This document shows positions 1 to 64,000 of a DNA stretch of 64,000 bases, piece by piece. The stretch spans positions 2,418,001-2,482,000 of the forward strand of contig OX337236.1 of the NCBI GenBank assembly GCA_946965045.2. Direction: 5' to 3'. The notes beneath the pieces were generated by a model. It was not told the origin of the DNA. It ran no database searches and saw only the letters and a list, made by a program, of their open reading frames with translations. The DNA comes from Epithemia pelagica. Lineage: Eukaryota > Protista > Bacillariophyta. The position numbers were made by a program, and so were the translations under genes. Numbering within the stretch: the stretch's first letter is position 1; the number at the start of each line of letters is the position of its first letter.

Positions 1-725
1 TCATCGGGAATCCGTTGTGCGGCCCAAATGGCCGATTTCCCCGTTGGATCAGGCAAAATGTGAAAAATCCAAGCCTCGTTGGGATCCGTGACACCCAGGG
101 ATTCGGCCGTTCCTTCAAATTCACCTGCTCCGTAAAAGCCATACTGGACGGCCAAGTGACCCATAATCATAATAGCTTGTCGCGCTGTTTTACTACGTTC
201 CAAGGCCACATGTGTCAGTTCATCAATCGAGAACATGGCCGTCCCATTGGGATGTCCTCGGGGAATGGCACCAAATACTGCACTACAGGTCGATTCTCCA
301 ATTCCCACGTTGTATTCATTGACAGCACCATATGTTTCTTCTAAATACGCAAATGTATGAGGAACTTGACGAATGTAGCCAATGGGTTCAAAAGGAGACT
401 CGGAAGAACTCTGGTTGCCAGGATAGTATTCTGGAATTCCTCGTTCTGTACCGACATAACGAGGATAGTCCTCGGGTGACCAATACACTGGACGAGCTGG
501 CCATGATCCAACACCACCATCGTCCATTGGGGAATGGTGATCTTGTGCTGGAACCTTGACCAACCGTGGATCCGTATCGAATTCCCCATCGTTCGAATGG
601 CTGACCAAAACAGAACCATCGGTGGTGGCATCCTTTCCCACCAAAAATACGGTACAACCAAATGCCCGACCAGGAATCAATGCTGACACAGCAGCCAGAA
701 CATAATAGAACCGAAACTGGAACAT
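1..725 (-). CDS. Peptidase family C69 (dipeptidase/secernin-like Ntn hydrolase), 5' part only; runs off the left edge
   Basis: Missing from the ORF track because there is no stop in the window. Manual translation from ATG 725: MFQFRFYYVLAAVSALIPGRAFG|CTVFLVGKDATTDGSVLVSHSND...EDYPRYVG...PIGYIRQVPHTFAYLEETYGAVNEYNVGIGESTC...SAIWAAQRIPD. Signal peptide followed directly by the N-terminal nucleophile Cys (654-656). Confidence 0.88.
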   Translation of the reverse strand, partial: MFQFRFYYVLAAVSALIPGRAFGCTVFLVGKDATTDGSVLVSHSNDGEFDTDPRLVKVPAQDHHSPMDDGGVGSWPARPVYWSPEDYPRYVGTERGIPEYYPGNQSSSESPFEPIGYIRQVPHTFAYLEETYGAVNEYNVGIGESTCSAVFGAIPRGHPNGTAMFSIDELTHVALERSKTARQAIMIMGHLAVQYGFYGAGEFEGTAESLGVTDPNEAWIFHILPDPTGKSAIWAAQRIPD

Positions 726-1076
726 GGTACCACCATCAAAGGACGGAAGGATCAGTTCCATTGTCAGAAAACGAGAGAGAAGCGAAGATCTTTCCTATTC
801 GGGACTGGAGGAAGCAAGTCCCGTGTCTTTATCTGGGTGGGGTCTCTGGGTCGTAGTGGGGTCGGAATCTATGTTCTCGCAGATTCGTTGTACCCAAGTA
901 CGATCCATCACCATCACCTGTGCCGCAAAGCAGACAACAAAACAGAAAAGAGCCATGCACATGCACCCCCGAGCCCGAGACTGAAGAAGACAAAATGTAG
1001 TTTCCGGTCCACTTCAGCAAGGCCACAGACTACAAGGACATACGGAGTCTATTTCCAATCCCCAATCGTAGACGCC

Positions 1077-1347
1077 TGTCACGGTACAAACCGCCTCCTC
1101 GTCTCACACACACACACTCAACTCGAAAACAGTCGCACCAAAAGAATCCACATCACGAAATCACCTTAGTTAGTCTTAGAACAAAACCATAACTTTTCAA
1201 ACAAAACATTCACAAACTAAAATGACCCACCTTTACGAACAACACGACAATGGCGGTCGGAACGTCGAGATCTTTACGACGCCAACTCACCAAATTGTCC
1301 AAACTTACTCCCTATCGGGAATTCACAACTCCGCACGTACAACGACA
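1077..1347 (+). repeat. 5' LTR of Copia-A
   Basis: TGTCACGG...ACGACA; identical by inspection to 8157-8427 (offset 7080). Confidence 0.97.
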
Positions 1348-1360
1348 CGTTATGAGCCCA
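1348..1360 (+). promoter_or_regulatory. Primer-binding site complementary to the anticodon arm of initiator tRNA-Met (half-tRNA priming)
   Basis: CGTTATGAGCCCA directly after the 5' LTR; GTTATGAGCCC is the reverse complement of GGGCUCAUAAC, the same PBS type as Drosophila copia. Confidence 0.75.
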
Positions 1361-1659
1361 AGCGTTACCACTGGAGTGTCATACTGATTATCTTACATTG
1401 CCTAATGTCACAGTTGCTCAGGAACAATGTTGAACAGCCCCTAATCGTGATGCGACAGAAAGTATATATGCCTTCCGCATCAACCCGAACTCTTCCGCCT
1501 CCTTTCAACACGAAGTGGGATTCAAATCATATACTTTCACACAACTCCCACCAGTTCGACGTTTTTGCATTTGAAGGACAGATCTCACAGTTCGACTTTC
1601 CGAAGCTTATCGATACAACATCTTTGTTCTCCTCAGCATACCCCAGCTCTCTTTCGACC

Positions 1660-3093
1660 ATGACCGTTGAAGAAACTCCTCCCCCGACTCCTGAGAAAAA
1701 GGACGAAGGAAAGTCCGATCCTTTGAAGACTCCCATTAAGACCCCGTCGGTGAAGGATGTAACTCTCAACGGGATCACCTTTACCAAGAAGAAGCATCGT
1801 ACGTTCGAACTGGGAGCTTTCGCGGAGACTGTCACTCCTGACTATCGTATCAAGTTGCATGGTAAAGCCCTTTTCGACTTTCGCAACGAAGCTGTGGCTG
1901 AGCTAAGCGAACCTTTTAGCCTCACGACGGCCAGCATTCGTATTACCGACGACAAGACTTTCTTCCTTCATAATAACAAAGTTATGAAACAGATTTACCT
2001 CCTGAAGACTCGATTGGCTAGCTATTGCATGCAATCCGTTTTCGCAATTCTCCCTTTCGATCCCCATACCGGCGATTTGGACGAAACGAAGCCCACTTCC
2101 AACCTTCTCGAGACGGCCTGCGTCATTACCGAAGCCCAGGTGCGTCTCAGTAATCAAGCCTACGCTGAGAACACGGATTCGGCACTCCATCCACAGAACC
2201 TTTCATGGAGCCAAGACCTTCTTCTGTCCTCTTGTGAAGCGAGCTTGCGCGCTGACCTGGAACATCGTTTGGTTAGTATTCCCGAGAACGAACAAGGCGG
2301 GCCGCTAGTTCTCCACATGATTTTGAATCAACTCATGTCCACGACTCACGAAGCCGCTCGGAACATCATTCGTCGGCTCGAAAGCCATTCCGTTACGGAC
2401 TACCCTGGCGAAAACATCGCCAACTTTTGCGCCACCTTCAACAACGCGGTAATGCGATTGAGTGTCAGCGGTCATGTACCAACGGACATAGCCAACATCT
2501 TTTTCGTTCAGCTTCAAACGTGTACGGTCCCCAAGTTTCTAAGCCTCCTTGAAGCCTTTGAAAACGCCGATTCGCCGATTCTTAACGATTTCGTTCTGCT
2601 TCGTGAGCGCGCCTTGCGGAAATACAACGATTTACTGTTAGCGAACAAATGGTTGCCGACCGTCAGTGACCGTAGTTCCTCGTTCCAGAGCAAGAGCACC
2701 CCAAGCGATTCGAAGAAAGGCTCCTCCAAGACCAATTCTGGATCCGACACTGGTGGTCGTCGGTCTTTCCCGATTGACACGACACCCCCAGCCGCTGGGG
2801 CCCCTAACTGGCGGGCCCACCCTGGTAATCCTTCAAAGAAACAGTACTGGTGTAGCCTTTGTCCCAACGGCAATGGTGATGCTACTGGTCGATGGGGGAA
2901 CCATAGTACTGATCGACATGATCCTGCCAAGGTCAAACGTCGTGGCCGAGAAGTCGCCAACGCGTCTTCTAACTTGTCCACGCCTACCGAAACCACTCCT
3001 CCTACCGTTACCGATTCGACCGACGATGCCGCTTCTGACACTGGTACCACCGCCAGCATGGCTTTACTCTCCTCCTTTCGGGTTTTTTCCTAG
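1660..3093 (+). CDS. gag: Copia-A Gag (probable start MTVEETPPP at 1660)
   Basis: Part of track ORF 1222..3093, whose first ATG lies inside the LTR. Capsid-like region (SVTDYPGENIANF) and an atypical C2H2 knuckle WCSLC...WGNHSTDRH. Confidence 0.8.
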   Translation: MTVEETPPPTPEKKDEGKSDPLKTPIKTPSVKDVTLNGITFTKKKHRTFELGAFAETVTPDYRIKLHGKALFDFRNEAVAELSEPFSLTTASIRITDDKTFFLHNNKVMKQIYLLKTRLASYCMQSVFAILPFDPHTGDLDETKPTSNLLETACVITEAQVRLSNQAYAENTDSALHPQNLSWSQDLLLSSCEASLRADLEHRLVSIPENEQGGPLVLHMILNQLMSTTHEAARNIIRRLESHSVTDYPGENIANFCATFNNAVMRLSVSGHVPTDIANIFFVQLQTCTVPKFLSLLEAFENADSPILNDFVLLRERALRKYNDLLLANKWLPTVSDRSSSFQSKSTPSDSKKGSSKTNSGSDTGGRRSFPIDTTPPAAGAPNWRAHPGNPSKKQYWCSLCPNGNGDATGRWGNHSTDRHDPAKVKRRGREVANASSNLSTPTETTPPTVTDSTDDAASDTGTTASMALLSSFRVFS

Positions 3094-3123
3094 GGCGGAC
3101 ATCCCTCCAATGTTCCAATGCCC
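3081..3123 (+). promoter_or_regulatory. Putative -1 ribosomal frameshift signal (G_GTT_TTT plus 3' hairpin)
   Basis: Heptamer G GTT TTT at 3081-3087 in gag phase, two codons before the gag stop. The pol frame is -1 and open from 3039. Hairpin AGGGC-GGACAT...ATGTTCC-aat-GCCCT spans 3092-3123. Confidence 0.65.
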
Positions 3124-6100
3124 TTCTCCCTTTTGGTTTGGAGATCCACTTCACTTTTAGTTTTCGTTGGTTGTTGACATGGTTTACTTGTTGTTGGATT
3201 TACTTGAGCGCATACATCGGCTCTACGGTTGATTGTTCCTTTCTTTACACGTCTCCGGCCTTTTGGATTGGCCTTTACTCCTTTGCTTCCCGTTTCTTCG
3301 TTACTCTTAAGATCCCTTGGTGGCATCTTACGTGGTCCTTTGGTCGGTTCTCTGGTCGGTTGTCCAAGAATCGCATGTATGGTTGTCTTTTCTGGTTCTG
3401 GCTTTCGTTGCATGGGTTGTTCGAATCTACGTTGATTGTCGGTTGTCACGCTGCCGGTATTTCCAAGGCCGCTCCCTCCCTTCTCCTTCACCTTCAGAAA
3501 TTGGACTCTGACTGTCTCTTACCAACCAAGTTCCCTCCTAGTGGTTTCGACTCTCGTCTTGGCTTATCTCACCATCTCATCGCTTTGACTCCAGCTTCGT
3601 GTTTGGCTCTACGTCACGGGTTCCTTTCGTTTGCTTCCAATACAGATCCGCTTCGTCTCTCTTACGTGCCCTCGCGCTCCTGGGGCGAGAACGGCAAACA
3701 GAACAACAAACGTCCTTTTTCGGCTCTATACCTTTCGTACCTCCAAGGCCTCGATGAAGACACTCTCACCAATCTCTTTCTTACGCAGTGCCTGACACCA
3801 ATAGGCAATCCACATTTTTGGGATCCAGTGCTTTGGGATCGTTTATCGGACAACCTCGGCTTTGACGAATCCCCGATCGACTACGATCCAGGACACGTTC
3901 ACATCGACTTTATGCGCTCAGGTTTGGCCGACCTTTGGTACGATCACGTGTTTATTCATCACCAAGCATCCTCTTTCCGCCATTCACAAGACCTCCGTAT
4001 CAGCGAATTGGGATCAGACTTCAGCAATCTGATTCGAGTCCCTTCTTTGCATCCTCAACATGTTGGCAACGCCGCAGCCTTTAGTTTTGACCCTACGGTC
4101 TTGGTCGATACTACAGCCAGTGAAACCACCAACGATCCAATCCTTCATGTGATCCTTGACACTGGGGCTTCCCATGGATTGACGATGTGCTCTGATGATT
4201 TCATCGAGTTGACTTATGGGAATTTTGGGACCATGTCCACCGCAGCATCAGACAATCGATTTCCCATCATCGGCTCTGGAATCGTGGCATATGACGCACT
4301 TAGTGAGAATGGAGAGATACAACGTTGGACATACCCTGCAAACTTGTGTCAAGCCGCCGGAACCCGACTATGCTCCCCACAAGTCTGCGCCACTTACCTC
4401 AACTTGGACCGTCGTTATCCATCATTCGAAAGCAACCATGTCTTTGCAAGCATACAAACCAGTTCACTTACCGATCGACTCACCGTTCCCATCGACCACC
4501 AGAGTAACTTACCAATCGTCAAGGTCAAACATAGTCGCCCAAAGACTGACCCGAAACGTCCTCCAACATGCAGATGCGGCGTTCTTCGTTGGTGTCGCTG
4601 TGAGCTCTCGAAACCGAAATCGCCTTCAACAACGATCGTGGAAGCTTTGAACGCTCACCCCGTACCAGATATCATGAACAACGAAAATAAGAATCTTACT
4701 AGGGCGCAGCGCCAACTCCTTCTCGACCATCAACGACTCGGACACTTGGGAATGAGACGTCTGCAGCAGTTGTACTCTCCGTTGGAGCCCGGAGCTCCCA
4801 CCGTGAATTCTGACAATGGAGAATCCTGCCTGTTCCCACGTTTTCAGACATCGGCCACCTGCGAGGCTCCAAAATGTGAGGCCTGTCTTCTCGCCAAAGC
4901 CCGTCGACGTTCTACGAAGGCAACAACCAAGACATCAAACCCAAACAGTCGTTCCATTTCACCCACTGAGGCCTTACACCCAGGTGACCTGGTGTCCATC
5001 GACCACTTCGAGTCTACTGTACGAGGACGACTCCTCCACACTCGAGGCCGCGAACTTCCCCAACATCGATACTGTGGCGGAAGTCTCTTCTACGACCATT
5101 CCTCACAGGCCATTTTCACCTTTCCACAAGTGTCTCTCGGGAGTAGCGACACCATTCGCTCCAAGAACGACTTCGAAGCACTCGTGCATCAACTTGGCCG
5201 GACCATTGGGCGATATCACACGGATAACGGGGTTTTCACGTCTGACGCCTTTCACCGATCGCTCACCGAAGACCGGACTCAACACGCTCCGGTTCACACT
5301 CGTTCGGGCACCGGCGCACACCACCAAAACGGTAACGCCGAACGAGCGATCCAGACCGTTACTCACATGGCACGTACCATGATGCTGCATTGCCATTTAC
5401 GATGGCCCGAGGCTTTTTGTCCCACCCTTTGGCCTATGGCCCTGCAATACGCAACGTGGATATACAACCACGTGCCCTCCGGATCCACCTCCTTGGCACC
5501 AATGGAACGCTTCACAGGGACCAAGATGGACTGCACCTACCTCCGACGCCTCCGGGTCTGGGGCTGTCCTGCCTACGTGTTGGACGCTCGTCTTCAGGAT
5601 GGAAAGAAACTCCCCAAATGGAACTCTCGCGCCAAAAAGGGACAGTTCTTGGGGTTTTCACCCAAACATTCCACCACCGTTGGACTCATCCGTAACCTCA
5701 CCACCAACAATATCACGCCACAATTCCATGTGGCCTATGATGAACTTTTTACCACCGTCGCCAGTTCATGGATGCCTCCAGCCCCCGACTCCGAGTTTCC
5801 TGACTTTTTGACTCGTGACTTCTACCTTGATGACTACGACGAGCTCCTGGACGGGCCCTTACCGTCGCTTGACCCCGAGTGGAACGACGATCCCATGCCC
5901 ACTCCCTCCGACGATCCAAGAATCCGCCCCTCAAGATCACCCGTGGCTCCTCTCAACGCTGCGGAGGGCGAGAACCGATCTCCCGAATCGCCAGCCGCTC
6001 ACCTTCCCGAGTTTCCGGATATCCATACACCGCGTCGTCTCTCCCTTGGCGGTGACCGCGCACTCCCTCAGGAACCGGGCGAGCCATTGTTGAATCACGA

Positions 6101-8135
6101 TTCCGTCACACCAGAAGAGGCACCGCCATCGTCCTCGGCCCCGGAGTCACCTCTCGGACTCTCGCCACCATTGGGCGAGCCACTGTTGGACCTACCGCAA
6201 ACTCCGGGCGAGCCACCGTTGGAACTATCGCAAAACTCGGGCGAGCCACATTTATACTCCCCACTAATACACAGGCCTTCCAACCGACCACAACGGTCTC
6301 GACAACCTCCCCGTCGCTTCCCTGATCCAGATCGTCACGTGCGATTCACTCTTCCACCAGAAGATAGTCATTGGGGAACACTGGGACACTGGATGAACGC
6401 CCTGAACTGGGAACGCCCTCCTGACCCAACGACCTTCAGCGAAGCACACCGAAACGAATGCTCCTATCAACGACAGGCACAGAGCATGCTCGGGTTGATT
6501 GATGAGTGGGATCCCCGGTTTTTGGCGGCCAAGGCGTTCGACGAAGATACACCCTCGGTCTTCGACGTCAGTCGAATGCCAGAAGAAGAGCGACTGAAAT
6601 GGTACGCCGCCATGGACAAAGAGCTGGATGAATTGCAGGAGAAAGGAACCTTCACCATCGTACCGCGCAGCATGGCAAACGGAAAAGAGATAGTGGACAC
6701 GATGTGGACCTTGAAAAGGAAACGACTCCCCGACGGGACAATCTCCAGGTACAAGGCCAGACTCGTCGTGCGCGGCGATCAGCAAAAGGCCACCTTTGAC
6801 AAAGACGACACTTTCGCCCCCGTCATCGACTGGCCAGCTGTACGACTGATGCTTATTTTGGCCCTCCAACACAACCTCACAACCGTGTCCATCGATTTCA
6901 AGAATGCGTTTGTGCAGTCTAGCCTTCCGGAACCCATCTTCGTCAACTTCCCAAAAGGATACGGCAACAAACAAACTGACAAAATCTTGAAAGTGACCAA
7001 GAGCCTATACGGAGACTGTCGGGCCCCTCGACTGTGGTACGAGCATCTCAAGGCACAACTCAAGAAACTCGGCTTGAAGCCAGACGGTTCCGATCCCTGT
7101 TTGTTCTGTAACGACAAAGTGATATTAGTCACATACGTAGACGACGCAATCATTTGTGGAACTGACAAAGACGCGGTTCAGAAAATACTCGACGGACTTA
7201 CGGCTCTGAATATGGACTTCGATCACCTCGGAGACTTGCCAACCTATCTCGGAGTACAAATTACACATCATGAAAATGGTACACTGGAGTTACAACAACC
7301 TCATCTAACTCAAAGTATTATCGCAGCGCTGGGACTCACCGAAAGTCGACCAAAGAAGACTCCAGCCACGCGTACACTGGGCAAGGAAAAAGACAAACCA
7401 CCACTAGACGAACCCTTCAACTACCGCTCCATCATCGGTATGTTGTTATACCTTGGCAACAACACCCGTCCCGACTGCGCCTTTGCGATCCATCAGGCGG
7501 CACGGTTTAGCAACGACCCCCGACAACCACACGGCGAGGCCCTCAAGCGGATTGGTCGGTACCTTCAAGGTACTCAAGACAAAGGGCTCATTCTCCAACC
7601 GTCCACAGATCTGACGCTGAATTGTTACGTCGATGCCGACTTCGCGGGCATTTGGGGAAACGAAGACTCGAACGATCCTTCCTGCGTACGCTCACGAACC
7701 GGCTTCATCATCACCCTGGGCAGCTCTCCGGTAACTTGGTCAAGCAAACTACAGACCGAGATTGCCTTATCGACCATGGAAGCCGAATACATTGCCGCCA
7801 GCACCAGTATGAGAACGCTACTGCCCCTTCGACGACAACTACTCAAACTGACCAAACACCTCCATCTTCAACCACCGGAGGACGCAATCATGAGCATCGT
7901 CTGGGAAGACAACCAGGCTGCCCTATAATTATCAACCAAAGATCCCCCTCGGATGACACCTCGTTCGAAACACATCGCCATCAAATATCACTGGTTTCGC
8001 TCGCACCTCAGCTCCGACAAAGACGGCATCAAAATGCAGGCAATCGCAACGGACGACCAACTTGGAGATTGCTTTACGAAACCTCTGGACATCGGTCCCT
8101 TCGAAACGGCTCGGAAAAAGATCCTCGGATGGTGA
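3084..8135 (+). pseudogene. pol: Copia-A Pol (PR-IN-RT-RNase H) with one in-frame TAA inside RNase H
   Basis: PR VILDTGASHG; IN H-x4-H...CEAC, SIDHF/HTDNG/AERAIQ; RT SIDFKNAF, TYVDD; RH YVDADFAG, EAEY, WEDNQAAL*LSTKDPPRMTPRSKHI. TAA at 7926-7928; ORF 7953..8135 continues in the same frame. Confidence 0.9.
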
Positions 8136-8147
8136 TTCCGCTCCGTC

Positions 8148-8156
8148 GAGGGCGAG
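8148..8156 (+). promoter_or_regulatory. Polypurine tract of Copia-A
   Basis: GAGGGCGAG immediately before the 3' LTR. Confidence 0.6.
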
Positions 8157-8427
8157 TGTCACGGTACAAACCGCCTCCTCGTCTCACACACACACACTCA
8201 ACTCGAAAACAGTCGCACCAAAAGAATCCACATCACGAAATCACCTTAGTTAGTCTTAGAACAAAACCATAACTTTTCAAACAAAACATTCACAAACTAA
8301 AATGACCCACCTTTACGAACAACACGACAATGGCGGTCGGAACGTCGAGATCTTTACGACGCCAACTCACCAAATTGTCCAAACTTACTCCCTATCGGGA
8401 ATTCACAACTCCGCACGTACAACGACA
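8157..8427 (+). repeat. 3' LTR of Copia-A
   Basis: Identical by inspection to 1077-1347; followed by TSD ACGCC. Confidence 0.97.
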
Positions 8428-8701
8428 ACGCCAGACTACGGGACTTCAAGATGCAAATGGCCTGAAAATTGAAAAATGGTAACACGAACTCTACTGGGGA
8501 CTTAAAAACATCTATTTTTCGTTTTCCTCACGTCGGTTGTCGATCGTAAGGACATAGGAGTACTTGTAGTCTGTATTTGGATGTGTGCGTTGCGCTTCGT
8601 GGATGAAATAAAATGAATTGACCAACCGTCATCAATAACAAAGTCTGAAACAGCTCCAGGTTCTGCAATGATCGGTCTTTGGCCAACCTTCTTGACAACG
8701 T

Positions 8702-8993
8702 TTAAGGAACCAGATACCATGCACCCCATCCGTACTGTTAACCAAAAGACAAAAAATGCCGTCAGAAAATGGTTCTTCGAAATGATTCCCGCCATCTCGT
8801 TACAGGGACTTACTTCTTTCTTTTCGAATCCGTAGCTCTTCCATGCTGTCTCTGTGTGGCATGGCTTGGTTGGAACAGTGTTGTTCCATTGGAATGCAGC
8901 TGTGCTACCGTCAATCGATGTCACGGCTCTTGTGGAAGAATCGAGCGGCTGTGTGGAAGGGACGTGAGCGACGATTTGTGGGAAATTGAACAT
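8702..8993 (-). CDS. GWGAWYLVP microprotein, copy 1 (70 aa, 2 exons: 8814-8993, 8702-8734)
   Basis: Exon 1 ends ...PTKPCHTETAWKSYGFEKKE at a GTAAGT donor; 79-bp intron; TAACAG acceptor; exon 2 YGWGAWYLVP*. The spliced product matches the intronless paralogue at 38845-39114. Confidence 0.85.
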
Positions 8994-10321
8994 GATGTAT
9001 CGAATGTAGCGGTTTATGTAACTATATGCAGTGGAATGGAGTGTTGTTGTCTGTTACGGCAGACGGTGAAACAATTTGTGTTTTGCTTTTTGTAATCACA
9101 AAGTCATGTTTTTCTTCCTCGGAGGACTTTCATTGTCGTTTGACACACTATTCGGATTTGTGCATCTTTTGGTGCAACGCACACAAGTTTGATGGTAGGG
9201 GATCACCGCCTCCTTCAAGGTTTTAGCTTGCAATCATTCCTTACACCTCGAACGAGTGGTTCACTCAGCGAGGAACTAGTAGAGGAATCTTGCAAATCTA
9301 CTGTGATCCATGAATTTGCACTCCCCGCAACCAATTGCAAATGCACAGATCATGCCACTGGAAAGTTGATAGGATCCATCGACGACAGGCCCGTTGACAA
9401 TTGGCATTGACACTACGGCTTCACAATGAACGACAACATGACATCAAGGAATCAAGGAATGTAGACATGAATGACTCAGAGGAACACGACTATACGCCAA
9501 AGAGTAGAAAAAGCGAAACGTGCATGACATCACCTGCCCGAATGGGACGTTCTTTGCTTCCTTTTTGTTCTTGTTGAGGAACCGACTGAAGCGGAAGATC
9601 TGTTCATTCTTGCATCTCGTCAATAATCACATATCAATTGACAAATGACGTTGAATGGCTTGAGATGACATGTCCTCTGTCACCATCTGTCACGAGTCAC
9701 GCAAGGTGATGATTAGATTGGTTCCCGCCTGATTCGTGATTTCACTTGTGTCAAGCCAAGATGATTCCAAGTTGTCGATGGGTGATCAAATGCTGATGAC
9801 CAAGACAGGGTTGTCAGTGTCAATGACCAATCCTTGTAGCAGCATCGAGCATCGAGTGGCTGGACGTGATTCATTCATGAGTTGATTGATAACAGTTACA
9901 GTTACAGGGCACTGGATGCCATGGAAAATAGACTGTGGTCATTGCTCTCCGAACTCGTAACCAAACTGACGACTGCCTCCTTGTTCATTACTCAAACTGA
10001 TACTTCGGCCTATATTGCACGGCCCTGTTAAACCTAAAATAGACAATAAGGTTTTGTACTGCCCGAAGTCCTCGTTTTCATTGTTCTACCAGTCGTCCCG
10101 AGCGTCGTTAAAGTGGCAAGGCATATTCTACATAGATGGAAGTCATCTTAATCTATCTTTTCTTCATGGACTTATTTGAAGGCCTTCCGTCTTCTGCCTT
10201 CCGTCTTCTTTAAGATTTTTGTATCGGGATAGCTTCTATTGTGTTTAGCCTGACGGGTACAACACCAATCAACATTGCTCAAGTCATCAAATTCTCTCAT
10301 CTTGGGTTGTTCGTAACAGAC

Positions 10322-10625
10322 TCAAGGAACAAGGTACCAAGCGCCCCAGCCATACTGTAAAGCAGTGATCAACATTGAAATAAGCATGTCAGCTTTTAAT
10401 GCCAAAAGTCGGGAAACAAACATATGACGACCACATGGAACTTACTTCTTTCTTTCCAAAGCCGTAGTTCGCCCATGTTGTCTCTGCGTTGCATGGCTTC
10501 TTTGGAACTGTGTTACTTGTTCTCGTAAGGGCTGGATTGGTCGTTGTGGTGGAAGAATTTCTTGCATTTTGTCGACCAAGTGATCGCGCAGTTGTTGATG
10601 CAGCGTTTCGTGAAGATTGAAACAT
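10322..10625 (-). CDS. GWGAWYLVP microprotein, copy 2 (70 aa, 2 exons: 10446-10625, 10322-10354)
   Basis: MFQSSRNAASTTARSLGRQNARNSS...PKKPCNAETTWANYGFGKKE | GTAAGT...TTACAG (91-bp intron) | YGWGAWYLVP*. Confidence 0.85.
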
Positions 10626-13213
10626 GATGAATTCAAAGAGTATCGGCACAGAAATTGCTTTCAGTCAATCGGTATTTGCTCTGCAGAGTATGCAGCTTGA
10701 GATTTTGTGTATGAACATGCCGAGAACAAGAGGAGCAAAGCATGTTTGAACCAAAGCGATTGGGTATCTTTCTCTTGCATTCCTTTTGAAGCGCGACAAA
10801 CCATGGTTCGGATTTGGCCATGTTCGATGGTGCACACGCAGTTAAATTGTTGACATTTGCTGGCACTCGGCACTGGTTTCGCCATGCCGTGAGCCTCATT
10901 TTGCCGGAACAAGGTGTACAGTGGAAATCGATACGCGAAAAAAGCAATCAGACACAGGTCCCAGTCACCAGTCACCAGTCACACATGAAACGACATCCCA
11001 TCGGCCATCAAAAGATCAGGTTAGATTTCTTAACTCTCTTTACAGAATATTCAACGATGAGTATTGTCTTTTTGCTGTCCGTCCATGGTAGGTAAAATTT
11101 GCCCAAACAAAGATGATGTGACGAAGCCTACACAATTACGGTAGTTGCCTCTAGTAGCTCTCTCTATCTCTAGAGATTAGGGAGATCCTTCAAAGCTACG
11201 ATTTTATCATTCCATCCATCAAAAACACAGCATTCACATTACTACTCTGGAAGGAAGCTCGAATCCAACAAATACAACTTCTCCTAATCCTTGAAGTAGT
11301 ACATGTAAACAGTTAATGACTTTGGGATCACTGAAGGTTTTCGCTGATGCGATCTAGATGTACAGTTACCCAGGACGAGTCAAAGACGGTATCGTATCTT
11401 GTCTGCACCTTAGGTAGTAGTTGTTGATTGTAAAAAGAGGAATATATATGCACTTTTTGGACCGGAAGTCGAAACAAAATAAACCAAACGAGTAATACTC
11501 CGTAGTCATCTTAAGTACCAGTGCTAATCTGTTTGCTCGTTGAAAGACATGGGAAAATCATCAATCGTCTACAGACAGTCCTCCTTTGCCACTCGTAGAA
11601 TGAACATTGCCACTGCCACCAGTGGACACTGATAAAAGACTTCCCATGGATTCTGTAAAGATGGACAATGGTAGAAAATATATCTATCCCGCGCAACAAT
11701 GGCAATCGAACTCAGTGAGATTAGGACTTTTCTCACTCAGAACCGTGATTTCCGCCCCCAAGCATGAATTGGTAGCGTACCTCATTTGAATCCATGAAAT
11801 GAAAGCCATCCTTCGAAGAACATCTACTTTTTGTCGTGTTGATTCCGCTTGGTGATGTGGATTGTGGAGGAAGTTTCAAGTTGAAACTCGGACTTCGTTT
11901 CATTTCATAGGAATCGCATAATCTGATTGATGGTTGGGTAGTTGCTGTACCAGGTACCTGACTGTTGCATATCTTGTCGTTGAAAGACGAAGATACTTCG
12001 GCGGCATCTCTTGCAGCTATGGGATATGATCGTCGTGGTGCCCGTGAACGAGCCGAACACGACACAGTGGTGAATGGGGACTTCCAGAAGACCATTATGG
12101 TGGATACGGGGATAAAAGAACGCTAGTCAAGGGACGAGTGCTTGCTTTTTTGTGCGTTCTTTTGACCTCCATCCTTTCCATTCTCGTTGGGTTCGTATGC
12201 TTCGATTGGCGATGGTGTGTGTTGATGATGGAGGGAACGATCCATCCCTCGAATGAGAATTCTTCAAATTTTCATCTTGCGCGTTGAGCTACAAAATCAC
12301 TGTAAATCGACTTGTAGCGAGAGGTATGCGACAGATCGGGATTGAATCTGAGAGCCCTCTCTCTTTGCTGACGAAAAGGAGATCGACAATAGACACATGG
12401 AAAGTGGAACGATTATGGAACGGCAACGTCTTGTCTGGTCGAGAAGAAGTATCCCAGCTAAACCTTCGGTAGTTGTGTGATGTGGCCGCTCCCCTTGCTT
12501 GGGTACTTCCATGATTTTGTTCATCTTCATGGAGTGTTGCACTCAGCATCCGAGTGCACAAAGGGTCTCAACGTCAAATCTTCGTTGCCACCACAAAAAT
12601 CACCTCCACCGCAAAACAAGTCAAATGTGGGACATTTCTTTGTGGCGGTTCAGAGTGAAGGGTGTTCTTCTACTTGATTCTGCCGTTGTCTATTGTCTCA
12701 TCTCACATTGAACGGGGAATCACACGTTTTTCACCTCTCTCCATCGAACGAGTTTCGAGGATCCAGGAGACAAAACACGAAAACCAAGGTCGCGTCGTAG
12801 AACCGTCACTTCCAAATGCAAACTAGGTTGAAAGACCGGCCATTTGGGGACCCGCTCGGAGTTGGTAAATTGAGTGAAAACACAAAAGGAGAACCGGAAC
12901 GCAACAATCAAATGATAAACTTTGAGTGAACCTCAACAAATAATGGATGAACAAGTTCGACCGCATGATCTGCTTCTACTTGTTTTCTAGTGGAACTGGC
13001 ATGTTCTCGTTAACTGATCAATGGTGAGTTGCTCAGGACATGTACAAAACTTGGCATTTTTCGACTTCTGACACGTTTGAAAAACAATGGATGGGAAGAA
13101 CGACCTGAGCACGTACAAATGGGGTGCGCTTACGCTGGTGAAACTTCCGCAATTCGTTTATTGCTAATATATATTTTGCTACTTACACTCCAGTTCATCA
13201 ACATGTTTCATAG

Positions 13214-13823
13214 TCACGAAGAATCATGGCTTGAACTTCCATTCATGAGTTGCATCCACAGAGGCAACATTCCTTGTTTGACAGATCTTCGGCCGTTCGA
13301 GGTACTTCCACCACCTTTGAGAGCGAGTCGACCACAGGGGCATTTCGCTTTACCGCCAAGATTTTCCTTGCGTTCTATCCAACATTCACGATGAAAGCTA
13401 TGGCCACAAGGTAATTCCAAGAGGTCCTCTTCGCTGACTTCTCCAAAGCAGAGGCGGCAGTGTGGTGGGGGAGCGTTGCCACTGCTCTTGTCGAGGGGGC
13501 GAACCTGAATTTGGAAACGACTAAATTCAGCCATGCCCGCAGTCGCCTCATCGTAGGTCGTGTAGGAGTCTCCGGCACGCCTCCATGGCGTCGAAAAAAC
13601 ATTTCCGGGCATCCTCTTCTTGCTGGCAGATATCTTCCAGAAGCAGTTGTTGAAGCCAGGCTTTATGGGTTGAACTTCTTGGTTACATAAGGGGCAGAGA
13701 CTTTCGAAGGTCTGGGACATAGCAAGATTGACGTCGCGGAAACCAATCTTGCATATAACCATTTCCTGGTGAGCTTTGCAGCGACGATTGCGACATTTTC
13801 CTTCAAGGCATAAACCAGGGGAA
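13214..13823 (-). pseudogene. 3' half of ubiquitin-like domain + RING-H2 gene, severed by Copia-B
   Basis: Continues the frame from 20835 once the element and one TSD are removed: ...APEWRIA|SPGLCLEGKCRNRRCKAHQEMVICKIGF...CPLC...GFNNCFW..., then RING-H2-like CRLC...CGHSFHREC...CPC. Confidence 0.88.
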
Positions 13824-13828
13824 GCAAT

Positions 13829-14121
13829 TGTTGGAAATAATGAGACAAACGAAAAAATGATTCACGAGTGCTCGGCACCGCCCGGAGTGAAGCATCAAAC
13901 AATGACCGGAAGTACATATAGAAACAGTCACGAGCATACGCGCGAGCCAGAACAGAAACGCGTAACGTTTGCTGACGTAGTGAAATTCGGAAAAGCAAAG
14001 ACGAGCAAGGCGAAGAAATCCTGTGCTCATTCTTTGGAGATAATCAAGGCAGTAAAGTAAAACGACGTTTGATTTACGACGATAGTGCTTAAGCTGACGG
14101 CTCTGCACCCATCGTACAACA
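13829..14121 (+). repeat. 5' LTR of Copia-B
   Basis: TGTTGGAAAT...GTACAACA; differs from the 3' LTR at GGCAC/GGCAT and GACCGG/GACGGG. Confidence 0.96.
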
Positions 14122-14169
14122 TTATCTCCAAAGAAAAACGATTTGCTTTCTACCCAGTGCCAAAGTCCA

Positions 14170-14851
14170 ATGCCAAACGCGCGAGATATCGGTCAAGAAC
14201 GTGGAAATCAAGAATACAACGAGTTGGTACAAGAGCTCACCAATTTGTCCATCCGACAACAAGAAATTGCGCACGACTGCGAGATCTCCGACCGGCCAAT
14301 CCCCAACGGCCACCAGTGGCCGTCTCTATGGCCCAACAAGTACAAGCTGGTTACGAGACGGAGACAGCGAAGAAGAGTTGACCCCAAGAAGCAACGAGAC
14401 CTCTCAGGTGGGTGCCAGTATCGCAAGTTCGTCTGTTGAGGTTGTGGGTGTTATCCGTCGAGTTGAAAGAGAAAGACAACAAGACCCATCCGAGTACACG
14501 CCTGCCGAACTTACTGCGCTCCAAAGTGGATGCGCGTTGTGGACGTCCGCGACAACAGGGAAACGGTACATCATTCATCCCAGTCGACGCTCTTTTGCCA
14601 TCGGGGATATCGTCAAGACTTCCAATCCTGCCAATCCGGGAAACGACCTAGCGCCCTCTCGACGAGACGGAACAGGCGTGATTACCAAGGTGCACACTGT
14701 CCAAGTGTCGCTTCGTACTGACAGTGGGCAAGAGATAAGGCGAAGCAAGAACAACGTTCGGTATCTTTCGGCCGAACGAGATGAGCAGTACGCCCAATTC
14801 GAGCCCGTCGAACCAGGCTGGCGCCCCAACTACGCCAAGTACCGCGCCTAA
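14170..14851 (+). CDS. Accessory ORF(s) upstream of Copia-B gag: coiled-coil plus KOW/SH3-like barrel, probably one frameshifted gene
   Basis: ATG 14170 opens MPNARD...NELVQELTNLSIRQQEIA (frame 1). Overlapping frame-2 ORF 14201..14851 has FAIGDIVKTSNP...GTGVITKVHTVQVSLRTDSGQEIRRSKNNV. Confidence 0.5.
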
Positions 14852-17800
14852 CATGGAAGGAAACCAGTCCAACGGTGGACGTGGAAGACGTGGAGGTCGT
14901 GGCAGAGGCCGTGGTGGTCGTGGTGGTAGAGGAGGACGAGGTGGTCTACACAACAGTGGGACAACATTCAGGGGTAACACAGAAGGTATGAACGGTCATA
15001 TCTTCCAAGTGTTCTACGAGTGCAATGATAAGCGCCAGTTCGCACGAACGCTGGAGGCGCTGGAAGAATACATCGCCAAGAATTACAAGCATGCGGGTGA
15101 CATGATGCCTTTGACGAGGGAATTGAAGAATCCGGATATTGCTGAACCAGCCGACCTTCCAGAAGGAGAGAAGAGTCGCGTGAAGACAATCCTTCTCGAG
15201 AAACAGATCGCCGCCTATGTTACGCGATGTGACATATTGGAAAGCAACCTCCAGGCCACATATGCAGTAATATGGGGGCAATGCAGTGAAGCCATGCGCG
15301 CCAAATTACAAGGATTAGAAAAATACAACGACGCCCGAGACAAATGTGACTGTGCTTGGCTCCTAACACAGATCAAGGCAATACGACACAAGTTCGAAGA
15401 GAAAAGATATGGGTATGCGTCTCTGAATGACGCTTATAACAATTTTTATTCCCACCGCCAACAGAATGAAGAAGCCCTGGCGGATTATCTGCACCAGTTC
15501 AAGGAGAACGTCGATGTTCTGGAACATTATGGTGGTGCTGTGGGAGTCGACAAAGGTTCTCAAGAGCTCATTGAGAAGTATCTAGAGCCTGGAGCGACCG
15601 TGTCCTCCGAAACCAAGAAGAAGATGAGTCGTGATCGCGCTCTGGCGATCCAATTTCTCAAGGGTGCCGACCGCAAACGTTATGGAAATCTGCTGATTGA
15701 GTTGGAAAACCAGTTTTCCAGAGGAACTGACCAGTACCCTCCTGATTTGACGGCGGCATACGGCATGCTCGTCAGCTACCGAGGCACTAGACAGTCCGCA
15801 CTGTTACAATTCTTTCTGAATCGTAGGGACATTGATGCTCGGTAGAGCAGACAATCAGGTAGGTCACCAACCGATACAAGCTTCTCAGGGTCAGAGAAGC
15901 AAGCAAGTCGAAGTCTATCAGAAGGATAGTCGGGACACAAAGAAAGATGTGATAAATGGTGATATTGTTAGATTGTGTGTTGATTACTACGATAGGTCTA
16001 CGTGAAATGTTCGGTCCTGCCAAGGGTCATGTGTCATAGGTTCTTGCCGGCAACAGGTTTGGAATAGTTGGAGTCAATTCATGTGATGTATATGACATGT
16101 ATATGTGGACGGATAACATATACAGGGTCAACAGCTCTTGCTTTGGGTTGGCATAGTTGTTTTCATGGCGCGCAGCTTGTTGACAATTTGGAGATTGTGG
16201 GAATGGAAATATGGTCTCGCGTGATCGTGTGTCGTGCTTGGGATACTTAGACCGTTGGGTCGGATAGATGCCGACAGCGCTCGGATGTCGCTTGGGCGCG
16301 CTCGATGATTTCGGGCGCGTACGCTTAGGGCGTTAGTATAATGTCCGAGCAACGGCCAAATTTACGTCCGTTGTAATACCGCACGACCCAGTTTAGTCTT
16401 GGGAGTGAGTTCGTCAATCTATTCTCACTTTTCATGATTTGCGAAGAAATATAGGTCGATATAGCGCGAAGCTAGGGAACATAGCTCGAAGCTAGATGGC
16501 ATGATGCGATAGCACGAGGCTATGTGACATGGGGAATCGATGAGATGTAGAATCTAACCACCATAGACGGTGAGAATTCTAACACGCACCACCATCCTCT
16601 CCCTCGCCCAGTCCAGGCTTACAGTTTGCTCAGACTGCTGACCCCGTCCCCGGTCTTGATGGCGTTCTTCATGAAGCCATTACTTGTTTTCACTGCCGTG
16701 GGCCCGGGCATTATGCAAGTCAGTGTCCTCACCGACAAGATGGGACTGAGGGTAATGCCGGAGTCACCATGCTCCACCATCACCAACCCTCCACATACAA
16801 TTTCACCTTCGCTCACGTTGATTGTTGCCTCTCCCAGTCACGTGTCGCCATCCCATCCACTTGGGTGCTTCTCGATAGTCAATCAACTATCTCGGTCTTC
16901 CACAATGCCTCCCTGCTCCGTAACATTCGGCCATCCTCCCATCCGTTGACGGTTTACACTAATGGTGGTTAACAAGTTTCTGGTTTGGTGGGTGACATTC
17001 CCAACTTTGGAGAAGTGTGGTACAACCCACAGTCTTTGGCCAACATCCTTTCTTTGGCCGCTGTTCGGCAACACTGTCGCGTCACAATGGATACCGCTGG
17101 TGATCCATCCATTGCGGTCCACCGCCGGGATGGAACGGTAATGCTGTTCAAAGAGAGTCCCATGGGTTTATATTATTTCGATGTCAGTGACCACTCTAAC
17201 TTTACTAGTTCTCCCTCTGCTCCTTATCTTTTTCTCAATAACGCGACCGGATATTCCCCTCGGGAGGTCGAAGGAGCGGATCGTGCGCGGATTCTATACC
17301 GGCAACTCGGTCGACCCTCCCAACGCGATTTCCTGGACGCTCTCGCACACAACGTGATTCAAAACTGTCCCGTCACCCCCGAAGACGCACGCCGCGCCCT
17401 CAAAATTTATGGGCCCGATCCCGCAACCCTCAAAGGCAAGACCGTCAAGCGACCGACACCAGCAGTCCCACAACTCATCCCAACGGACATCCCTACCAAA
17501 ATTAAACAAGAGCACCAGCGCGTGACGATATGCGCCGACAACTTCTATGTGCAAGGTCACATTTTTTGTCATACGATCAGCCGTCACCTACATTTCCGTA
17601 CAGTCGCCGCCATCGAGAACCGACGCAAGGCGACCCTCGAAAAAGAAATCAAGGACGTAATCCACATGTACCAAGCTCGTGGCTTCGAAGTGACCGACCT
17701 GCATGCCGACAACGAGTTCGCACCAATCCAACAGAACATCCTGCCCGTCCTGTCAAATATTGTGGCGGCCGATGACCACGTTGGCCAAGTCGAACGTTCT

Positions 17801-20773
17801 ATACGAACAATTAAGGAGCGAGTCCGTGCTACCGTCCATGGCTTACCGTACCGCCGATATCCTACACTAATGGTAAGGGAAGTGGTGGCCCACGCTGTCA
17901 GGACGCTCAACCAACTACCGAGCAAGAAAGGCGTCTCTGCAACAATGAGTCCGAGAAAAATCGTGACTGGTCTTCCCGATCCCGACTACAACAGCATGAA
18001 AATTGAATTTGGGCACTATGCCCAGATCTTCGAGGAACGACGACAAACGAATACGACGGCCCCAAGAACAATCGGAGCCATAGCACTCAATCCCACGGGT
18101 AACGCCCAAGGGAGCTATTTCTTCTTGTCACTCGCCACAGGAGCGCGGGTATCGAGACAGCAATGGACGGAGCTTCCCATCACACAAGCAGTTATTGACC
18201 GTGTCGAGGAATTGGCCGAACAACAAGAACAGCCCCTCATAGATGGAGAACTGGTTTTCGAGTGGGCCCCCGATATACCAATCCACGACGACGCTGACGG
18301 CGACGACGAACCAGACGGTATCGACGACAACGAGGACGAAACACTCGGTGAAGAAGAAGGAGCGGATCCAATGGATTCAGACGACGATGACGGAAATAAC
18401 GAGGAGCCTGGACCTGAAATAGACGAAGAGTCCAGCCAAGACGAGATACCTGCATCGGACGAAGAAGAAGAAGAGCCACCCGTCGTGTCAACAACAGACG
18501 AAGACGACACCGTCGACCCAGTCATCGATGACGAGCCGGAGATGGAAGTCGAGGAACCATCGGAAGATGAAGGAGCGACGGAAGATGAAGGAGCGACTGA
18601 TGAAGGAATGGACGAATATACCGCGGGATATGATGACGAAGTCGTGGATGTCGACCATGAGGAAATGGACCCAGAAATGGCGGATGAAGATTTGGACACT
18701 CCCGTTCCACAGCATACATACAACCTCCGAGGTAATCGCGAACGGTCCTACGAACACAGACTCGATCATCAAATGGACACTGCTGATGGCAGCACGTCCT
18801 ACATGCATATGCAATTCCTCCATCGAGCAATCCGCCATGCGACAACCAACGTGAATGAAAGAAGGCCTATACATTCAATCGTGGCCGAATTCATGTTCAC
18901 CCAGATGTCGGCGCAAGCAGGTATCAAGAAGCACGGACAGCGAGCAATAGACGCACTGCTCAAAGAATTCACCCAATTGGATGGACAAGATACATTCGAT
19001 CCACAGGACGCCTCAAAACTCACTCCTGCACAAAAGAAAGCCGCACTCCGATCCGTGAACGTGATCAAGGAAAAACGCTGTGGAAAACTCAAAGGACGGT
19101 CATGCGCTGATGGGCGATCACAAAGGTCACTTTTTGACAAGAGCGAGACGGCGTCGCCAGCTCTTTCAACGGACACACTCATCATGTCCTTAATAATAGA
19201 CGCACAAGAACGTCGGAAGGTTATCACCGCGGACATTGCGGGAGCATACCTCAACGCCCACATGAAGGACTACGTCCTCATGAAACTCGTTGGTGAGGTC
19301 GTGGACATCTTCTGTCGCCTAGACGAGAAATACAAGAAATTCGTGGTAATGGAGGGCAATACGAAAGTATTATACGTACGTCTCAACAAAGCCCTATACG
19401 GGTGTGTACAATCAGCGCTACTGTGGTACGAACTTTTCGCCACCACACTCAAAGAAATGGGTTTCAAGCTCAATCCCTACGATCCATGCGTCGCAAACAA
19501 AGTGATAAATGGGCATCAATGCACCGTGACGTGGTACGTAGATGACCTCAAAGCCTCCCACGTGGAAGAGAAAGTGGTAGAAGATTTGATTGAGGCAATT
19601 GAATCCAAGTTCGGAAAAATGACTGTTTGCAGAGGGAACAAGCATACGTACCTCGGGATGCAAATCACAGTCAACGAAAATGACACGGTCAGCATCATCA
19701 TGCCGCAATATATTGATGAAGCCATCGAGATGTTCGGGGAGGATGTGAAACAAGGTGCATAGACACCCGCCAGAAAAGGACTGTTTGAGATAAAAGAGGC
19801 GCCCGACCTTGACAAAGAAAGAAAGGAGAAATTTCATAGCATCGTGGCCAAACTGCTCTGTCTGTCACAGCGGGCCCGCATCGACATCCAAACAGCCATC
19901 GCTTTCCTGTGCACACGAGTGGCGAAATGCACACAAGACGATTGGAAGAAGCTGAAACGAGTTCTCCAGTATCTGCATTCAACAAAAGACATGGAATATA
20001 TCGTGGGAGCGGATGACGTTCCCCACCTCCAAACTTGGGTTGATGCATCGTTCGCAGTGCACGATGATACGTGCAGTCATACCGGTGGGGTGATGTCACT
20101 CGGTCGAGGTGCAATCATCGCTAAATCGAGGAAACAAAAGCTCAATACAAAAAGCTCTACAGAAGCTGAAGTAGTCGGAGCAAGCGACTACCTTCCAAAT
20201 ACAATATGGGCGAGGAGATTCCTTGAAGCACAAGGATATAGAATCGCAGGTACGAAATTTGCCCAAGACAACCAAAGTGCTATCAGATTGGAGAAAAACG
20301 GAAGAGCATCCGCAGGCAAACAATCACGACATGTGGACATTCGATATTTCTTCATAAAAGACAGGGTCAAACAAGAGAACATCGAGATCCACTATTGCCC
20401 AACGGAAGAAATGCTAGCGGATTTTTACACAAAACCATTACAAGGGGGTCTCTTCAACAAATTTCGAGATGTCCTACTTGGACACAAACCACTCAGTTCC
20501 CTCCAGAACCCCACGTGCGATTCCTCCACTCGCGAGGAGCGTGTTGGAAATAATGAGACAAACGAAAAAATGATTCACGAGTGCTCGGCATCGCCCGGAG
20601 TGAAGCATCAAACAATGACGGGAAGTACATATAGAAACAGTCACGAGCATACGCGCGAGCCAGAACAGAAACGCGTAACGTTTGCTGACGTAGTGAAATT
20701 CGGAAAAGCAAAGACGAGCAAGGCGAAGAAATCCTGTGCTCATTCTTTGGAGATAATCAAGGCAGTAAAGTAA
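14781..20773 (+). pseudogene. pol: Copia-B single-frame Gag-Pol, disrupted by a solo LTR and two nonsense codons
   Basis: Joining 14781-15801 to 16590-20773 gives one 1735-codon frame: RGG-rich gag, CCHC knuckle CFHCRGPGHYASQC, PR WVLLDSQST, IN CADNF/HADNEF/VERSI, RT TADIAGAYL and WYVDD, RH WVDASFA. Internal stops at 16970-16972 (TAA) and 19760-19762 (TAG). Confidence 0.9.
15802..16584. mobile_element. Solo LTR of a third LTR family, nested in Copia-B gag (783 bp)
   Basis: TGTTA...TAACA termini; TSD CGCAC at 15797-15801 and 16585-16589; excision restores the gag frame (RQSA|PPSSPSP); no similarity to Copia-A or Copia-B LTRs. Confidence 0.9.
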
Positions 20774-20834
20774 AACGACGTTTGATTTACGACGATAGTG
20801 CTTAAGCTGACGGCTCTGCACCCATCGTACAACA
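20542..20834 (+). repeat. 3' LTR of Copia-B
   Basis: 291/293 identical to 13829-14121; preceded by purine-rich GAGGAG. Confidence 0.96.
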
Positions 20835-21526
20835 GCAATTCTCCACTCTGGAGCAGTTTTGCTCCATTCTCGGGTACGTAGAACGTCTGGTCGAGTTGCA
20901 TCCACAACCATTGCTCCTTGACGGCGTCCTCCTTTAACTGCCACAGAAGCAACCAACGTACTTCCTTGGCGAACATCATAGTCTATGACTCTTTGTGAGT
21001 CCTCCATATGCCGGGCAAAGAAAATTCTTTCGCTGGCATTGTTCTTGAGGTACAAGGCATCATCACTGGCAGATTCCTGTATCGCAGCCTTGAGTTCCTT
21101 GACAGTGGCAGACCGGTCCACGGAGATCACCATGCTTTTCCCGGACAATCGGACAAAGAGGTTCAAGGGGTTAGTGATGACACTCCAACGAACCATGATT
21201 GGCTGGTCGTGACAGAGATAGTCAATCAAGGGTGTGTTGCCCTTGAAAAGGCATGAAGTCGCATTGCTATGGCACGTCCCGTGACCGTGGTCTCCCAGCA
21301 AAAAGGTTGTTTTTTGGTAGCAGCCGCTTTGTTGTGAGGTCAACTTGAGTTTATGGGCAATCCATTCAGCGCATTCATTCAAGCGAGTACAAGGGGACGC
21401 GTCCATCATTATGGTCAGGGCAGAATCATCGTGACCCAACAGACTACTCGTACTTGTAGGGTTGCGGGGACAACCATCCACGTCGACATGGACCAGTACA
21501 AACTCGGCAACAAAGTTCCCAGTCAT
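20835..21526 (-). pseudogene. 5' half of ubiquitin-like domain + RING-H2 gene (reconstructed 433 aa)
   Basis: ATG 21526; Ubl domain LNLFVRLSGKSMVISVDRSATVKELKAAIQ...MEDSQRVIDYDVRQGSTLVASVAVKGG; ends REWSKTAPEWRIA at the TSD. Confidence 0.85.
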
Positions 21527-21676
21527 GCTGATTCTCTTTCTCTCTCCTCTTTCCACCTAAAATGAGCTGTGGATCCAGTTGATATCCATTTCACCGGAAA
21601 TTCCGAGTGCCTGGTTTGGTTTGATCAACTCCAATCAATTTCACCGGAAATTCCTACCCCCTAGCGGGGGTGAGTC

Positions 21677-22986
21677 ATGAGGATTAGTGATCGAAATTTG
21701 ATGAGCATTCTCTATCTCACCCCCAAGGCGCGACCTTCAAAAAGTGGCGATTTCCCAGTCCTAACACAAACACCAAACACCCACTACAGAGCAAATCTGG
21801 TTGTCGTCATATCGTTACCCAAGCACCTTTGCACCTCCTTCCAAGACGTCCACACCATTCCTCTTCCCTCACAAGAACCTACGAAGACGGCAGTTGCGCC
21901 GGAAAGCCCTACAAGAGTCCCCAGTAACACACCAAGTACCACCACCCTTCCCCACTACAAAGTGTTTGGTTCGAAGACTGATAGTACTAACGAAGGAGAG
22001 GAACAGGATGAGGATGCAGTAGACGACCTTGTCATTTGTACCAAGCTGTATCTCCCACACACCATTTGGGATAAGGATCACAACTTTGAGTTTGACATCG
22101 AACGTGCCCTGAGTGAATACAAAACCCTACAAAAGCTCGATCAAATTGGCTACGAAGCAGACGCCGCTCCGTTTCCAGTTGTCTCGTCCTACTTGTTCTG
22201 TGTCTTGGATGTGGAGGATGATGCTAAGTTCATGTTGGCCAAGTGCTGGGCAACCAACATGGAAGAACAATGGGCCAGTCAGTTTATCGATGCGGAAGTA
22301 GGTGAGAGAATTGTGCACAAGGCGGCCGAGGCTTTTGCCATTCTCAATCTTACCGGAGTGGACCAAGAATGGAACGACAGTGGGCGAAGCGCCCTTTTGT
22401 CTGTCTGTTCCATGGTAAAACTTCATTTCACCAAACCCACCATGTCTCTGGACAAAGACTGTGATGCCTTGATGAACTTACTCAAGGAAGTGGGACAATG
22501 AACCAGTGACAATGTGGTAGACAGATATTCTCATCAGATCATGGAAGTGAGAGAGTCACTCTGTCATAGAGACAGCCATCCGTTTAACATTTTGGTCGAA
22601 ACAAAATGTAAAACTACTGAAAATGACTACGAAATGTGTTTGGACCGAGTGGAAATGTGATTCTCTGTGATTGGGAAACTGCCATTCGTGGTCCTATGGG
22701 ACAAGATGCTGGAACCTTCACGTTGTTTCCCACCGTCTGGGCGCTTTTCTCGGCTTTTGCTAGCTCTGATTTGGGAGCCTCCGTGTGCAGCTTTATGGAC
22801 GATGATTTGGACATGTTTCATGTAAGCGAAGAAATGAAAATGGAGTGGATGGATGACGACAGGAATAGCAAGAAGGGTCTCAACAAAATCAAATTAGCAA
22901 TGTTTATGAGTAGAAATGTCTCGTATCACAACATTTGTCAGTTATGTCAATTGAAAGGACAAGTAAATGCTCCTACTGTGGCATGA
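21677..22986 (+). pseudogene. APH/choline/methylthioribose-kinase-like phosphotransferase pseudogene
   Basis: Reading through TGA 22499-22501 gives the catalytic loop LCHRDSHPFNILV. After a frameshift near 22635 comes ILCDWETAIRGPMGQDAG (D-x-E...GP...D-x-G motif). Confidence 0.65.
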
Positions 22987-23442
22987 TGAGACTAATGGCT
23001 GTTCGGCCATGCGTTATGCAGGTCGACAAGCTTAAGTGATCTGTAGAGAAGTCCAATGTTTGGTGAGTGGTTTCAATGTCCATTGATCCATTCAATGCAA
23101 CACGTGACAATAAGAAAGGTGAGATGCCATGTCGGCGATAGGATCACTTGATTCTTGTTTTGCTTCGGATGCAGGAGGAATGGCCATGCCGCGGGAAGCA
23201 TGTAGCTTCCTAATGGATTTCTGGGAAATGCGACGGCGTTTGTGCGACGAAGAAGACATTGTAGGATCCCTAAGCACGGCCCCATATCTCCATTGCCGCG
23301 ATGAATGCAGTTGGTGGTTTGGAGGTTTGTGTCAGTACTGGGAGCGCAGAGGTCGCGCCTTGGGGGTGAGTAAGAGTTTGCACACCAAAAGCACGACACA
23401 CATGCGACCACTCACCCCTACTTGGGGGTAGGAAATTCCTAG

Positions 23443-23712
23443 TGCCTCCTCTAGCCGTGTGCCCATTACACGCCAAAATGGGCCGTTGGGCACATATTTT
23501 CAACTAGATAGAACATGATCAATATTAGGCCTACGGCAACATGTGGATGCCCAAACTTTTTCTTCAAGACATCCTCTGTCACCATTGGATACCACATGAC
23601 ACCCATATATGACATATCTAGGTCATAGGAGCATCTCCATTGGGGGGTTGTGCTCGATTTTTGACATGTGGGCACATGTGGGCACATGTGGGGACATAGT
23701 GGGCACATTGCT
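23443..23712 (+). repeat. Left terminal/subterminal inverted repeat of the piggyBac-like element
   Basis: Blocks GTGTGCCCATTAC, CGTTGGGCACA, TAGATAGAAC, GATCAATATTAG, CATCCTCTGTCACCATT and GTCATAGGAGC recur inverted at the right end; several TGGGCACA motifs. Confidence 0.85.
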
Positions 23713-24143
23713 TCGGCAGGTCCTATGACAGTCCTATGACGATGATAGGACGTCGTGATGTTACCTGCATCCAAAGCAGTACTTTCGCGCCATTTTTTGT
23801 GCCATGGTCGGCTTTCTCAACGTGTCCCGGACTCCTCTGGACCCGCGCTGATTCGGAACCAATCGGAACTCCATGGGGGACCAGGGGGGAATTTTTGTAG
23901 AAAAGATTGTGACGATCAACTGACGACAGACGACCACACAATGGCAAGTTACATGTTTTTCCCTCCATTTGAACAGTCCCCATCGGGATTATTCATCATG
24001 AAGAGCATGTGCTCATGAGATCGAACCTTTTGGTAATGAGGATCATTACCAAAAGTGTCAATTTCTTGAGCACAAGGACAACGAGGTGCAGGTGACGACG
24101 ACGACAACAACAACAACAACAAGCACGAGGACACTGAAAGAAA

Positions 24144-27100
24144 ATGCCAGCAGGTGTTGGAACAACAGGTCGGTTGGGTCCTGGGTCCAGGGCATTTCTC
24201 AGAGGCAGCAAGGAACCTGTGATAATTGTCCGAGCCCTTGCGAACAAGTCATGGGAAGTTGAGCGGCTTGACAAGAGGGATGGCAGTAGAACAGGTGAGC
24301 TGATGAACAAGACCTCTTATCAGCTGAAGAAGATACAACAAGGCGATAGCTTTCCTGGGGAATACCGAGTGCAGCAGACAGTGGCAAGAACAACTGCAAC
24401 AACAGCACCAACATCAACAGCAACTACCACCACTGCTGCTTCCAACCAACAGCAACGGCAAGAACAACAGCAAGAAGGCTCGTCAAATGAGGAGGAGGCT
24501 TTGGTTGTTGTTAACAGCTTTGCATCATCTGGTGCAGCCAACAACGAGGGTCCTCAACAAGAAGGAGGGGAGAATCAGACAGGTATTGAAGTTCTTGTTG
24601 CTCGTCAGGGTGGTAGTCAGCAGCAGCAGCGGAATGAGAACCACAACCAGCAACATCAAAGAACACAACAACAAGAACACATTGCCATGACGGCCGAGAA
24701 TACAAGAGATGATGACAAGGGATTTGAAGTTGTGGCATTGAGCAACCGTGAACAGGCTCAGGATGAAGATGAGCAGAACAACAACAACAACAACGGGCAG
24801 GACAGTGCAATGGCAGGCCCGAGCGCCGAACAACGAGAACACACGACACACACAAACAACACTTCGAGCAACACCAGGAGTGAACCCACCCAAGTCATGG
24901 ATGGGGATGCAGGTGGTGACGGTCAGCGTGGTGGTGATACCGTCCCTGTCGTTCGTACTCGTGAGGACGCGCACAACGTGGTCGAGACAATTCTCAATGA
25001 CGACGACGACCGGAGTTGGATTTCCGACGTTGGAATTGCTGGTCCACCAGCAGTGGAGCAGCAGGAACGTGAAGTCGCGAGGAATGACCAGAACCTTTCT
25101 GGTCGCACTTTCCAACACACAACAGATGAGGATAATGCATCAGCCGTGTCGTTGGATGACTACTTCAACGACTTGGAGGACTATCTGTTTTTGTTTTCGG
25201 ACGACGAGGATGCCATTGATCCTAACAGTTTGGCACTCGCACACGAAATTGAGAGCAGGGAGGAGCACAGGAACAGGTATACAAACTATATAAACAGAAA
25301 GAAACAACTGATAGAAGAAAACTGGACAGTGACCCTCGAGCCACCCAGCGAAAATGGTATTGATATTGGCGACAGAGTCCGGGAGAACAAAAGGAACAAT
25401 CCACGTTTCGGAATTGTGGTTGAAAAGCATCCGGATAGTATCCCTGGCACTCCTTTGTGGAATGTGCTCTTCGACGGAGACGAGGAAGAGACACTAGCGC
25501 TTACAGGCCGGAATGACCTGCGCAAGATTTATGACAATCGGAGTTTCACTTGGCAAATTGTTGATGGCGATACAGTACCCGACAACCTTGTTGAAGAATT
25601 CGAGAGTGTTGGTGTTGTTGGCTTTGACTTTCGCCAGTCATTTGCTCACAGCAACTTGTCTACAACAAACCAACGCTATGACTTTCCATTCCTGCGTCTG
25701 CTGATCCACATGTGGCCAGGTAAGTCGTTGATTGTCGAGTTTCCTGTTGGTGTCACAGTGAAAAGGGTCTCAGTATTAATGGCGTGTTTGTCTTACAGGG
25801 AGTTGGCGAGAGCAGCTGCATAGGTTGAATGAAGCAATCAACGAACGCAATCAGGGCAGAGTCCGAAGCCGCCATATCCGTTGCGTCACAGAGCATGAGT
25901 GGTGGGCATGGTGGGGCATTCTTATCGGAGCGGCACCCTGCCACAAAGGTGGTATTCGGCTCTTCGATGATACGTCGTCAACTTCACATCGTCAGTTTTC
26001 TCCGAAAGTGAATGCCAGCAAAGGTGGCATGGATCTCATGTCGAAGACTCGGTTCTTCGACATCAAGGAGATTCTTCCCTGTGCCTTTGAAGGGGACAAC
26101 CACGGTGCGAAATGGAACCAGATCAAACCGCTGGTTGACGGTTTCAACAGCAACCGTCGGAAAACAGTTGCCGCCTCATCAACAATTACGTTGGATGAGG
26201 CAATGTGCGCGTTCCAACCACGGACAACGAAGACATCAGCACTCCCCCATTTGTCTTACGTCCAACGCAAACCCAAACCATTGGGGACGGAGTTCAAGGT
26301 AATGTTTGCTTTTCCGAACTGACTGCCTTTGCAGGTGACCAACTCATCCGTTTGATTGTCGTTTGTTTTGTTCAAAAAGGTTTCTGGTGACACAGCAACA
26401 GGTTGTCTTCTCTTCCTTGAGATACAGGAAGGGAAGATCCCAATGCGGCGCAAGAAGTTTATGGCAGATGGAGGCATGACGGTAGGAACGTCGCTTCGAT
26501 TGGTGGAAGGCTCGGAATATTCTGGCCAGTCAGTGCTTGAGCGTATTGAAGCTCAGAGCCAAGGAAGCACAAGGCCCCTTGTATGTGCAGATTCTTGGTT
26601 TGGCAGCGTCAAGCTTGTCGAAGCCATGAAGTGCATGTACCGTGAACCACGAGAGCCGACAGCTCGTGATCGTCGGACCTACACTCTGTGTGTAGACAAA
26701 GTGCGGGGGAACAACCAGGATGCGCCCGAAGTCATTTGTTCCATCAAAACCAACAATGGCTTGTTCCCCCAAGAAGAATTGAAAAAGGAGATGGAACCCT
26801 TTCCATCGGGATCGTATCTTGTGATGGAGAGCGTGGCACCAGGTACCAACGTCAACCTGGTTGCCATCGCATACAAATACAATTCACGCAAGACTCTCTT
26901 TTTCGCCATGTCAAGAGATGCGGAGACTACGGAGCCTGGCCTCCCCTACGTGGCCAGGTTCGCTGATGAACATGGCAACGTCAGAGAGCGCCGCGTCCTA
27001 CGGCCGAAATGTTTGTCTGTCTATTTTGGAGCGGCCAATCTCATTGATGTCCACAATCACCTTCGACAGGGTGTGTTGCGGCTTGAAATGCTGTGGAAAA

Positions 27101-27891
27101 CGCCAAACCCATGGTTTAGGCTTATCACCACGATAATCGGTATCACGGTGGTTGATTGTTTTTTGGCGACCAAGTACCATTTGGGTGGCAGGCAGTCTCC
27201 AGTCTCGTCGGGAGTGGAGTATTTTGCAGATTGTTTGGCATGGGATCTTTCCCACAACCAGTTAAACAACAACCTTGACCGTCGAGGTCAGGCCCGCCCC
27301 AATATTGCTTCAAATGTCGTTGAAGCTGAGGATGGTACTGCTGGACTTCAGCAAAGGTCGCTGACAGAACAGGCCACACAATTCGCAAAGCAGATGCTGG
27401 AGGAGGCGTTTATGGCTCAGTTTGGGGCCTCAACTGCTAGTGCTCCTGGCTTGAGCCGATGTCCTCCGATTTCAGTTGTTGATTTACAATCCACACAGCA
27501 CCCCATCGTTTCCCCAACGGAGTCATTGACGGTTCAGGATGATGATGCCACGGCGTGTATTCCTTGCGACTCTGGAGTTCCACCATCTGGAGTCTTTTCT
27601 CACAAGCCCATCCCAAATCCCGAACGAGTCCAGGATGCGGATGGCAAGATACGTCCAAGCGCACGTCGATGCGTCATCTGTCGCATGAAGACGAGAGCAC
27701 TTTGCGGACATCCTGCTTGTCTTGCAAAAACGAAGACCCGCAAGGTACCGGGAACGGACGAGACCAAGACCCTCAAAGGTATTGGACTATGCAACGATAA
27801 CAAGATTCGTTCTGGGATGACCCGCACCTGTGTTGAAGAGCACAGATTCCAAATGGAGATCCTCCGAATGCAACAACAGAACACAGCTTGA
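24144..27891 (+). CDS. piggyBac-family (DDE_Tnp_1_7-like) transposase, 3 exons (24144-25719, 25799-26298, 26380-27891), about 1195 aa
   Basis: Spliced frame is continuous: MWP|GSWREQL...EWWAWWGILI...TLDEAM...RKPKPLGTEFK|VSGD...LEIQEGK...CADSWFGSV...IDVHNHLRQG. C-terminal Cys-rich domain CVIC...CGHPAC...GLC...TCVEEH. Both introns are GT-AG. Confidence 0.85.
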
Positions 27892-28015
27892 TTTCACGAC
27901 GATTGCTCTATGATTTAGTATGAAAATGAAAATACACAATACATGATTAGGTAAGACCAATACATAGTTCTATTTGAAGTTACATCCATACAGTTCGAAC
28001 TAGTGCACGTATATC

Positions 28016-28603
28016 CTACATAGGAGTAGTCAGTTTCTTGATCGCAATATTGGCAGTCTTGTCATCGTCTTTTCCCTCAACAGAGTTGCATACTAGCTTC
28101 TCGTTGAGAAGTTTCAGAAACGTCGTGGCTCCAACGACACTCATCTTAACCGTGACAACCATGGGCTCCATTGTCATCACGGTGTTAAGTGAGTGTGTCG
28201 TGGCAATCACGATCTTGCTCTTGACAACTTTGCCACTACTTGACTGAAGAATCGTCGTATCAAGTTGATTGTTGATATATTGCAGTGGGATGACGAGCTC
28301 TGGGACAGAATCATCCTTTTTGGTGCGGTCAAAGAAGCGAATTGAGACTGCATTCGTGTTGACTCGAGACAAATAAGTTCGCTGCAACAGCAACACACCA
28401 CGATCAACAATCAACCGACCATCAGCAGAACATTCTCCGGCACTCTTCAGGTACACATTCACCCCCGCTTCTCCAAACACTGTCACTGTTTCCCCCTTTG
28501 TTTCAAGCGACTGACCACCATCACAAACCACTGTGAACCCATTGACGAGTTTCATCGTCTCAAACCTCTTGCTTCCTTTCGTTGAATTCATCTTTCTGGA
28601 CAA
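28016..28603 (-). CDS. Hypothetical cargo protein (195 aa, beta-rich, possibly PH-like)
   Basis: Intact ATG-stop ORF convergent with the transposase; alternating hydrophobic strand pattern; fold guess is weak. Confidence 0.45.
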   Translation of the reverse strand: MSRKMNSTKGSKRFETMKLVNGFTVVCDGGQSLETKGETVTVFGEAGVNVYLKSAGECSADGRLIVDRGVLLLQRTYLSRVNTNAVSIRFFDRTKKDDSVPELVIPLQYINNQLDTTILQSSSGKVVKSKIVIATTHSLNTVMTMEPMVVTVKMSVVGATTFLKLLNEKLVCNSVEGKDDDKTANIAIKKLTTPM

Positions 28604-28705
28604 AGTGATGCAACAAGTGTGAGTGCTTGTTGGGGAGACAGTTCTAACAGCATTGTTTACTTACTTGCCGTCGTGCCGTCTTTCCACCAAAGAACTACTG
28701 TGTCT

Positions 28706-28982
28706 GTCGATCGGTGCAGCACTACTCCAGAACTTGTTGTTCTTGTTTGCTTTAGTTCTAGTATGTGTGTTCGTTTTGAGATTTGTGAGTGCGGGCATGG
28801 ACGAGTTTTTCGCGCCTCATGGCGCACTTCTTAATTAAGGAAAATTTGTTGGCTGGCGTGACATTTGGTCCGTTCGGAACCTATTCCAACCGACACGACA
28901 CACATCGGCCTCATATTTTCCGTGGATCTCCTGTTACAGGAACAACAACACCACAAAAGAGAAGAAGACCACCATGTCGACA
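28706..28982 (+). repeat. Duplicated promoter/ATG cassette, copy 1 (copy 2 at 30697-30950)
   Basis: GTCGAT.GGTGCAGCACTACTCCAGAAC...TGGCGCACTTCTTAATTAAGGAAAATTTG...GTGGATCTCCTGTTACA...ACCACCATGTCGACAA occurs twice, each time ending at the ATG of a + strand ORF. Confidence 0.85.
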
Positions 28983-29534
28983 AGCCCCAATATTGCTTCC
29001 AATGTCGTCGACGCTGAGTCGCCTACAGAACAGGCCATGCGATACGCGAAGAAGATGCCGGAGGAGGCTGTTATGGCTCAGTTCGGGGCCTCAACTGCTG
29101 GTGCTGGCTCGAGCAGATGCCCTCCGATTTCAGTTGTTGATTCGCTCCCCAGTGTTTCCCCAGCAGAGTCATTGACAGTTCAGGATGATGGTACTGTGTC
29201 GTGTCTTCTTTGCCACTCTGGAGATCCACCAGCTGGATTCTTGTCTCACTTGTCTCACAGGCCCATGCCAAATCCCGAACAAGTCCAGGATGCGGATGGC
29301 AACGAACAACCAAGCACAAGTCGATGCGTCATCTGTTTTATGAAGACGAGAGCAATTTGCGCACATCCTGTTTGTCTTGCTAAAACGAAGACCCGCAAGG
29401 TACCGGGAACGGACGAGATCATCAAGACCATCAAAGGTATTGGACTATGCAACGGTAACAGGATTCGTCCTGGGATGACCCGCACCTGTGTTGAAGAGCA
29501 CAGATTCCGAATGCAACAACAGAACACAGCTTGA
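28974..29534 (+). CDS. Stand-alone paralogue of the transposase C-terminal Cys-rich domain (186 aa)
   Basis: Diverged copy of 27297-27891 with the domain Cys/His retained and only frame-preserving indels; downstream about 110 bp (29534-29644) identical to the transposase 3' flank. Confidence 0.75.
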   Translation: MSTSPNIASNVVDAESPTEQAMRYAKKMPEEAVMAQFGASTAGAGSSRCPPISVVDSLPSVSPAESLTVQDDGTVSCLLCHSGDPPAGFLSHLSHRPMPNPEQVQDADGNEQPSTSRCVICFMKTRAICAHPVCLAKTKTRKVPGTDEIIKTIKGIGLCNGNRIRPGMTRTCVEEHRFRMQQQNTA

Positions 29535-30267
29535 TTTCACGACGATTGCTCTATGATTTAGTATGAAAATGAAAATACACAATACATGATTAGGTAAGAC
29601 CAATACATAGTTCTATTTGAAGTTACATCCATACAGTTCGAACTACAAGTATATCTACATAGTCAATTTCTTGATTGTCATATTGAAATTGACATAGGCA
29701 AAAAGGTGGCCCACCAAAGTAATACCAAGAGTGTCGCCAAGTCAAACGATCAAGGGGTCGTCCAGCAAGTTCCGTCCTATTCCACCACACGGGCATGAAT
29801 GAAGACGAACGCAATATACTCTTTGAAAAATTCTCGATGTGTTGGCGCAAAAATATTTTCAAGAAAATCAGGATACCAAGCAAATGATATTGGCTGCCGA
29901 ATTGGCGCTTGTCTCCTCCTCCAACAAGGCACCACAACCACAACAACAAGCACCACAACCGACACAACGACGTCCAAGTCACCAAGAAGCACCACAGCCG
30001 CAACAACGACCACGACAACATCAACGACAAGAGTCGTTTGATGACACCACAGCCGTCTTGTCTGCGGCAAAAAGTGCCACAGAAACCCATCAAGAACAAG
30101 GCGATTCCGGCAACCAAGAATGGCAAGAGTCATTCGGTCATGAGCAGCAACCACATCGACGACTCCAAAAAGCCAGCCAGCACCAAACCAGTTCTGGAGG
30201 AACCGGTTCCGATTGCCACGGGTGAATTGCTCCACTCGGGCGGTAGTCGTAGTCTCTTGTCGGTTTG

Positions 30268-30590
30268 TTCCTCCTCGTCTTCGTGATCGATCCACCCCAG
30301 ACTTTTCAAAACCGCTTTGTTCCATCCACTCCAATTGCGGTGTCGTTCCGTCTCCGTCATGCGGGGCAGGTAGCTTTGGGACACGGCCCACAAGGTTTTT
30401 ATTTCATCGACACTGTCCCAAACTCGCGTGGCCAATCCGGCACAAAAGGCGACACCAAGCGACGTGGTTTCCTTGATTTTGGGTTTGACCACGGAAATAT
30501 TGAGCATGTCGGCTTGAAATTGCATTATGAGATTGTTGGCCGTACCACCGCCATCATTCGCAATGAAGGCGAAGAAGAAGAATCCACCTT
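30268..30590 (-). pseudogene. GK: Captured C-terminal fragment of glycerol kinase (FGGY_C)
   Basis: SLRM(D)GGGTANNLIMQFQADMLNISVVKPKIKETTSLGVAFCAGLATRVWDSVDEIKTLW...RHRNWSGWNKAVLKSLGW; a 1-nt deletion breaks the DGG motif; N-terminal domains are absent. Confidence 0.82.
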
Positions 30591-30696
30591 GGTGGGAACC
30601 AGTTACTATTCGTCCGCGGCCACACCCAAAGGTTTGTGGCCAGGATGGGCCAAAGTCCTCTTGGCCTGTACGGCACCCACGACGGGACGTGGGGCG

Positions 30697-30950
30697 GTCG
30701 ATGGGTGCAGCACTACTCCAGAACTTGTTGTTCTTGTTTGCGTTAGTTCTAGTATGTGTGTTCGTTTTGAGATTTGTGAGTGCGGGCATCGCGCCTCATG
30801 GCGCACTTCTTAATTAAGGAAAATTTGTTGGCTGGCGTGACATTTGGTCCGTTCGGAACCTATTCCAACCGACACGACCCACATCTGCCTCATATTTTCC
30901 GTGGATCTCCTGTTACACCACCGCGAAAGAGAATACCACCATGTCGACAA
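30697..30950 (+). repeat. Duplicated promoter/ATG cassette, copy 2
   Basis: Near-identical to 28706-28982, with short indels. Confidence 0.85.
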
Positions 30951-31555
30951 CTATCAACGGCCGTCGTACAAGTTTGCGCTATCAAGCGCGCATCAAAGCA
31001 GCCTCAGGAGCTGATGCAGCTTCGCAGTGCACAAGCTCCATTCTTGCTCCTTCTGTTTCCGTTTCCAACCAACCCGCGTCCCGGTTGTCGCATCGCAAAA
31101 AGACGACGAAAACTAAGAAGGCAGTGGCAACCAAGAAAAAGAACATGAAGGCAAAGGAGAAGGTGACGATGGACGTTTCAGATTTCAAGGATATGGAAGC
31201 CAAGACGGTGCATGCCAAGATTGTCCCCAAAAAGAATCATGTTGCTGTTTTGTATCCAGCACCCGAGAAGAAGTTGTCCTCATCTCCGTCCCCCCCTTGC
31301 TTTGACTTGATGATGACGATGCGCTTCAAGAACATTGAGACATCATGCAACAATCAGCAATGTTCCGATACTGTGAGGAAGTCCGTGGAAATGCCAAGCA
31401 ACTTTGATGACGACAATAATGAAAATGATTCATCCAATGAAAACTTGTCCAGCAAATTTGGAAAGCGCAATTCGTCAATTGGTGTCGATAGCAACCTGTC
31501 CTTTGAGTTCTCTGAGACTCAGGAGCCAAGTGTTGCCTACAAGTTCGAATACTAG
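30941..31555 (+). CDS. Hypothetical basic/low-complexity cargo protein (204 aa)
   Basis: Intact ORF with ACCATG context and a Lys-rich stretch (RKKTTKTKK...KKKNMKAKEK); no family recognised. Confidence 0.45.
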   Translation: MSTTINGRRTSLRYQARIKAASGADAASQCTSSILAPSVSVSNQPASRLSHRKKTTKTKKAVATKKKNMKAKEKVTMDVSDFKDMEAKTVHAKIVPKKNHVAVLYPAPEKKLSSSPSPPCFDLMMTMRFKNIETSCNNQQCSDTVRKSVEMPSNFDDDNNENDSSNENLSSKFGKRNSSIGVDSNLSFEFSETQEPSVAYKFEY

Positions 31556-31589
31556 GACGTAGTAAGTCTAAAAGCCGAGCTTTACATGA

Positions 31590-31844
31590 CTTTCTATAAT
31601 GTGCCCATAATGTGCCCACACACGTTGCACACACCACAAGCTTCTAGTAGAGGCGCTCCTATGACCCCCATATGTCCTATGTAGGCCAAATGGGGCATCA
31701 AATGGTGACAGAGGATGCCTTAAAGATTGGTAAGATGCATCAGATCATTGTCGTAGGGCTAATATTGATCGAGTTCTATCTACCTAAAATGTTGTGCCCA
31801 ACGGGACATTTTCGCACGTAATGGGCACACCCGGAGGTAAGGCA
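31590..31844 (-). repeat. Right terminal/subterminal inverted repeat of the piggyBac-like element
   Basis: Reverse complement aligns in blocks with 23443-23712; repeated TGTGCCCA motifs. Confidence 0.85.
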
Positions 31845-32208
31845 CTAGTGTGTGGTTACGTTTTGCCTCAATTTTAAACAGGTTATGAGCAAAACAATTT
31901 GGTAAATTTCAAAACCCATCATCGTCTTTTTGTCGTCATTTTGCCGACTTAATCCAACCCACAATAGTTTTTCAAGACGTTGTAACGACGATTTCATCTC
32001 CCGACTCCCGAACGATATAGATTGATCCATTATAGGGTTGTGAAAGACGCAAGTCATTGATTAGTGAGGTTCCAGCGGAAAATACAATTGGAGTTTGAAA
32101 TATCATTATAGATCGGTTCACAGGACGGTCGTCTGGTCGCAAAGCTTACCTGCAGCGAGACAGACCGAGAAAACGGAACAGTGCTTCTTTGAATGAGATT
32201 TTTCGATC

Positions 32209-35200
32209 ATGCCCAGCAAGAATTCGAAAAAGAAAAAGGCCGGTGGGAAACGCGATGCGCGAGGTTATGGCCAACCATCCAATCAAACCAAACAGCCGAC
32301 GCCATCAAATTCCAGCGCTCCTGTTGCTCCGGTTGATGTGACGCAAGCGGAGACAGCAACTGAAAACTCACTAGGTCTTGGTGCAGCAGCAGACAAGCAA
32401 GAAGATGCTGGAATGAGCACAGAAGGAGAACAGTTGTCATTGGTGCCCTCTTCTGTCTCTTCCGAACCTGTGCGTCCTTCCCATGCCAAGAAACAGTTTG
32501 AATCCAAATTTCGAACCGTGATAGATGCCTTACAGGATGACTTGAAATTTACGCCTGCGCAAGTACGACAAGTCGTTTTGGCTTTGCAGTATGATCTCCA
32601 TTCGCTTGATAATGCCTTGGATTGGTTGTGTTTGCGATATTCAGGAATAAGAATGCTCTCACCAGAGAGACAAAGCGAACTTGCGACTGACGTGAGTAAG
32701 AATAAGGAGGGAGAACAGGATGATTCTCCCCTACCCCTGAGATTTCATGATGAGCGTACTGCTCGTCTTTTGCAATACTGGCAACCAAAGGATCACCAGA
32801 ATCTAGCGGCGGAAACGCCTTCCTTGACAGTTCTTTCATTTCCTGTATCCAAGCCTTTGTCTGGGGATCCTTCATTTGAAAGTGGTCAAGCCGCACCACA
32901 GCCTCAATCACCTCTGGTAGTGGCCCCTCATGATGGAAGCAAGAGTCCTGTCGCAACGTCTAGCCACAAGGTGGAGGTGGAGACCAGCACTCCACCGGTA
33001 ATAACGGAGGGTGAAGTGTCTCCGACGAGCTACGAAGAAAACTCTCGCAGTAAGCAAGAAAGCACTGCAAGACTAGAAAATAAGGAATGGATATTACAGC
33101 AATATCAGGACAATGAGCAGGAGCCGTTGACATCAGGGAATCACCTTCAACGATTATCAAAAGATATTCAGACTCTGGGCCAACTGTCAGCTCCACAGCC
33201 ATCTACATCTGAGGTGGCAGGGAGTGCTGAAGACACGGGAACTGCAGACAAGGTAATGAACAGCGTTGGAACAGCACCGATCGAGGCCAAGAGTCGCGAC
33301 GGCGATGATAACATGGACGACCCGATCAAACAACAATTGCTCCAGATTCAAATTGCCGAGCGTGAATTGGCACTCCTGGAAGCAGATGTCTCCAACGAGG
33401 CCAACAATTACATGCGAAGCAAGCAAGAGCTCCAACAATTGAAACAAACTATCAAGGAACGTCGAAAGCATGTTCAAGGTTTGAAACGACGATACGACAA
33501 AATGCAAAGGCAAGAAGAGAAAGAGGTGCCTCCAAGTCATCCATCTGCAAAAAGTACGGACGAAACGAACAACAAGACGAACGAGGAATGGGATGACGAG
33601 AAAAATGTTGGCAACGATGATGGTGATGACGATGAACCTGCTTTGTTTGGTGATGGAATGTTTGATGAACCTGAGGACTCCCAAGGCAACACAAACAATC
33701 CGGTCGTATCCGACACTCCTGCACCGAATACCGCCAATACAACAACTAATGGTTTGTTGCAATGTTCCATTCCTTCCCAGTGGACTGGTATGACACCTCA
33801 AAAGTTCTTGGAAGAAAAATTTCGCAAAGAAAAATGGCAGCCGCCCAAATACACTCAACTGAAACAACCTCGTCGGGGATATCAACTTGGAATTACCTAC
33901 AAGAGCAACAACACGCCTGTTACAAAATCGTGGCAAGCGTATGAAGCAGATTTTGTTTTGGATTCAATCCATTCCCGTGGTGGTAATAAGAAGAAGACAG
34001 GGAACAATCCAGTCAGGGAGTACCTATCGTTGAAAGCTTTGTACTATATGGATCCCAAACCGCAGCTTAATCGTCTTTTTCCTCCAGACATGGCTCAAAT
34101 ATGGTTGACTTGGCAACAAGAGGTTACCGACGCACGTTCAGAACGAGAAAAAGCTGTGGAAGTAGCCAAACAAGAACGGGTTGATCACCTGCTCTCACTG
34201 CTCGACCAGTCCATGAATGTGGATCATGATAACAAGTCCACGCAGCAATCATCCAATAGGATAAGGCACGACGCTAAAACGAATCTTCAAGAGGATATTG
34301 CACCTACCAACACTCCAACTTGGGAAGATGACAATGATTCAGGGTCTCCCTCCGTTATAAAGTCGGATTATCTTTCCCCTTCTTCGCAGGGAAAACAGTT
34401 GCAACAAGCGTTTGCACGCCGTCAAGCATCATCGGACTATCAACAAATGCTCACACAACGTATGAGCTTACCCATGTGGTCGTTTCGTGACCAGGTCTTG
34501 GACACGATTCGAAATCATTCTGTGACGATTGTCTGCGCCGAAACTGGTGCAGGGAAGACGACGCAATGTCCTCAATATGTATTAGAAGAAGCATTTAGTC
34601 AAGGGTACGGAGATGTAACAAAAGTCCTTGTGACACAGCCACGTCGCGTTGCTGCCACCTCGGTAGCAGAACGCGTGGCAGAAGAGCTGTGTGAGGAAGA
34701 GAAGCGAGAAAGTGGAGCTCAATCGGGACAAGTTGGACATTGGGTGGGATATCAGATCCGAATGGAAGCCAAGCTACATCCCGTTCATACTCGCGTACTC
34801 TTTTGTACGACAGGGATTGTGCTGAGGCGATTGCAAGATGATCCATCCTTGAAAGGTATTTCACATGTAATGGTAGATGAGGTTCACGAACGACAGCAAC
34901 AAACAGATGTCCTTTTGATTGCCTTGCGTCAACTGTTGGCAACAACAAGACCAGACCTAAAGATAATTTTGGTAAGCTGAACGACTCAGAAAAGGTTGCT
35001 TGCATTTGAGGAGTATATTTCTGATTTTTTTGCTTCTCTTGTAACCGTTCACGGATGCAAGATGTCGGCCACATTGGATTCCGAACTATTTTGTTCCTTT
35101 TTCGAAGGAGCGCCATTAATCAGCATACCTGGACGGACATTTCCGGTTGCCAGTTACCATTTGGAAGATTTGATTGATGCGACCGACCACATGATTGAAG

Positions 35201-37319
35201 AAGGATCTCGTTATGCTCACCGCGACAATAACTATAAACAAAATCAGATGCTCGTATCAACAACCCGAGGGCAGGAAAAACGAAAAGAAAGAGTGGACAT
35301 AAAACAGGCGTTTGGTGGAATTGGCGACCAAGATGCAGAATATGTGTCAAATGATTATCCAGGATATAAAATGTCGACGCGAAAGTCTATGGATCGTGTT
35401 AACGAAGCGATTGTCAACTACGATCTGATTGAGGATGTCTTGGAGCTCTTGCTGTGTCAGCCACCTGAACGCAACACCACATTGCTCGGTCCTGAAGGGA
35501 CAAACCTTTTGACGTCTGCCGATAATGGTTCTATCTTGGTGTTTTTGCCAGGGTTGGGAGAGATTCGTACTTTGACTGAACGACTCGAGGGGAATCGGAA
35601 ATTTCAGCCAGGTTCGCTAGCACCAGTAGAAATTATCCCAATGCATTCAACCTTATCGTCCCGGGACCAAAGAAAGGCATTTGTTCGACGTCAACATACA
35701 AGTAATGGAACTCCACGAAAAATCATTTTAAGTACAAACATTGCCGAAACCAGTGTCACAATCCCAGATGTTGTTTGCGGTAAGTTCAGCGTTGTTATCG
35801 AATGAACCCTAGCTGCCTTTATGACGCATATCCTTAAAGTTGTCTCCAGTTATCGATGCAGGAAGAGTACGCGAAGTTCGAAGAAACAAACGAACTTCGA
35901 CCTCCATTTTGGATACTGATTGGTGTTCTAAAGCGAGTGCGAAGCAACGTGCAGGAAGGTAAGCAAAAGAAGCTGGAAAGGATCATATTCTGTTTGGTGT
36001 TTGGATTATCGTACAGGGATTAATTATTGCATGCTCATGTTTGAGGGTTTGTGTTTTATTATAGGGCAGGGCGGGTGCGTTCGGGCCTGTGCCTGAAGCT
36101 CTTCTCGTCAAGAACCGCACAGGACGTCATGAAGGCCGCCAACGAACCTGAGTTGAAACGAGTTCCTTTGGAAGAAATTTGCTTGTCCATCTTGGCCAGC
36201 GGGTTTGCAAAGCGTGGCTGTATGGAATTTCTGTCACAAGCTCCACAACCACCATCGCGAGAATCCGTCCAGCAAGCTATTGATGTTCTCTATGCAATTG
36301 GTGCGATATCAGTTCAAGACAATGAAAAGGTTTCCGATACAACGAAAGAGAGAAACGAAAAATGGATTGAAATTCTTACTCCACTTGGAAAGCATTTAGC
36401 GAAACTGCCTGTCGATGTGCGGCTTGGAAAAATGCTCATTTTCGGAGCACTTTTTCGATGCACCGACAGAGTCTTGACGATTGCCGCTGCCCTTTCGTCC
36501 CAATCAATATTCTCTACGTTCTTGGGGGGGAATGCTACAGTTGCAAAGGCAAAGCAAAGGGCCTTTGCGGATACGGAGTCCGACTTTTTGACTCTCTGCA
36601 ATGTCTGGGAATCGTATGAAATTGCTCGATCGACAGCTGGTTCATCTTCGTTCAGAGCAGGAAGAAGGTTCTGTGACTCCAACTTCTTGAATCATGCGGC
36701 GATGCGTGAAATTGGAGATGCGCGACGTCAGTACTTAGACCTTTTGTGTAATATTGGGTATGTGGATCGAAAAGAGGTTTCCCGCCATGACAAATTGCTT
36801 CCCAATGGCAGCATATACAACGAGAATAGCGACAACTCTGAGTTGTTTCATGCAGTTCTCTGTGCTGGTTTGTATCCCAATGTTGCTCATTTGGAACAAC
36901 GTACAACTGCCAGTAACTTCACTCTTTTGCACAAAGAAGAGAGACTTTACTTCCACGAGACCTCAGTGAATGCTAGGAAGAAACAAATGAAGAATGATAG
37001 CTGGGTGGTATTTCACGAAAAATTTGGAACACCTCATCGGGTTTCCATATCAACGACTGCATTTGTCCACCCGCTTGCGTTGGTCCTTTTTGGAGGGTCA
37101 CATGTAGCCGTGAAGCATCTTGAACGACTTGTGATTCTTGATGACTGGATTCGAATGCAGATGGGGGCCCAACTTGGGGTCATCCTGATTGACTTGCGCA
37201 AGCAGTTGGATGCTATGCTTGAGCAGCTCATCAACAACGAGCATCCTACACAGTCAAAACAGATGGATATCTACGAAAACGATACAATCCAAAAAATTGT
37301 GAAGGTTTTATTGCTCTAA
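32209..37319 (+). CDS. DEAH-box RNA helicase, DHX29/DHX57-like, 4 exons (32209-34971, 35062-35779, 35850-35958, 36065-37319), 1614 aa
   Basis: Motifs AETGAGKT, TQPRRVAA, DEVH, L|MSAT, STNIAETSVTI, QRAGR|AGRV, plus HA2/OB-like C-terminus. The spliced length is a multiple of 3. Confidence 0.92.
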
Positions 37320-37729
37320 AGCTTCGTTCCATTGATAATTCCCGATCGCTTTTTACAAGAAGGGTCTGCTATTTTGGTCATCGCGGTGCTAACCTTTTTG
37401 CTATGTGTGCGCGACACATGAACGGTTGTTTGTTATGCGACCAATCTCGTTTTGCAGAGTTCGCGCTCAACGCAAGACGCAAGACTCTAAAGCGTACGGA
37501 ACGTTCGTACATGGCACTCCCTCCGTGAGACATCATGAGTATAGATCGCTTTCGAAGATATACTTTCGAGCGTTTCGTCCCCTGTTCTCATTCCTGAGCA
37601 GCGCTCCCGAACAAGATTGCAGCTGCAGGAACTCCAACATCATTGATCGCCATGTGCTCAAATATAACCAAAAAAGAAAAAGACAGCTTCACACGCTTCT
37701 GATTTTACCTTGATTGATTGATTGAGATC

Positions 37730-38105
37730 ATGTTCATGCTTTCTCGCACGGCTGCATCAAGTACATGTTCACGAACTATCGGCCGCAATGTTGTTGCTGC
37801 CACAAAACCATCCCCATCGACTCCTGTTCATGGAGCAGCAAGCACAAGCACTACATCTAGAACAAGCAGCTCCATCAGCAACACTGCAAAGAAAGAAATG
37901 AAAAATAAAAACAACCTCGGAATAAGTGTATCAACAACTCCCAATCACACCGAGTCCTTATGGGAAACGTATGGTTTTGAAAGAAAAGATGTAAGTACCA
38001 TAACGGCCGAGCAATGACGAATTCTCTTGACGCTTCTAAAAATCCTCGTTGTTTTTAAATGGACTCCTAAAGTGCGGATGGGGAGCATGGTATCTTGTCC
38101 CCTAA
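37730..38105 (+). CDS. GWGAWYLVP microprotein, copy 3 (97 aa, 2 exons: 37730-37990, 38073-38105)
   Basis: MFMLSRTAASSTCSRTIGRN...PNHTESLWETYGFERKD | GTAAGT...TAAAG (82-bp intron) | CGWGAWYLVP*. Confidence 0.85.
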
Positions 38106-38844
38106 ATAACTGAGGCGAGGGAAGAGCGTGGAACGACTTGATGTAATCACAAAATTCCGGCTCTCTCATCCATCCTGGATTCGAGGCTATTCAAAACCCA
38201 TGCTTACCCTGTTCCAGTCCAGCGCAAACGGTTTTCGCACACAATACAAATACCACATGTACAACATATCATTGTTTAGAGTTCACGAAATAACAACTGT
38301 GATTGGAGAGATTCTTGCTTTGAATGTTTTGTAGCACAATATAGTGAATATGTCCCATGTTTCAAGAGGGTTGCACCACGGTCGCACTAAGCTTTGAGAA
38401 GATACATTTCAACCATCGAGCATTGGTCTCATCAGTCTGCTGTCAAGATCTTGTATGAAATTCTTTCGAGTGCATAAGGAGTCATATCAGACGACAACTT
38501 CAGCTTGTCACAGCATAGAACAAGAGACATTTATAAAACATGCTTGTTACCAAGCACATCGGACGTTTTGCCAAATATGGAAAAAAGGACACGAGAGACA
38601 GTATAGGTATCGTTAGATGTTACAGCCATCCGATATGGAGTGGACTTCCAATGGGAATCTATCGCGAGACTTGTTCATCCGAAACGCCCTTGATCTGCAT
38701 AACCCAACATCGTGTTAGTTATGAAGAAAGCCGAGCATCGAATGACTCATGATAGTTCAAGTAACATATTGGCTTGGCTCGGGTATCCAAACTAGGATAT
38801 CGTTGTGACCGGCTTCTGCAAAATGGACGTGAAAGCAGACCTTG

Positions 38845-39114
38845 TTATGGGACAAGGTACCAGGCTCCCCAGCCGCATTCCTTCTTCTCAAAGCCATAAC
38901 CCTCCCAAGTTTGTTCTGTATGAGGAGGGCGAGGAGGAAGAATTCCGTCGGTGGCCATTCTCAGTTCATAGGTGTCACATCGTAGTACGTTGGGACCAGC
39001 TTGGTTGGGACGAAATGCCACGATAGGCGAGGACGAGGAAGAATTTCGTGCCGTATGATGGGTGAGTGAGCGTGCGGTCGTGGTGGCAGCTTGACGAGAA
39101 GAAGAGAAGAACAT
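38845..39114 (-). CDS. GWGAWYLVP microprotein, copy 4 (89 aa, intronless)
   Basis: MFFSSSRQAATTTARSLTHHTARNSS...PPHTEQTWEGYGFEKKECGWGAWYLVP*; N-terminus closely resembles copy 2. Confidence 0.88.
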   Translation of the reverse strand: MFFSSSRQAATTTARSLTHHTARNSSSSSPIVAFRPNQAGPNVLRCDTYELRMATDGILPPRPPHTEQTWEGYGFEKKECGWGAWYLVP

Positions 39115-39785
39115 CTTGTTGTCGAAACACAGGTGACAAAGTCGTTGATAGGTTGCAAGTCTTGCAAGGAAATCTTGAAAGTAGGTCGAGTGGTTTTTCT
39201 GGTATTTCAGTTTTATGGTGTCCTCAACTGCGCTCTGAAAAGGGTCATTGACTTGGGCGGCAATTCGAGTTTTGGTTCATTGTTCGCGTTGCTTCATTGT
39301 CAAGAAGTTCCCAGGAGGCAGCCATTGGCGCGAGAATGGACCAGGAAGTTTGGTGTTTGGTGAGTTCCGTTCCGCAGAAAAACCAGAATGAGAATATTTT
39401 GTCATTCGTCATTTATGACGTACTCCTAGAGCGTGTTTTCCTTGAATGAGAGATAGGGAGTAGGGAGTAGCGCCTGCCTTACATGCGGCTATGGGCTGGA
39501 GATGGTCCTAGGTGTAGTTCCTTGTGAAGTACTCTTTCTAAGTATGTTGTAGAGGATGCAGAGCCCGAGACCTTGCTGCTACGGTTTGTAATGGATGGGT
39601 CATCTCGTTGCAGTCATGGAGGCAGAATGCCATATCTCTATTACTGTGATGGTCTAGCCGATCTAGACTTGCGACGGGGTTCGTCTGTCACCTTTCAGAC
39701 AATACCTAAACCTCGGTTGAAACGATTAGATTTTTGTTGAAGCCAAAAGTCGTAGTCGCCAACAAAAAAGAATTTCGGGGAAGTT

Positions 39786-42302
39786 TCATGGAATGGGATG
39801 CATGGACTCGCCATCATAGAAATAGAAAGGCCCTTCTTCCTCGTCCTCATCCAAGCCCTGCTGTTCGATTCGGTTGCCGGTGAAGGGGACAGTACTGTGA
39901 ATACCGATAAGATCATGATCATCATCTCTCTCCCCATCAGGGCCCGTATGTACACGATCTAAATTCTTCTTCACGGTCTCCGACGAGAGCTGGGCAGCTG
40001 GCGATACGTCCGTCAATGGTACTGTCTCCGCTGGGCCTGTTGTGGTAGATTCGATACTTTCTGTGGGATTTAGAGGGGTTGAATGAGTGCCCACGGAAGA
40101 GGCGAATGGGAATGGCGGTGTATGGGTGCTTGTATGGACAGCTTTTGTATTCACTGCTGTTTCTGTTTTACTCTGTGAATTTACGGGAGGAGCAGCGACA
40201 ACACTTGTTGGTGGTTCCCACACGGTGCCTGGTCGAAATCGGGGACGGCACTTGTGGCAATAACAAAAGCTACGATTACATCCCTTCCACGCCGTAAAAT
40301 CATTCAAATCACATAATTCCACAATCTCCTTCCAAACTTGGGAGACTTGTTGATGGGTCTCCATCAGAACTGTATCTCGTTCCTCTTGTGTCCTACCCAA
40401 ATCCAGGTCCATGAACGCGGCACGGTCATTGCCCCCCTTATCAGCATCCCCCTTCGATTCTGCCATTCCATCATAGTTATCGTCATTAGTAACGGTAGAC
40501 GTGGTAGTCAAATAGAACAATCTCAAATAGCGCAAATCAATGGAAGGCGATGAGGGATCTGTCTCCGGGTCCATGGTACCTTCTCTGATTGACGGGGTCT
40601 GTGCTCCGATTGTCCCGTCTTCTTGGTTCCTGTTGTCATCATTGTTGTCGAGTACGAGTTCTGTCTGCTTTGTTTCGGTTGTGGCCAATTTCTGGTAGCG
40701 CAGTAAGAGGGCATAAATTTTTAATTGAAAAAAGGCCTCATTGCGAATCTTCTCATTCATCCATGCCGCATATTTGAGAACTGGTGCCTTGCCAGTTTTG
40801 TAATCGCACAGTCTCAAGAAAACCTCCTTTGATCGACGCCGCTCCTGCACATTAGAATGCCCATTCCCAGGAGAATGGAATCCCTGGTTCTTCTCTCTCT
40901 CTTCCTTGGTCAATTCCAATCGATCGACAATCCCTCGAACAAACACGGTACTCTTGTTGTTGCTCGCGTCTTGTGCCGATACGCGGGTAGTACTCGCGTG
41001 GTTTGTTGGGTGGCCAGCTATTGTAGGTAAATGTGCCGTTACCCATCGTTCTCGATAAGCCGGCCCTCGTCCTTGGAGATGTGGCTGATCCAAGGCATGA
41101 TAGTTTTTGAGCAGTTTCAAAGCATGGATTCCCCATGCTCGTTCTGCTTCCACCTGCCGACGCGGGGAGGCATGGTCATCGTTCTGATCATCTACCGTCG
41201 CATGTTCAGTTGTTGTGGTTTCTTCGAACAACTCTTTGTATGGACTTTTCAATCGATGTAGATTCCATTCAGAGCGAAACAAATTTTGAAGGGTTTCCAA
41301 ACTTCGGTCTTGCGGTTCCAAATCAAAGACTTGTTCCAGGGCGGCATGAATCATGGTTCCCTTGACCATGGCACGATTAGGCGATTGTTTTAACCCCAAG
41401 ACGTATTGAAACAAGAAGGATTGGGGACATTTCTGAAATTCCATAATGGATGAAGGAGACAAGGTTTTGGGAGGTCCCCGATACAAATCGTGAGGATCAT
41501 ACAAGTCTGACGAGGCGAATTCCGCTCCCTCTTCTTCTTGGTTGTTGTTCCCATTTTCGATTGTAGGTGCAAGGGTAGTTTTGGATTGCAAACCATGAAG
41601 ATCCGTGTTGTTTGTCGCAATACTCGAAGATTTTCTTTGTTGAGAGGATTTTTGCTTGTTCTTGTTCTTTAGTTTTGAATCTGACTTGCGGGGAGAGTTG
41701 TGTAACGTCCTAGTCGTTGTCCAGTTGGTGTTGGCGTTGTACATCGAGGACGAAAACAATCGCGTCCTGGAGTGAACAAGTGAACCTCCAGCGGATGTTC
41801 CAGGACGACTGATTGTTGATGCTAGTTGAAGAGAAGGCGAAAGTCTTGAGCTTGCTTGGTCCACAATCAATCCACCTTGTTGCAAAGAGGACAAAGCATC
41901 CGTTATGATTGGACGGCCAAAACGGCGACGAGGAGAAGAATACTGGTGGTAAGCGGCGGCCTCCACAACCCCGGTCGAACAAGGACAATTCTTGAAAAAG
42001 AGTGCTCTTGTTCTCGATCTTGTCAAGGCTGTTGTAGTTGAACGTGTCCCTGCAGCTCTCGTCCATACTTGTCTCATTGGTTGGAGGTGATGAGGTTGAT
42101 GAGTGGTCAGGTCGTTGCCAACGAAACTTTGCCGGAAACTACACCATGACACGGACCACATCGAAAGGTACACAGCGAATCCAGACCACGCCACCAAGAA
42201 TAAAATGGAATTCGCCAACAAAGACAGCCGCCACCTCCAGAAACAACGAAAATTCCGACAACAAACTGTTCGAGGGTGTCGAATGTTCGATGATGCGGCC
42301 AT
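39786..42302 (-). CDS. PD-(D/E)XK nuclease, RecB/AddB/Cas4-like (PDDEXK_1), with long N-terminal extension
   Basis: LSPSSIMEFQKCP, KGTMIHAALE, VRGIVDRL, LCDYKTGKAP, FQLKIYA, and C-terminal CNRSFCYCHKC (N- and C-terminal Cys as in 4Fe-4S staple nucleases). The true start codon is uncertain. Confidence 0.85.
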   Translation of the reverse strand: MAASSNIRHPRTVCCRNFRCFWRWRLSLLANSILFLVAWSGFAVYLSMWSVSWCSFRQSFVGNDLTTHQPHHLQPMRQVWTRAAGTRSTTTALTRSRTRALFFKNCPCSTGVVEAAAYHQYSSPRRRFGRPIITDALSSLQQGGLIVDQASSRLSPSLQLASTISRPGTSAGGSLVHSRTRLFSSSMYNANTNWTTTRTLHNSPRKSDSKLKNKNKQKSSQQRKSSSIATNNTDLHGLQSKTTLAPTIENGNNNQEEEGAEFASSDLYDPHDLYRGPPKTLSPSSIMEFQKCPQSFLFQYVLGLKQSPNRAMVKGTMIHAALEQVFDLEPQDRSLETLQNLFRSEWNLHRLKSPYKELFEETTTTEHATVDDQNDDHASPRRQVEAERAWGIHALKLLKNYHALDQPHLQGRGPAYRERWVTAHLPTIAGHPTNHASTTRVSAQDASNNKSTVFVRGIVDRLELTKEEREKNQGFHSPGNGHSNVQERRRSKEVFLRLCDYKTGKAPVLKYAAWMNEKIRNEAFFQLKIYALLLRYQKLATTETKQTELVLDNNDDNRNQEDGTIGAQTPSIREGTMDPETDPSSPSIDLRYLRLFYLTTTSTVTNDDNYDGMAESKGDADKGGNDRAAFMDLDLGRTQEERDTVLMETHQQVSQVWKEIVELCDLNDFTAWKGCNRSFCYCHKCRPRFRPGTVWEPPTSVVAAPPVNSQSKTETAVNTKAVHTSTHTPPFPFASSVGTHSTPLNPTESIESTTTGPAETVPLTDVSPAAQLSSETVKKNLDRVHTGPDGERDDDHDLIGIHSTVPFTGNRIEQQGLDEDEEEGPFYFYDGESMHPIP

Positions 42303-42642
42303 GCAAAAACTGTTTGTTGTGGCAGCTCGTTCGTTGGTTTGATGCTCTACGAACTACGAAGGCTTGTGCTGGTCGAGAAGAGAGAACAGCAATGTTGGAA
42401 GCCGAGCAAAGACAACGGCTCTACCAACACCTTTGTTGGCAACACAAACCACAACATTCATTGAGTCCAAAACATGAGCTTTCATGGGAAGATCCATCTG
42501 GCCGTGGATTTCCTCCTTTTCCGTCGCGGATCAGTCTCTCCTGACTTCAGGGTCATTAAAAGCGACCCATAAACGACTCATCCATCATTGGCCGTTGAAT
42601 GATGAGAGGTCGACCATTGCAAGACTGGTAGAGACAAACAAG

Positions 42643-44872
42643 ATGATGACCTCGCCGAGGAGAAGAGCCCAGTTACATCATGGAACGTTGCGTTTGATGA
42701 TATCACTCTTCCTACTGATCGGTTGCGTTTGGGGTCAAGTCGTCGGCAAGCAAGGAAACCTGCAGCCATTGCAATCAATATCTCTGCTGGAGCAATCCTC
42801 GTCTTCGGTTCGTGAATCGAAGGATGAAGATGACCGTTCCTTGAATGGAGCGCGAGAACGGTTGCAAAGAGCGATTCTTGAATTGATGAGTCATGGAGGT
42901 TTCGAAGTATGTATGAAAAGCTCCATGGATGAGCATTCACCAACTTTTGGATGGTTTCCTCATCTTGCAAAATGCAATGATACCATGTCGCAACAATCGT
43001 CATCATCAATATCTATCGAGTACAAATCAATAGGACAGGAACAAATGAGTCGATCTCTCCAAGCCTCTTCATGGTGGGAGAAATCGTCGGAGAAAATTCT
43101 CAACGGCTTCTGTGCGTTGATCTGTATATTGATTGCTGCATTGGCCGCTGGATTGACCCTGGGAATGTTGGGACTCGATCCTCTCATGTTGCTCATCAAG
43201 CAGCGTGCGTCCAACGATCCGATTGAGAGAGAGCAAGCGTCCAATCTCTTGCCAATCGTCAAACAGCACCATCGTCTACTTGTGACTCTTTTGCTCATGA
43301 ATGCCGTCGCCAACGAAGCTCTACCTATTTTCCTAGAGGCACTGGTTCCACCCTCGGTAGCTGTCATTTTTTCAGTCGTCTTTGTCTTGTTTTTTGGGGA
43401 GATCATACCGTCAGCTATTTTCACTGGTCCGAACCAAATGGCAATTGCTAGCCGATTGACACCAGTGGTCAAGACGGCCATGTGTCTGTTGCATCCCATT
43501 GCCATGCCCATTTCCAACCTTTTGGATCGGCTGCTTCATGATGAGGATGACGACAGTGGAGCGAACTTTTACAAACGAGGGGAACTCTCGGCATTGATTC
43601 GCATTCAGTATGAAGAACGAATGGCTGCGAAACGCAAGCGAAAGAAAGAGCGCAAACAGCATGCACATTCGTCGACCGTGCAAATGCTACCCGATGATGA
43701 TAACATTGGGGCGCTTAGCTTCTCATCACTCAAGTCATTTCGTGAGGAACACAGGGAATCATTCCGTGCCATCAAGTCACAAATAGACTACATGGACTCA
43801 CAACAGTCTGATCCTCTGGCCGTTTCGTCGTCCTCCTCGCAAAAGGTCAACGGTGGGCCTAGCAAAGCGGAAACCGGGGACGTTGTGAGTACGCGGATTG
43901 TTCGCAGTGACGAATCTTCAGTGCGCACATACGAAGAAGTTGGCATGGTACGCTCCAACAGTATTCACATTGATGAAGTCACAATGGTGGAAGGAGCCTT
44001 GTCGATGAAGGTGAAGGTCGCAATGGACGTACACACCCCATTGAGTCGAGTCTTTAGCATCCCCAACACCACCGTCTTGTCCGAGAAGGGTGTGGTCAAG
44101 ATCTATGCATCCGGATTTTCTAGGATACCCGTGTACCTCGAAGATCTTTCCAATAAACGAAACAAGAAGCAAATTATTGGCATTCTCCTCACGAAGCAAC
44201 TCATTGTTGTGAACCCCGATGATAAGAGGGTGGTGACTTCTATGCCACTCTATACACCACTTTGTGTGACCCCTGAAACACCTTTGGTGGACCTTGTGAA
44301 CATGTTTCAAACGTAAGATCTATGTCATTAAATGTGTGGAAGGAAAATACGGGTGCTAATGTTGAAAACTTGTTGTTTTAACTTTGATAATAACAGTGGC
44401 AGCAAAGGAATGACAGGAGGGCACCTGGCCCTTGTCTGTGCGAGGCCCAGAGAGGGCAACCAGGCACTTGCCTCAGGAGACCCTCTTCCGGAAACGGCAG
44501 GATTAATGGGTATTATCACTCTGGAAGATGTCCTTGAGACTCTTCTCCAGGAACAGATCTTTGACGAAAATGATGTAAGGCTAACTGGCACATGTGTGCA
44601 ACAGACTGTTTGTTAGATGTCTAACAACTATTGTGCTTTTTTCTATTCAGAAATACGAACGGGATGCCCACAAGTTGGCCATGATGGTCCTCCGCCGATG
44701 GAGGCGTTACGTGGCTCTGAAGAAGAAAGGTCTTTTAGAGTCTTCAGCAAGTAGAGCGGGGCACGAGCCAGCACTTCGCCAGGTTGTCAAGGACGCAGTT
44801 GCGGCGCATATAATGGAGGAGGGCCACGCCAATGAGCAAACATCCCTCCTTGTAAATGGCGCCACGCCCTAG
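42643..44872 (+). CDS. CNNM/DUF21 + CBS-pair metal transporter, 3 exons (42643-44312, 44397-44574, 44651-44872)
   Basis: AALAAGLTLGMLGLDP...HHRLLVTLLLMNAVANEALPIFL...FGEIIPSAIF (DUF21); GFSRIPVY, GHLALV, GIITLEDVLETLLQEQIFDEND (CBS pair); GT-AG introns keep the frame. Confidence 0.9.
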
Positions 44873-45249
44873 TAGTGGGAGAAGCTGAATGAGATGAGTC
44901 ATTTCTTGTCATTGTGTCCCCAGGATGATGATGATTCATGATGGTCTTGTTCCCTCTTCCTTCTTTCTCTTGCGCAATAGTTCACGTGATGATCGACCCA
45001 GAGTCCATGTGACGATCAAGAAATGAATCAATTCCATTTCCTGACTTCACGGTTTCAAAGCACACAACTTCGACGTTTGCCATTGGTCGTTAACGATACC
45101 TTTTCGTCTAGTTTACCAATATCTAATTTGCTTACCCAAATTCAAAGTAGAACCATACAGTCTCTTGGAATGGCGACAGTGACAAGACACAAGACGCTAC
45201 CATGCTCCAAATAGTGATACGTGAAAACTTGCGTAGCGCATAGAATTAT

Positions 45250-48200
45250 TCAATCTTCTGTTTCCTCCGGAACGTTTTGCAGATCTTGGGAGTCTAGAAT
45301 CTTTTGGAGCCATGGTGGTGGATAGTGTTTAATGACGGAGAAGATTGGCTTTCGCGACTCTTCCACTTCAACACCGTTCTCACCTACAATGACCCCACCC
45401 TCGACTTCCGATTTCTTGTACGATTTGTTGTCTGAAATCTGTCCCTTGCCCCTCGTATTGGAATTCATCCTCTCCGTTCTTCTCATCCCTTCGTACGGAA
45501 CATCAAACAAAAGATTGTAATAGTCATATGATTTTGCTGAATCTGTCCAACCAACAAGCTCTTGGTAGATATCATCAATGTCACATGCCAGGAAAGGAAA
45601 AGGAAACGACGGTAACTTAATCTGCGGAACGTACGCAAAAATCTCAGGATTGCAACTAAAGTCAATTCGTTGAACTTTCCCGCTTGGCTGATAGTTCTGC
45701 CGGAAGAATGCTATGAAAGCATCAAAGATACTAGAACCAAACAATATGACGAAGAATGCAACAAAAACACCCAATGACGTCCAACCATAAACGTTGGTAA
45801 GCGTCTCCTGCGATGGCGTCATCCATTTTTCGCTCTCGGGTTGGAGGCGCTCTGTAGGAGGAAAAGATAGCCCTGACGCTGCTCTCCAGCTTTGTTGACA
45901 AAAAACAACCTCTTCACTCTGAGTCACTGTCACATTCCTAAATGTCCCATCGAGAAGTTCGACATTTTGATAATCCCGTGCAAAATCAGTGCTTCCAGGT
46001 TCATCCGGGTTGCCTGTGCTCAAGTTGAATGAGAGAACGGTACGCAAAACCCCGAACATGTTGAATAGACAGCACTTACAGATATTGTCGTAAGGGAACT
46101 GCGCCCAGGCATAAGCGCTTACTAGAATAAAAGCGAGAAGTGCTCCATAAAAGAAGTAACGTCTGCTGAACTTTGCAAGTTGAGGACCGATGGTCGGGGT
46201 CCATCCCCAGATTCTCATCAAGCAGTACTTGTCCACCTGGAAACGACATAGTGAGGGTCCAAGGAATGCACACGAAAAGGTTTCCAGGTAAACCGATGAC
46301 TTACATAGTGCTGTGTGAGGAGAATTGCAAATCCAAAAATAAATGCTGACGGGAAAAGAGCTGCGTAAAAGAAGCAAAGGAACAGGACTTTTGAGAAGTC
46401 CGTATATCTCTCCCCCAGGTTATAAAACGTTCCCTGAAAATTTGAATTCATTTGCTCTTGCGTTCGAGATCGAGGCGCCAAAATGTGCTTTTTCACGTTT
46501 CCGAAAAGATCGACCAACCGCAGAGCTGGAGTAATGAACAGCTCAGACCAGAAGATAGCAGCGATACCCGGCAACAAGTCCGTATCAGCATCAGTTAACG
46601 TCCCTGGAACGACACCAAACGCAAGTCAGGTTTCTTTCCTCTAACAATCCAGATGAAGAAAGAGCAACTTACTCGTGAACGGAGTAATGAATTTCTATCC
46701 ATCGGCAAACAGAAACTGGTAAGAAAAGAGGACTGGAAAAGTACAATCGACAATTGCCGTACGGGGCATACCGTTAAAATAGCTGTGTTGATCCAACGAA
46801 AGAGAGTAATTTTGATATACAACGAAGTTTGAAAGGATCCCTCGCTCAGATGCGGCTCAAAAATCATGAGAAGCTTGACGATCTGGGGAATAATTGAGTT
46901 GAATATGGACACGAGAGGACCAGACATACTTGGTCCAACGGCTGATCTTGCTGCACCCACGCATATTCCGGCGATTGTGACGATGCCCAAAGTGATGCAA
47001 ACGTTCAAGGTTCTCATCAGAATGCGTCTCTCTGTTGTCGACGAAAGGTCCAACCATCGAATTGCACTTGGTTCCACAGGTTCTTCGACATGAAGAACTC
47101 TTCCTTCAAAGACGGCACCAGGTACAACGGAATGGGTGTTGTTCGTAATGGCGTTAATTTTCCCTACTGCCAATGTTGAGAGGGCAGCACGTTGTCCTTC
47201 TTCAGTTTCGAATGTGACATACACACTTGTTACGTCATAGTTGAGTTTTTGGAGCTCCTTAATTTCCGAAGTCAGTTTAACGATTTTGTCAAACAAGGCT
47301 TGAGGCGGTAGAAACATGTTGAATATGTGAAAAATCGGCAGTACGCACGTCCCGATGATATAGTGCAAACAGCCTTTGGATTCACTTTCTTTTTCCCTCT
47401 CTAGCTGTGCGATGAGATTCAGCACTAAATCTTCGTCATCCATATCCGAACCAGGAGGCAGAATCAAACGGAGATTGTTGCGATGTATGCGTCTGGCAAT
47501 GAGCTTTCGTAACATGGTTTCATTGTTGATGGCCACCGTAACACATGTCACTTGGTTTTCCGCGTATCTTTCAAAATAGTCTCTCCACTTATCAGGATCG
47601 AAAGCATCGGGTGGTGGATTGCGCACTACGACTGAGTAGTCTGTTGCCGTCAATCTAAGAGATAATGGCAAAAAATACGGTCAATTGGACATTGGTCACC
47701 CGTTGGTTATCATCAATCCGTGAACCATACTTACTTATCTTCATCGGCACGCACTTCTCGGATATTCAGATATAAATTCAGCAATGTAATAGTGAGTAAG
47801 AGCAAGAAAAAGGTGGCATAATTTACCATACCAACAGGGAGAAGCTCGTTGCCACAAGCGTTTCTTTCCACTAGGATAACACCATCTTCAGAAACTCCAA
47901 AGCGGGCCTTTTCTTCATCGGTTTCATCAAAATCAGAAGCCACGCACGTGGGACATGCAACCCATTCAAAGGTTGTCTGAGAAAGCAGCGTGAAATGAAA
48001 AGTGAGTGAGCTACACAGACTCATTTGACGCCAATCTCACAGTTTCACTCACACAGACTGCTGAGCCTTGCAAAACTGCACGAAGCCCATCTTGCTTGTC
48101 GTCCGTGTAGTCTGAGGAAGCAAAGTATGGCATGTTGAACCAGTTCATGAGACCGGCAATGAGAAACATGAAGGCGACACTCTTCAAACTGGTAAAGTAC

Positions 48201-48716
48201 GAATCAATGGCAATTCCCCACTCTGCAAGAGAAGCAGCAGCGGTCGTAAATGGATTATAAAGGCGGGTTTCTTCTTTAAACTCTCCCCGTTCTGCTTTAC
48301 GTTGGACGGTATCTGCTTCCTGAGCCCCAGAAAAGTAACGAGGAAGTGTCACATGTTCATAAAACGCATAGGCTGTCGTCGCATCCAAGACGAAAAAGCA
48401 AACAAAAGGGTCAACAATACGCATTCCAACAAACTGAAATCGGTCCTTGTGTGTCGATGTGATTACCTTTTGACAGGTCAGGGCCATTGTTCTTATCACG
48501 CATGGGAAAATACCACGTCCATTTCGACAAGTAATTCTCGACGATTCGTCGGGTCCAGGTCTTGTCGCGGTTGTTGTCTTTCTCCACGAAATCGGCGATG
48601 GTCATGTCGACTTCGTCATCCGTCATTTGAAAGCCTTCACCATAACGAGACAGCTGAGACCGTGAGGACAAGCCTCCATGGCGTTGAGACGCACTTCTGG
48701 AATCGACCAGGGGCAT
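45250..48716 (-). CDS. OSCA/TMEM63(CSC1)-like multi-pass membrane protein, 8 exons, 978 aa
   Basis: Exons 48467-48716, 48053-48372, 47735-47976, 46772-47654, 46673-46694, 46305-46603, 46080-46236, 45250-46013 splice in frame (2937 nt). Motifs TATDYSVVVRNPP, EPVEPSAIRWLDL, LGERYT...FFYAALFP...Y|VDKYCLMR. Confidence 0.78.
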
Positions 48717-49133
48717 GGTCGACTGTAGTTTGGCACCAACAACTTTCAGCAATAGCAACGCTGTTCGGCCTTCACTCTGAATCCTGAAGAGGGGTGAACA
48801 CCAGCAGTCAAAGACGGTTTCAACTAGTTAATCTGCACAGGGTTATCTTCCATCAACCAAGACAGAAGCGGTGTCGTCTTGTTGAATAGACGAGGAAGTT
48901 GGCGATGCGGAACAAGGCGACAACGGACGGTTCGAAATTCGAAACCCCACACCGATGATACAACATGATACACGCAATGACAATGACGGCTGGCGCGTTC
49001 AACGGAATGCAGAGCACTACACTATCTACAAGTAAAAAAAAAGTAATAGTCTATTTTAACGCTGCCGTGCGGAATAAGTCGACCGACGCGCCCGGCCCCA
49101 TAAGGGCGAGGACTAACAAGATAGTGAATTTAG

Positions 49134-52100
49134 CTAACCATTGGAATGTGGAAGAGTAGTGGAACGGAGAATGACTGGTGCCCAGGTGGCAAGCCAAGCC
49201 TGGAGAGAGGATGAAGTTGTATGAAGTTGGAAATGTTCGTCTGGAGTAGAGTAGAAGACTTGTTGAATCTCAGTGGGGACAGATAAGCGATGAGCATACA
49301 GACAACAAATTTCTCGTTGAGCAAGTACACAGGCAGCAGCTTCTCGAGTGGCAGAATCACGGCCGTGAACATCTTCATTTCGTCGTAGCCAAAGAGAGAA
49401 CGTGTGGGAGAATATAAGTTTGATGGTGCCGGTGACAAAGACCCGGCCAGATATAAAGGAGGAAGAGATCCCGAGGGAGGAGAGATGAAGATCCTGCAAG
49501 GAGGACCAAGTAAGAGCAAACCGTCCAAGAAAAAGCTGGTCCCAGCCAATTAGAGTCTGCTGAGCCACAAGACGGGCCAGGGGTGGTGTCAAGTTATCAA
49601 AGGAAATTGGTGTAGAGTCAAGCCACGAACGAACAGCAGTAGTGAGCAAGTCAATCAACGAAGCATCAACCGACTGTTCCTGCCAGAATGTGTTAAGGTC
49701 GTCGAATAAAGGGCCAATCCACGAACGACGTGAAGGGCATCGGAGAAAATGGTCGCGGTCTTCGCAGATATTGGCATTACAAGATGCACAGGTCTCAACG
49801 TAGTGGTCTGCGTAGCGGGAGATCAGGTCGCCAAGTGGGAGCCAGTTATGGAGATACTTAGACAAAAAGTGGCGTCGCGTATAATTGGCACGTACAGCGC
49901 TGCAATGAGACGTCCAATCAACCAGTTGCCAAGTCTCATGATTCCACCCCTGCTTGCGGCAGATGTGCTCTTGAATTAAGGGTTCATTGTGGCAGCGACG
50001 AAGCACCGCTCGATAATTCGCTGTGATTGTACCTTTCGGACCGTGTAGCAAGGCCACAGTACCTTCGACGAGTGGAACCTTGGTAGGATTAAGAGACGGT
50101 GGAAATGTGTACTGAGAGGCAAGCTCATCCGCTTCGACATTCAATTGTGCAGGAAGAGAGAGTTCATCGAAGGCATGATATCGATCCTGATGTCCTTTCA
50201 CGTGACAGCAATGTGGTATGTCTGAAAATCGACGTATGGTAGAGGTAATCGCTTGATGCAAATCCCAATCCGGACTCATTGTTGTATACGGATAATCGAC
50301 AGTCCATTCTAACCGTTGTTGTATTGTGTCCAGCATACTTTTGGAGTCGGAATAGAAAACCAAGTTGGAGGGTAGTGGACACCCGAAGAATTCGCATAAA
50401 CGAAAGACCAGGCGAAGCCATGCAAGAAAGGCATAACTTTCGGCTCTGTAAGAAGTGGTACGATAGCCTGGTGCAGGCCCCTTCAGATGAATCAGCCGAG
50501 TTCCAGTATCATCAGCGCATGATCCACCAAAAGAACCTGTGAAATCGGCAACAGATCCATCGCCACACAGATGAAGAGGAAAGACATTCGAGGATAGGAG
50601 GGACTCAAATGTATGTCGAAGTGTCTCAATGGGGCATAAAAATTTTGTACCGCAAAGCAAATCGTGTTCCCATGGTTCAAGCGTCGAAACCAATTGTGCA
50701 AACGCGGTTGGTGAGGGACAGGGAGGATCGGGAGGGACTGCCCCGGCCAGTCGAGCCAAAATGTGGACATTGTTGCGTTGCATCGTAAAAGCTGGGAGAG
50801 CGCACGAGGGAAGAATAGTGTACTCTTGAGTAGTGGCAACGAAACCGCGATTGTCCAAGGTCGGAACATGAACACGGAACCGTGTAGTTGAGGGAGACCG
50901 CACAAGGAGTAAACGCTGATCCTGCGATAAGTACGTATTCCATTCTCGGTGTAATGACGCGCCTGTGACGTGCCATTTACCCAATGGTACTTGAAGATCG
51001 CATGCAGTGCCTTGCCGAATAAATGTACGTAGAAACTTTTTCCAGAGCAGCCAGGCCTTGTTTCCAGGACGCTGTTGATAGGGAAAGAGAAGTTTAGGCT
51101 GACTTTGTATAGAGTGATAACCTTGAAGCGCAAATTGACAGATTTGGCGTCCTTCTGGTGTCACCATGTCGCTGAGCAAAGTAATCCCAAGGTACAGTCG
51201 ACAAGCATTGATAAGTTGCAAGTCCGTAGGTCGCTGGAACACCTGGATTGCATGGTCCATGACAAACATATCCGAATCCCGTTGAAGTTTAGGAACAAAG
51301 GAGCTATGGACTTCTATAGTGCACCCCAACTGGTGCAGTGATTCTCGCAGCGGTGGAATCCACACCATCGGATCAAGATGAGGAATAACAGTCGATGTAT
51401 CCATAAGAATCGGTATACTTGTTCCAGCTAACATCTGGCCCCATCCCAACATAATCGTGGCCAGCTGAGAGGCAACGCCATTGGAACGTAGACATGCCAA
51501 TAATCCATATATCTGTGCAATACCCCGTTCAATGGACAAAGTACGGAGTCCGAGACCACCAAAATCCGAATTCCCAAAAACCACAGCGTTTGGAGTATGA
51601 CGGTTATACCCATATTTCGGTAGGAAGACCTTTTTGAGCTCTTTCTGCAGTTGGTCACAGTGTTCGACCGACAGTGATGAAGAAGGAAACACGTAAGTCA
51701 TGCTGGGCAGATAGATGGCATGATAGTATGCCCAGACGTCAGTCCGGGAGAGCGGACTACTAGCGACAACTCGAGCATGCTCTTGATTTTTCTTTCTCAA
51801 TGCCTGGAATTGTGAATTATCCGTAGACGACGGTGCCTTGTGAACACCCAACGTTTTATGACTGTCATACGCGGAAAGTTGTCGAATAGAACTGACAGTC
51901 GTTGCATTGGAAGTGATAGTAATAGTAGGACCGAATCGACCACTCTTGAGAAATGGAAGGCCGTCAATGGTGAAATCGTAATAAAGAAAATGATAAGAGC
52001 ATTTGCGCTGATTGAGAGATCCACCTGATAAGGAAAGGAGATCGTTCCACCGCTGAGCATCTTCTGTTGCTAGTTGAGTATAGTGTTCTGGAGGAGCCGC

Positions 52101-53437
52101 GGCTGGAAGGAGGAAGTCATTCACACTCCCGCTGGTGTCATCAACAAAGCCAATCATCAGAACTTGAGCCATGGTCTTGCGATCAGGGGAATAAAACGTA
52201 GCCCCATGTGCCTTCTCGTCGTACGTTTCGAAGAGAATAGAACTAACGACGCACCAGATTGCTGGGGAGTTCCCAGCGCCTTGTCCTGATCCGTATATCG
52301 GGTAGATTGTGCAGTGTTTGTAAAAACGATCCGAAACGCCCAATTGCGTTTTAAGACAATACCGTGCTTCTTCTAACGTTTTGGCGTTAATGAAGACCAC
52401 TGACCGATGTTGCCCGAAGCTCCGTGATGCTAAGCCGCCAAAAGACATGATGATTCTATCATAACATGCCGTTGCGTCGTAATCAAGGTGTATCATAGGC
52501 CTCTTGCTCGCGCGACTGATCTCATACTGAAACTCTTCTATGAGTGTGGGCAGAACTGCGTCACAACCAGGAACTGCACCAAATTGAGAAGCATGTAGTA
52601 GTTGATGTTTCGCTCCGTGTTGAATGAGCTTTCTCCATTTAACCGCCAAGAGCAGATTGTAGTCTTGCTCATAGAGATGTATTACTCTCAGTCGGTGTAT
52701 CTTGATGTTGGCCGGTTCTTTTAAAATCATGACATTCACTATCTTCTGCCATCTTTCCAGAGAATACTGATGCTTGATAGCACCGTTGAGTAATTTGACT
52801 TGCCACTCGATTAGGTCGTTGCGCTTCCGTTCAAGTTCTTGTGCCTCCTCTGTTTCAGGATCAAGGTCGTGTGCTGCAAGAAGTGCCTTGCTATGAGTGA
52901 GATGAAAACTGCTCGGTGATGTCGTTGTAGTTTCTGGCCATGCTTGTATCTTTCCACACCATTCCTCTATAGAAATCGTATCCTTGATCATATCGGCAGT
53001 AAGCATTGCTGTAGATCATCGAGTTCATTTGACTCCCATTGTCCCTCGAGAATCAGCTCAGCGGTATGGGAAGAGGCTCCCCAGTCCACCCACTCGGAGA
53101 AAGGTTGTTGTGTCGGAAACGTTCCATGAGCTTGGCCAAAATGCTTTTGGTTTCTTTGTAGCAACCGGCTTTCAATTTCTGCCGGGGTATCAATGGTTAT
53201 CCATTCGGTGCATCGTTCATAATCCATGTTTGTGGCATCAGCAGGTACTTCCAGCCTTGTAATTCCCGTCTTTTGAGTACCACGGTACTGTCTAATCTTG
53301 TTAAACATTGCCTTTGTTCGTTCGGCAGCTAGTCTATGTTTGATAGCCTTGACAGTACGCTTGTCACCTTGTGCTTGCGCAGTTTCTAATGCTGTCTGTT
53401 GTTCCTTACGCCGTTTCGTAGCGGCTTCTCTTGTCAT
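49134..53437 (-). mobile_element. 5'-truncated non-LTR retrotransposon with RT + RNase H (Ambal-like), frameshifted
   Basis: RT: KIHRLRVIHLYEQD, DYDATACYDRI, GSGQGAGNSP, GFVDD. RNase H: CGDGS...YRAES...YSDS...HVKGHQD...NVEADELA. CCHC: CASC...DHFLRC. Frameshift near 52990-53006; no endonuclease upstream; TSD and tail not identified. Confidence 0.85.
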
Positions 53438-53499
53438 GTCTTGGATTTTCTTCGTCTAAGGAGGTTTTTTGAAGATAAGTGACTGGAATTCCACCAACA

Positions 53500-53680
53500 G
53501 GCGCGTGACACACACCCAATAGGCGCGTGCAGCACCCCCAGAACACGGATCACGCGCATTTGGCGCGTACGAAGCGCGTGGCGCTCCAGATTGCGCGTGA
53601 ATGCGCGTGAAACGTGTAGACAACGCGTGAAACGTGTTGACACCCGCGTGAGCATGTTTATTGTATGTGGAAACGCGTGC
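53500..53680. repeat. Cluster of about 10 CGCGT(G/A) motifs
   Basis: GCGCGTG/ACGCGTG repeated irregularly every 10-30 bp, mostly in one orientation with one inverted copy (TCACGCGC near 53550). Confidence 0.7.
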
Positions 53681-53984
53681 ACAGAGCCTAACCTTTGCCT
53701 AGATACCTAACTACTAGCTACACATATAACACCTAGTATTCCAGTCGCACGTAAACTCCAAAAGCGACCCACAAATTTCTCCTCCACCACCAAATCACGT
53801 CACAGTGACATACGAAGAACAATGGACACAAAATCACAGAAGAACGCTGAAAATTAGATTTTCCTCACACAACAACCACACAAAAGATATACTCTCCCAC
53901 TTTTGTGATCACTTTTTGACGATAGAGTCATAGAGTGCCTCATCCAACTCACACCAACCCCCAACGCCCCAAAAAACACACAGC

Positions 53985-54047
53985 AGCAGCAACAACAACA
54001 ACAACAACAACACAACAGCAACAACAACAACAACAGCTACAACAAAC
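53985..54047 (+). repeat. (CAA)n microsatellite
   Basis: Imperfect CAA/CAG run. Confidence 0.8.
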
Positions 54048-54297
54048 AGGCGAACACAAAGAGAATCATTTCCTTTTTCAAATTGGAAAGGTGCTAGGTA
54101 AGCCAAGTCGACAAGACAACAGTGAGAGTTCGTTTTGTCGTTTTCCTATATGCCCACTAATCATTTTCTTCTGTTTCCATGAAAACCCAACCATGTGATC
54201 GCTGTTTGGCAACTATTTCTTCCCTCCTATCATCCCACAAGACAATTTTCAACGCTCTGAACGACTGGATTGGTGGTTCTGTTTGAAAAAGGGCGAA

Positions 54298-56285
54298 GAC
54301 ACCAAGTTGGTGCACCCATTTCATTCTCCCATCAATTTCCATCGACCAAAACTGGTTGGATTGCTGGATTGCCGCTGCTTCTTCCCTCCTATTATCCCAG
54401 AAGACCATTTTCAACGATCTGAACGGTCGGATTGGTGAGGATTCTATTGAACAAAGGGCAAAAGACACCAAGTTGGTGCACCCTATTCCTTCACCCCTCC
54501 ATCTCCATCGACCAAGACCCTGTTGGATTGCTGTGTTGCTACCCCTTCTCAATTGGAACAAGGGCCGAGACACCAAGTTGGTGCACCCATTTCCTTCACC
54601 CCTCCATTTCCATCGACCAAGACCCTGTTGGATTGCTGTGTTGCTACTCCTTCTCGATTGGAACAAGGGCCGAGACACCAAGTTGGTGCACCCATTTCCT
54701 TCACCCCTCCATTTCCATCAACCAAGACCCTGTTGGATTGCTGTGTTGCTACTCCTTCCCGATTGGAACAAGGGCTGAGACACCAAGTTGGTGCACCCTC
54801 TTCCTTCACCCCTCCATCTCCATCGACCAAGACCCTGTTGGATTGCTGTGTTGCTACTCCTTCTCGATTGGAACAAGGGCCGAGACACCAAGTTGGTGCA
54901 CCCATTTCCTTCACCCCTCCATTTCCATCAACCAAGACCCTGTTGGATTGCTGTGTTGCTACTCCTTCCCGATTGGAACAAGGGCTGAGACACCAAGTTG
55001 GTGCACCCATTTCCTTCACCCCTCCATTTCCATCGACCAAGACCCCGTTGGATTGCTGTGTTGCTACTCCTTCTTGATTGGAACAAGGGCCTAGACACCA
55101 AGTTGGTGCACCCATTGCCTTCACCCCTCTATTTCCATCGACCAAGACCGTGTTGGATTGCTGTGTTGCTACTCCTTCCCGATTGGAACAAGGGCCAAGA
55201 CACCAAGTTGGTGCACCCATTTCCTTCACCCCTCCATCTCCATCGACCAAGACCGTGTTGGATTGCCGTGTTGCTACTCCTTCCCGATTGGAACAAGGGC
55301 CAAGACACCAAGTTGGTGCACCCATTTCCTTCACCCCTCCATTTCCATCAACCAAGACCCTGTTGGATTGCTGTGTTGCTACTCCTTCCCGATTGGAACA
55401 AGGGCTGAGACACCAAGTTGGTGCACACATTTCCTTCACCCCTCCATTTCCATCGACCAAGACCCTGTTGGATTGCTGTGTTGCTACTCCTTCTCAATTG
55501 GAACAAGGGCCGAGACACCAAGTTGGTGCACCCATTTCCTTCACCCCTCCATTTCCATCGACCAAGACCGTGTTGGATTGCTGTGTTGCTACTCCTTCCT
55601 GATTGGAACAAGGGCTGAGACACCAAGTTGGTGCACCCATTTCCTTCACCCCTCCATCTCCATCGACCAAGACCGTGTTGGATTGCCGTGTTGCTACTCC
55701 TTCTCAATTGGAACAAGGGCTGAGACACCAAGTTGGTGCACCCATTTCCTTCACCCCTCCATCTCCATCGACCAAGACCGTGTTGGATTGCTGTGTTGCT
55801 ACTCCTTCCCGATTGGAACAAGGGCCGAGACACCAAGTTGGTGCACCCATTTCCTTCACCCCTCCATCTCCATCAACCAAGACCCTGTTGGATTGCTGTG
55901 TTGCTACTCCTTCCCGATTGGAACAAGGGCTGAGACACCAAGTTGGTGCACCCAATTTTCACTCCTCCATCTCCACCGACCAAGACCTTGTTGGATTGCT
56001 GTGTTGCTACTCCTTCCCGATTGGAACAAGGGCCGAGACACCAAGTTGGTGCACCCATCTCCATCCCTCCTTCATCTACATCGACCAAGAAGACCCCATT
56101 GGATTGCTATATCTTGATTGGTGGTTCTGTTGAAGGGCCGAGACACCAAGTTGGTGCGCCCCCATACTTCCCTCTTCTATCTCTATCGACCAAGACCCTA
56201 TTGGATTGTTGTATTTGCTACTGATTCTTGACTGGAAGGACCGAGACATCAAGTTGGTACACCCATATCCCTCACTCCTCCATCC
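54298..56285. repeat. Tandem array, 105-bp unit, about 19 copies
   Basis: GACACCAAGTTGGTGCA recurs at exact 105-bp spacing 15 times (54464 to 55934), with diverged copies at 54298, 56037, 56142 and 56245. Each unit carries the palindrome CACCAA-G-TTGGTG. Confidence 0.95.
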
Positions 56286-56418
56286 CTATCGACCAAGACC
56301 CTCCAGGGTTTCCATCACGCAAGCTTGAGAAACGGTAGTATCAAGTTGCATCAGAACCCTGCATCGAAAGAAAATTTCTCCTTGTTTCTTCCCCAAGCTG
56401 ATTGAATCGCACGTTAAT

Positions 56419-59400
56419 ATGGCTGATTCGGTAGAAGATTCCGATCGATATTTCCCAGACTTGATATGTTATGAATATACAATCGAGTGGTATCGTTCTG
56501 TTTATTCCAACACTGATAATTGGACAGATTTCTCCACTACATATGGAGGTGAAACCATATTCGTATCCCTCTTGCGCTGTGGATCAAGTATTTTCAGTGA
56601 TATCGCCTCGCATGCTGCTGTTTGTTTCCCGAAGATACTGAGACTTGTAGAGACGATCGAAGAACAACAAGAGGGAAACAAGAGTGACGGAGCTGGTAGT
56701 TTTATTTCACCAGGAATCGACCTATTCGAACAAACTCTATATGGAGACGCACTTCGTCTGTGGGACAAGGAATTCCCGTCAACGACAAGATCAAAGTCGA
56801 GCGCAAGCTTTACTCGATCCCTCAAGGTGTTTCTTGGAGCCCATCCTATGCTCGCTGATATTGTCCTCAACTCGTATTCGATGGAGAGACGGCTTAATGT
56901 CGTGGCTGCAAAAATATTGGACTACATGACGTCTGATAGATCAAAGTTTCGGAAAGACAGAACAATACCAGTCCGAGAAATGGTTTGGAGCGTTCAACAT
57001 ATGGCAGCTGTCTATCGGGTATTGGAATCTGACTCCTATGAAATGGAAGGAGTCGATGTTGAAAAAGCATTAGCCCTTACACTTCCTGATTGCTGGTTTC
57101 GTCCTTATTTTGACATACCAAGAGCTGCTAAGTATCCCGCGAACGACTATTCCAATTTGGCGGTTCTAATTTCATATTACCAGACGATGGAACGGGAATA
57201 CGCTACAAAGACGAAGGAGTATCAGAAGGGGCGACATGAACAACGATCTCAAGACAGGAAAAGCCGTAAACGAGCGTCAGACAGTAAATGTGATGGTGCA
57301 ACAAGTTCTACCAATTTCACTGTTTCAAATAACGAGAGCAAATCACCATCTCAGTCTCTGTCAGCGACCGAGGAGGATCGGAGTTCCATTTTTGATACTC
57401 TTGCATTGAAAAAGAAACCACAAAAAGGAAAACAAGCGACGACAAAAAAATCTTCCTCTCAATCAAAGGTGGGTCTGTTGGAAAGTAAATCACATGTTGA
57501 CCACGGTAGCGACAAACCTAAAGGAATACCAAAGAAACCACCTCCTCTCAAGAATAAACCTGGTCCATCAGACGACCTTGCATCTTTCACTAACGACCGT
57601 TTGATTCATATGGCTAACTGGTCCCTCAAACAGTCGATGTCAGCGATCAATGAAGCTTGGGATCTCTGTAAAGAAAGTGCCGTTAGACGTAAGGGAAGCA
57701 TCCATGAAGTTGTTTTGCGATTTGTCTTTACCTGTGCTTGCTGTACCAACAAGAATGGTTCTCTACAACATGACAATGGGAAAATGGACGTCCTTTTTGT
57801 CCCACATCGCCAGTACAGACGAAACCTTTTGCTACGGACGAATACTCAAGAGACGACTAAGTTTAAGGGGATCCCTCCCCTCATATTCAGGTCGATGCTT
57901 GTGCTGGTGGTTCATAAATGGCACAACAAGTCCGTTTGCTTTGAGCAAATCGACGAAGATAGTCTGAGAATGGACACAACGACTGCAATGGATTTGAGTT
58001 CGTCGTCTTCCGATACTACATTGGTCGTCGTCACTACCAAGTATGAAGCTTTTGATCCTGTCTTAATCCTCTTACAAGCACATCAAAGAGAAGTGTTGAT
58101 ATTCGATCCATTATTGACAAGGGATATTCGCTCGTGGAGGCCTACAGTGATTCGATGTCTACGGAAACTAAGGCTATTGGACGACGAAAAGAAAATCCAA
58201 TCATTCTTGAGCGTTGATATAAAGGAAGAGCTCATTGGATGTGACTGGAGATTCATTTATAAGAAGTATCCGAATCCGGTGGCACCAAGTGCGTGTACGC
58301 TTCCCCAAGTATCAATCATATGTGTGATCGACGAGATCCTGTCAAAGGCGTCCCCTAATATGTCCTGTGATCAGATGATGGGGAAATGGGCTCAAGAATT
58401 GCCATCGTGTAGGCGAGAATGTCACAAGGCCTGCAATCATATCGTGAGTACGGCTATCAATAAAGCGAAACGTGATTCGACTCTGCGTGTATGTTTCAAG
58501 GACGTTAATGACGATACACGTCCAAGGATCAAACGCAGTCGCCGGTTTATAATGGAAGGGAAAGATCGAGGGGAGGTAATGGAAGATATGCTGGATTCCG
58601 ACGATGAACGATTCGAGGACATTAAAGTGATACAAGAGATTACAGAAGCGGATAAGGCGCTCGAACGACTTCACGAATATCGGCGATTTTTGGATCTAGT
58701 ACGAACATTGAACGATGAAGATCAGAAAGAGGCACTCTGTTCCACTTGTGGGACCTCATTGCTTAAAAAGGATCTGGATAGAAGTCGGACCTTTTCTATC
58801 GTGAGTTGGACAAGGCAAGAAACCTCCAACTGTCCTCATTATCATTGTCCAACATGTACTTTCATCCGGAATTCGGTGAAGAATCGATTTTGTTCCATAT
58901 GCGGTCATAGTCATGCTGAGCTAATACCACACGATCTACATGAGACAGAATTAATCGCGAAGAAAGACAAGACAATCGTCCTAGACGAATATGATGAAGA
59001 CTCCGAACAATATTGTGCCATATGCCATGGACAGCGTCCTAACGACTGTCGGATCGAGAGATGCGGGCACAAGTTTTGTCGGGTGTGTCTTGGTCATGTC
59101 CTTACCACCGAAAAACAAGTTCCTATGGGGAAACAGAAATCGACACCTCCTGAAATGAACGAAAGTTGCCCTTTGTGCAACGGAGATATTGCTTCAATTA
59201 CGTACACCAATGCACATGATGGTTCAGTTGAAGAAGTTGGCGTGTCAAAAGAGGAACATCGTGGTCTCTACAGACCGGTCCCTGTATTTCCAGAGACAGC
59301 ATGGGGTCGTGTACCGTTGGAAACTCTCCGTTTCATGAGTAAAAAACAACAAAAGGAGAAGAATAGGAGAGACCAAACTGAATCTTCTACTGTCACGACC

Positions 59401-59430
59401 AGTAACACAGAAGCGAAAAGGCAAGTCTGA
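56419..59430 (+). CDS. Intronless 1003-aa protein with two C-terminal RING-like zinc fingers and a possible degenerate Ulp1/C48-like region
   Basis: CSTC...CPHYHCPTC...CSICG and C3HC4 CAIC...CGHKFCRVC...CPLC. Central TTLVVVTT...VLILLQAHQREVLIFDPL resembles the Ulp1 strand pattern without a clear catalytic His (weak). Confidence 0.75.
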   Translation: MADSVEDSDRYFPDLICYEYTIEWYRSVYSNTDNWTDFSTTYGGETIFVSLLRCGSSIFSDIASHAAVCFPKILRLVETIEEQQEGNKSDGAGSFISPGIDLFEQTLYGDALRLWDKEFPSTTRSKSSASFTRSLKVFLGAHPMLADIVLNSYSMERRLNVVAAKILDYMTSDRSKFRKDRTIPVREMVWSVQHMAAVYRVLESDSYEMEGVDVEKALALTLPDCWFRPYFDIPRAAKYPANDYSNLAVLISYYQTMEREYATKTKEYQKGRHEQRSQDRKSRKRASDSKCDGATSSTNFTVSNNESKSPSQSLSATEEDRSSIFDTLALKKKPQKGKQATTKKSSSQSKVGLLESKSHVDHGSDKPKGIPKKPPPLKNKPGPSDDLASFTNDRLIHMANWSLKQSMSAINEAWDLCKESAVRRKGSIHEVVLRFVFTCACCTNKNGSLQHDNGKMDVLFVPHRQYRRNLLLRTNTQETTKFKGIPPLIFRSMLVLVVHKWHNKSVCFEQIDEDSLRMDTTTAMDLSSSSSDTTLVVVTTKYEAFDPVLILLQAHQREVLIFDPLLTRDIRSWRPTVIRCLRKLRLLDDEKKIQSFLSVDIKEELIGCDWRFIYKKYPNPVAPSACTLPQVSIICVIDEILSKASPNMSCDQMMGKWAQELPSCRRECHKACNHIVSTAINKAKRDSTLRVCFKDVNDDTRPRIKRSRRFIMEGKDRGEVMEDMLDSDDERFEDIKVIQEITEADKALERLHEYRRFLDLVRTLNDEDQKEALCSTCGTSLLKKDLDRSRTFSIVSWTRQETSNCPHYHCPTCTFIRNSVKNRFCSICGHSHAELIPHDLHETELIAKKDKTIVLDEYDEDSEQYCAICHGQRPNDCRIERCGHKFCRVCLGHVLTTEKQVPMGKQKSTPPEMNESCPLCNGDIASITYTNAHDGSVEEVGVSKEEHRGLYRPVPVFPETAWGRVPLETLRFMSKKQQKEKNRRDQTESSTVTTSNTEAKRQV

Positions 59431-59564
59431 TCTATATTATTAGTACTCTCGATCAAAAGAAGAGACATTCTAGTTTCAGGTATTTGGCATTTCTATCCGC
59501 GTACTAACTATGTCTTTGTACTACAAGAAGTTCGGAAACGACAAGCACACATCCTAGAGCGGAG

Positions 59565-61448
59565 GTGACATCCATAAAGAAGAAACATATTCGTCCCACT
59601 TTCGAAGATATGGCATCGGATCAGACGATTTCGAGACTCACATGTACACAGGAGACCTATGCCAAGTACGAAAAGAAGAAAACGCAACGTATAAGTGAAA
59701 CAGTGGTCGCCATGTTGCATCGCAACGAAAGTGCACACGAAAGAATGTGCTACTTTGTCTTGGACAAGGACATCGATCGAATAAGGATGCTATCGCATCT
59801 ACTGCAGCGTTGCTTTGGAAGTTACGACGATCAAGATTGTTTTGGTTTGTCGTTCGAAAAGGAGATGATACAACGGAAGGTCGATATGAAAGATATCCCG
59901 AGTGTCTTTGCACGTATCCCAGAAATATACAACAAGGCTATGGATGATGTTGTGGAGACAAGAGATGACGTTGTCAGTCATTCGAACATTATACCAGAAT
60001 GTTGTCCTATGATTGTTACTCAAATCCCGGTGTGTCTTGTAACTAAAACGATCCACAATGCATTCATATTGGAATGTACCTTGTCGAGGACAAGATATAG
60101 AGAAATCAGGAAAAAGACAACACATGTGTCGTCCTCTATATTCGAAGATCCTGTCATGATGATTCGGACTAACAAAAATTTATGTCTTGACGAAAATGAT
60201 CACCTCTTCAGAGATATCATTATCCTCTTCCCTTTGGCTGGGGTTTTTTATACATGTGTGCGTCAATTTCAAGAACTATCAAGGTCGTCCAACATCACAT
60301 CGTCATCAGTCCCACTACCGTTGTCTTGGTTACGTCTGCGACACAAAGATGGCCAACCTGCAAGTAATGCATTCTTGAAAAAGATTCATCGTTGTTGGAG
60401 TCTAGATTGGGGTGAACATCTTACTAATAATGACAAAACTGTGAAGGAATGTTACCAATGGTCCGATGTGGAGGATGGGAGCCCACTTTTACCTCCTGAC
60501 GTGTACCTCGATGACAAGGGAAAGATCGAAAAGTCAGGGAATAAACAGTCGATGACACATCACATGTCACGGGAACAATATCGAACAAGGCTGATTATAA
60601 ACAGGAATGACTCAGATAAGAAAGGGAGTCGGAGATATGTTAGTGGTGCTTTGCATCGAAACCTGTGGTTGCAAATGTCGTCCGGTACACACCCAAGGCC
60701 ACTGGTATACGACCATCGTATTCGGGGAAACATTACTTTCATTGTTCGGACACGCCGAAATGATGGGAGACCAGAGTCACTTAGTTACGTTCGAGTGACA
60801 TCCCTGTTACGGAAGGACCAGACGTTGTTGGACCTATTACACCACAGAGCAAGGGAATTTACACGTACTGGGTCTCTGAGAAAGGCGGCCAATGCCAGAT
60901 GTAATAAGGGAGACTTAGGATCTATGACTACTGTTGGTAATACTGCGGCAAGAGGAAACGGTTCTACTTTCGTTTCCGAGAAATTATTTACAAAGGACAA
61001 GACATTATCGATGATACTGCCGAAAATAAGTACAGCGGCAAAAAGGTTCTGTGAACGCGAATATCCTGGGGTGATTCCAACATTCCGGTATCTAGAAGAT
61101 TCAGCTGGCGAAGAAATGCCTAGTGAATTCGGAGGAAGAGTCGGAGGTATGACCTCAGCCATCACCCTGAGTTTGAACCTAATGAACACGACACACTATG
61201 ATGTTCACGATGGTTCTGTTTCATTCGCAATCTGGACAGAGACAATCCCAGGTGACTCCCAAAATTGGTTCTTTGTTTTGCCGAATATTCTTGTGGAGTA
61301 TGATGGTACTACATACCATGGTCTTTGTATACAACTATTTCATGGGGTTTCGGTTCTATGGGATGGACGTGTGATCCGGCATGGAACGTCAATACACACA
61401 CAAAGACAACATACAGATGGGAACATGAAGAACGACACTATTAGTTAG
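59565..61448 (+). CDS. Intronless 627-aa protein with C-terminal TET/JBP-like 2OG-Fe(II) dioxygenase domain
   Basis: GDLGSMTTVG (G-x-M-x3-G), THYDVHD (HxDxxD), WFFVLPN, LFHGVSVLWDG, IRHGTS (distal His). The stop may be slightly premature (TIS*FWAV). Confidence 0.68.
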   Translation: MTSIKKKHIRPTFEDMASDQTISRLTCTQETYAKYEKKKTQRISETVVAMLHRNESAHERMCYFVLDKDIDRIRMLSHLLQRCFGSYDDQDCFGLSFEKEMIQRKVDMKDIPSVFARIPEIYNKAMDDVVETRDDVVSHSNIIPECCPMIVTQIPVCLVTKTIHNAFILECTLSRTRYREIRKKTTHVSSSIFEDPVMMIRTNKNLCLDENDHLFRDIIILFPLAGVFYTCVRQFQELSRSSNITSSSVPLPLSWLRLRHKDGQPASNAFLKKIHRCWSLDWGEHLTNNDKTVKECYQWSDVEDGSPLLPPDVYLDDKGKIEKSGNKQSMTHHMSREQYRTRLIINRNDSDKKGSRRYVSGALHRNLWLQMSSGTHPRPLVYDHRIRGNITFIVRTRRNDGRPESLSYVRVTSLLRKDQTLLDLLHHRAREFTRTGSLRKAANARCNKGDLGSMTTVGNTAARGNGSTFVSEKLFTKDKTLSMILPKISTAAKRFCEREYPGVIPTFRYLEDSAGEEMPSEFGGRVGGMTSAITLSLNLMNTTHYDVHDGSVSFAIWTETIPGDSQNWFFVLPNILVEYDGTTYHGLCIQLFHGVSVLWDGRVIRHGTSIHTQRQHTDGNMKNDTIS

Positions 61449-61735
61449 TTTTGGGCAGTAAGTTCCAGGTCTATGAATGCAACTGTCAACGAAACAAGAG
61501 ATGACCATGGTATAACCAAAACGGTTCAAGGCATTCGTAGCGGAACATTATAAATTCTTTCTGGATGCATTCATCACCAAGGAAAAACAAATTCAAGGAG
61601 CATTCCACGTCTTTTGCTTCTTACGAGCACTCTGGTGTGGTACACCAGCAGCGTGTTTCTTTGGATTTTCTTGCGCTGTGTGATAACATGCAGTAAAAAT
61701 AGGCATATAGTTGCGAAAGGAGCAACCAGGTGATG

Positions 61736-63533
61736 ATGCCTATAATACCCCAAGTGTCTCTACCATTATTTGGAGCGATTCAAGTTATAGAAGGGTGTCT
61801 TTGCACCATGTCCATGGTAATTTGGTACAACGACAACGCCACACCGATATGGTCTACAACAAGACTTTTGGTCCGCGATAGACGAGTTCAGAGCCTATGA
61901 TATCCATACCTATGATACCCCAAGTGTCTCTACCAATATTTGGAGCGATTCAAGTTATAGAAGGGTGTCTTTGCTCCATGTCCATGGAAGTTTGGGACAT
62001 CGACAACGCCACACTGGTATGGTCTACAACAAGACTTTTGGTCTGCGATAGACGAGTTCAGAGCCTATGATATCCATTGCTATGATACACCAAGTGACTC
62101 TACCGAATTTTGGAGCGATTCAAGTTATAGAAGGGTGTCTTTGCTCCATGTCCATGGAAATTTGTTACAACGACAACGCCAGACCGGTATGGTCTACAAC
62201 AAGACTTTTGGTCCGCGTTACACGAGTTCAGAGCCTATGATATCCATGCCTATGATACCCCAAGTGACTCTACCAATATTTGGAGCGATTCAAGTTATAG
62301 AAGGGTGTCTTTGCTCCATGTCCATGGAAGTTTGGGACATCGACAACGCGACACCAGTATGGTTTACAACAAGACTTTTGGTCTGCAATAGACGAGTTCA
62401 GAGCCTATGATATCCATGCCTATGATACCCCAAGTGTCTCTACCATTATTTGGAGCGATTCAAGTTATAGAAGGGTGTCTTTGCACCATGTCGATGGTAA
62501 TTTGGTACAACGACAACGCCACACCGATATGGTCTACAACAAGACTTTTGGTCCGCGATAGACGAGTTCAGAGGCTATTATATCCATACCTATGATACCC
62601 CAAGTGTCTCTACCAATATTTGGAGCGATTCAAGTTATAGAAGGGTGTCTTTGCTCCATGTCCATGGAAGTTTGGGACATCGACAACGCCACACTGGTAT
62701 GGTCTACAACAAGACTTTTGGTCTGCGATACACGAGTTTAGAGCCTATGACGTCCATTGCTATGATACACCAAATGACTCTACCGAAAGTTGGAGCGATT
62801 CAAGTTATAGAAGGGTGTCTTTGCTCCATGTCCATTGAAGTTCGGTACAACGACAACGCCAGACTGGTATGGTCTACAACAAGACTTTTGGTCCGCGATA
62901 GACGAGTTCAGAGCCTATGACATCCATGCCTATGATATCCCAAGTGTCTCTATTGAAATTTGGAGCGATTCAAGTTATAGAAGGATGTCTTTGTTCCATG
63001 TCCATGAAAGTTTGGGACATCGACGACGCCAGACTGGTATGGCCTACAATAAGACTTTTGGTCCGCGATAGACGAGTTCAGAGCCTATGACATTCATGCC
63101 TATGATACTCCAAGTGACTCTACTGAAATTTGGAGCGATTCAAGATATAGAAGGGTGTCTTTGCTCCATGTCCATGGAAGTTTGGGACATTGACAACGCG
63201 ACATTGGTAAAGTCTATAACAAGACTTTTGGTCCATGTTAAACGAGTTCAGAGCATATGACGTCCATTCCTGTGATACCCCAAATGTCTCTACCAAAATT
63301 TGGAGTGATTCAAGTTATAGAAGGGTGTCTTTGCTCCATGTCCATGGAAGTTTGGGACATCGACAACACGACACCGGTATGGTCTACAACAAGACTTTTG
63401 GTCTGCGATACACGAGTAACGAGTCTATGACGTCCATTCCTACGATACCCCAAGTGACTCTACCGAAATTTAGAGCAATTCAAGTTATAGAAGGGTGTCT
63501 TTGCTCCATGTCCATGGAATTTTGGGTCATCGA
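61736..63533. repeat. Tandem array, 170-bp unit, about 11 copies
   Basis: CAAGTTATAGAAGGGTGTCT recurs at 61781, 61951, 62121 ... 63481 (exact 170-bp period); units contain the palindrome CCATG-TC-CATGG. Confidence 0.95.
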
Positions 63534-63545
63534 CGTCTGTTTAAT

Positions 63546-64000
63546 TTAAGTCGCGGTATTCTCTTTGAGGTTCATGATGGCTTGGAAACAGTATCGGAAT
63601 AACACCATGTAATTGAAAAAGGGACCGAAGCAGGTTGATACCAACCATTTTGTCCACTCGACCTCTGTTCCCATGTGTATGAAGGGGCTAGAGAATTGTG
63701 ATGATTCATTGGGGTACCGGAGGTCCTTGTACATCTGTTGAACTGCTTTGACTATGACTACCTGTGTGTATCGGGGTATCCCTCCTACCCCAGAAGTCAA
63801 GTCAGGCCTGTATTGATTCAAGAGTAAGGCTCTTTGAACGATCATACAGAAACGCCACATATGAAATATTTATTGTTGGACTTCCAACAGACCCGAATAC
63901 TGACACATTCTCCATTTGAATTGCATGGTCGGAGGCAACCCTTACATACGATTGGAATATAAGTACATGTGCGATCCACAAGTTTATCATGGAGTTTCCC
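63546..64000 (-). other. Possible 3' end of a Cys-rich gene running off the right edge
   Basis: An open frame from the window edge (...TCTYIPIVCKGCLRPCNSNGEC...FICG) overlaps ORF 63546..63860 in another frame; cannot be resolved here. Confidence 0.25.

Follow-up and report, generated by a model that had tools for sequence, protein, structure and literature searches.

Does this locus encode a family of small proteins that standard gene calling passes over, and if so, on which part of these proteins does selection act? Diatoms are major primary producers, and much of their small-protein repertoire is unannotated. The window, which is the whole stretch of 64,000 nucleotides that was analysed, had been read from sequence alone as containing four short paralogous genes with a common C-terminal end, GWGAWYLVP, that is interrupted by an intron in three of them. 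The four copies (c1 to c4) and one neighbouring gene are laid out as follows.

8814..8993, minus strand: c1 exon 1, 60 codons, MFNF...WKSYGFEKKE (by sequence reading and motif scan)
8735..8813, minus strand: c1 intron, 79 nt, GTAAGT..CAG, phase 0
8702..8734, minus strand: c1 exon 2, YGWGAWYLVP and stop; the 3' UTR extends at least to 8502
10446..10625, minus strand: c2 exon 1, 60 codons
10355..10445, minus strand: c2 intron, 91 nt, excised in RNA (joint 10354/10446)
10108..10354, minus strand: c2 exon 2 and 3' UTR, YGWGAWYLVP, stop at 10322-10324, poly(A) site at 10108
32209..37319, plus strand: DHX29-like DEAH helicase, context outside the family; about 400 nt separate its 3' end from c3, which follows downstream, and Epithemia has a like arrangement
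37730..37990, plus strand: c3 exon 1, 87 codons; syntenic with its Epithemia clementina orthologue, P0003
37991..38072, plus strand: c3 intron (predicted), 82 nt, GTAAGT..AAG
38073..38105, plus strand: c3 exon 2, CGWGAWYLVP and stop
38845..39114, minus strand: c4, 89 amino acids, intronless, convergent with c3

Joining the exons from the first ATG yields proteins of 70 (c1), 70 (c2), 97 (c3) and 89 (c4) amino acids. A six-frame motif scan found exactly four copies in the window, and together with a reading of the sequence it confirmed the coordinates, lengths and consensus that the sequence-only reading had given; the consensus P-x-[HN]-[TA]-E-x2-W-x2-YGF[EG][KR]K[ED]-[YC]GWGAWYLVP* matches all four copies. 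The two halves of the motif in c1, c2 and c3 lie in different frames, separated by spacers of 79, 91 and 82 nt that start with GTAAGT and end with AG. These three introns are of the GT..AG type, in phase 0, and each is located exactly 10 codons before the stop. The claim that a paralogous family escapes ORF calling at this locus thus holds, since in three of the four copies the intron falls within the motif.

Nearly all of the window's DNA is present in four runs of one organism, and part of it in RNA libraries from marine samples. RNA evidence was drawn from the contigs of four RNA runs, which were aligned to positions 8500-10800, the region of c1 and c2. In contigs of three RNA runs (X5, X6 and X7), belonging to two marine studies, the c2 transcript skips 91 bases between 10354 and 10446, and the skipped segment has the ends CT..AC on the plus strand, that is, GT..AG on the strand of the gene. 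The predicted c2 intron is therefore excised exactly as the earlier reading had drawn it. The c2 RNA is 99% or more identical to the window, and one contig closes with a poly(A) run after 10108. Upstream, the c2 contigs extend to 10696, and over this length no ATG precedes the annotated one in the RNA. Hence c2 is a transcribed, spliced and polyadenylated gene. For c1, a single RNA contig spans 8502-8734, and its match ends exactly at the predicted acceptor, which is consistent with splicing; six letters beyond 8734 are unlike the intron and do not bridge the junction, so that within the aligned region a bridged splice junction was seen for c2 only.

We then asked where else the family occurs. 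In an exhaustive phmmer comparison with 1.84 billion representative sequences, c4 matched only itself and four Epithemia clementina proteins, all hypothetical. A word-indexed profile search made one addition, P0006, which is the unspliced ORF of a metagenomic member. Among the window copies, only c4 (P0001) is present as a called protein in the collections searched. Scanning of the E. clementina loci brought the count in that species to at least six family genes. In each of the six, a GT..AG phase-0 intron lies exactly 10 codons ahead of the stop. Their annotation is uneven: the model P0002 is a chimera of the tandem genes L001A and L001B, which start from separate ATGs and both close with a family-type end, and the gene at L009 (11811-11414, minus strand) is unannotated.

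A degenerate DNA pattern for exon 2, run over the JGI metagenomes, found seven loci, of which L005 alone is genuine; the other six were judged to be chance, with a Trp codon where the stop is expected. The L005 protein ends in ...VWKSYGLD / EGWGPWFLVP-stop, and the slash marks a 91-nt intron placed 10 codons before the stop. Its unspliced ORF is the P0006 sequence; the index of the collection lists it in 81 blocks, from which 24 contigs were read. A Serinc gene next to L005 shows 60-68% identity to its counterparts in Amphora, Amphiprora, Nitzschia and Fistulifera, and the host of L005 is therefore a raphid pennate diatom. A small gene beside the metagenomic member (L012, 10902-11156), in which '...STEQWDFLILD' is followed by GTAAGT, was not counted as a member, because the longer contig L018 shows a stop immediately after the likely acceptor and no GWGxW exon.

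The position of the intron is the same in all seven relatives, that is, the six E. clementina genes and L005. In annotated proteins and metagenome contigs, the scope of the eukaryote search, from whose predicted sets such short proteins drop easily, the family has so far been seen in three raphid pennate diatoms: E. clementina, the metagenomic diatom and the organism of the window, which is taken to be one on the strength of the family's only relatives and the shared gene order. The family is old, very strongly selected and transcribed in the sea, yet it is missing or mis-modelled wherever it was checked. Terminal microexons of 10 codons can hide whole families from ORF-based searches and from many searches based on gene models.

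The age of the paralogues follows from gene order. In the window, the order runs from the DHX29-like DEAH helicase to c3 and on to the convergent c4. At L009 in E. clementina the order is the orthologous helicase, then P0003, then a convergent, unannotated gene of the c4 type. The two helicases are collinear, with 41-70% identity. Even without the tail, c3 and P0003 align at z=10 over their variable N-terminal parts. Taken together, the shared gene order and this alignment indicate that the paralogues are older than the split between the lineages of the window and E. clementina. At its N-terminus, c4 resembles c2 most closely (z of about 9). Since the syntenic E. clementina counterpart of the intronless c4 has the intron, c4 has probably lost its own.

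Next, we determined how strongly the C-terminal end is constrained. The last nine residues are identical in the four window copies, while the codons for Gly, Ala, Tyr, Leu, Val and Pro differ among them. For these nine codons pS was 0.66 and pN 0.047; for the whole 25-codon module the values were 0.80 and 0.17. Synonymous sites are saturated and the peptide is fixed, which bears out the proposal of purifying selection on the peptide. Across the ten members of equal module length (L005 is without the segment at -13/-12), 11 of the 25 positions are invariant, among them E-23, W-20, Y-17, F-15, W-8, G-7, W-5, V-2 and P-1, counted back from the C-terminus. What can be said most safely is that these genes form a real, old and expressed orphan family in which selection acts on a C-terminal tail of 25 residues that ends in a free -VP.

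The N-termini differ among members, and the sequence-only reading had likened those of c2, c3 and c4 to mitochondrial presequences. These three copies have no acidic residue before positions 47-56; their first 30 residues hold 3-4 Arg or Lys and 10-14 Ser or Thr, and an R-x-[LI]-[GST] element is conserved at 14-15. Eight of the family's 11 members are free of acidic residues before position 36; of these, seven carry 3-5 Arg or Lys in the first 30 residues and the eighth, L001A, has one. By pattern match, R-x-[LI]-[GST] occurs at residues 11-15 in 7/11 members, and the N-terminal pattern M[FL]xxxRxAAxxx[AS]R[ST][LI][GT] is common to the old paralogues. A positive, acid-free and hydroxylated N-terminus is thus found in c2, c3, c4 and five of the seven relatives, L001A included. 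It is absent from c1, from P0005 and from L005, where position 14 is acidic. Both c1 and the E. clementina protein P0005 start with MFNF and have acidic N-termini with one basic residue, and judged by sequence these two do not look like presequences.

The likeness of copies 2-4 to presequences shows in their composition, which is acid-free and rich in Arg, Ser, Thr and Ala. As for amphipathicity, the best 11-residue helical moment was 0.41-0.64, which is not above composition-matched shuffles (the fraction of shuffles reaching the observed value was 0.11-0.43). Neither a signal peptide nor a membrane helix was found in any member, the highest 15-residue mean hydrophobicity being at most 0.48. 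The acid-free, Ser/Thr-rich stretch covers 45-60 residues; this is long for a presequence and counts against a mitochondrial reading. On the whole, it is plausible from composition and pattern that the N-termini of c2-c4 resemble matrix-targeting presequences with a processing site. The suggestion that cleavage would leave a peptide of 25-35 amino acids finds no support; the only conserved cleavage-like site, at residues 11-17, would leave 53-80 amino acids.

How might such proteins work? Our preferred reading, which we regard as evenly balanced between right and wrong, is that the tail is a docking module for one conserved partner, with most paralogues mitochondrial and the c1/P0005 type outside; targeting, cleavage, partner binding and fold are all what we infer here. 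Each protein would consist of three parts: a short N-terminal segment that is presequence-like in most members; a variable, Ser/Thr-rich linker that would be disordered; and the near-invariant 25-residue aromatic tail with its free -VP carboxyl end, encoded across the phase-0 intron 10 codons before the stop. The tail would be the working part, a small module that docks onto its single conserved partner and that may fold as a helix and a hairpin, with Trp, Tyr and Phe holding it together. Regulation would then differ between paralogues that supply one and the same module, and so, perhaps, would the compartment reached: the mitochondrion for the c2, c3 and c4 types, while the c1/P0005 type, without presequence-like features, would stay outside it. 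A tail of 25 residues can be synthesised and tested as a peptide in a hunt for partners.

Small nuclear-encoded mitochondrial microproteins include the small accessory subunits of the respiratory complexes and the factors that assemble these complexes. They resemble this family in their size of 70-100 amino acids, in the presequence-like N-terminus and in often being missed by gene callers. The family differs from them in that it has neither a membrane helix nor Cys pairs and is not similar in sequence to any of them. What is new is the sequence family itself; what is already known is the general kind, a lineage-restricted, probably organelle-targeted microprotein.

A structural model of the tail gives a further lead. 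When the last 32 residues of c4 were modelled alone, AlphaFold, whose confidence is unreliable on short peptides, returned a pLDDT of 83 on a five-sequence alignment and placed a helix at E67-G72 and strands at E76-G81 and A84-V88. Fold searches with this model found no structural match in the PDB. The predicted helix and hairpin are tentative and serve as a lead only. A more far-reaching version of the docking reading, possible but doubtful in our judgement, would make the tail a new autonomous mini-domain, with a helix and hairpin around a core of Trp, Tyr and Phe and a C-terminus that has to be free. The proteins would be mitochondrial, and cytosolic in one lineage, and would act as an unseen subunit or regulator of a conserved complex, with the 10-codon microexon hiding the end from annotation. 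Tryptophan-zipper hairpins and other Trp-core mini-folds, designed or natural, offer a comparison: they too are very short, aromatic-rich segments, and the hairpin predicted here would likewise be packed by Trp and Tyr. Unlike theirs, the fold in this family is a prediction only and has no structural match in the PDB.

The same family could instead consist of cytosolic or nuclear disordered proteins, in which the tail is a short binding motif and the N-terminus is low-complexity sequence without a targeting role. We consider this explanation unlikely, and it has points in its favour. Full-length c4 was modelled with a pLDDT of 59, showed no fold and was called disordered; the N-terminal amphipathicity does not rise above shuffles, as described above; and the c1/P0005 lineage keeps the tail without a presequence-like N-terminus. 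However, the N-terminal pattern from the initial M[FL] to [LI][GT] has been kept among old paralogues, which would be unexpected of plain low-complexity sequence.

Could the proteins be precursors that release a short C-terminal peptide for signalling, as a pheromone or in defence? In plants, PROPEP and systemin precursors lack a signal peptide and join a variable body to a conserved peptide at the C-terminus, and by analogy with them the small multi-copy genes, the variable body and the invariant C-terminal peptide of the present family, again with no signal peptide, would fit such a role. A Lys at -12, followed by an acidic residue and lying directly before the last exon, is present in 9/10 members and might mark a cut site. 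Lys or Arg at -13 is found in only 6/10 members, and so a dibasic processing site is not conserved; the metagenomic member has none. Conservation moreover crosses the putative cut site and is 25 residues long, and the tentatively modelled fold would span both of its sides. The family thus differs from PROPEP and prosystemin in lacking sequence similarity and a conserved processing site, and in having a longer block (25 amino acids) that may fold as a unit. The lack of a signal peptide, shared with those plant precursors, nonetheless speaks against release. We regard the precursor explanation as improbable.

To place the motif among described proteins, known families were compared. No Pfam family matched at E up to 10 for 9/11 sequences scanned; exon 1 alone was the input for the three intron-bearing window copies, the unannotated L009 gene, one L001 gene and L005, and L001A was covered only inside the fused model P0002. 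In the two remaining sequences, matches to Peptidase_M28 (0.038) and Kinesin_assoc (0.11) are below the cut-offs and are noise in the low-complexity part. SDHAF4/DUF1674 was considered for its YGDWERKGRC-type C-terminus, and it gave no Pfam match at E up to 10. PDB sequence profiles returned chance-level matches only, the ESM Atlas gave no usable match, and the motif strings matched nothing relevant in the literature. The impression that the motif is unlike any described family is therefore upheld by Pfam, the PDB, the Atlas and the literature.

The best PDB profile match, to Drosophila NDUFB11 (8esw chain BM), aligned 'NWQSYGFDYKD' with 'tWEsYGFekKe' and raises the question of whether the family is a derived fragment of the complex I subunit NDUFB11/ESSS that would have kept the presequence and W-x-S-Y-G-F-D-x-K-D and lost the membrane helix. 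The likeness extends to the arrangement of a presequence, a linker and then W-x-S-Y-G-F-[DE]-x-K-[DE], and in NDUFB11 the motif stands just after that protein's own presequence. The match, however, has an E-value of only 0.64, Chlamydomonas PsaH scores about equally, and the NDUFB11 match disappears with a profile of the module only; both matches (E around 1) were rated as chance. The family also has no hydrophobic membrane helix, ends 10 residues past the motif and has no Pfam ESSS match at E up to 10, which makes descent from NDUFB11 very improbable.

Mimicry of GW-type Argonaute hooks, whereby a disordered protein would offer the GWG and AW tryptophans to an Argonaute/PIWI domain, has in its favour the GWG core in a disordered protein and a second conserved Trp 12 residues upstream, but it is scarcely credible, given that GW182-type hooks tolerate variable flanks and are usually repeated, whereas this family keeps the entire 25-mer and its free C-terminus fixed, and the presequence-like N-termini point elsewhere.

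The RNA data also captured variation within c2. The contig of one run differs from the window at 10534 and 10620, which on translation gives the replacements P31L and F2L. Both are located in the variable part, and the tail is unchanged.

The annotated protein P0002 of Epithemia clementina (KAL-type, 108 aa) is a chimera of two tandem genes of the small-protein family, and a further family gene in this species carries no annotation:

L001 (JBGMNV010000048.1) 10216-12076: two tandem family genes under the one model P0002
L009 (JBGMNV010000089.1) 11414-11811, minus strand: unannotated family member, 97 aa

The junction in P0002 runs from the middle of the last exon of gene 1 to the middle of the first exon of gene 2. 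Each of the two genes has a separate ATG and a separate GWGxW[YF][LF]VP-stop end. The product of the unannotated gene is a seventh-type member, with the C-terminal end ...YHTEKVWENYSFAMEN|CGWGAWYLVP. This gene and P0003, the orthologue of c3, are convergent, the same layout as that of the family genes c3 and c4 in the window, where the neighbours are as follows:

32209-37319, plus strand: DHX29-like DEAH-box helicase, three ORFs
39786-42302, minus strand: PD-(D/E)XK nuclease-domain protein, 838 aa, adjoining c4
42484-44316, plus strand: CNNM-domain membrane protein, 610 aa, likewise beside c4

The helicase ORFs carry DSRM_DHX29 and DEAD, Helicase_C, and HA2 and OB_NTP_bind, respectively; they are presumably one gene interrupted by introns, and the helicase is collinear with its Epithemia orthologue. 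In the 10-kb stretches flanking the Epithemia loci, neither the nuclease-domain nor the CNNM-domain gene is found.

With its intron retained, the family gene c1 has 163 codons of open frame (window 8502-8993, minus strand), and ORF callers would give this read-through ORF in place of the 70-aa product. For c2, the contig of one marine RNA run has two base differences, at window 10534 and 10620, which translate to P31L and F2L; the two changes fall in the variable N-terminal segment, and the tail is unaffected.

A small gene lies directly downstream of the metagenomic diatom family member, on two metagenome contigs:

L012 10902-11156 and L018 3001-3290: small gene

No GWGxW exon is visible in this gene, and a stop immediately follows the likely acceptor. 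Its exon 1 ends in '...STEQWDFLILD' followed by GTAAGT, with a faint likeness to the family.

Elsewhere in the window, a 182-aa ORF (13214-13762, minus strand) has a RING finger (zf-RING_UBOX, zf-RING_2).

Follow-up and report, generated by a model that had tools for sequence, protein, structure and literature searches.

In fungi, genes for TET/JBP-type dioxygenases are carried by Plavaka, Kyakuja/Dileera/Zisupton, EnSpm, hAT, Helitron and other transposons (PF20515, PF18759), a precedent for TET genes on mobile elements that has been accompanied by an anti-silencing hypothesis (Kojima 2025, PMC12730594). In the TET family itself, an Asp or Asn three residues past the Asp of the HxD motif reads the N4 of cytosine (TET2 N1387, NgTET1 D234, CMD1 D350; PMC7854593, PMC11040006). 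The characterised enzymes differ in their co-substrates. TET2, NgTET1 and CcTet anchor 2OG with an Arg that is followed by an aromatic residue at +6 (Rx5a; R1896/Y1902, R289/F295 and R385/F391, respectively), and the CcTet Arg has been described as "highly conserved throughout the superfamily", with the R385A mutant dead. CMD1 of Chlamydomonas reinhardtii (PDB 7CY4-7CY8), on the other hand, is an ascorbate-dependent 5mC glyceryl transferase, whose ascorbate-binding residues R244, H249, T337, W358 and T399 are each essential by mutagenesis. An Arg toward the N terminus, TET2 R1261 or CMD1 R244, contacts both the co-substrate and the flipped base.

Diatom transposons are methylated, and we know of no characterised diatom enzyme that removes or rewrites 5mC. 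Reviews disagree on whether diatoms have TET homologues at all. The locus described here lies in a stretch of 64,000 nucleotides (the window) from the diatom Epithemia pelagica, where we consider it probable that positions 59610 to 61553 encode a very divergent TET/JBP Fe(II) dioxygenase with a remodelled pocket, carried as the cargo of a transposon and truncated in this particular copy. What is new here is the TET-like gene as transposon cargo, together with an Arg-less variant of transposon-encoded TET/JBP enzymes.

A divergent TET/JBP-type dioxygenase

An open reading frame occupies 59565 to 61448 of the plus strand, within which the gene likely starts at the ATG at 59610, the start used in other copies, although similarity to P0003 continues 5' of this codon; residues are numbered from this ATG as residue 1. 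The features of the gene are as follows.

59610-61553, plus strand: TET/JBP-like dioxygenase gene, 647 codons in intact copies, interrupted at codon 613 in the window copy
60867-61445, plus strand: catalytic DSBH domain of the window copy, residues 420-612 (alignment A1, column frequencies and AF2 domain model)
60897-60899, plus strand: R430, within the catalytic domain
60918-60938, plus strand: GxMxxxG motif, G437-S-M439-T-T-V-G443
61194-61211, plus strand: HxDxxD motif, H529-Y-D531-V-H-D534
61233-61235, plus strand: W542, within the catalytic domain
61380-61382, plus strand: distal H591, in RHGTS, exactly 62 residues after H529
61446-61448, plus strand: TAG at codon 613, specific to this copy and Trp in other copies

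An earlier sequence-only reading of this DNA had proposed a TET/JBP-like dioxygenase from a GxMxxxG motif, the HYDVHD sequence and a His 62 residues further on, and all three are found in the window copy and kept throughout the family. Across about 215-232 family sequences, the glycines and methionine of the first motif are nearly invariant (G437 97%, M439 99%, G443 98%), as are the members of the metal triad (H529 98%, D531 96%, H591 99%), each of which the window copy retains. Judged from the aligned family, these motifs are not chance. The likeness to the Naegleria TET1-type HxDxxD that the same reading had drawn also stands, as D534, 98% conserved, falls by spacing at the cytosine-reading Asp/Asn position and matches both NgTET1 D234 and CMD1 D350.

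The proposed fold is borne out by structure prediction. AF2 models of the domain (pLDDT 87, pTM 0.82) and of the full-length protein (pLDDT 80, pTM 0.85) were compared with the PDB by Foldseek, a check that the earlier reading had suggested, and TET-family structures were the best matches. For the domain, TET2 (E 2e-6, TMq 0.54) was accompanied by CMD1 (0.54), CcTet (0.51) and NgTET1 (0.49), with AlkB at 0.34-0.37 in the same comparison; for the full-length model, the best 24 matches were all of the TET family (TET2 1e-10, CMD1 2e-9). AlkB, FTO and DAOCS ranked behind TET structures, and the best named matches in BFVD were JBP1/TET oxygenase domains. Like TET2, NgTET1 and CcTet, which give the best Foldseek E-values, the protein combines a DSBH with an N-terminal extension and shares the HxD...H triad, an Asp/Asn at His+5 and an HG motif before strand VII. 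Unlike TET2, the family has no Cys-rich domain and instead possesses a conserved N-terminal region of 290 residues (130-420) that lies partly inside the structural alignments.

Sequence comparison is much less forthcoming. The window protein gave no match to Pfam at E<=1, PF12851 (Tet_JBP) and PF20515 included, and phmmer and hmmsearch of PDB sequences with the domain, alignments A1 and A3 and the P0123 domain returned nothing relevant; matches to RPAP2 and 2S-albumin from the PDB and profile searches were set aside as chance. The suggested profile search thus failed for the window protein itself and succeeded for a relative, since against PF20515 (Tet-like 2OG-FeII_Oxy_6), whose cut-off is 27 bits, the domain of P0123 reaches 29.7 bits; this family member is linked to P0001 by a match of E 1e-20. 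PF20515 was matched at E<1 by one of 41 and six of 50 family members, and PF12851 by a single member, weakly (E 0.22). The TET/JBP membership of the window protein depends on its predicted structure and one transitive sequence link, and by that structure the gene is a real, very divergent TET/JBP-type DSBH dioxygenase.

The family is large, comprising 619 clusters at 50% identity, and no Pfam annotation is found among its listed matches, of which the only named relatives are hypothetical proteins of the diatom Fragilaria crotonensis. It is invisible to standard annotation and would escape surveys of epigenetic toolkits. Searches of IMG/VR viral contigs and of genomes of bacteria and archaea yielded no relatives, which leaves a recent origin from viruses or prokaryotes unsupported.

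The co-substrate pocket

The sequence-only reading had seen no clear Arg-bearing strand after the distal His, and this absence proves to be a property of the family. In alignment columns 604-617, Arg never exceeds 10% among the listed residues and Lys is never listed; G612, the best-conserved of these columns, is 92% Gly and 0% Arg in about 215 sequences, and the same family alignment has no conserved Arg or Lys C-terminal to the distal His. Residue equivalences to CMD1, TET2, NgTET1 and CcTet are drawn by spacing from the metal ligands, and depending on the register against the solved TETs, the counterpart of the Arg is N608 or G612, neither of which is basic. From the alignment, the 2OG-anchoring Arg of strand VIII is missing from the whole family and not merely from the window copy, unlike TET2, NgTET1 and CcTet with their R1896, R289 and R385, the last of which CcTet needs. 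At His+13, where those three enzymes have Val or Leu, the family has a Trp (W542, 88% conserved), as does the ascorbate-using CMD1 (W358). Because the distal carboxylate would find no basic residue to anchor it and a Trp occupies His+13, canonical 2OG binding by this family is judged unlikely.

The family could still consist of conventional 2OG-dependent 5mC oxidases, producing 5hmC, 5fC and 5caC, in which substitute residues hold the distal carboxylate of 2OG, and we regard this as a serious reading, with somewhat worse than an even chance of being correct. Among characterised TET/JBP enzymes all use 2OG, CMD1 excepted; CcTet, too, has accessory contacts from a Thr and a Tyr; and R430, which lies 99 residues N-terminal to H529 and is likened by spacing to TET2 R1261 and CMD1 R244 (101 residues before H345), is 94% conserved. 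The carboxylate might be held by K618 or R620 past strand VIII (K618 60%, R/K620 62%), by hydrogen bonds from N526 and N608 (97% and 77% Asn, both polar and close to the expected pocket), or by K/R575 (75%). No candidate basic residue, however, is more than 75% conserved, and in the protein of the window element positions 618 and 575 are Ser and Gln (S618, Q575). In every 2OG oxygenase known to us, the distal carboxylate is bound by a conserved Arg or Lys. W542, moreover, has the same spacing as CMD1 W358, a residue that blocks 2OG sterically, and 5hmC has been reported as undetected in diatom DNA (PMC9033121).

The same Trp leads to a more tentative possibility, an enzyme like CMD1 that would use ascorbate or another non-2OG co-substrate and add a carbon fragment to 5mC (a 5gmC-like product) with no hydroxylation. 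CMD1, which ranks with the closest structural matches, shares the HxDxxD motif and an Arg about 100 residues ahead of it, and agrees with the family by spacing at W542 (His+13, W358), S521 (His-8, T337), F555 (His+26, F371) and T593 (distal His+2, T399; 90% conserved, and Thr in TET2 as well). D534 in turn matches D350, and the disappearance of the strand-VIII Arg from the whole family is a further point for this reading. By spacing, the ascorbate residues R244, T337, W358 and T399 have counterparts in R430, S521, W542 and T593, but H249 is replaced by D435 (a column 87% Asp) and S335 by a variable or Asp column, and only four to five of about ten ascorbate-contact positions match, through equivalences that derive from spacing and not from structural alignment. 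CMD1 itself still has the Arg of strand VIII (R410, which points away) and the aromatic F416, so loss of the Arg is no CMD1 signature; the family has Gly or Asn in its place, and one of the two registers leaves position Arg+6 without a conserved aromatic. There is no HMMER-level similarity between CMD1 and the family, and the Foldseek score of TET2 is slightly above that of CMD1.

For a divergent TET/JBP dioxygenase with a remodelled pocket, a CMD1-like alternative co-substrate and an unconventional mode of 2OG binding would, all told, be about equally likely. A broader proposal, that an Arg-less, Trp-plugged TET clade borne by Plavaka-like elements in diatoms and other marine protists uses ascorbate or another non-2OG co-substrate to leave a new, 5gmC-like cytosine adduct on transposon DNA, and not 5hmC, is speculative and in our estimation doubtful. 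If true, it would explain why 5hmC goes undetected in diatoms despite abundant TET-like genes, and transposons would have gained a chemically distinct route past 5mC silencing. Loss of the Arg and a CMD1-like Trp in the pocket make the family a candidate for a second non-2OG TET chemistry.

Activity on a different substrate, namely thymine (JBP-like synthesis of 5hmU), 6mA or RNA, seems unlikely. The thymine hydroxylases of kinetoplastids and dinoflagellates do belong to TET/JBP, CcTet acts on 6mA too, and fusions to DEAD-box helicases occur in part of the family; yet D534 sits where an Asp or Asn reads cytosine N4 in TET2, NgTET1 and CMD1, thymine was disfavoured with Asp at this position when modelled in the CMD1 paper, 6mA needs a Gly there (compare CcTet G331), and the dinoflagellate thymine hydroxylases retain the H...R motif.

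Under our preferred reading, the enzyme would flip 5mC out of the DNA and use Fe(II) and O2 to modify the methyl group of the flipped base; by analogy with the TET-carrying transposons of fungi, this modification may let the element escape silencing by host cytosine methylation.

A large, probably Plavaka-like transposon as carrier

The TET-like gene lies within an element of which the window holds the left part.

53453-64000, plus strand: left 10.5 kb of a DNA transposon, sharing its start with four other insertions
53453-53461, plus strand: left terminal inverted repeat, CGTCTAAGG, 9 bp
54463-56302, no strand: 105-bp satellite array, 17.6 copies (TRF), present in all element copies
56419-59430, plus strand: 1003-aa ORF with a C-terminal RING finger (weak Pfam RING matches), upstream of the TET-like gene
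58738-58902, plus strand: second Cys/His finger of the 1003-aa ORF
59014-59178, plus strand: RING finger of the 1003-aa ORF
61736-63534, no strand: 170-bp satellite array, 10.6 copies (TRF), much longer in other copies
63549-64000, minus strand: C-terminal part of a 411/423-aa ORF (tblastn, 96-100% identity to the ORF of element copy L059), cut by the window end

Five insertions, that of the window included, begin at the same first nucleotide after unrelated left flanks, and the other four (L001, L055, L056 and L057) are 97-99% identical to the window from exactly 53453 on. The possibility that L001 is the other allele of the window locus was considered and rejected; its left flank is unrelated, as are those of all five copies, and the 90% cluster is spread over many contigs, so L001 is a separate insertion. 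Right ends were located in three copies (L058, L059 and L060), which end at the same nucleotide, again next to unrelated flanks, and measure 22.1, 23.7 and 25.3 kb. Their right terminus (...CCTTAGACG) agrees with the left repeat at nine of nine positions, an agreement with a chance of about 4e-6, and the dinucleotides flanking the three insertions (TA/TA, CA/CA and TG/CA) match in two, making a 2-bp target-site duplication probable. Because the window ends inside the element, the transposase and right end fall outside it, and a search of 52500-64000, which does not include the right terminus, found no inverted repeats.

Following the left repeat at 53453, the element consists of the 105-bp satellite, the RING-finger ORF, the TET-like gene, the 170-bp satellite and the 411/423-aa ORF, and continues past the window with a Plavaka-like ORF of about 1300 aa, small ORFs and the right repeat. 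The large ORF of this element has no direct match to a Plavaka or other transposase family in Pfam. Its homologues adjoin TET-like genes in the diverged element L004 and in the metagenome loci L017, L024 and L010, and those of L017 and L024 (tblastn E about 1e-15 against the large ORF) match PF18759 Plavaka at E 1.9e-8; D217, D324, a CxC and E523 are invariant among the three sequences of alignment A4. Through its relatives, the large ORF is probably a Plavaka-like DDE transposase. Transposons are not the only setting of the TET-like family, since on longer metagenome contigs no transposase could be detected in the vicinity of many of its members.

The 1003-aa ORF has homologues on the same strand, likewise upstream, in two diverged elements, L003 (23% identity, E 2e-41) and L004, and a scan of 363 kb found the RING pattern in those upstream ORFs only; by this arrangement, the RING-finger ORF accompanies the TET-like gene as a conserved partner on its upstream side. 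Clustered at 90%, the ORF has 17 members, and seven of the 15 listed are on contigs that also carry a TET-like copy. Beyond the RING, protein database searches returned only the ORF's own copies, and the PDB gave only weak RING matches. The 411/423-aa ORF, which shows a frame change near 63860 in the window, has homologues in the diverged elements L003, L004 and L005. Neither this ORF nor those of 305, 203-213 and 188 aa match Pfam or the PDB.

About 20 copies of the TET-like gene are at least 90% identical, many of them truncated, and six of the 15 copies listed elsewhere in the genome are full length. Pooled over five copies, dN/dS amounts to 0.19 for the whole gene and falls to 0.05 within the catalytic core, with differences mostly synonymous, a pattern by which the gene is under purifying selection. 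That low ratio, the divergent paralogues in the same genome (32-48% identity), the many metagenome relatives with no transposase nearby and the lack of a direct Pfam transposase match for the element's large ORF could be taken to indicate genes of the host, domesticated as epigenetic regulators, that happen to lie in a repeat-rich region with segmental duplications, but this is quite improbable given five copies with one start nucleotide and unrelated left flanks, three with a common end nucleotide and a 9-bp inverted repeat, matching 2-bp flanks in two of three, three further loci linking Plavaka-related ORFs to TET-like genes, and the number of near-identical, often truncated copies. As the insertions indicate, the TET-like gene travels as cargo on a DNA transposon of 22-25 kb that exists in many copies, and is not a single host "demethylase" locus.

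This arrangement resembles the fungal systems in that a TET/JBP-type gene is found within a DNA transposon whose DDE transposase is probably of Plavaka type, whose terminal repeats are short and whose target duplication is probably 2 bp (Plavaka makes 2-3 bp), present in many copies of which part are decayed, and in that one family member exceeds the PF20515 cut-off. It differs in its host, which is no fungus, the only named relatives coming from a diatom; in its termini, CGTCTAAGG as opposed to the TGT..ACA or CATCA..TGATG of published Plavaka; and in its very large size, with two satellite arrays inside it and a conserved partner gene for a RING-finger protein. The diatom dioxygenase also has HxD and so is not of the HxE "PE type". 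Since part of the TET-like family resides on DNA transposons that resemble Plavaka, the association of TET genes with transposons known in fungi would extend to a distant eukaryotic lineage, a finding that supports the idea that transposons bring base-modifying enzymes to evade methylation silencing.

Decay of the window copy

The suspicion that the last strand of this copy is clipped was well founded. Codon 613 is Trp in nine of nine other copies of at least 90% identity that keep the region, the comparison of paralogues that had been called for, and with the change to TAG the protein loses the greater part of strand VIII (residues 610-615 of the model) as well as the C-terminal helix (619-632); the window copy is most likely non-functional. 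As had also been noticed, the frame runs on past the stop, for 34 further open codons (FWAVSSRS...GTL) to a TAA at 61551-61553. The suggestion that the copy may be decaying stands, and since the gene is multi-copy transposon cargo, the lesion represents ordinary decay of a single transposon copy. H609D was considered as a second lesion and rejected, Asp being the majority state among the element's copies.

Copies, ends and gene order of the element

The TET-like gene is transposon cargo, one truncated copy among about twenty, and this is the main correction to the sequence-only reading of the locus. Its protein belongs to a 90%-identity cluster of 23 members, of which 15 are listed on 14 different contigs, and the 1003-aa ORF upstream belongs to a cluster of 17, with 7 of the 15 listed members sharing a contig with a TET-like copy. 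One assembly (ENA ERZ21939226) supplied four DNA copies, on contigs ctg1293l, 1319l, 1346l and 1362l. Their alignment with the window (97-99% identity) begins precisely at position 53453 (CGTCTAAGGAGG...), to the left of which the flanks are mutually unrelated in all five copies. Walking downstream recovered the right end in three copies (...CCTTAGACG), which matches the left end as an inverted repeat over 9 bp without a mismatch. Element lengths come to 22.1, 23.7 and 25.3 kb, and the dinucleotides flanking the insertions (TA/TA, CA/CA and TG/CA) suggest a 2-bp target duplication. The gene order is as follows.

Left part: left repeat, 1 kb of unique sequence, 105-bp satellite, RING-finger ORF (+)
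Middle: TET-like gene (+), 170-bp satellite of variable length, 411/423-aa ORF (-)
Right part: ORF of roughly 1300 aa (-), three small ORFs, right repeat

The satellite arrays at 54463-56302 (105-bp unit) and 61736-63534 (170-bp unit) are internal transposon parts, and the long ORFs spanning both are probably spurious. The 170-bp array occupies 1.8 kb in the window copy and several kb in others, which accounts for the 22-25 kb range in element size. The 411/423-aa ORF, with no detectable homology to known families, shows a frame change near 63860 relative to the copy at locus L059 in its window portion (63549-64000, (-)), and this may be a second lesion of the window insertion.

The 1300-aa ORF has a homologue (44-63% identity, same layout) beside a diverged TET-like gene at L004 in the same genome, and three metagenome contigs, L010, L017 and L024, carry others next to TET-like genes (E about 1e-15 at 22-29% identity). 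Those of L017 and L024 match Pfam PF18759, 'Plavaka transposase' (E 1.9e-8), and a D...D...CxC...E pattern is invariant in the alignment with them. Fungal Plavaka elements, whose target duplications are 2-3 bp, and other fungal DNA transposons carry TET/JBP genes, a cargo proposed to aid escape from methylation-based silencing (PMC12730594). The gene is best filed with these fungal transposon-encoded enzymes, in a new host lineage; the literature searched gave no report of transposon-borne TET/JBP in non-fungal hosts and none of a characterised diatom TET enzyme.

The RING-finger ORF (56419-59430) is conserved as a partner of the TET-like gene, even between element subfamilies sharing only 23% identity. 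In L003 and L004, both diverged elements, homologues or RING fingers directly precede the TET-like gene in the same orientation, and the 363 kb scanned contain no further instance of the RING pattern. Its N-terminal part of roughly 640 residues has no recognisable domain, and candidate roles are E3 ligase or transposon accessory protein.

Copia-type retrotransposon ORFs (RVT_2, gag-pre-integrase) and an RVT_1-like ORF lie within 3138-7928, 16985-19762 and 49134-53006. The last of these regions, with the RVT_1-like ORF, borders the transposon on its left, so the insertion lies in a repeat-rich stretch. Apparent host genes at 32209-34980, 39786-42302 (-) and 42484-44316 are a DHX29-like DEAD/DEAH helicase, a PD-(D/E)XK nuclease-domain protein and a CNNM-domain membrane protein.

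State of the window copy

The ORF at 59565..61448 (+) is present, with all three motifs read in it (GxMx3G, HxDxxD and distal His). Other copies start at an ATG at 59610 (MASDQ...), from which residues are therefore numbered.

Window protein: G437-x-M439-x3-G443
61194-61211 (+): H529-Y-D531-V-H-D534
Window protein: distal H591, in RHGTS, 62 residues after H529
61446-61448 (+): TAG interrupting the frame, 34 open codons before an in-frame TAA at 61551

At 59520-59609, homology to the paralogue P0003 reaches upstream of that ATG (RRRHRPTTKDIASD vs KKKHIRPTFEDMASD), so that the real coding 5' end may differ from the called start. Codon 613 is Trp in 9/9 listed members that retain the C-terminus; comparison of copies thus settles that the TAG at 61446 is private to the window copy. 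As suspected, the last strand is clipped: the TAG deletes most of strand VIII, together with a C-terminal helix (619-632) that is predicted with good confidence; the family conserves both. The product is probably inactive. Six of the 15 listed members are full-length (647 or 662 aa), the rest being truncated. Across five copies pairwise dN/dS is 0.13-0.28 (pooled 0.19), falling to 0.05 in the catalytic core (48 synonymous vs 8 non-synonymous pairwise differences). The suspicion of decay therefore holds for the window copy, truncated as it is, but not for the element's TET-like genes as a whole.

Fold and family

Checks by HMMER against Tet_JBP and by Foldseek had been proposed. Neither the Tet_JBP profile nor PDB sequences gave a match of useful E to the window protein or family profiles. 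The AlphaFold model of the C-terminal domain (pLDDT 87, pTM 0.82) is a DSBH, matched best in the PDB by TET2 (E 2e-6, TMq 0.54), CMD1 (0.54), CcTet (0.51) and NgTET1 (0.49), AlkB reaching only 0.34-0.37. With the full-length model (pLDDT 80, pTM 0.85) the first 24 Foldseek matches are all TET-family structures (TET2 1e-10, CMD1 2e-9), and the alignments extend to about 370 columns, which places part of the conserved N-terminal region within the TET-type catalytic unit. The named best matches among viral predicted structures are 'JBP1/TET oxygenase domain' proteins. As modelled, the structure settles the fold as DSBH. P0123, a 1607-aa DEAD-box helicase fusion (E 1e-20 to the intact copy P0001), has a dioxygenase domain that scores 29.7 bits against PF20515 (Tet-like 2OG-FeII_Oxy_6; cut-off 27), a profile matched at E<1 by 6/50 further family members. 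The TET/JBP assignment is thus supported by predicted structure and this one transitive profile link.

A phmmer search with P0001 against 1.84 billion cluster representatives returned 619 proteins at E<=1e-3, 50 of them at E<=1e-30. Indexed searches listed 89 matches, none of them with a TET-type Pfam annotation: 88 lack Pfam domains altogether and one has the unrelated PF15716. Names are attached to only two members, both hypothetical proteins of Fragilaria crotonensis. Pattern scans found relatives at 49 metagenome loci and none among viral contigs or prokaryotic genomes. Conservation across the catalytic core is strong, in column frequencies over about 215-232 aligned sequences.

N-terminal side: R430 94%, G437 97%, M439 99%, G443 98%
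HxDxxD region: S521 95%, N526 97%, H529 98%, D531 96%, D534 98%
After HxDxxD: W542 88%, E544 92%, W553 97%, F555 90%, P558 99%
Distal-His region: G579 98%, W584-D-G-R587 91-98%, R590 90%, H591 99%, T593 90%

Active site and co-substrate pocket

In solved TETs the iron ligands are HxD...H, and the His+5 residue (TET2 N1387, NgTET1 D234, CMD1 D350) reads N4 of cytosine (PMC7854593, PMC11040006); CcTet has Gly there and accepts 6mA too. The two 2OG carboxylates are held by an N-terminal Arg (TET2 R1261, CMD1 R244) and the strand-VIII Arg (R1896 in TET2, R289 in NgTET1, R385 in CcTet, R410 in CMD1). The family retains D534 and R430. Strand VIII, residues 610-615 in the model, has no basic residue family-wide: in the regional consensus, N608-H-V-Y-G612-T-F614-x-A-A-K618-x-R620, the G612 column is 92% Gly and 0% Arg, and over columns 604 to 617 Arg never exceeds 10% among the listed residues and Lys is never listed (about 215-232 sequences). 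The missing Arg strand noticed in the window is, by these frequencies, real and family-wide. Two registers are possible, one with N608 at the Arg position and F614 as the stacking aromatic, the other with G612 at the Arg position and R620 as CMD1 R418; distal His-to-Gly spacing is 13-15 in the shortest members, and His-to-Arg is 13 in CMD1 and 15 in TET2. Under either register the canonical 2OG anchor is missing.

The co-substrate pocket is remodelled. The His+13 residue contacts co-substrate in CcTet (L339), is Val in TET2, and in CMD1 is W358, which occupies the Arg side-chain space and keeps 2OG out. The family has W542 (88% Trp, 6% Phe) at the spacing of W358, and by spacing S521, F555 and T593 correspond to the CMD1 ascorbate contacts T337, F371 and T399; unlike CMD1, it has D435 in place of the ascorbate contact H249. 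Because of the His+13 Trp and these further contacts, we infer that a non-canonical co-substrate is a serious possibility.

Among diverged relatives, L002, a paralogue locus of the same assembly, has convergent TET-like genes (10373-11746 (+) and 18361-20031 (-)) about 6.6 kb apart, with neither RING partner nor transposase detected. P0115 and P0123, from other sources, have a DEAD/Helicase_C helicase fused N-terminal to the TET-like domain, which suggests a nucleic-acid remodelling context. In P0005 (L003 10001-12862, a diverged copy) the ORF runs on into a downstream tandem repeat, giving a low-complexity tail of 580 residues with PPKDSEQAT repeats.
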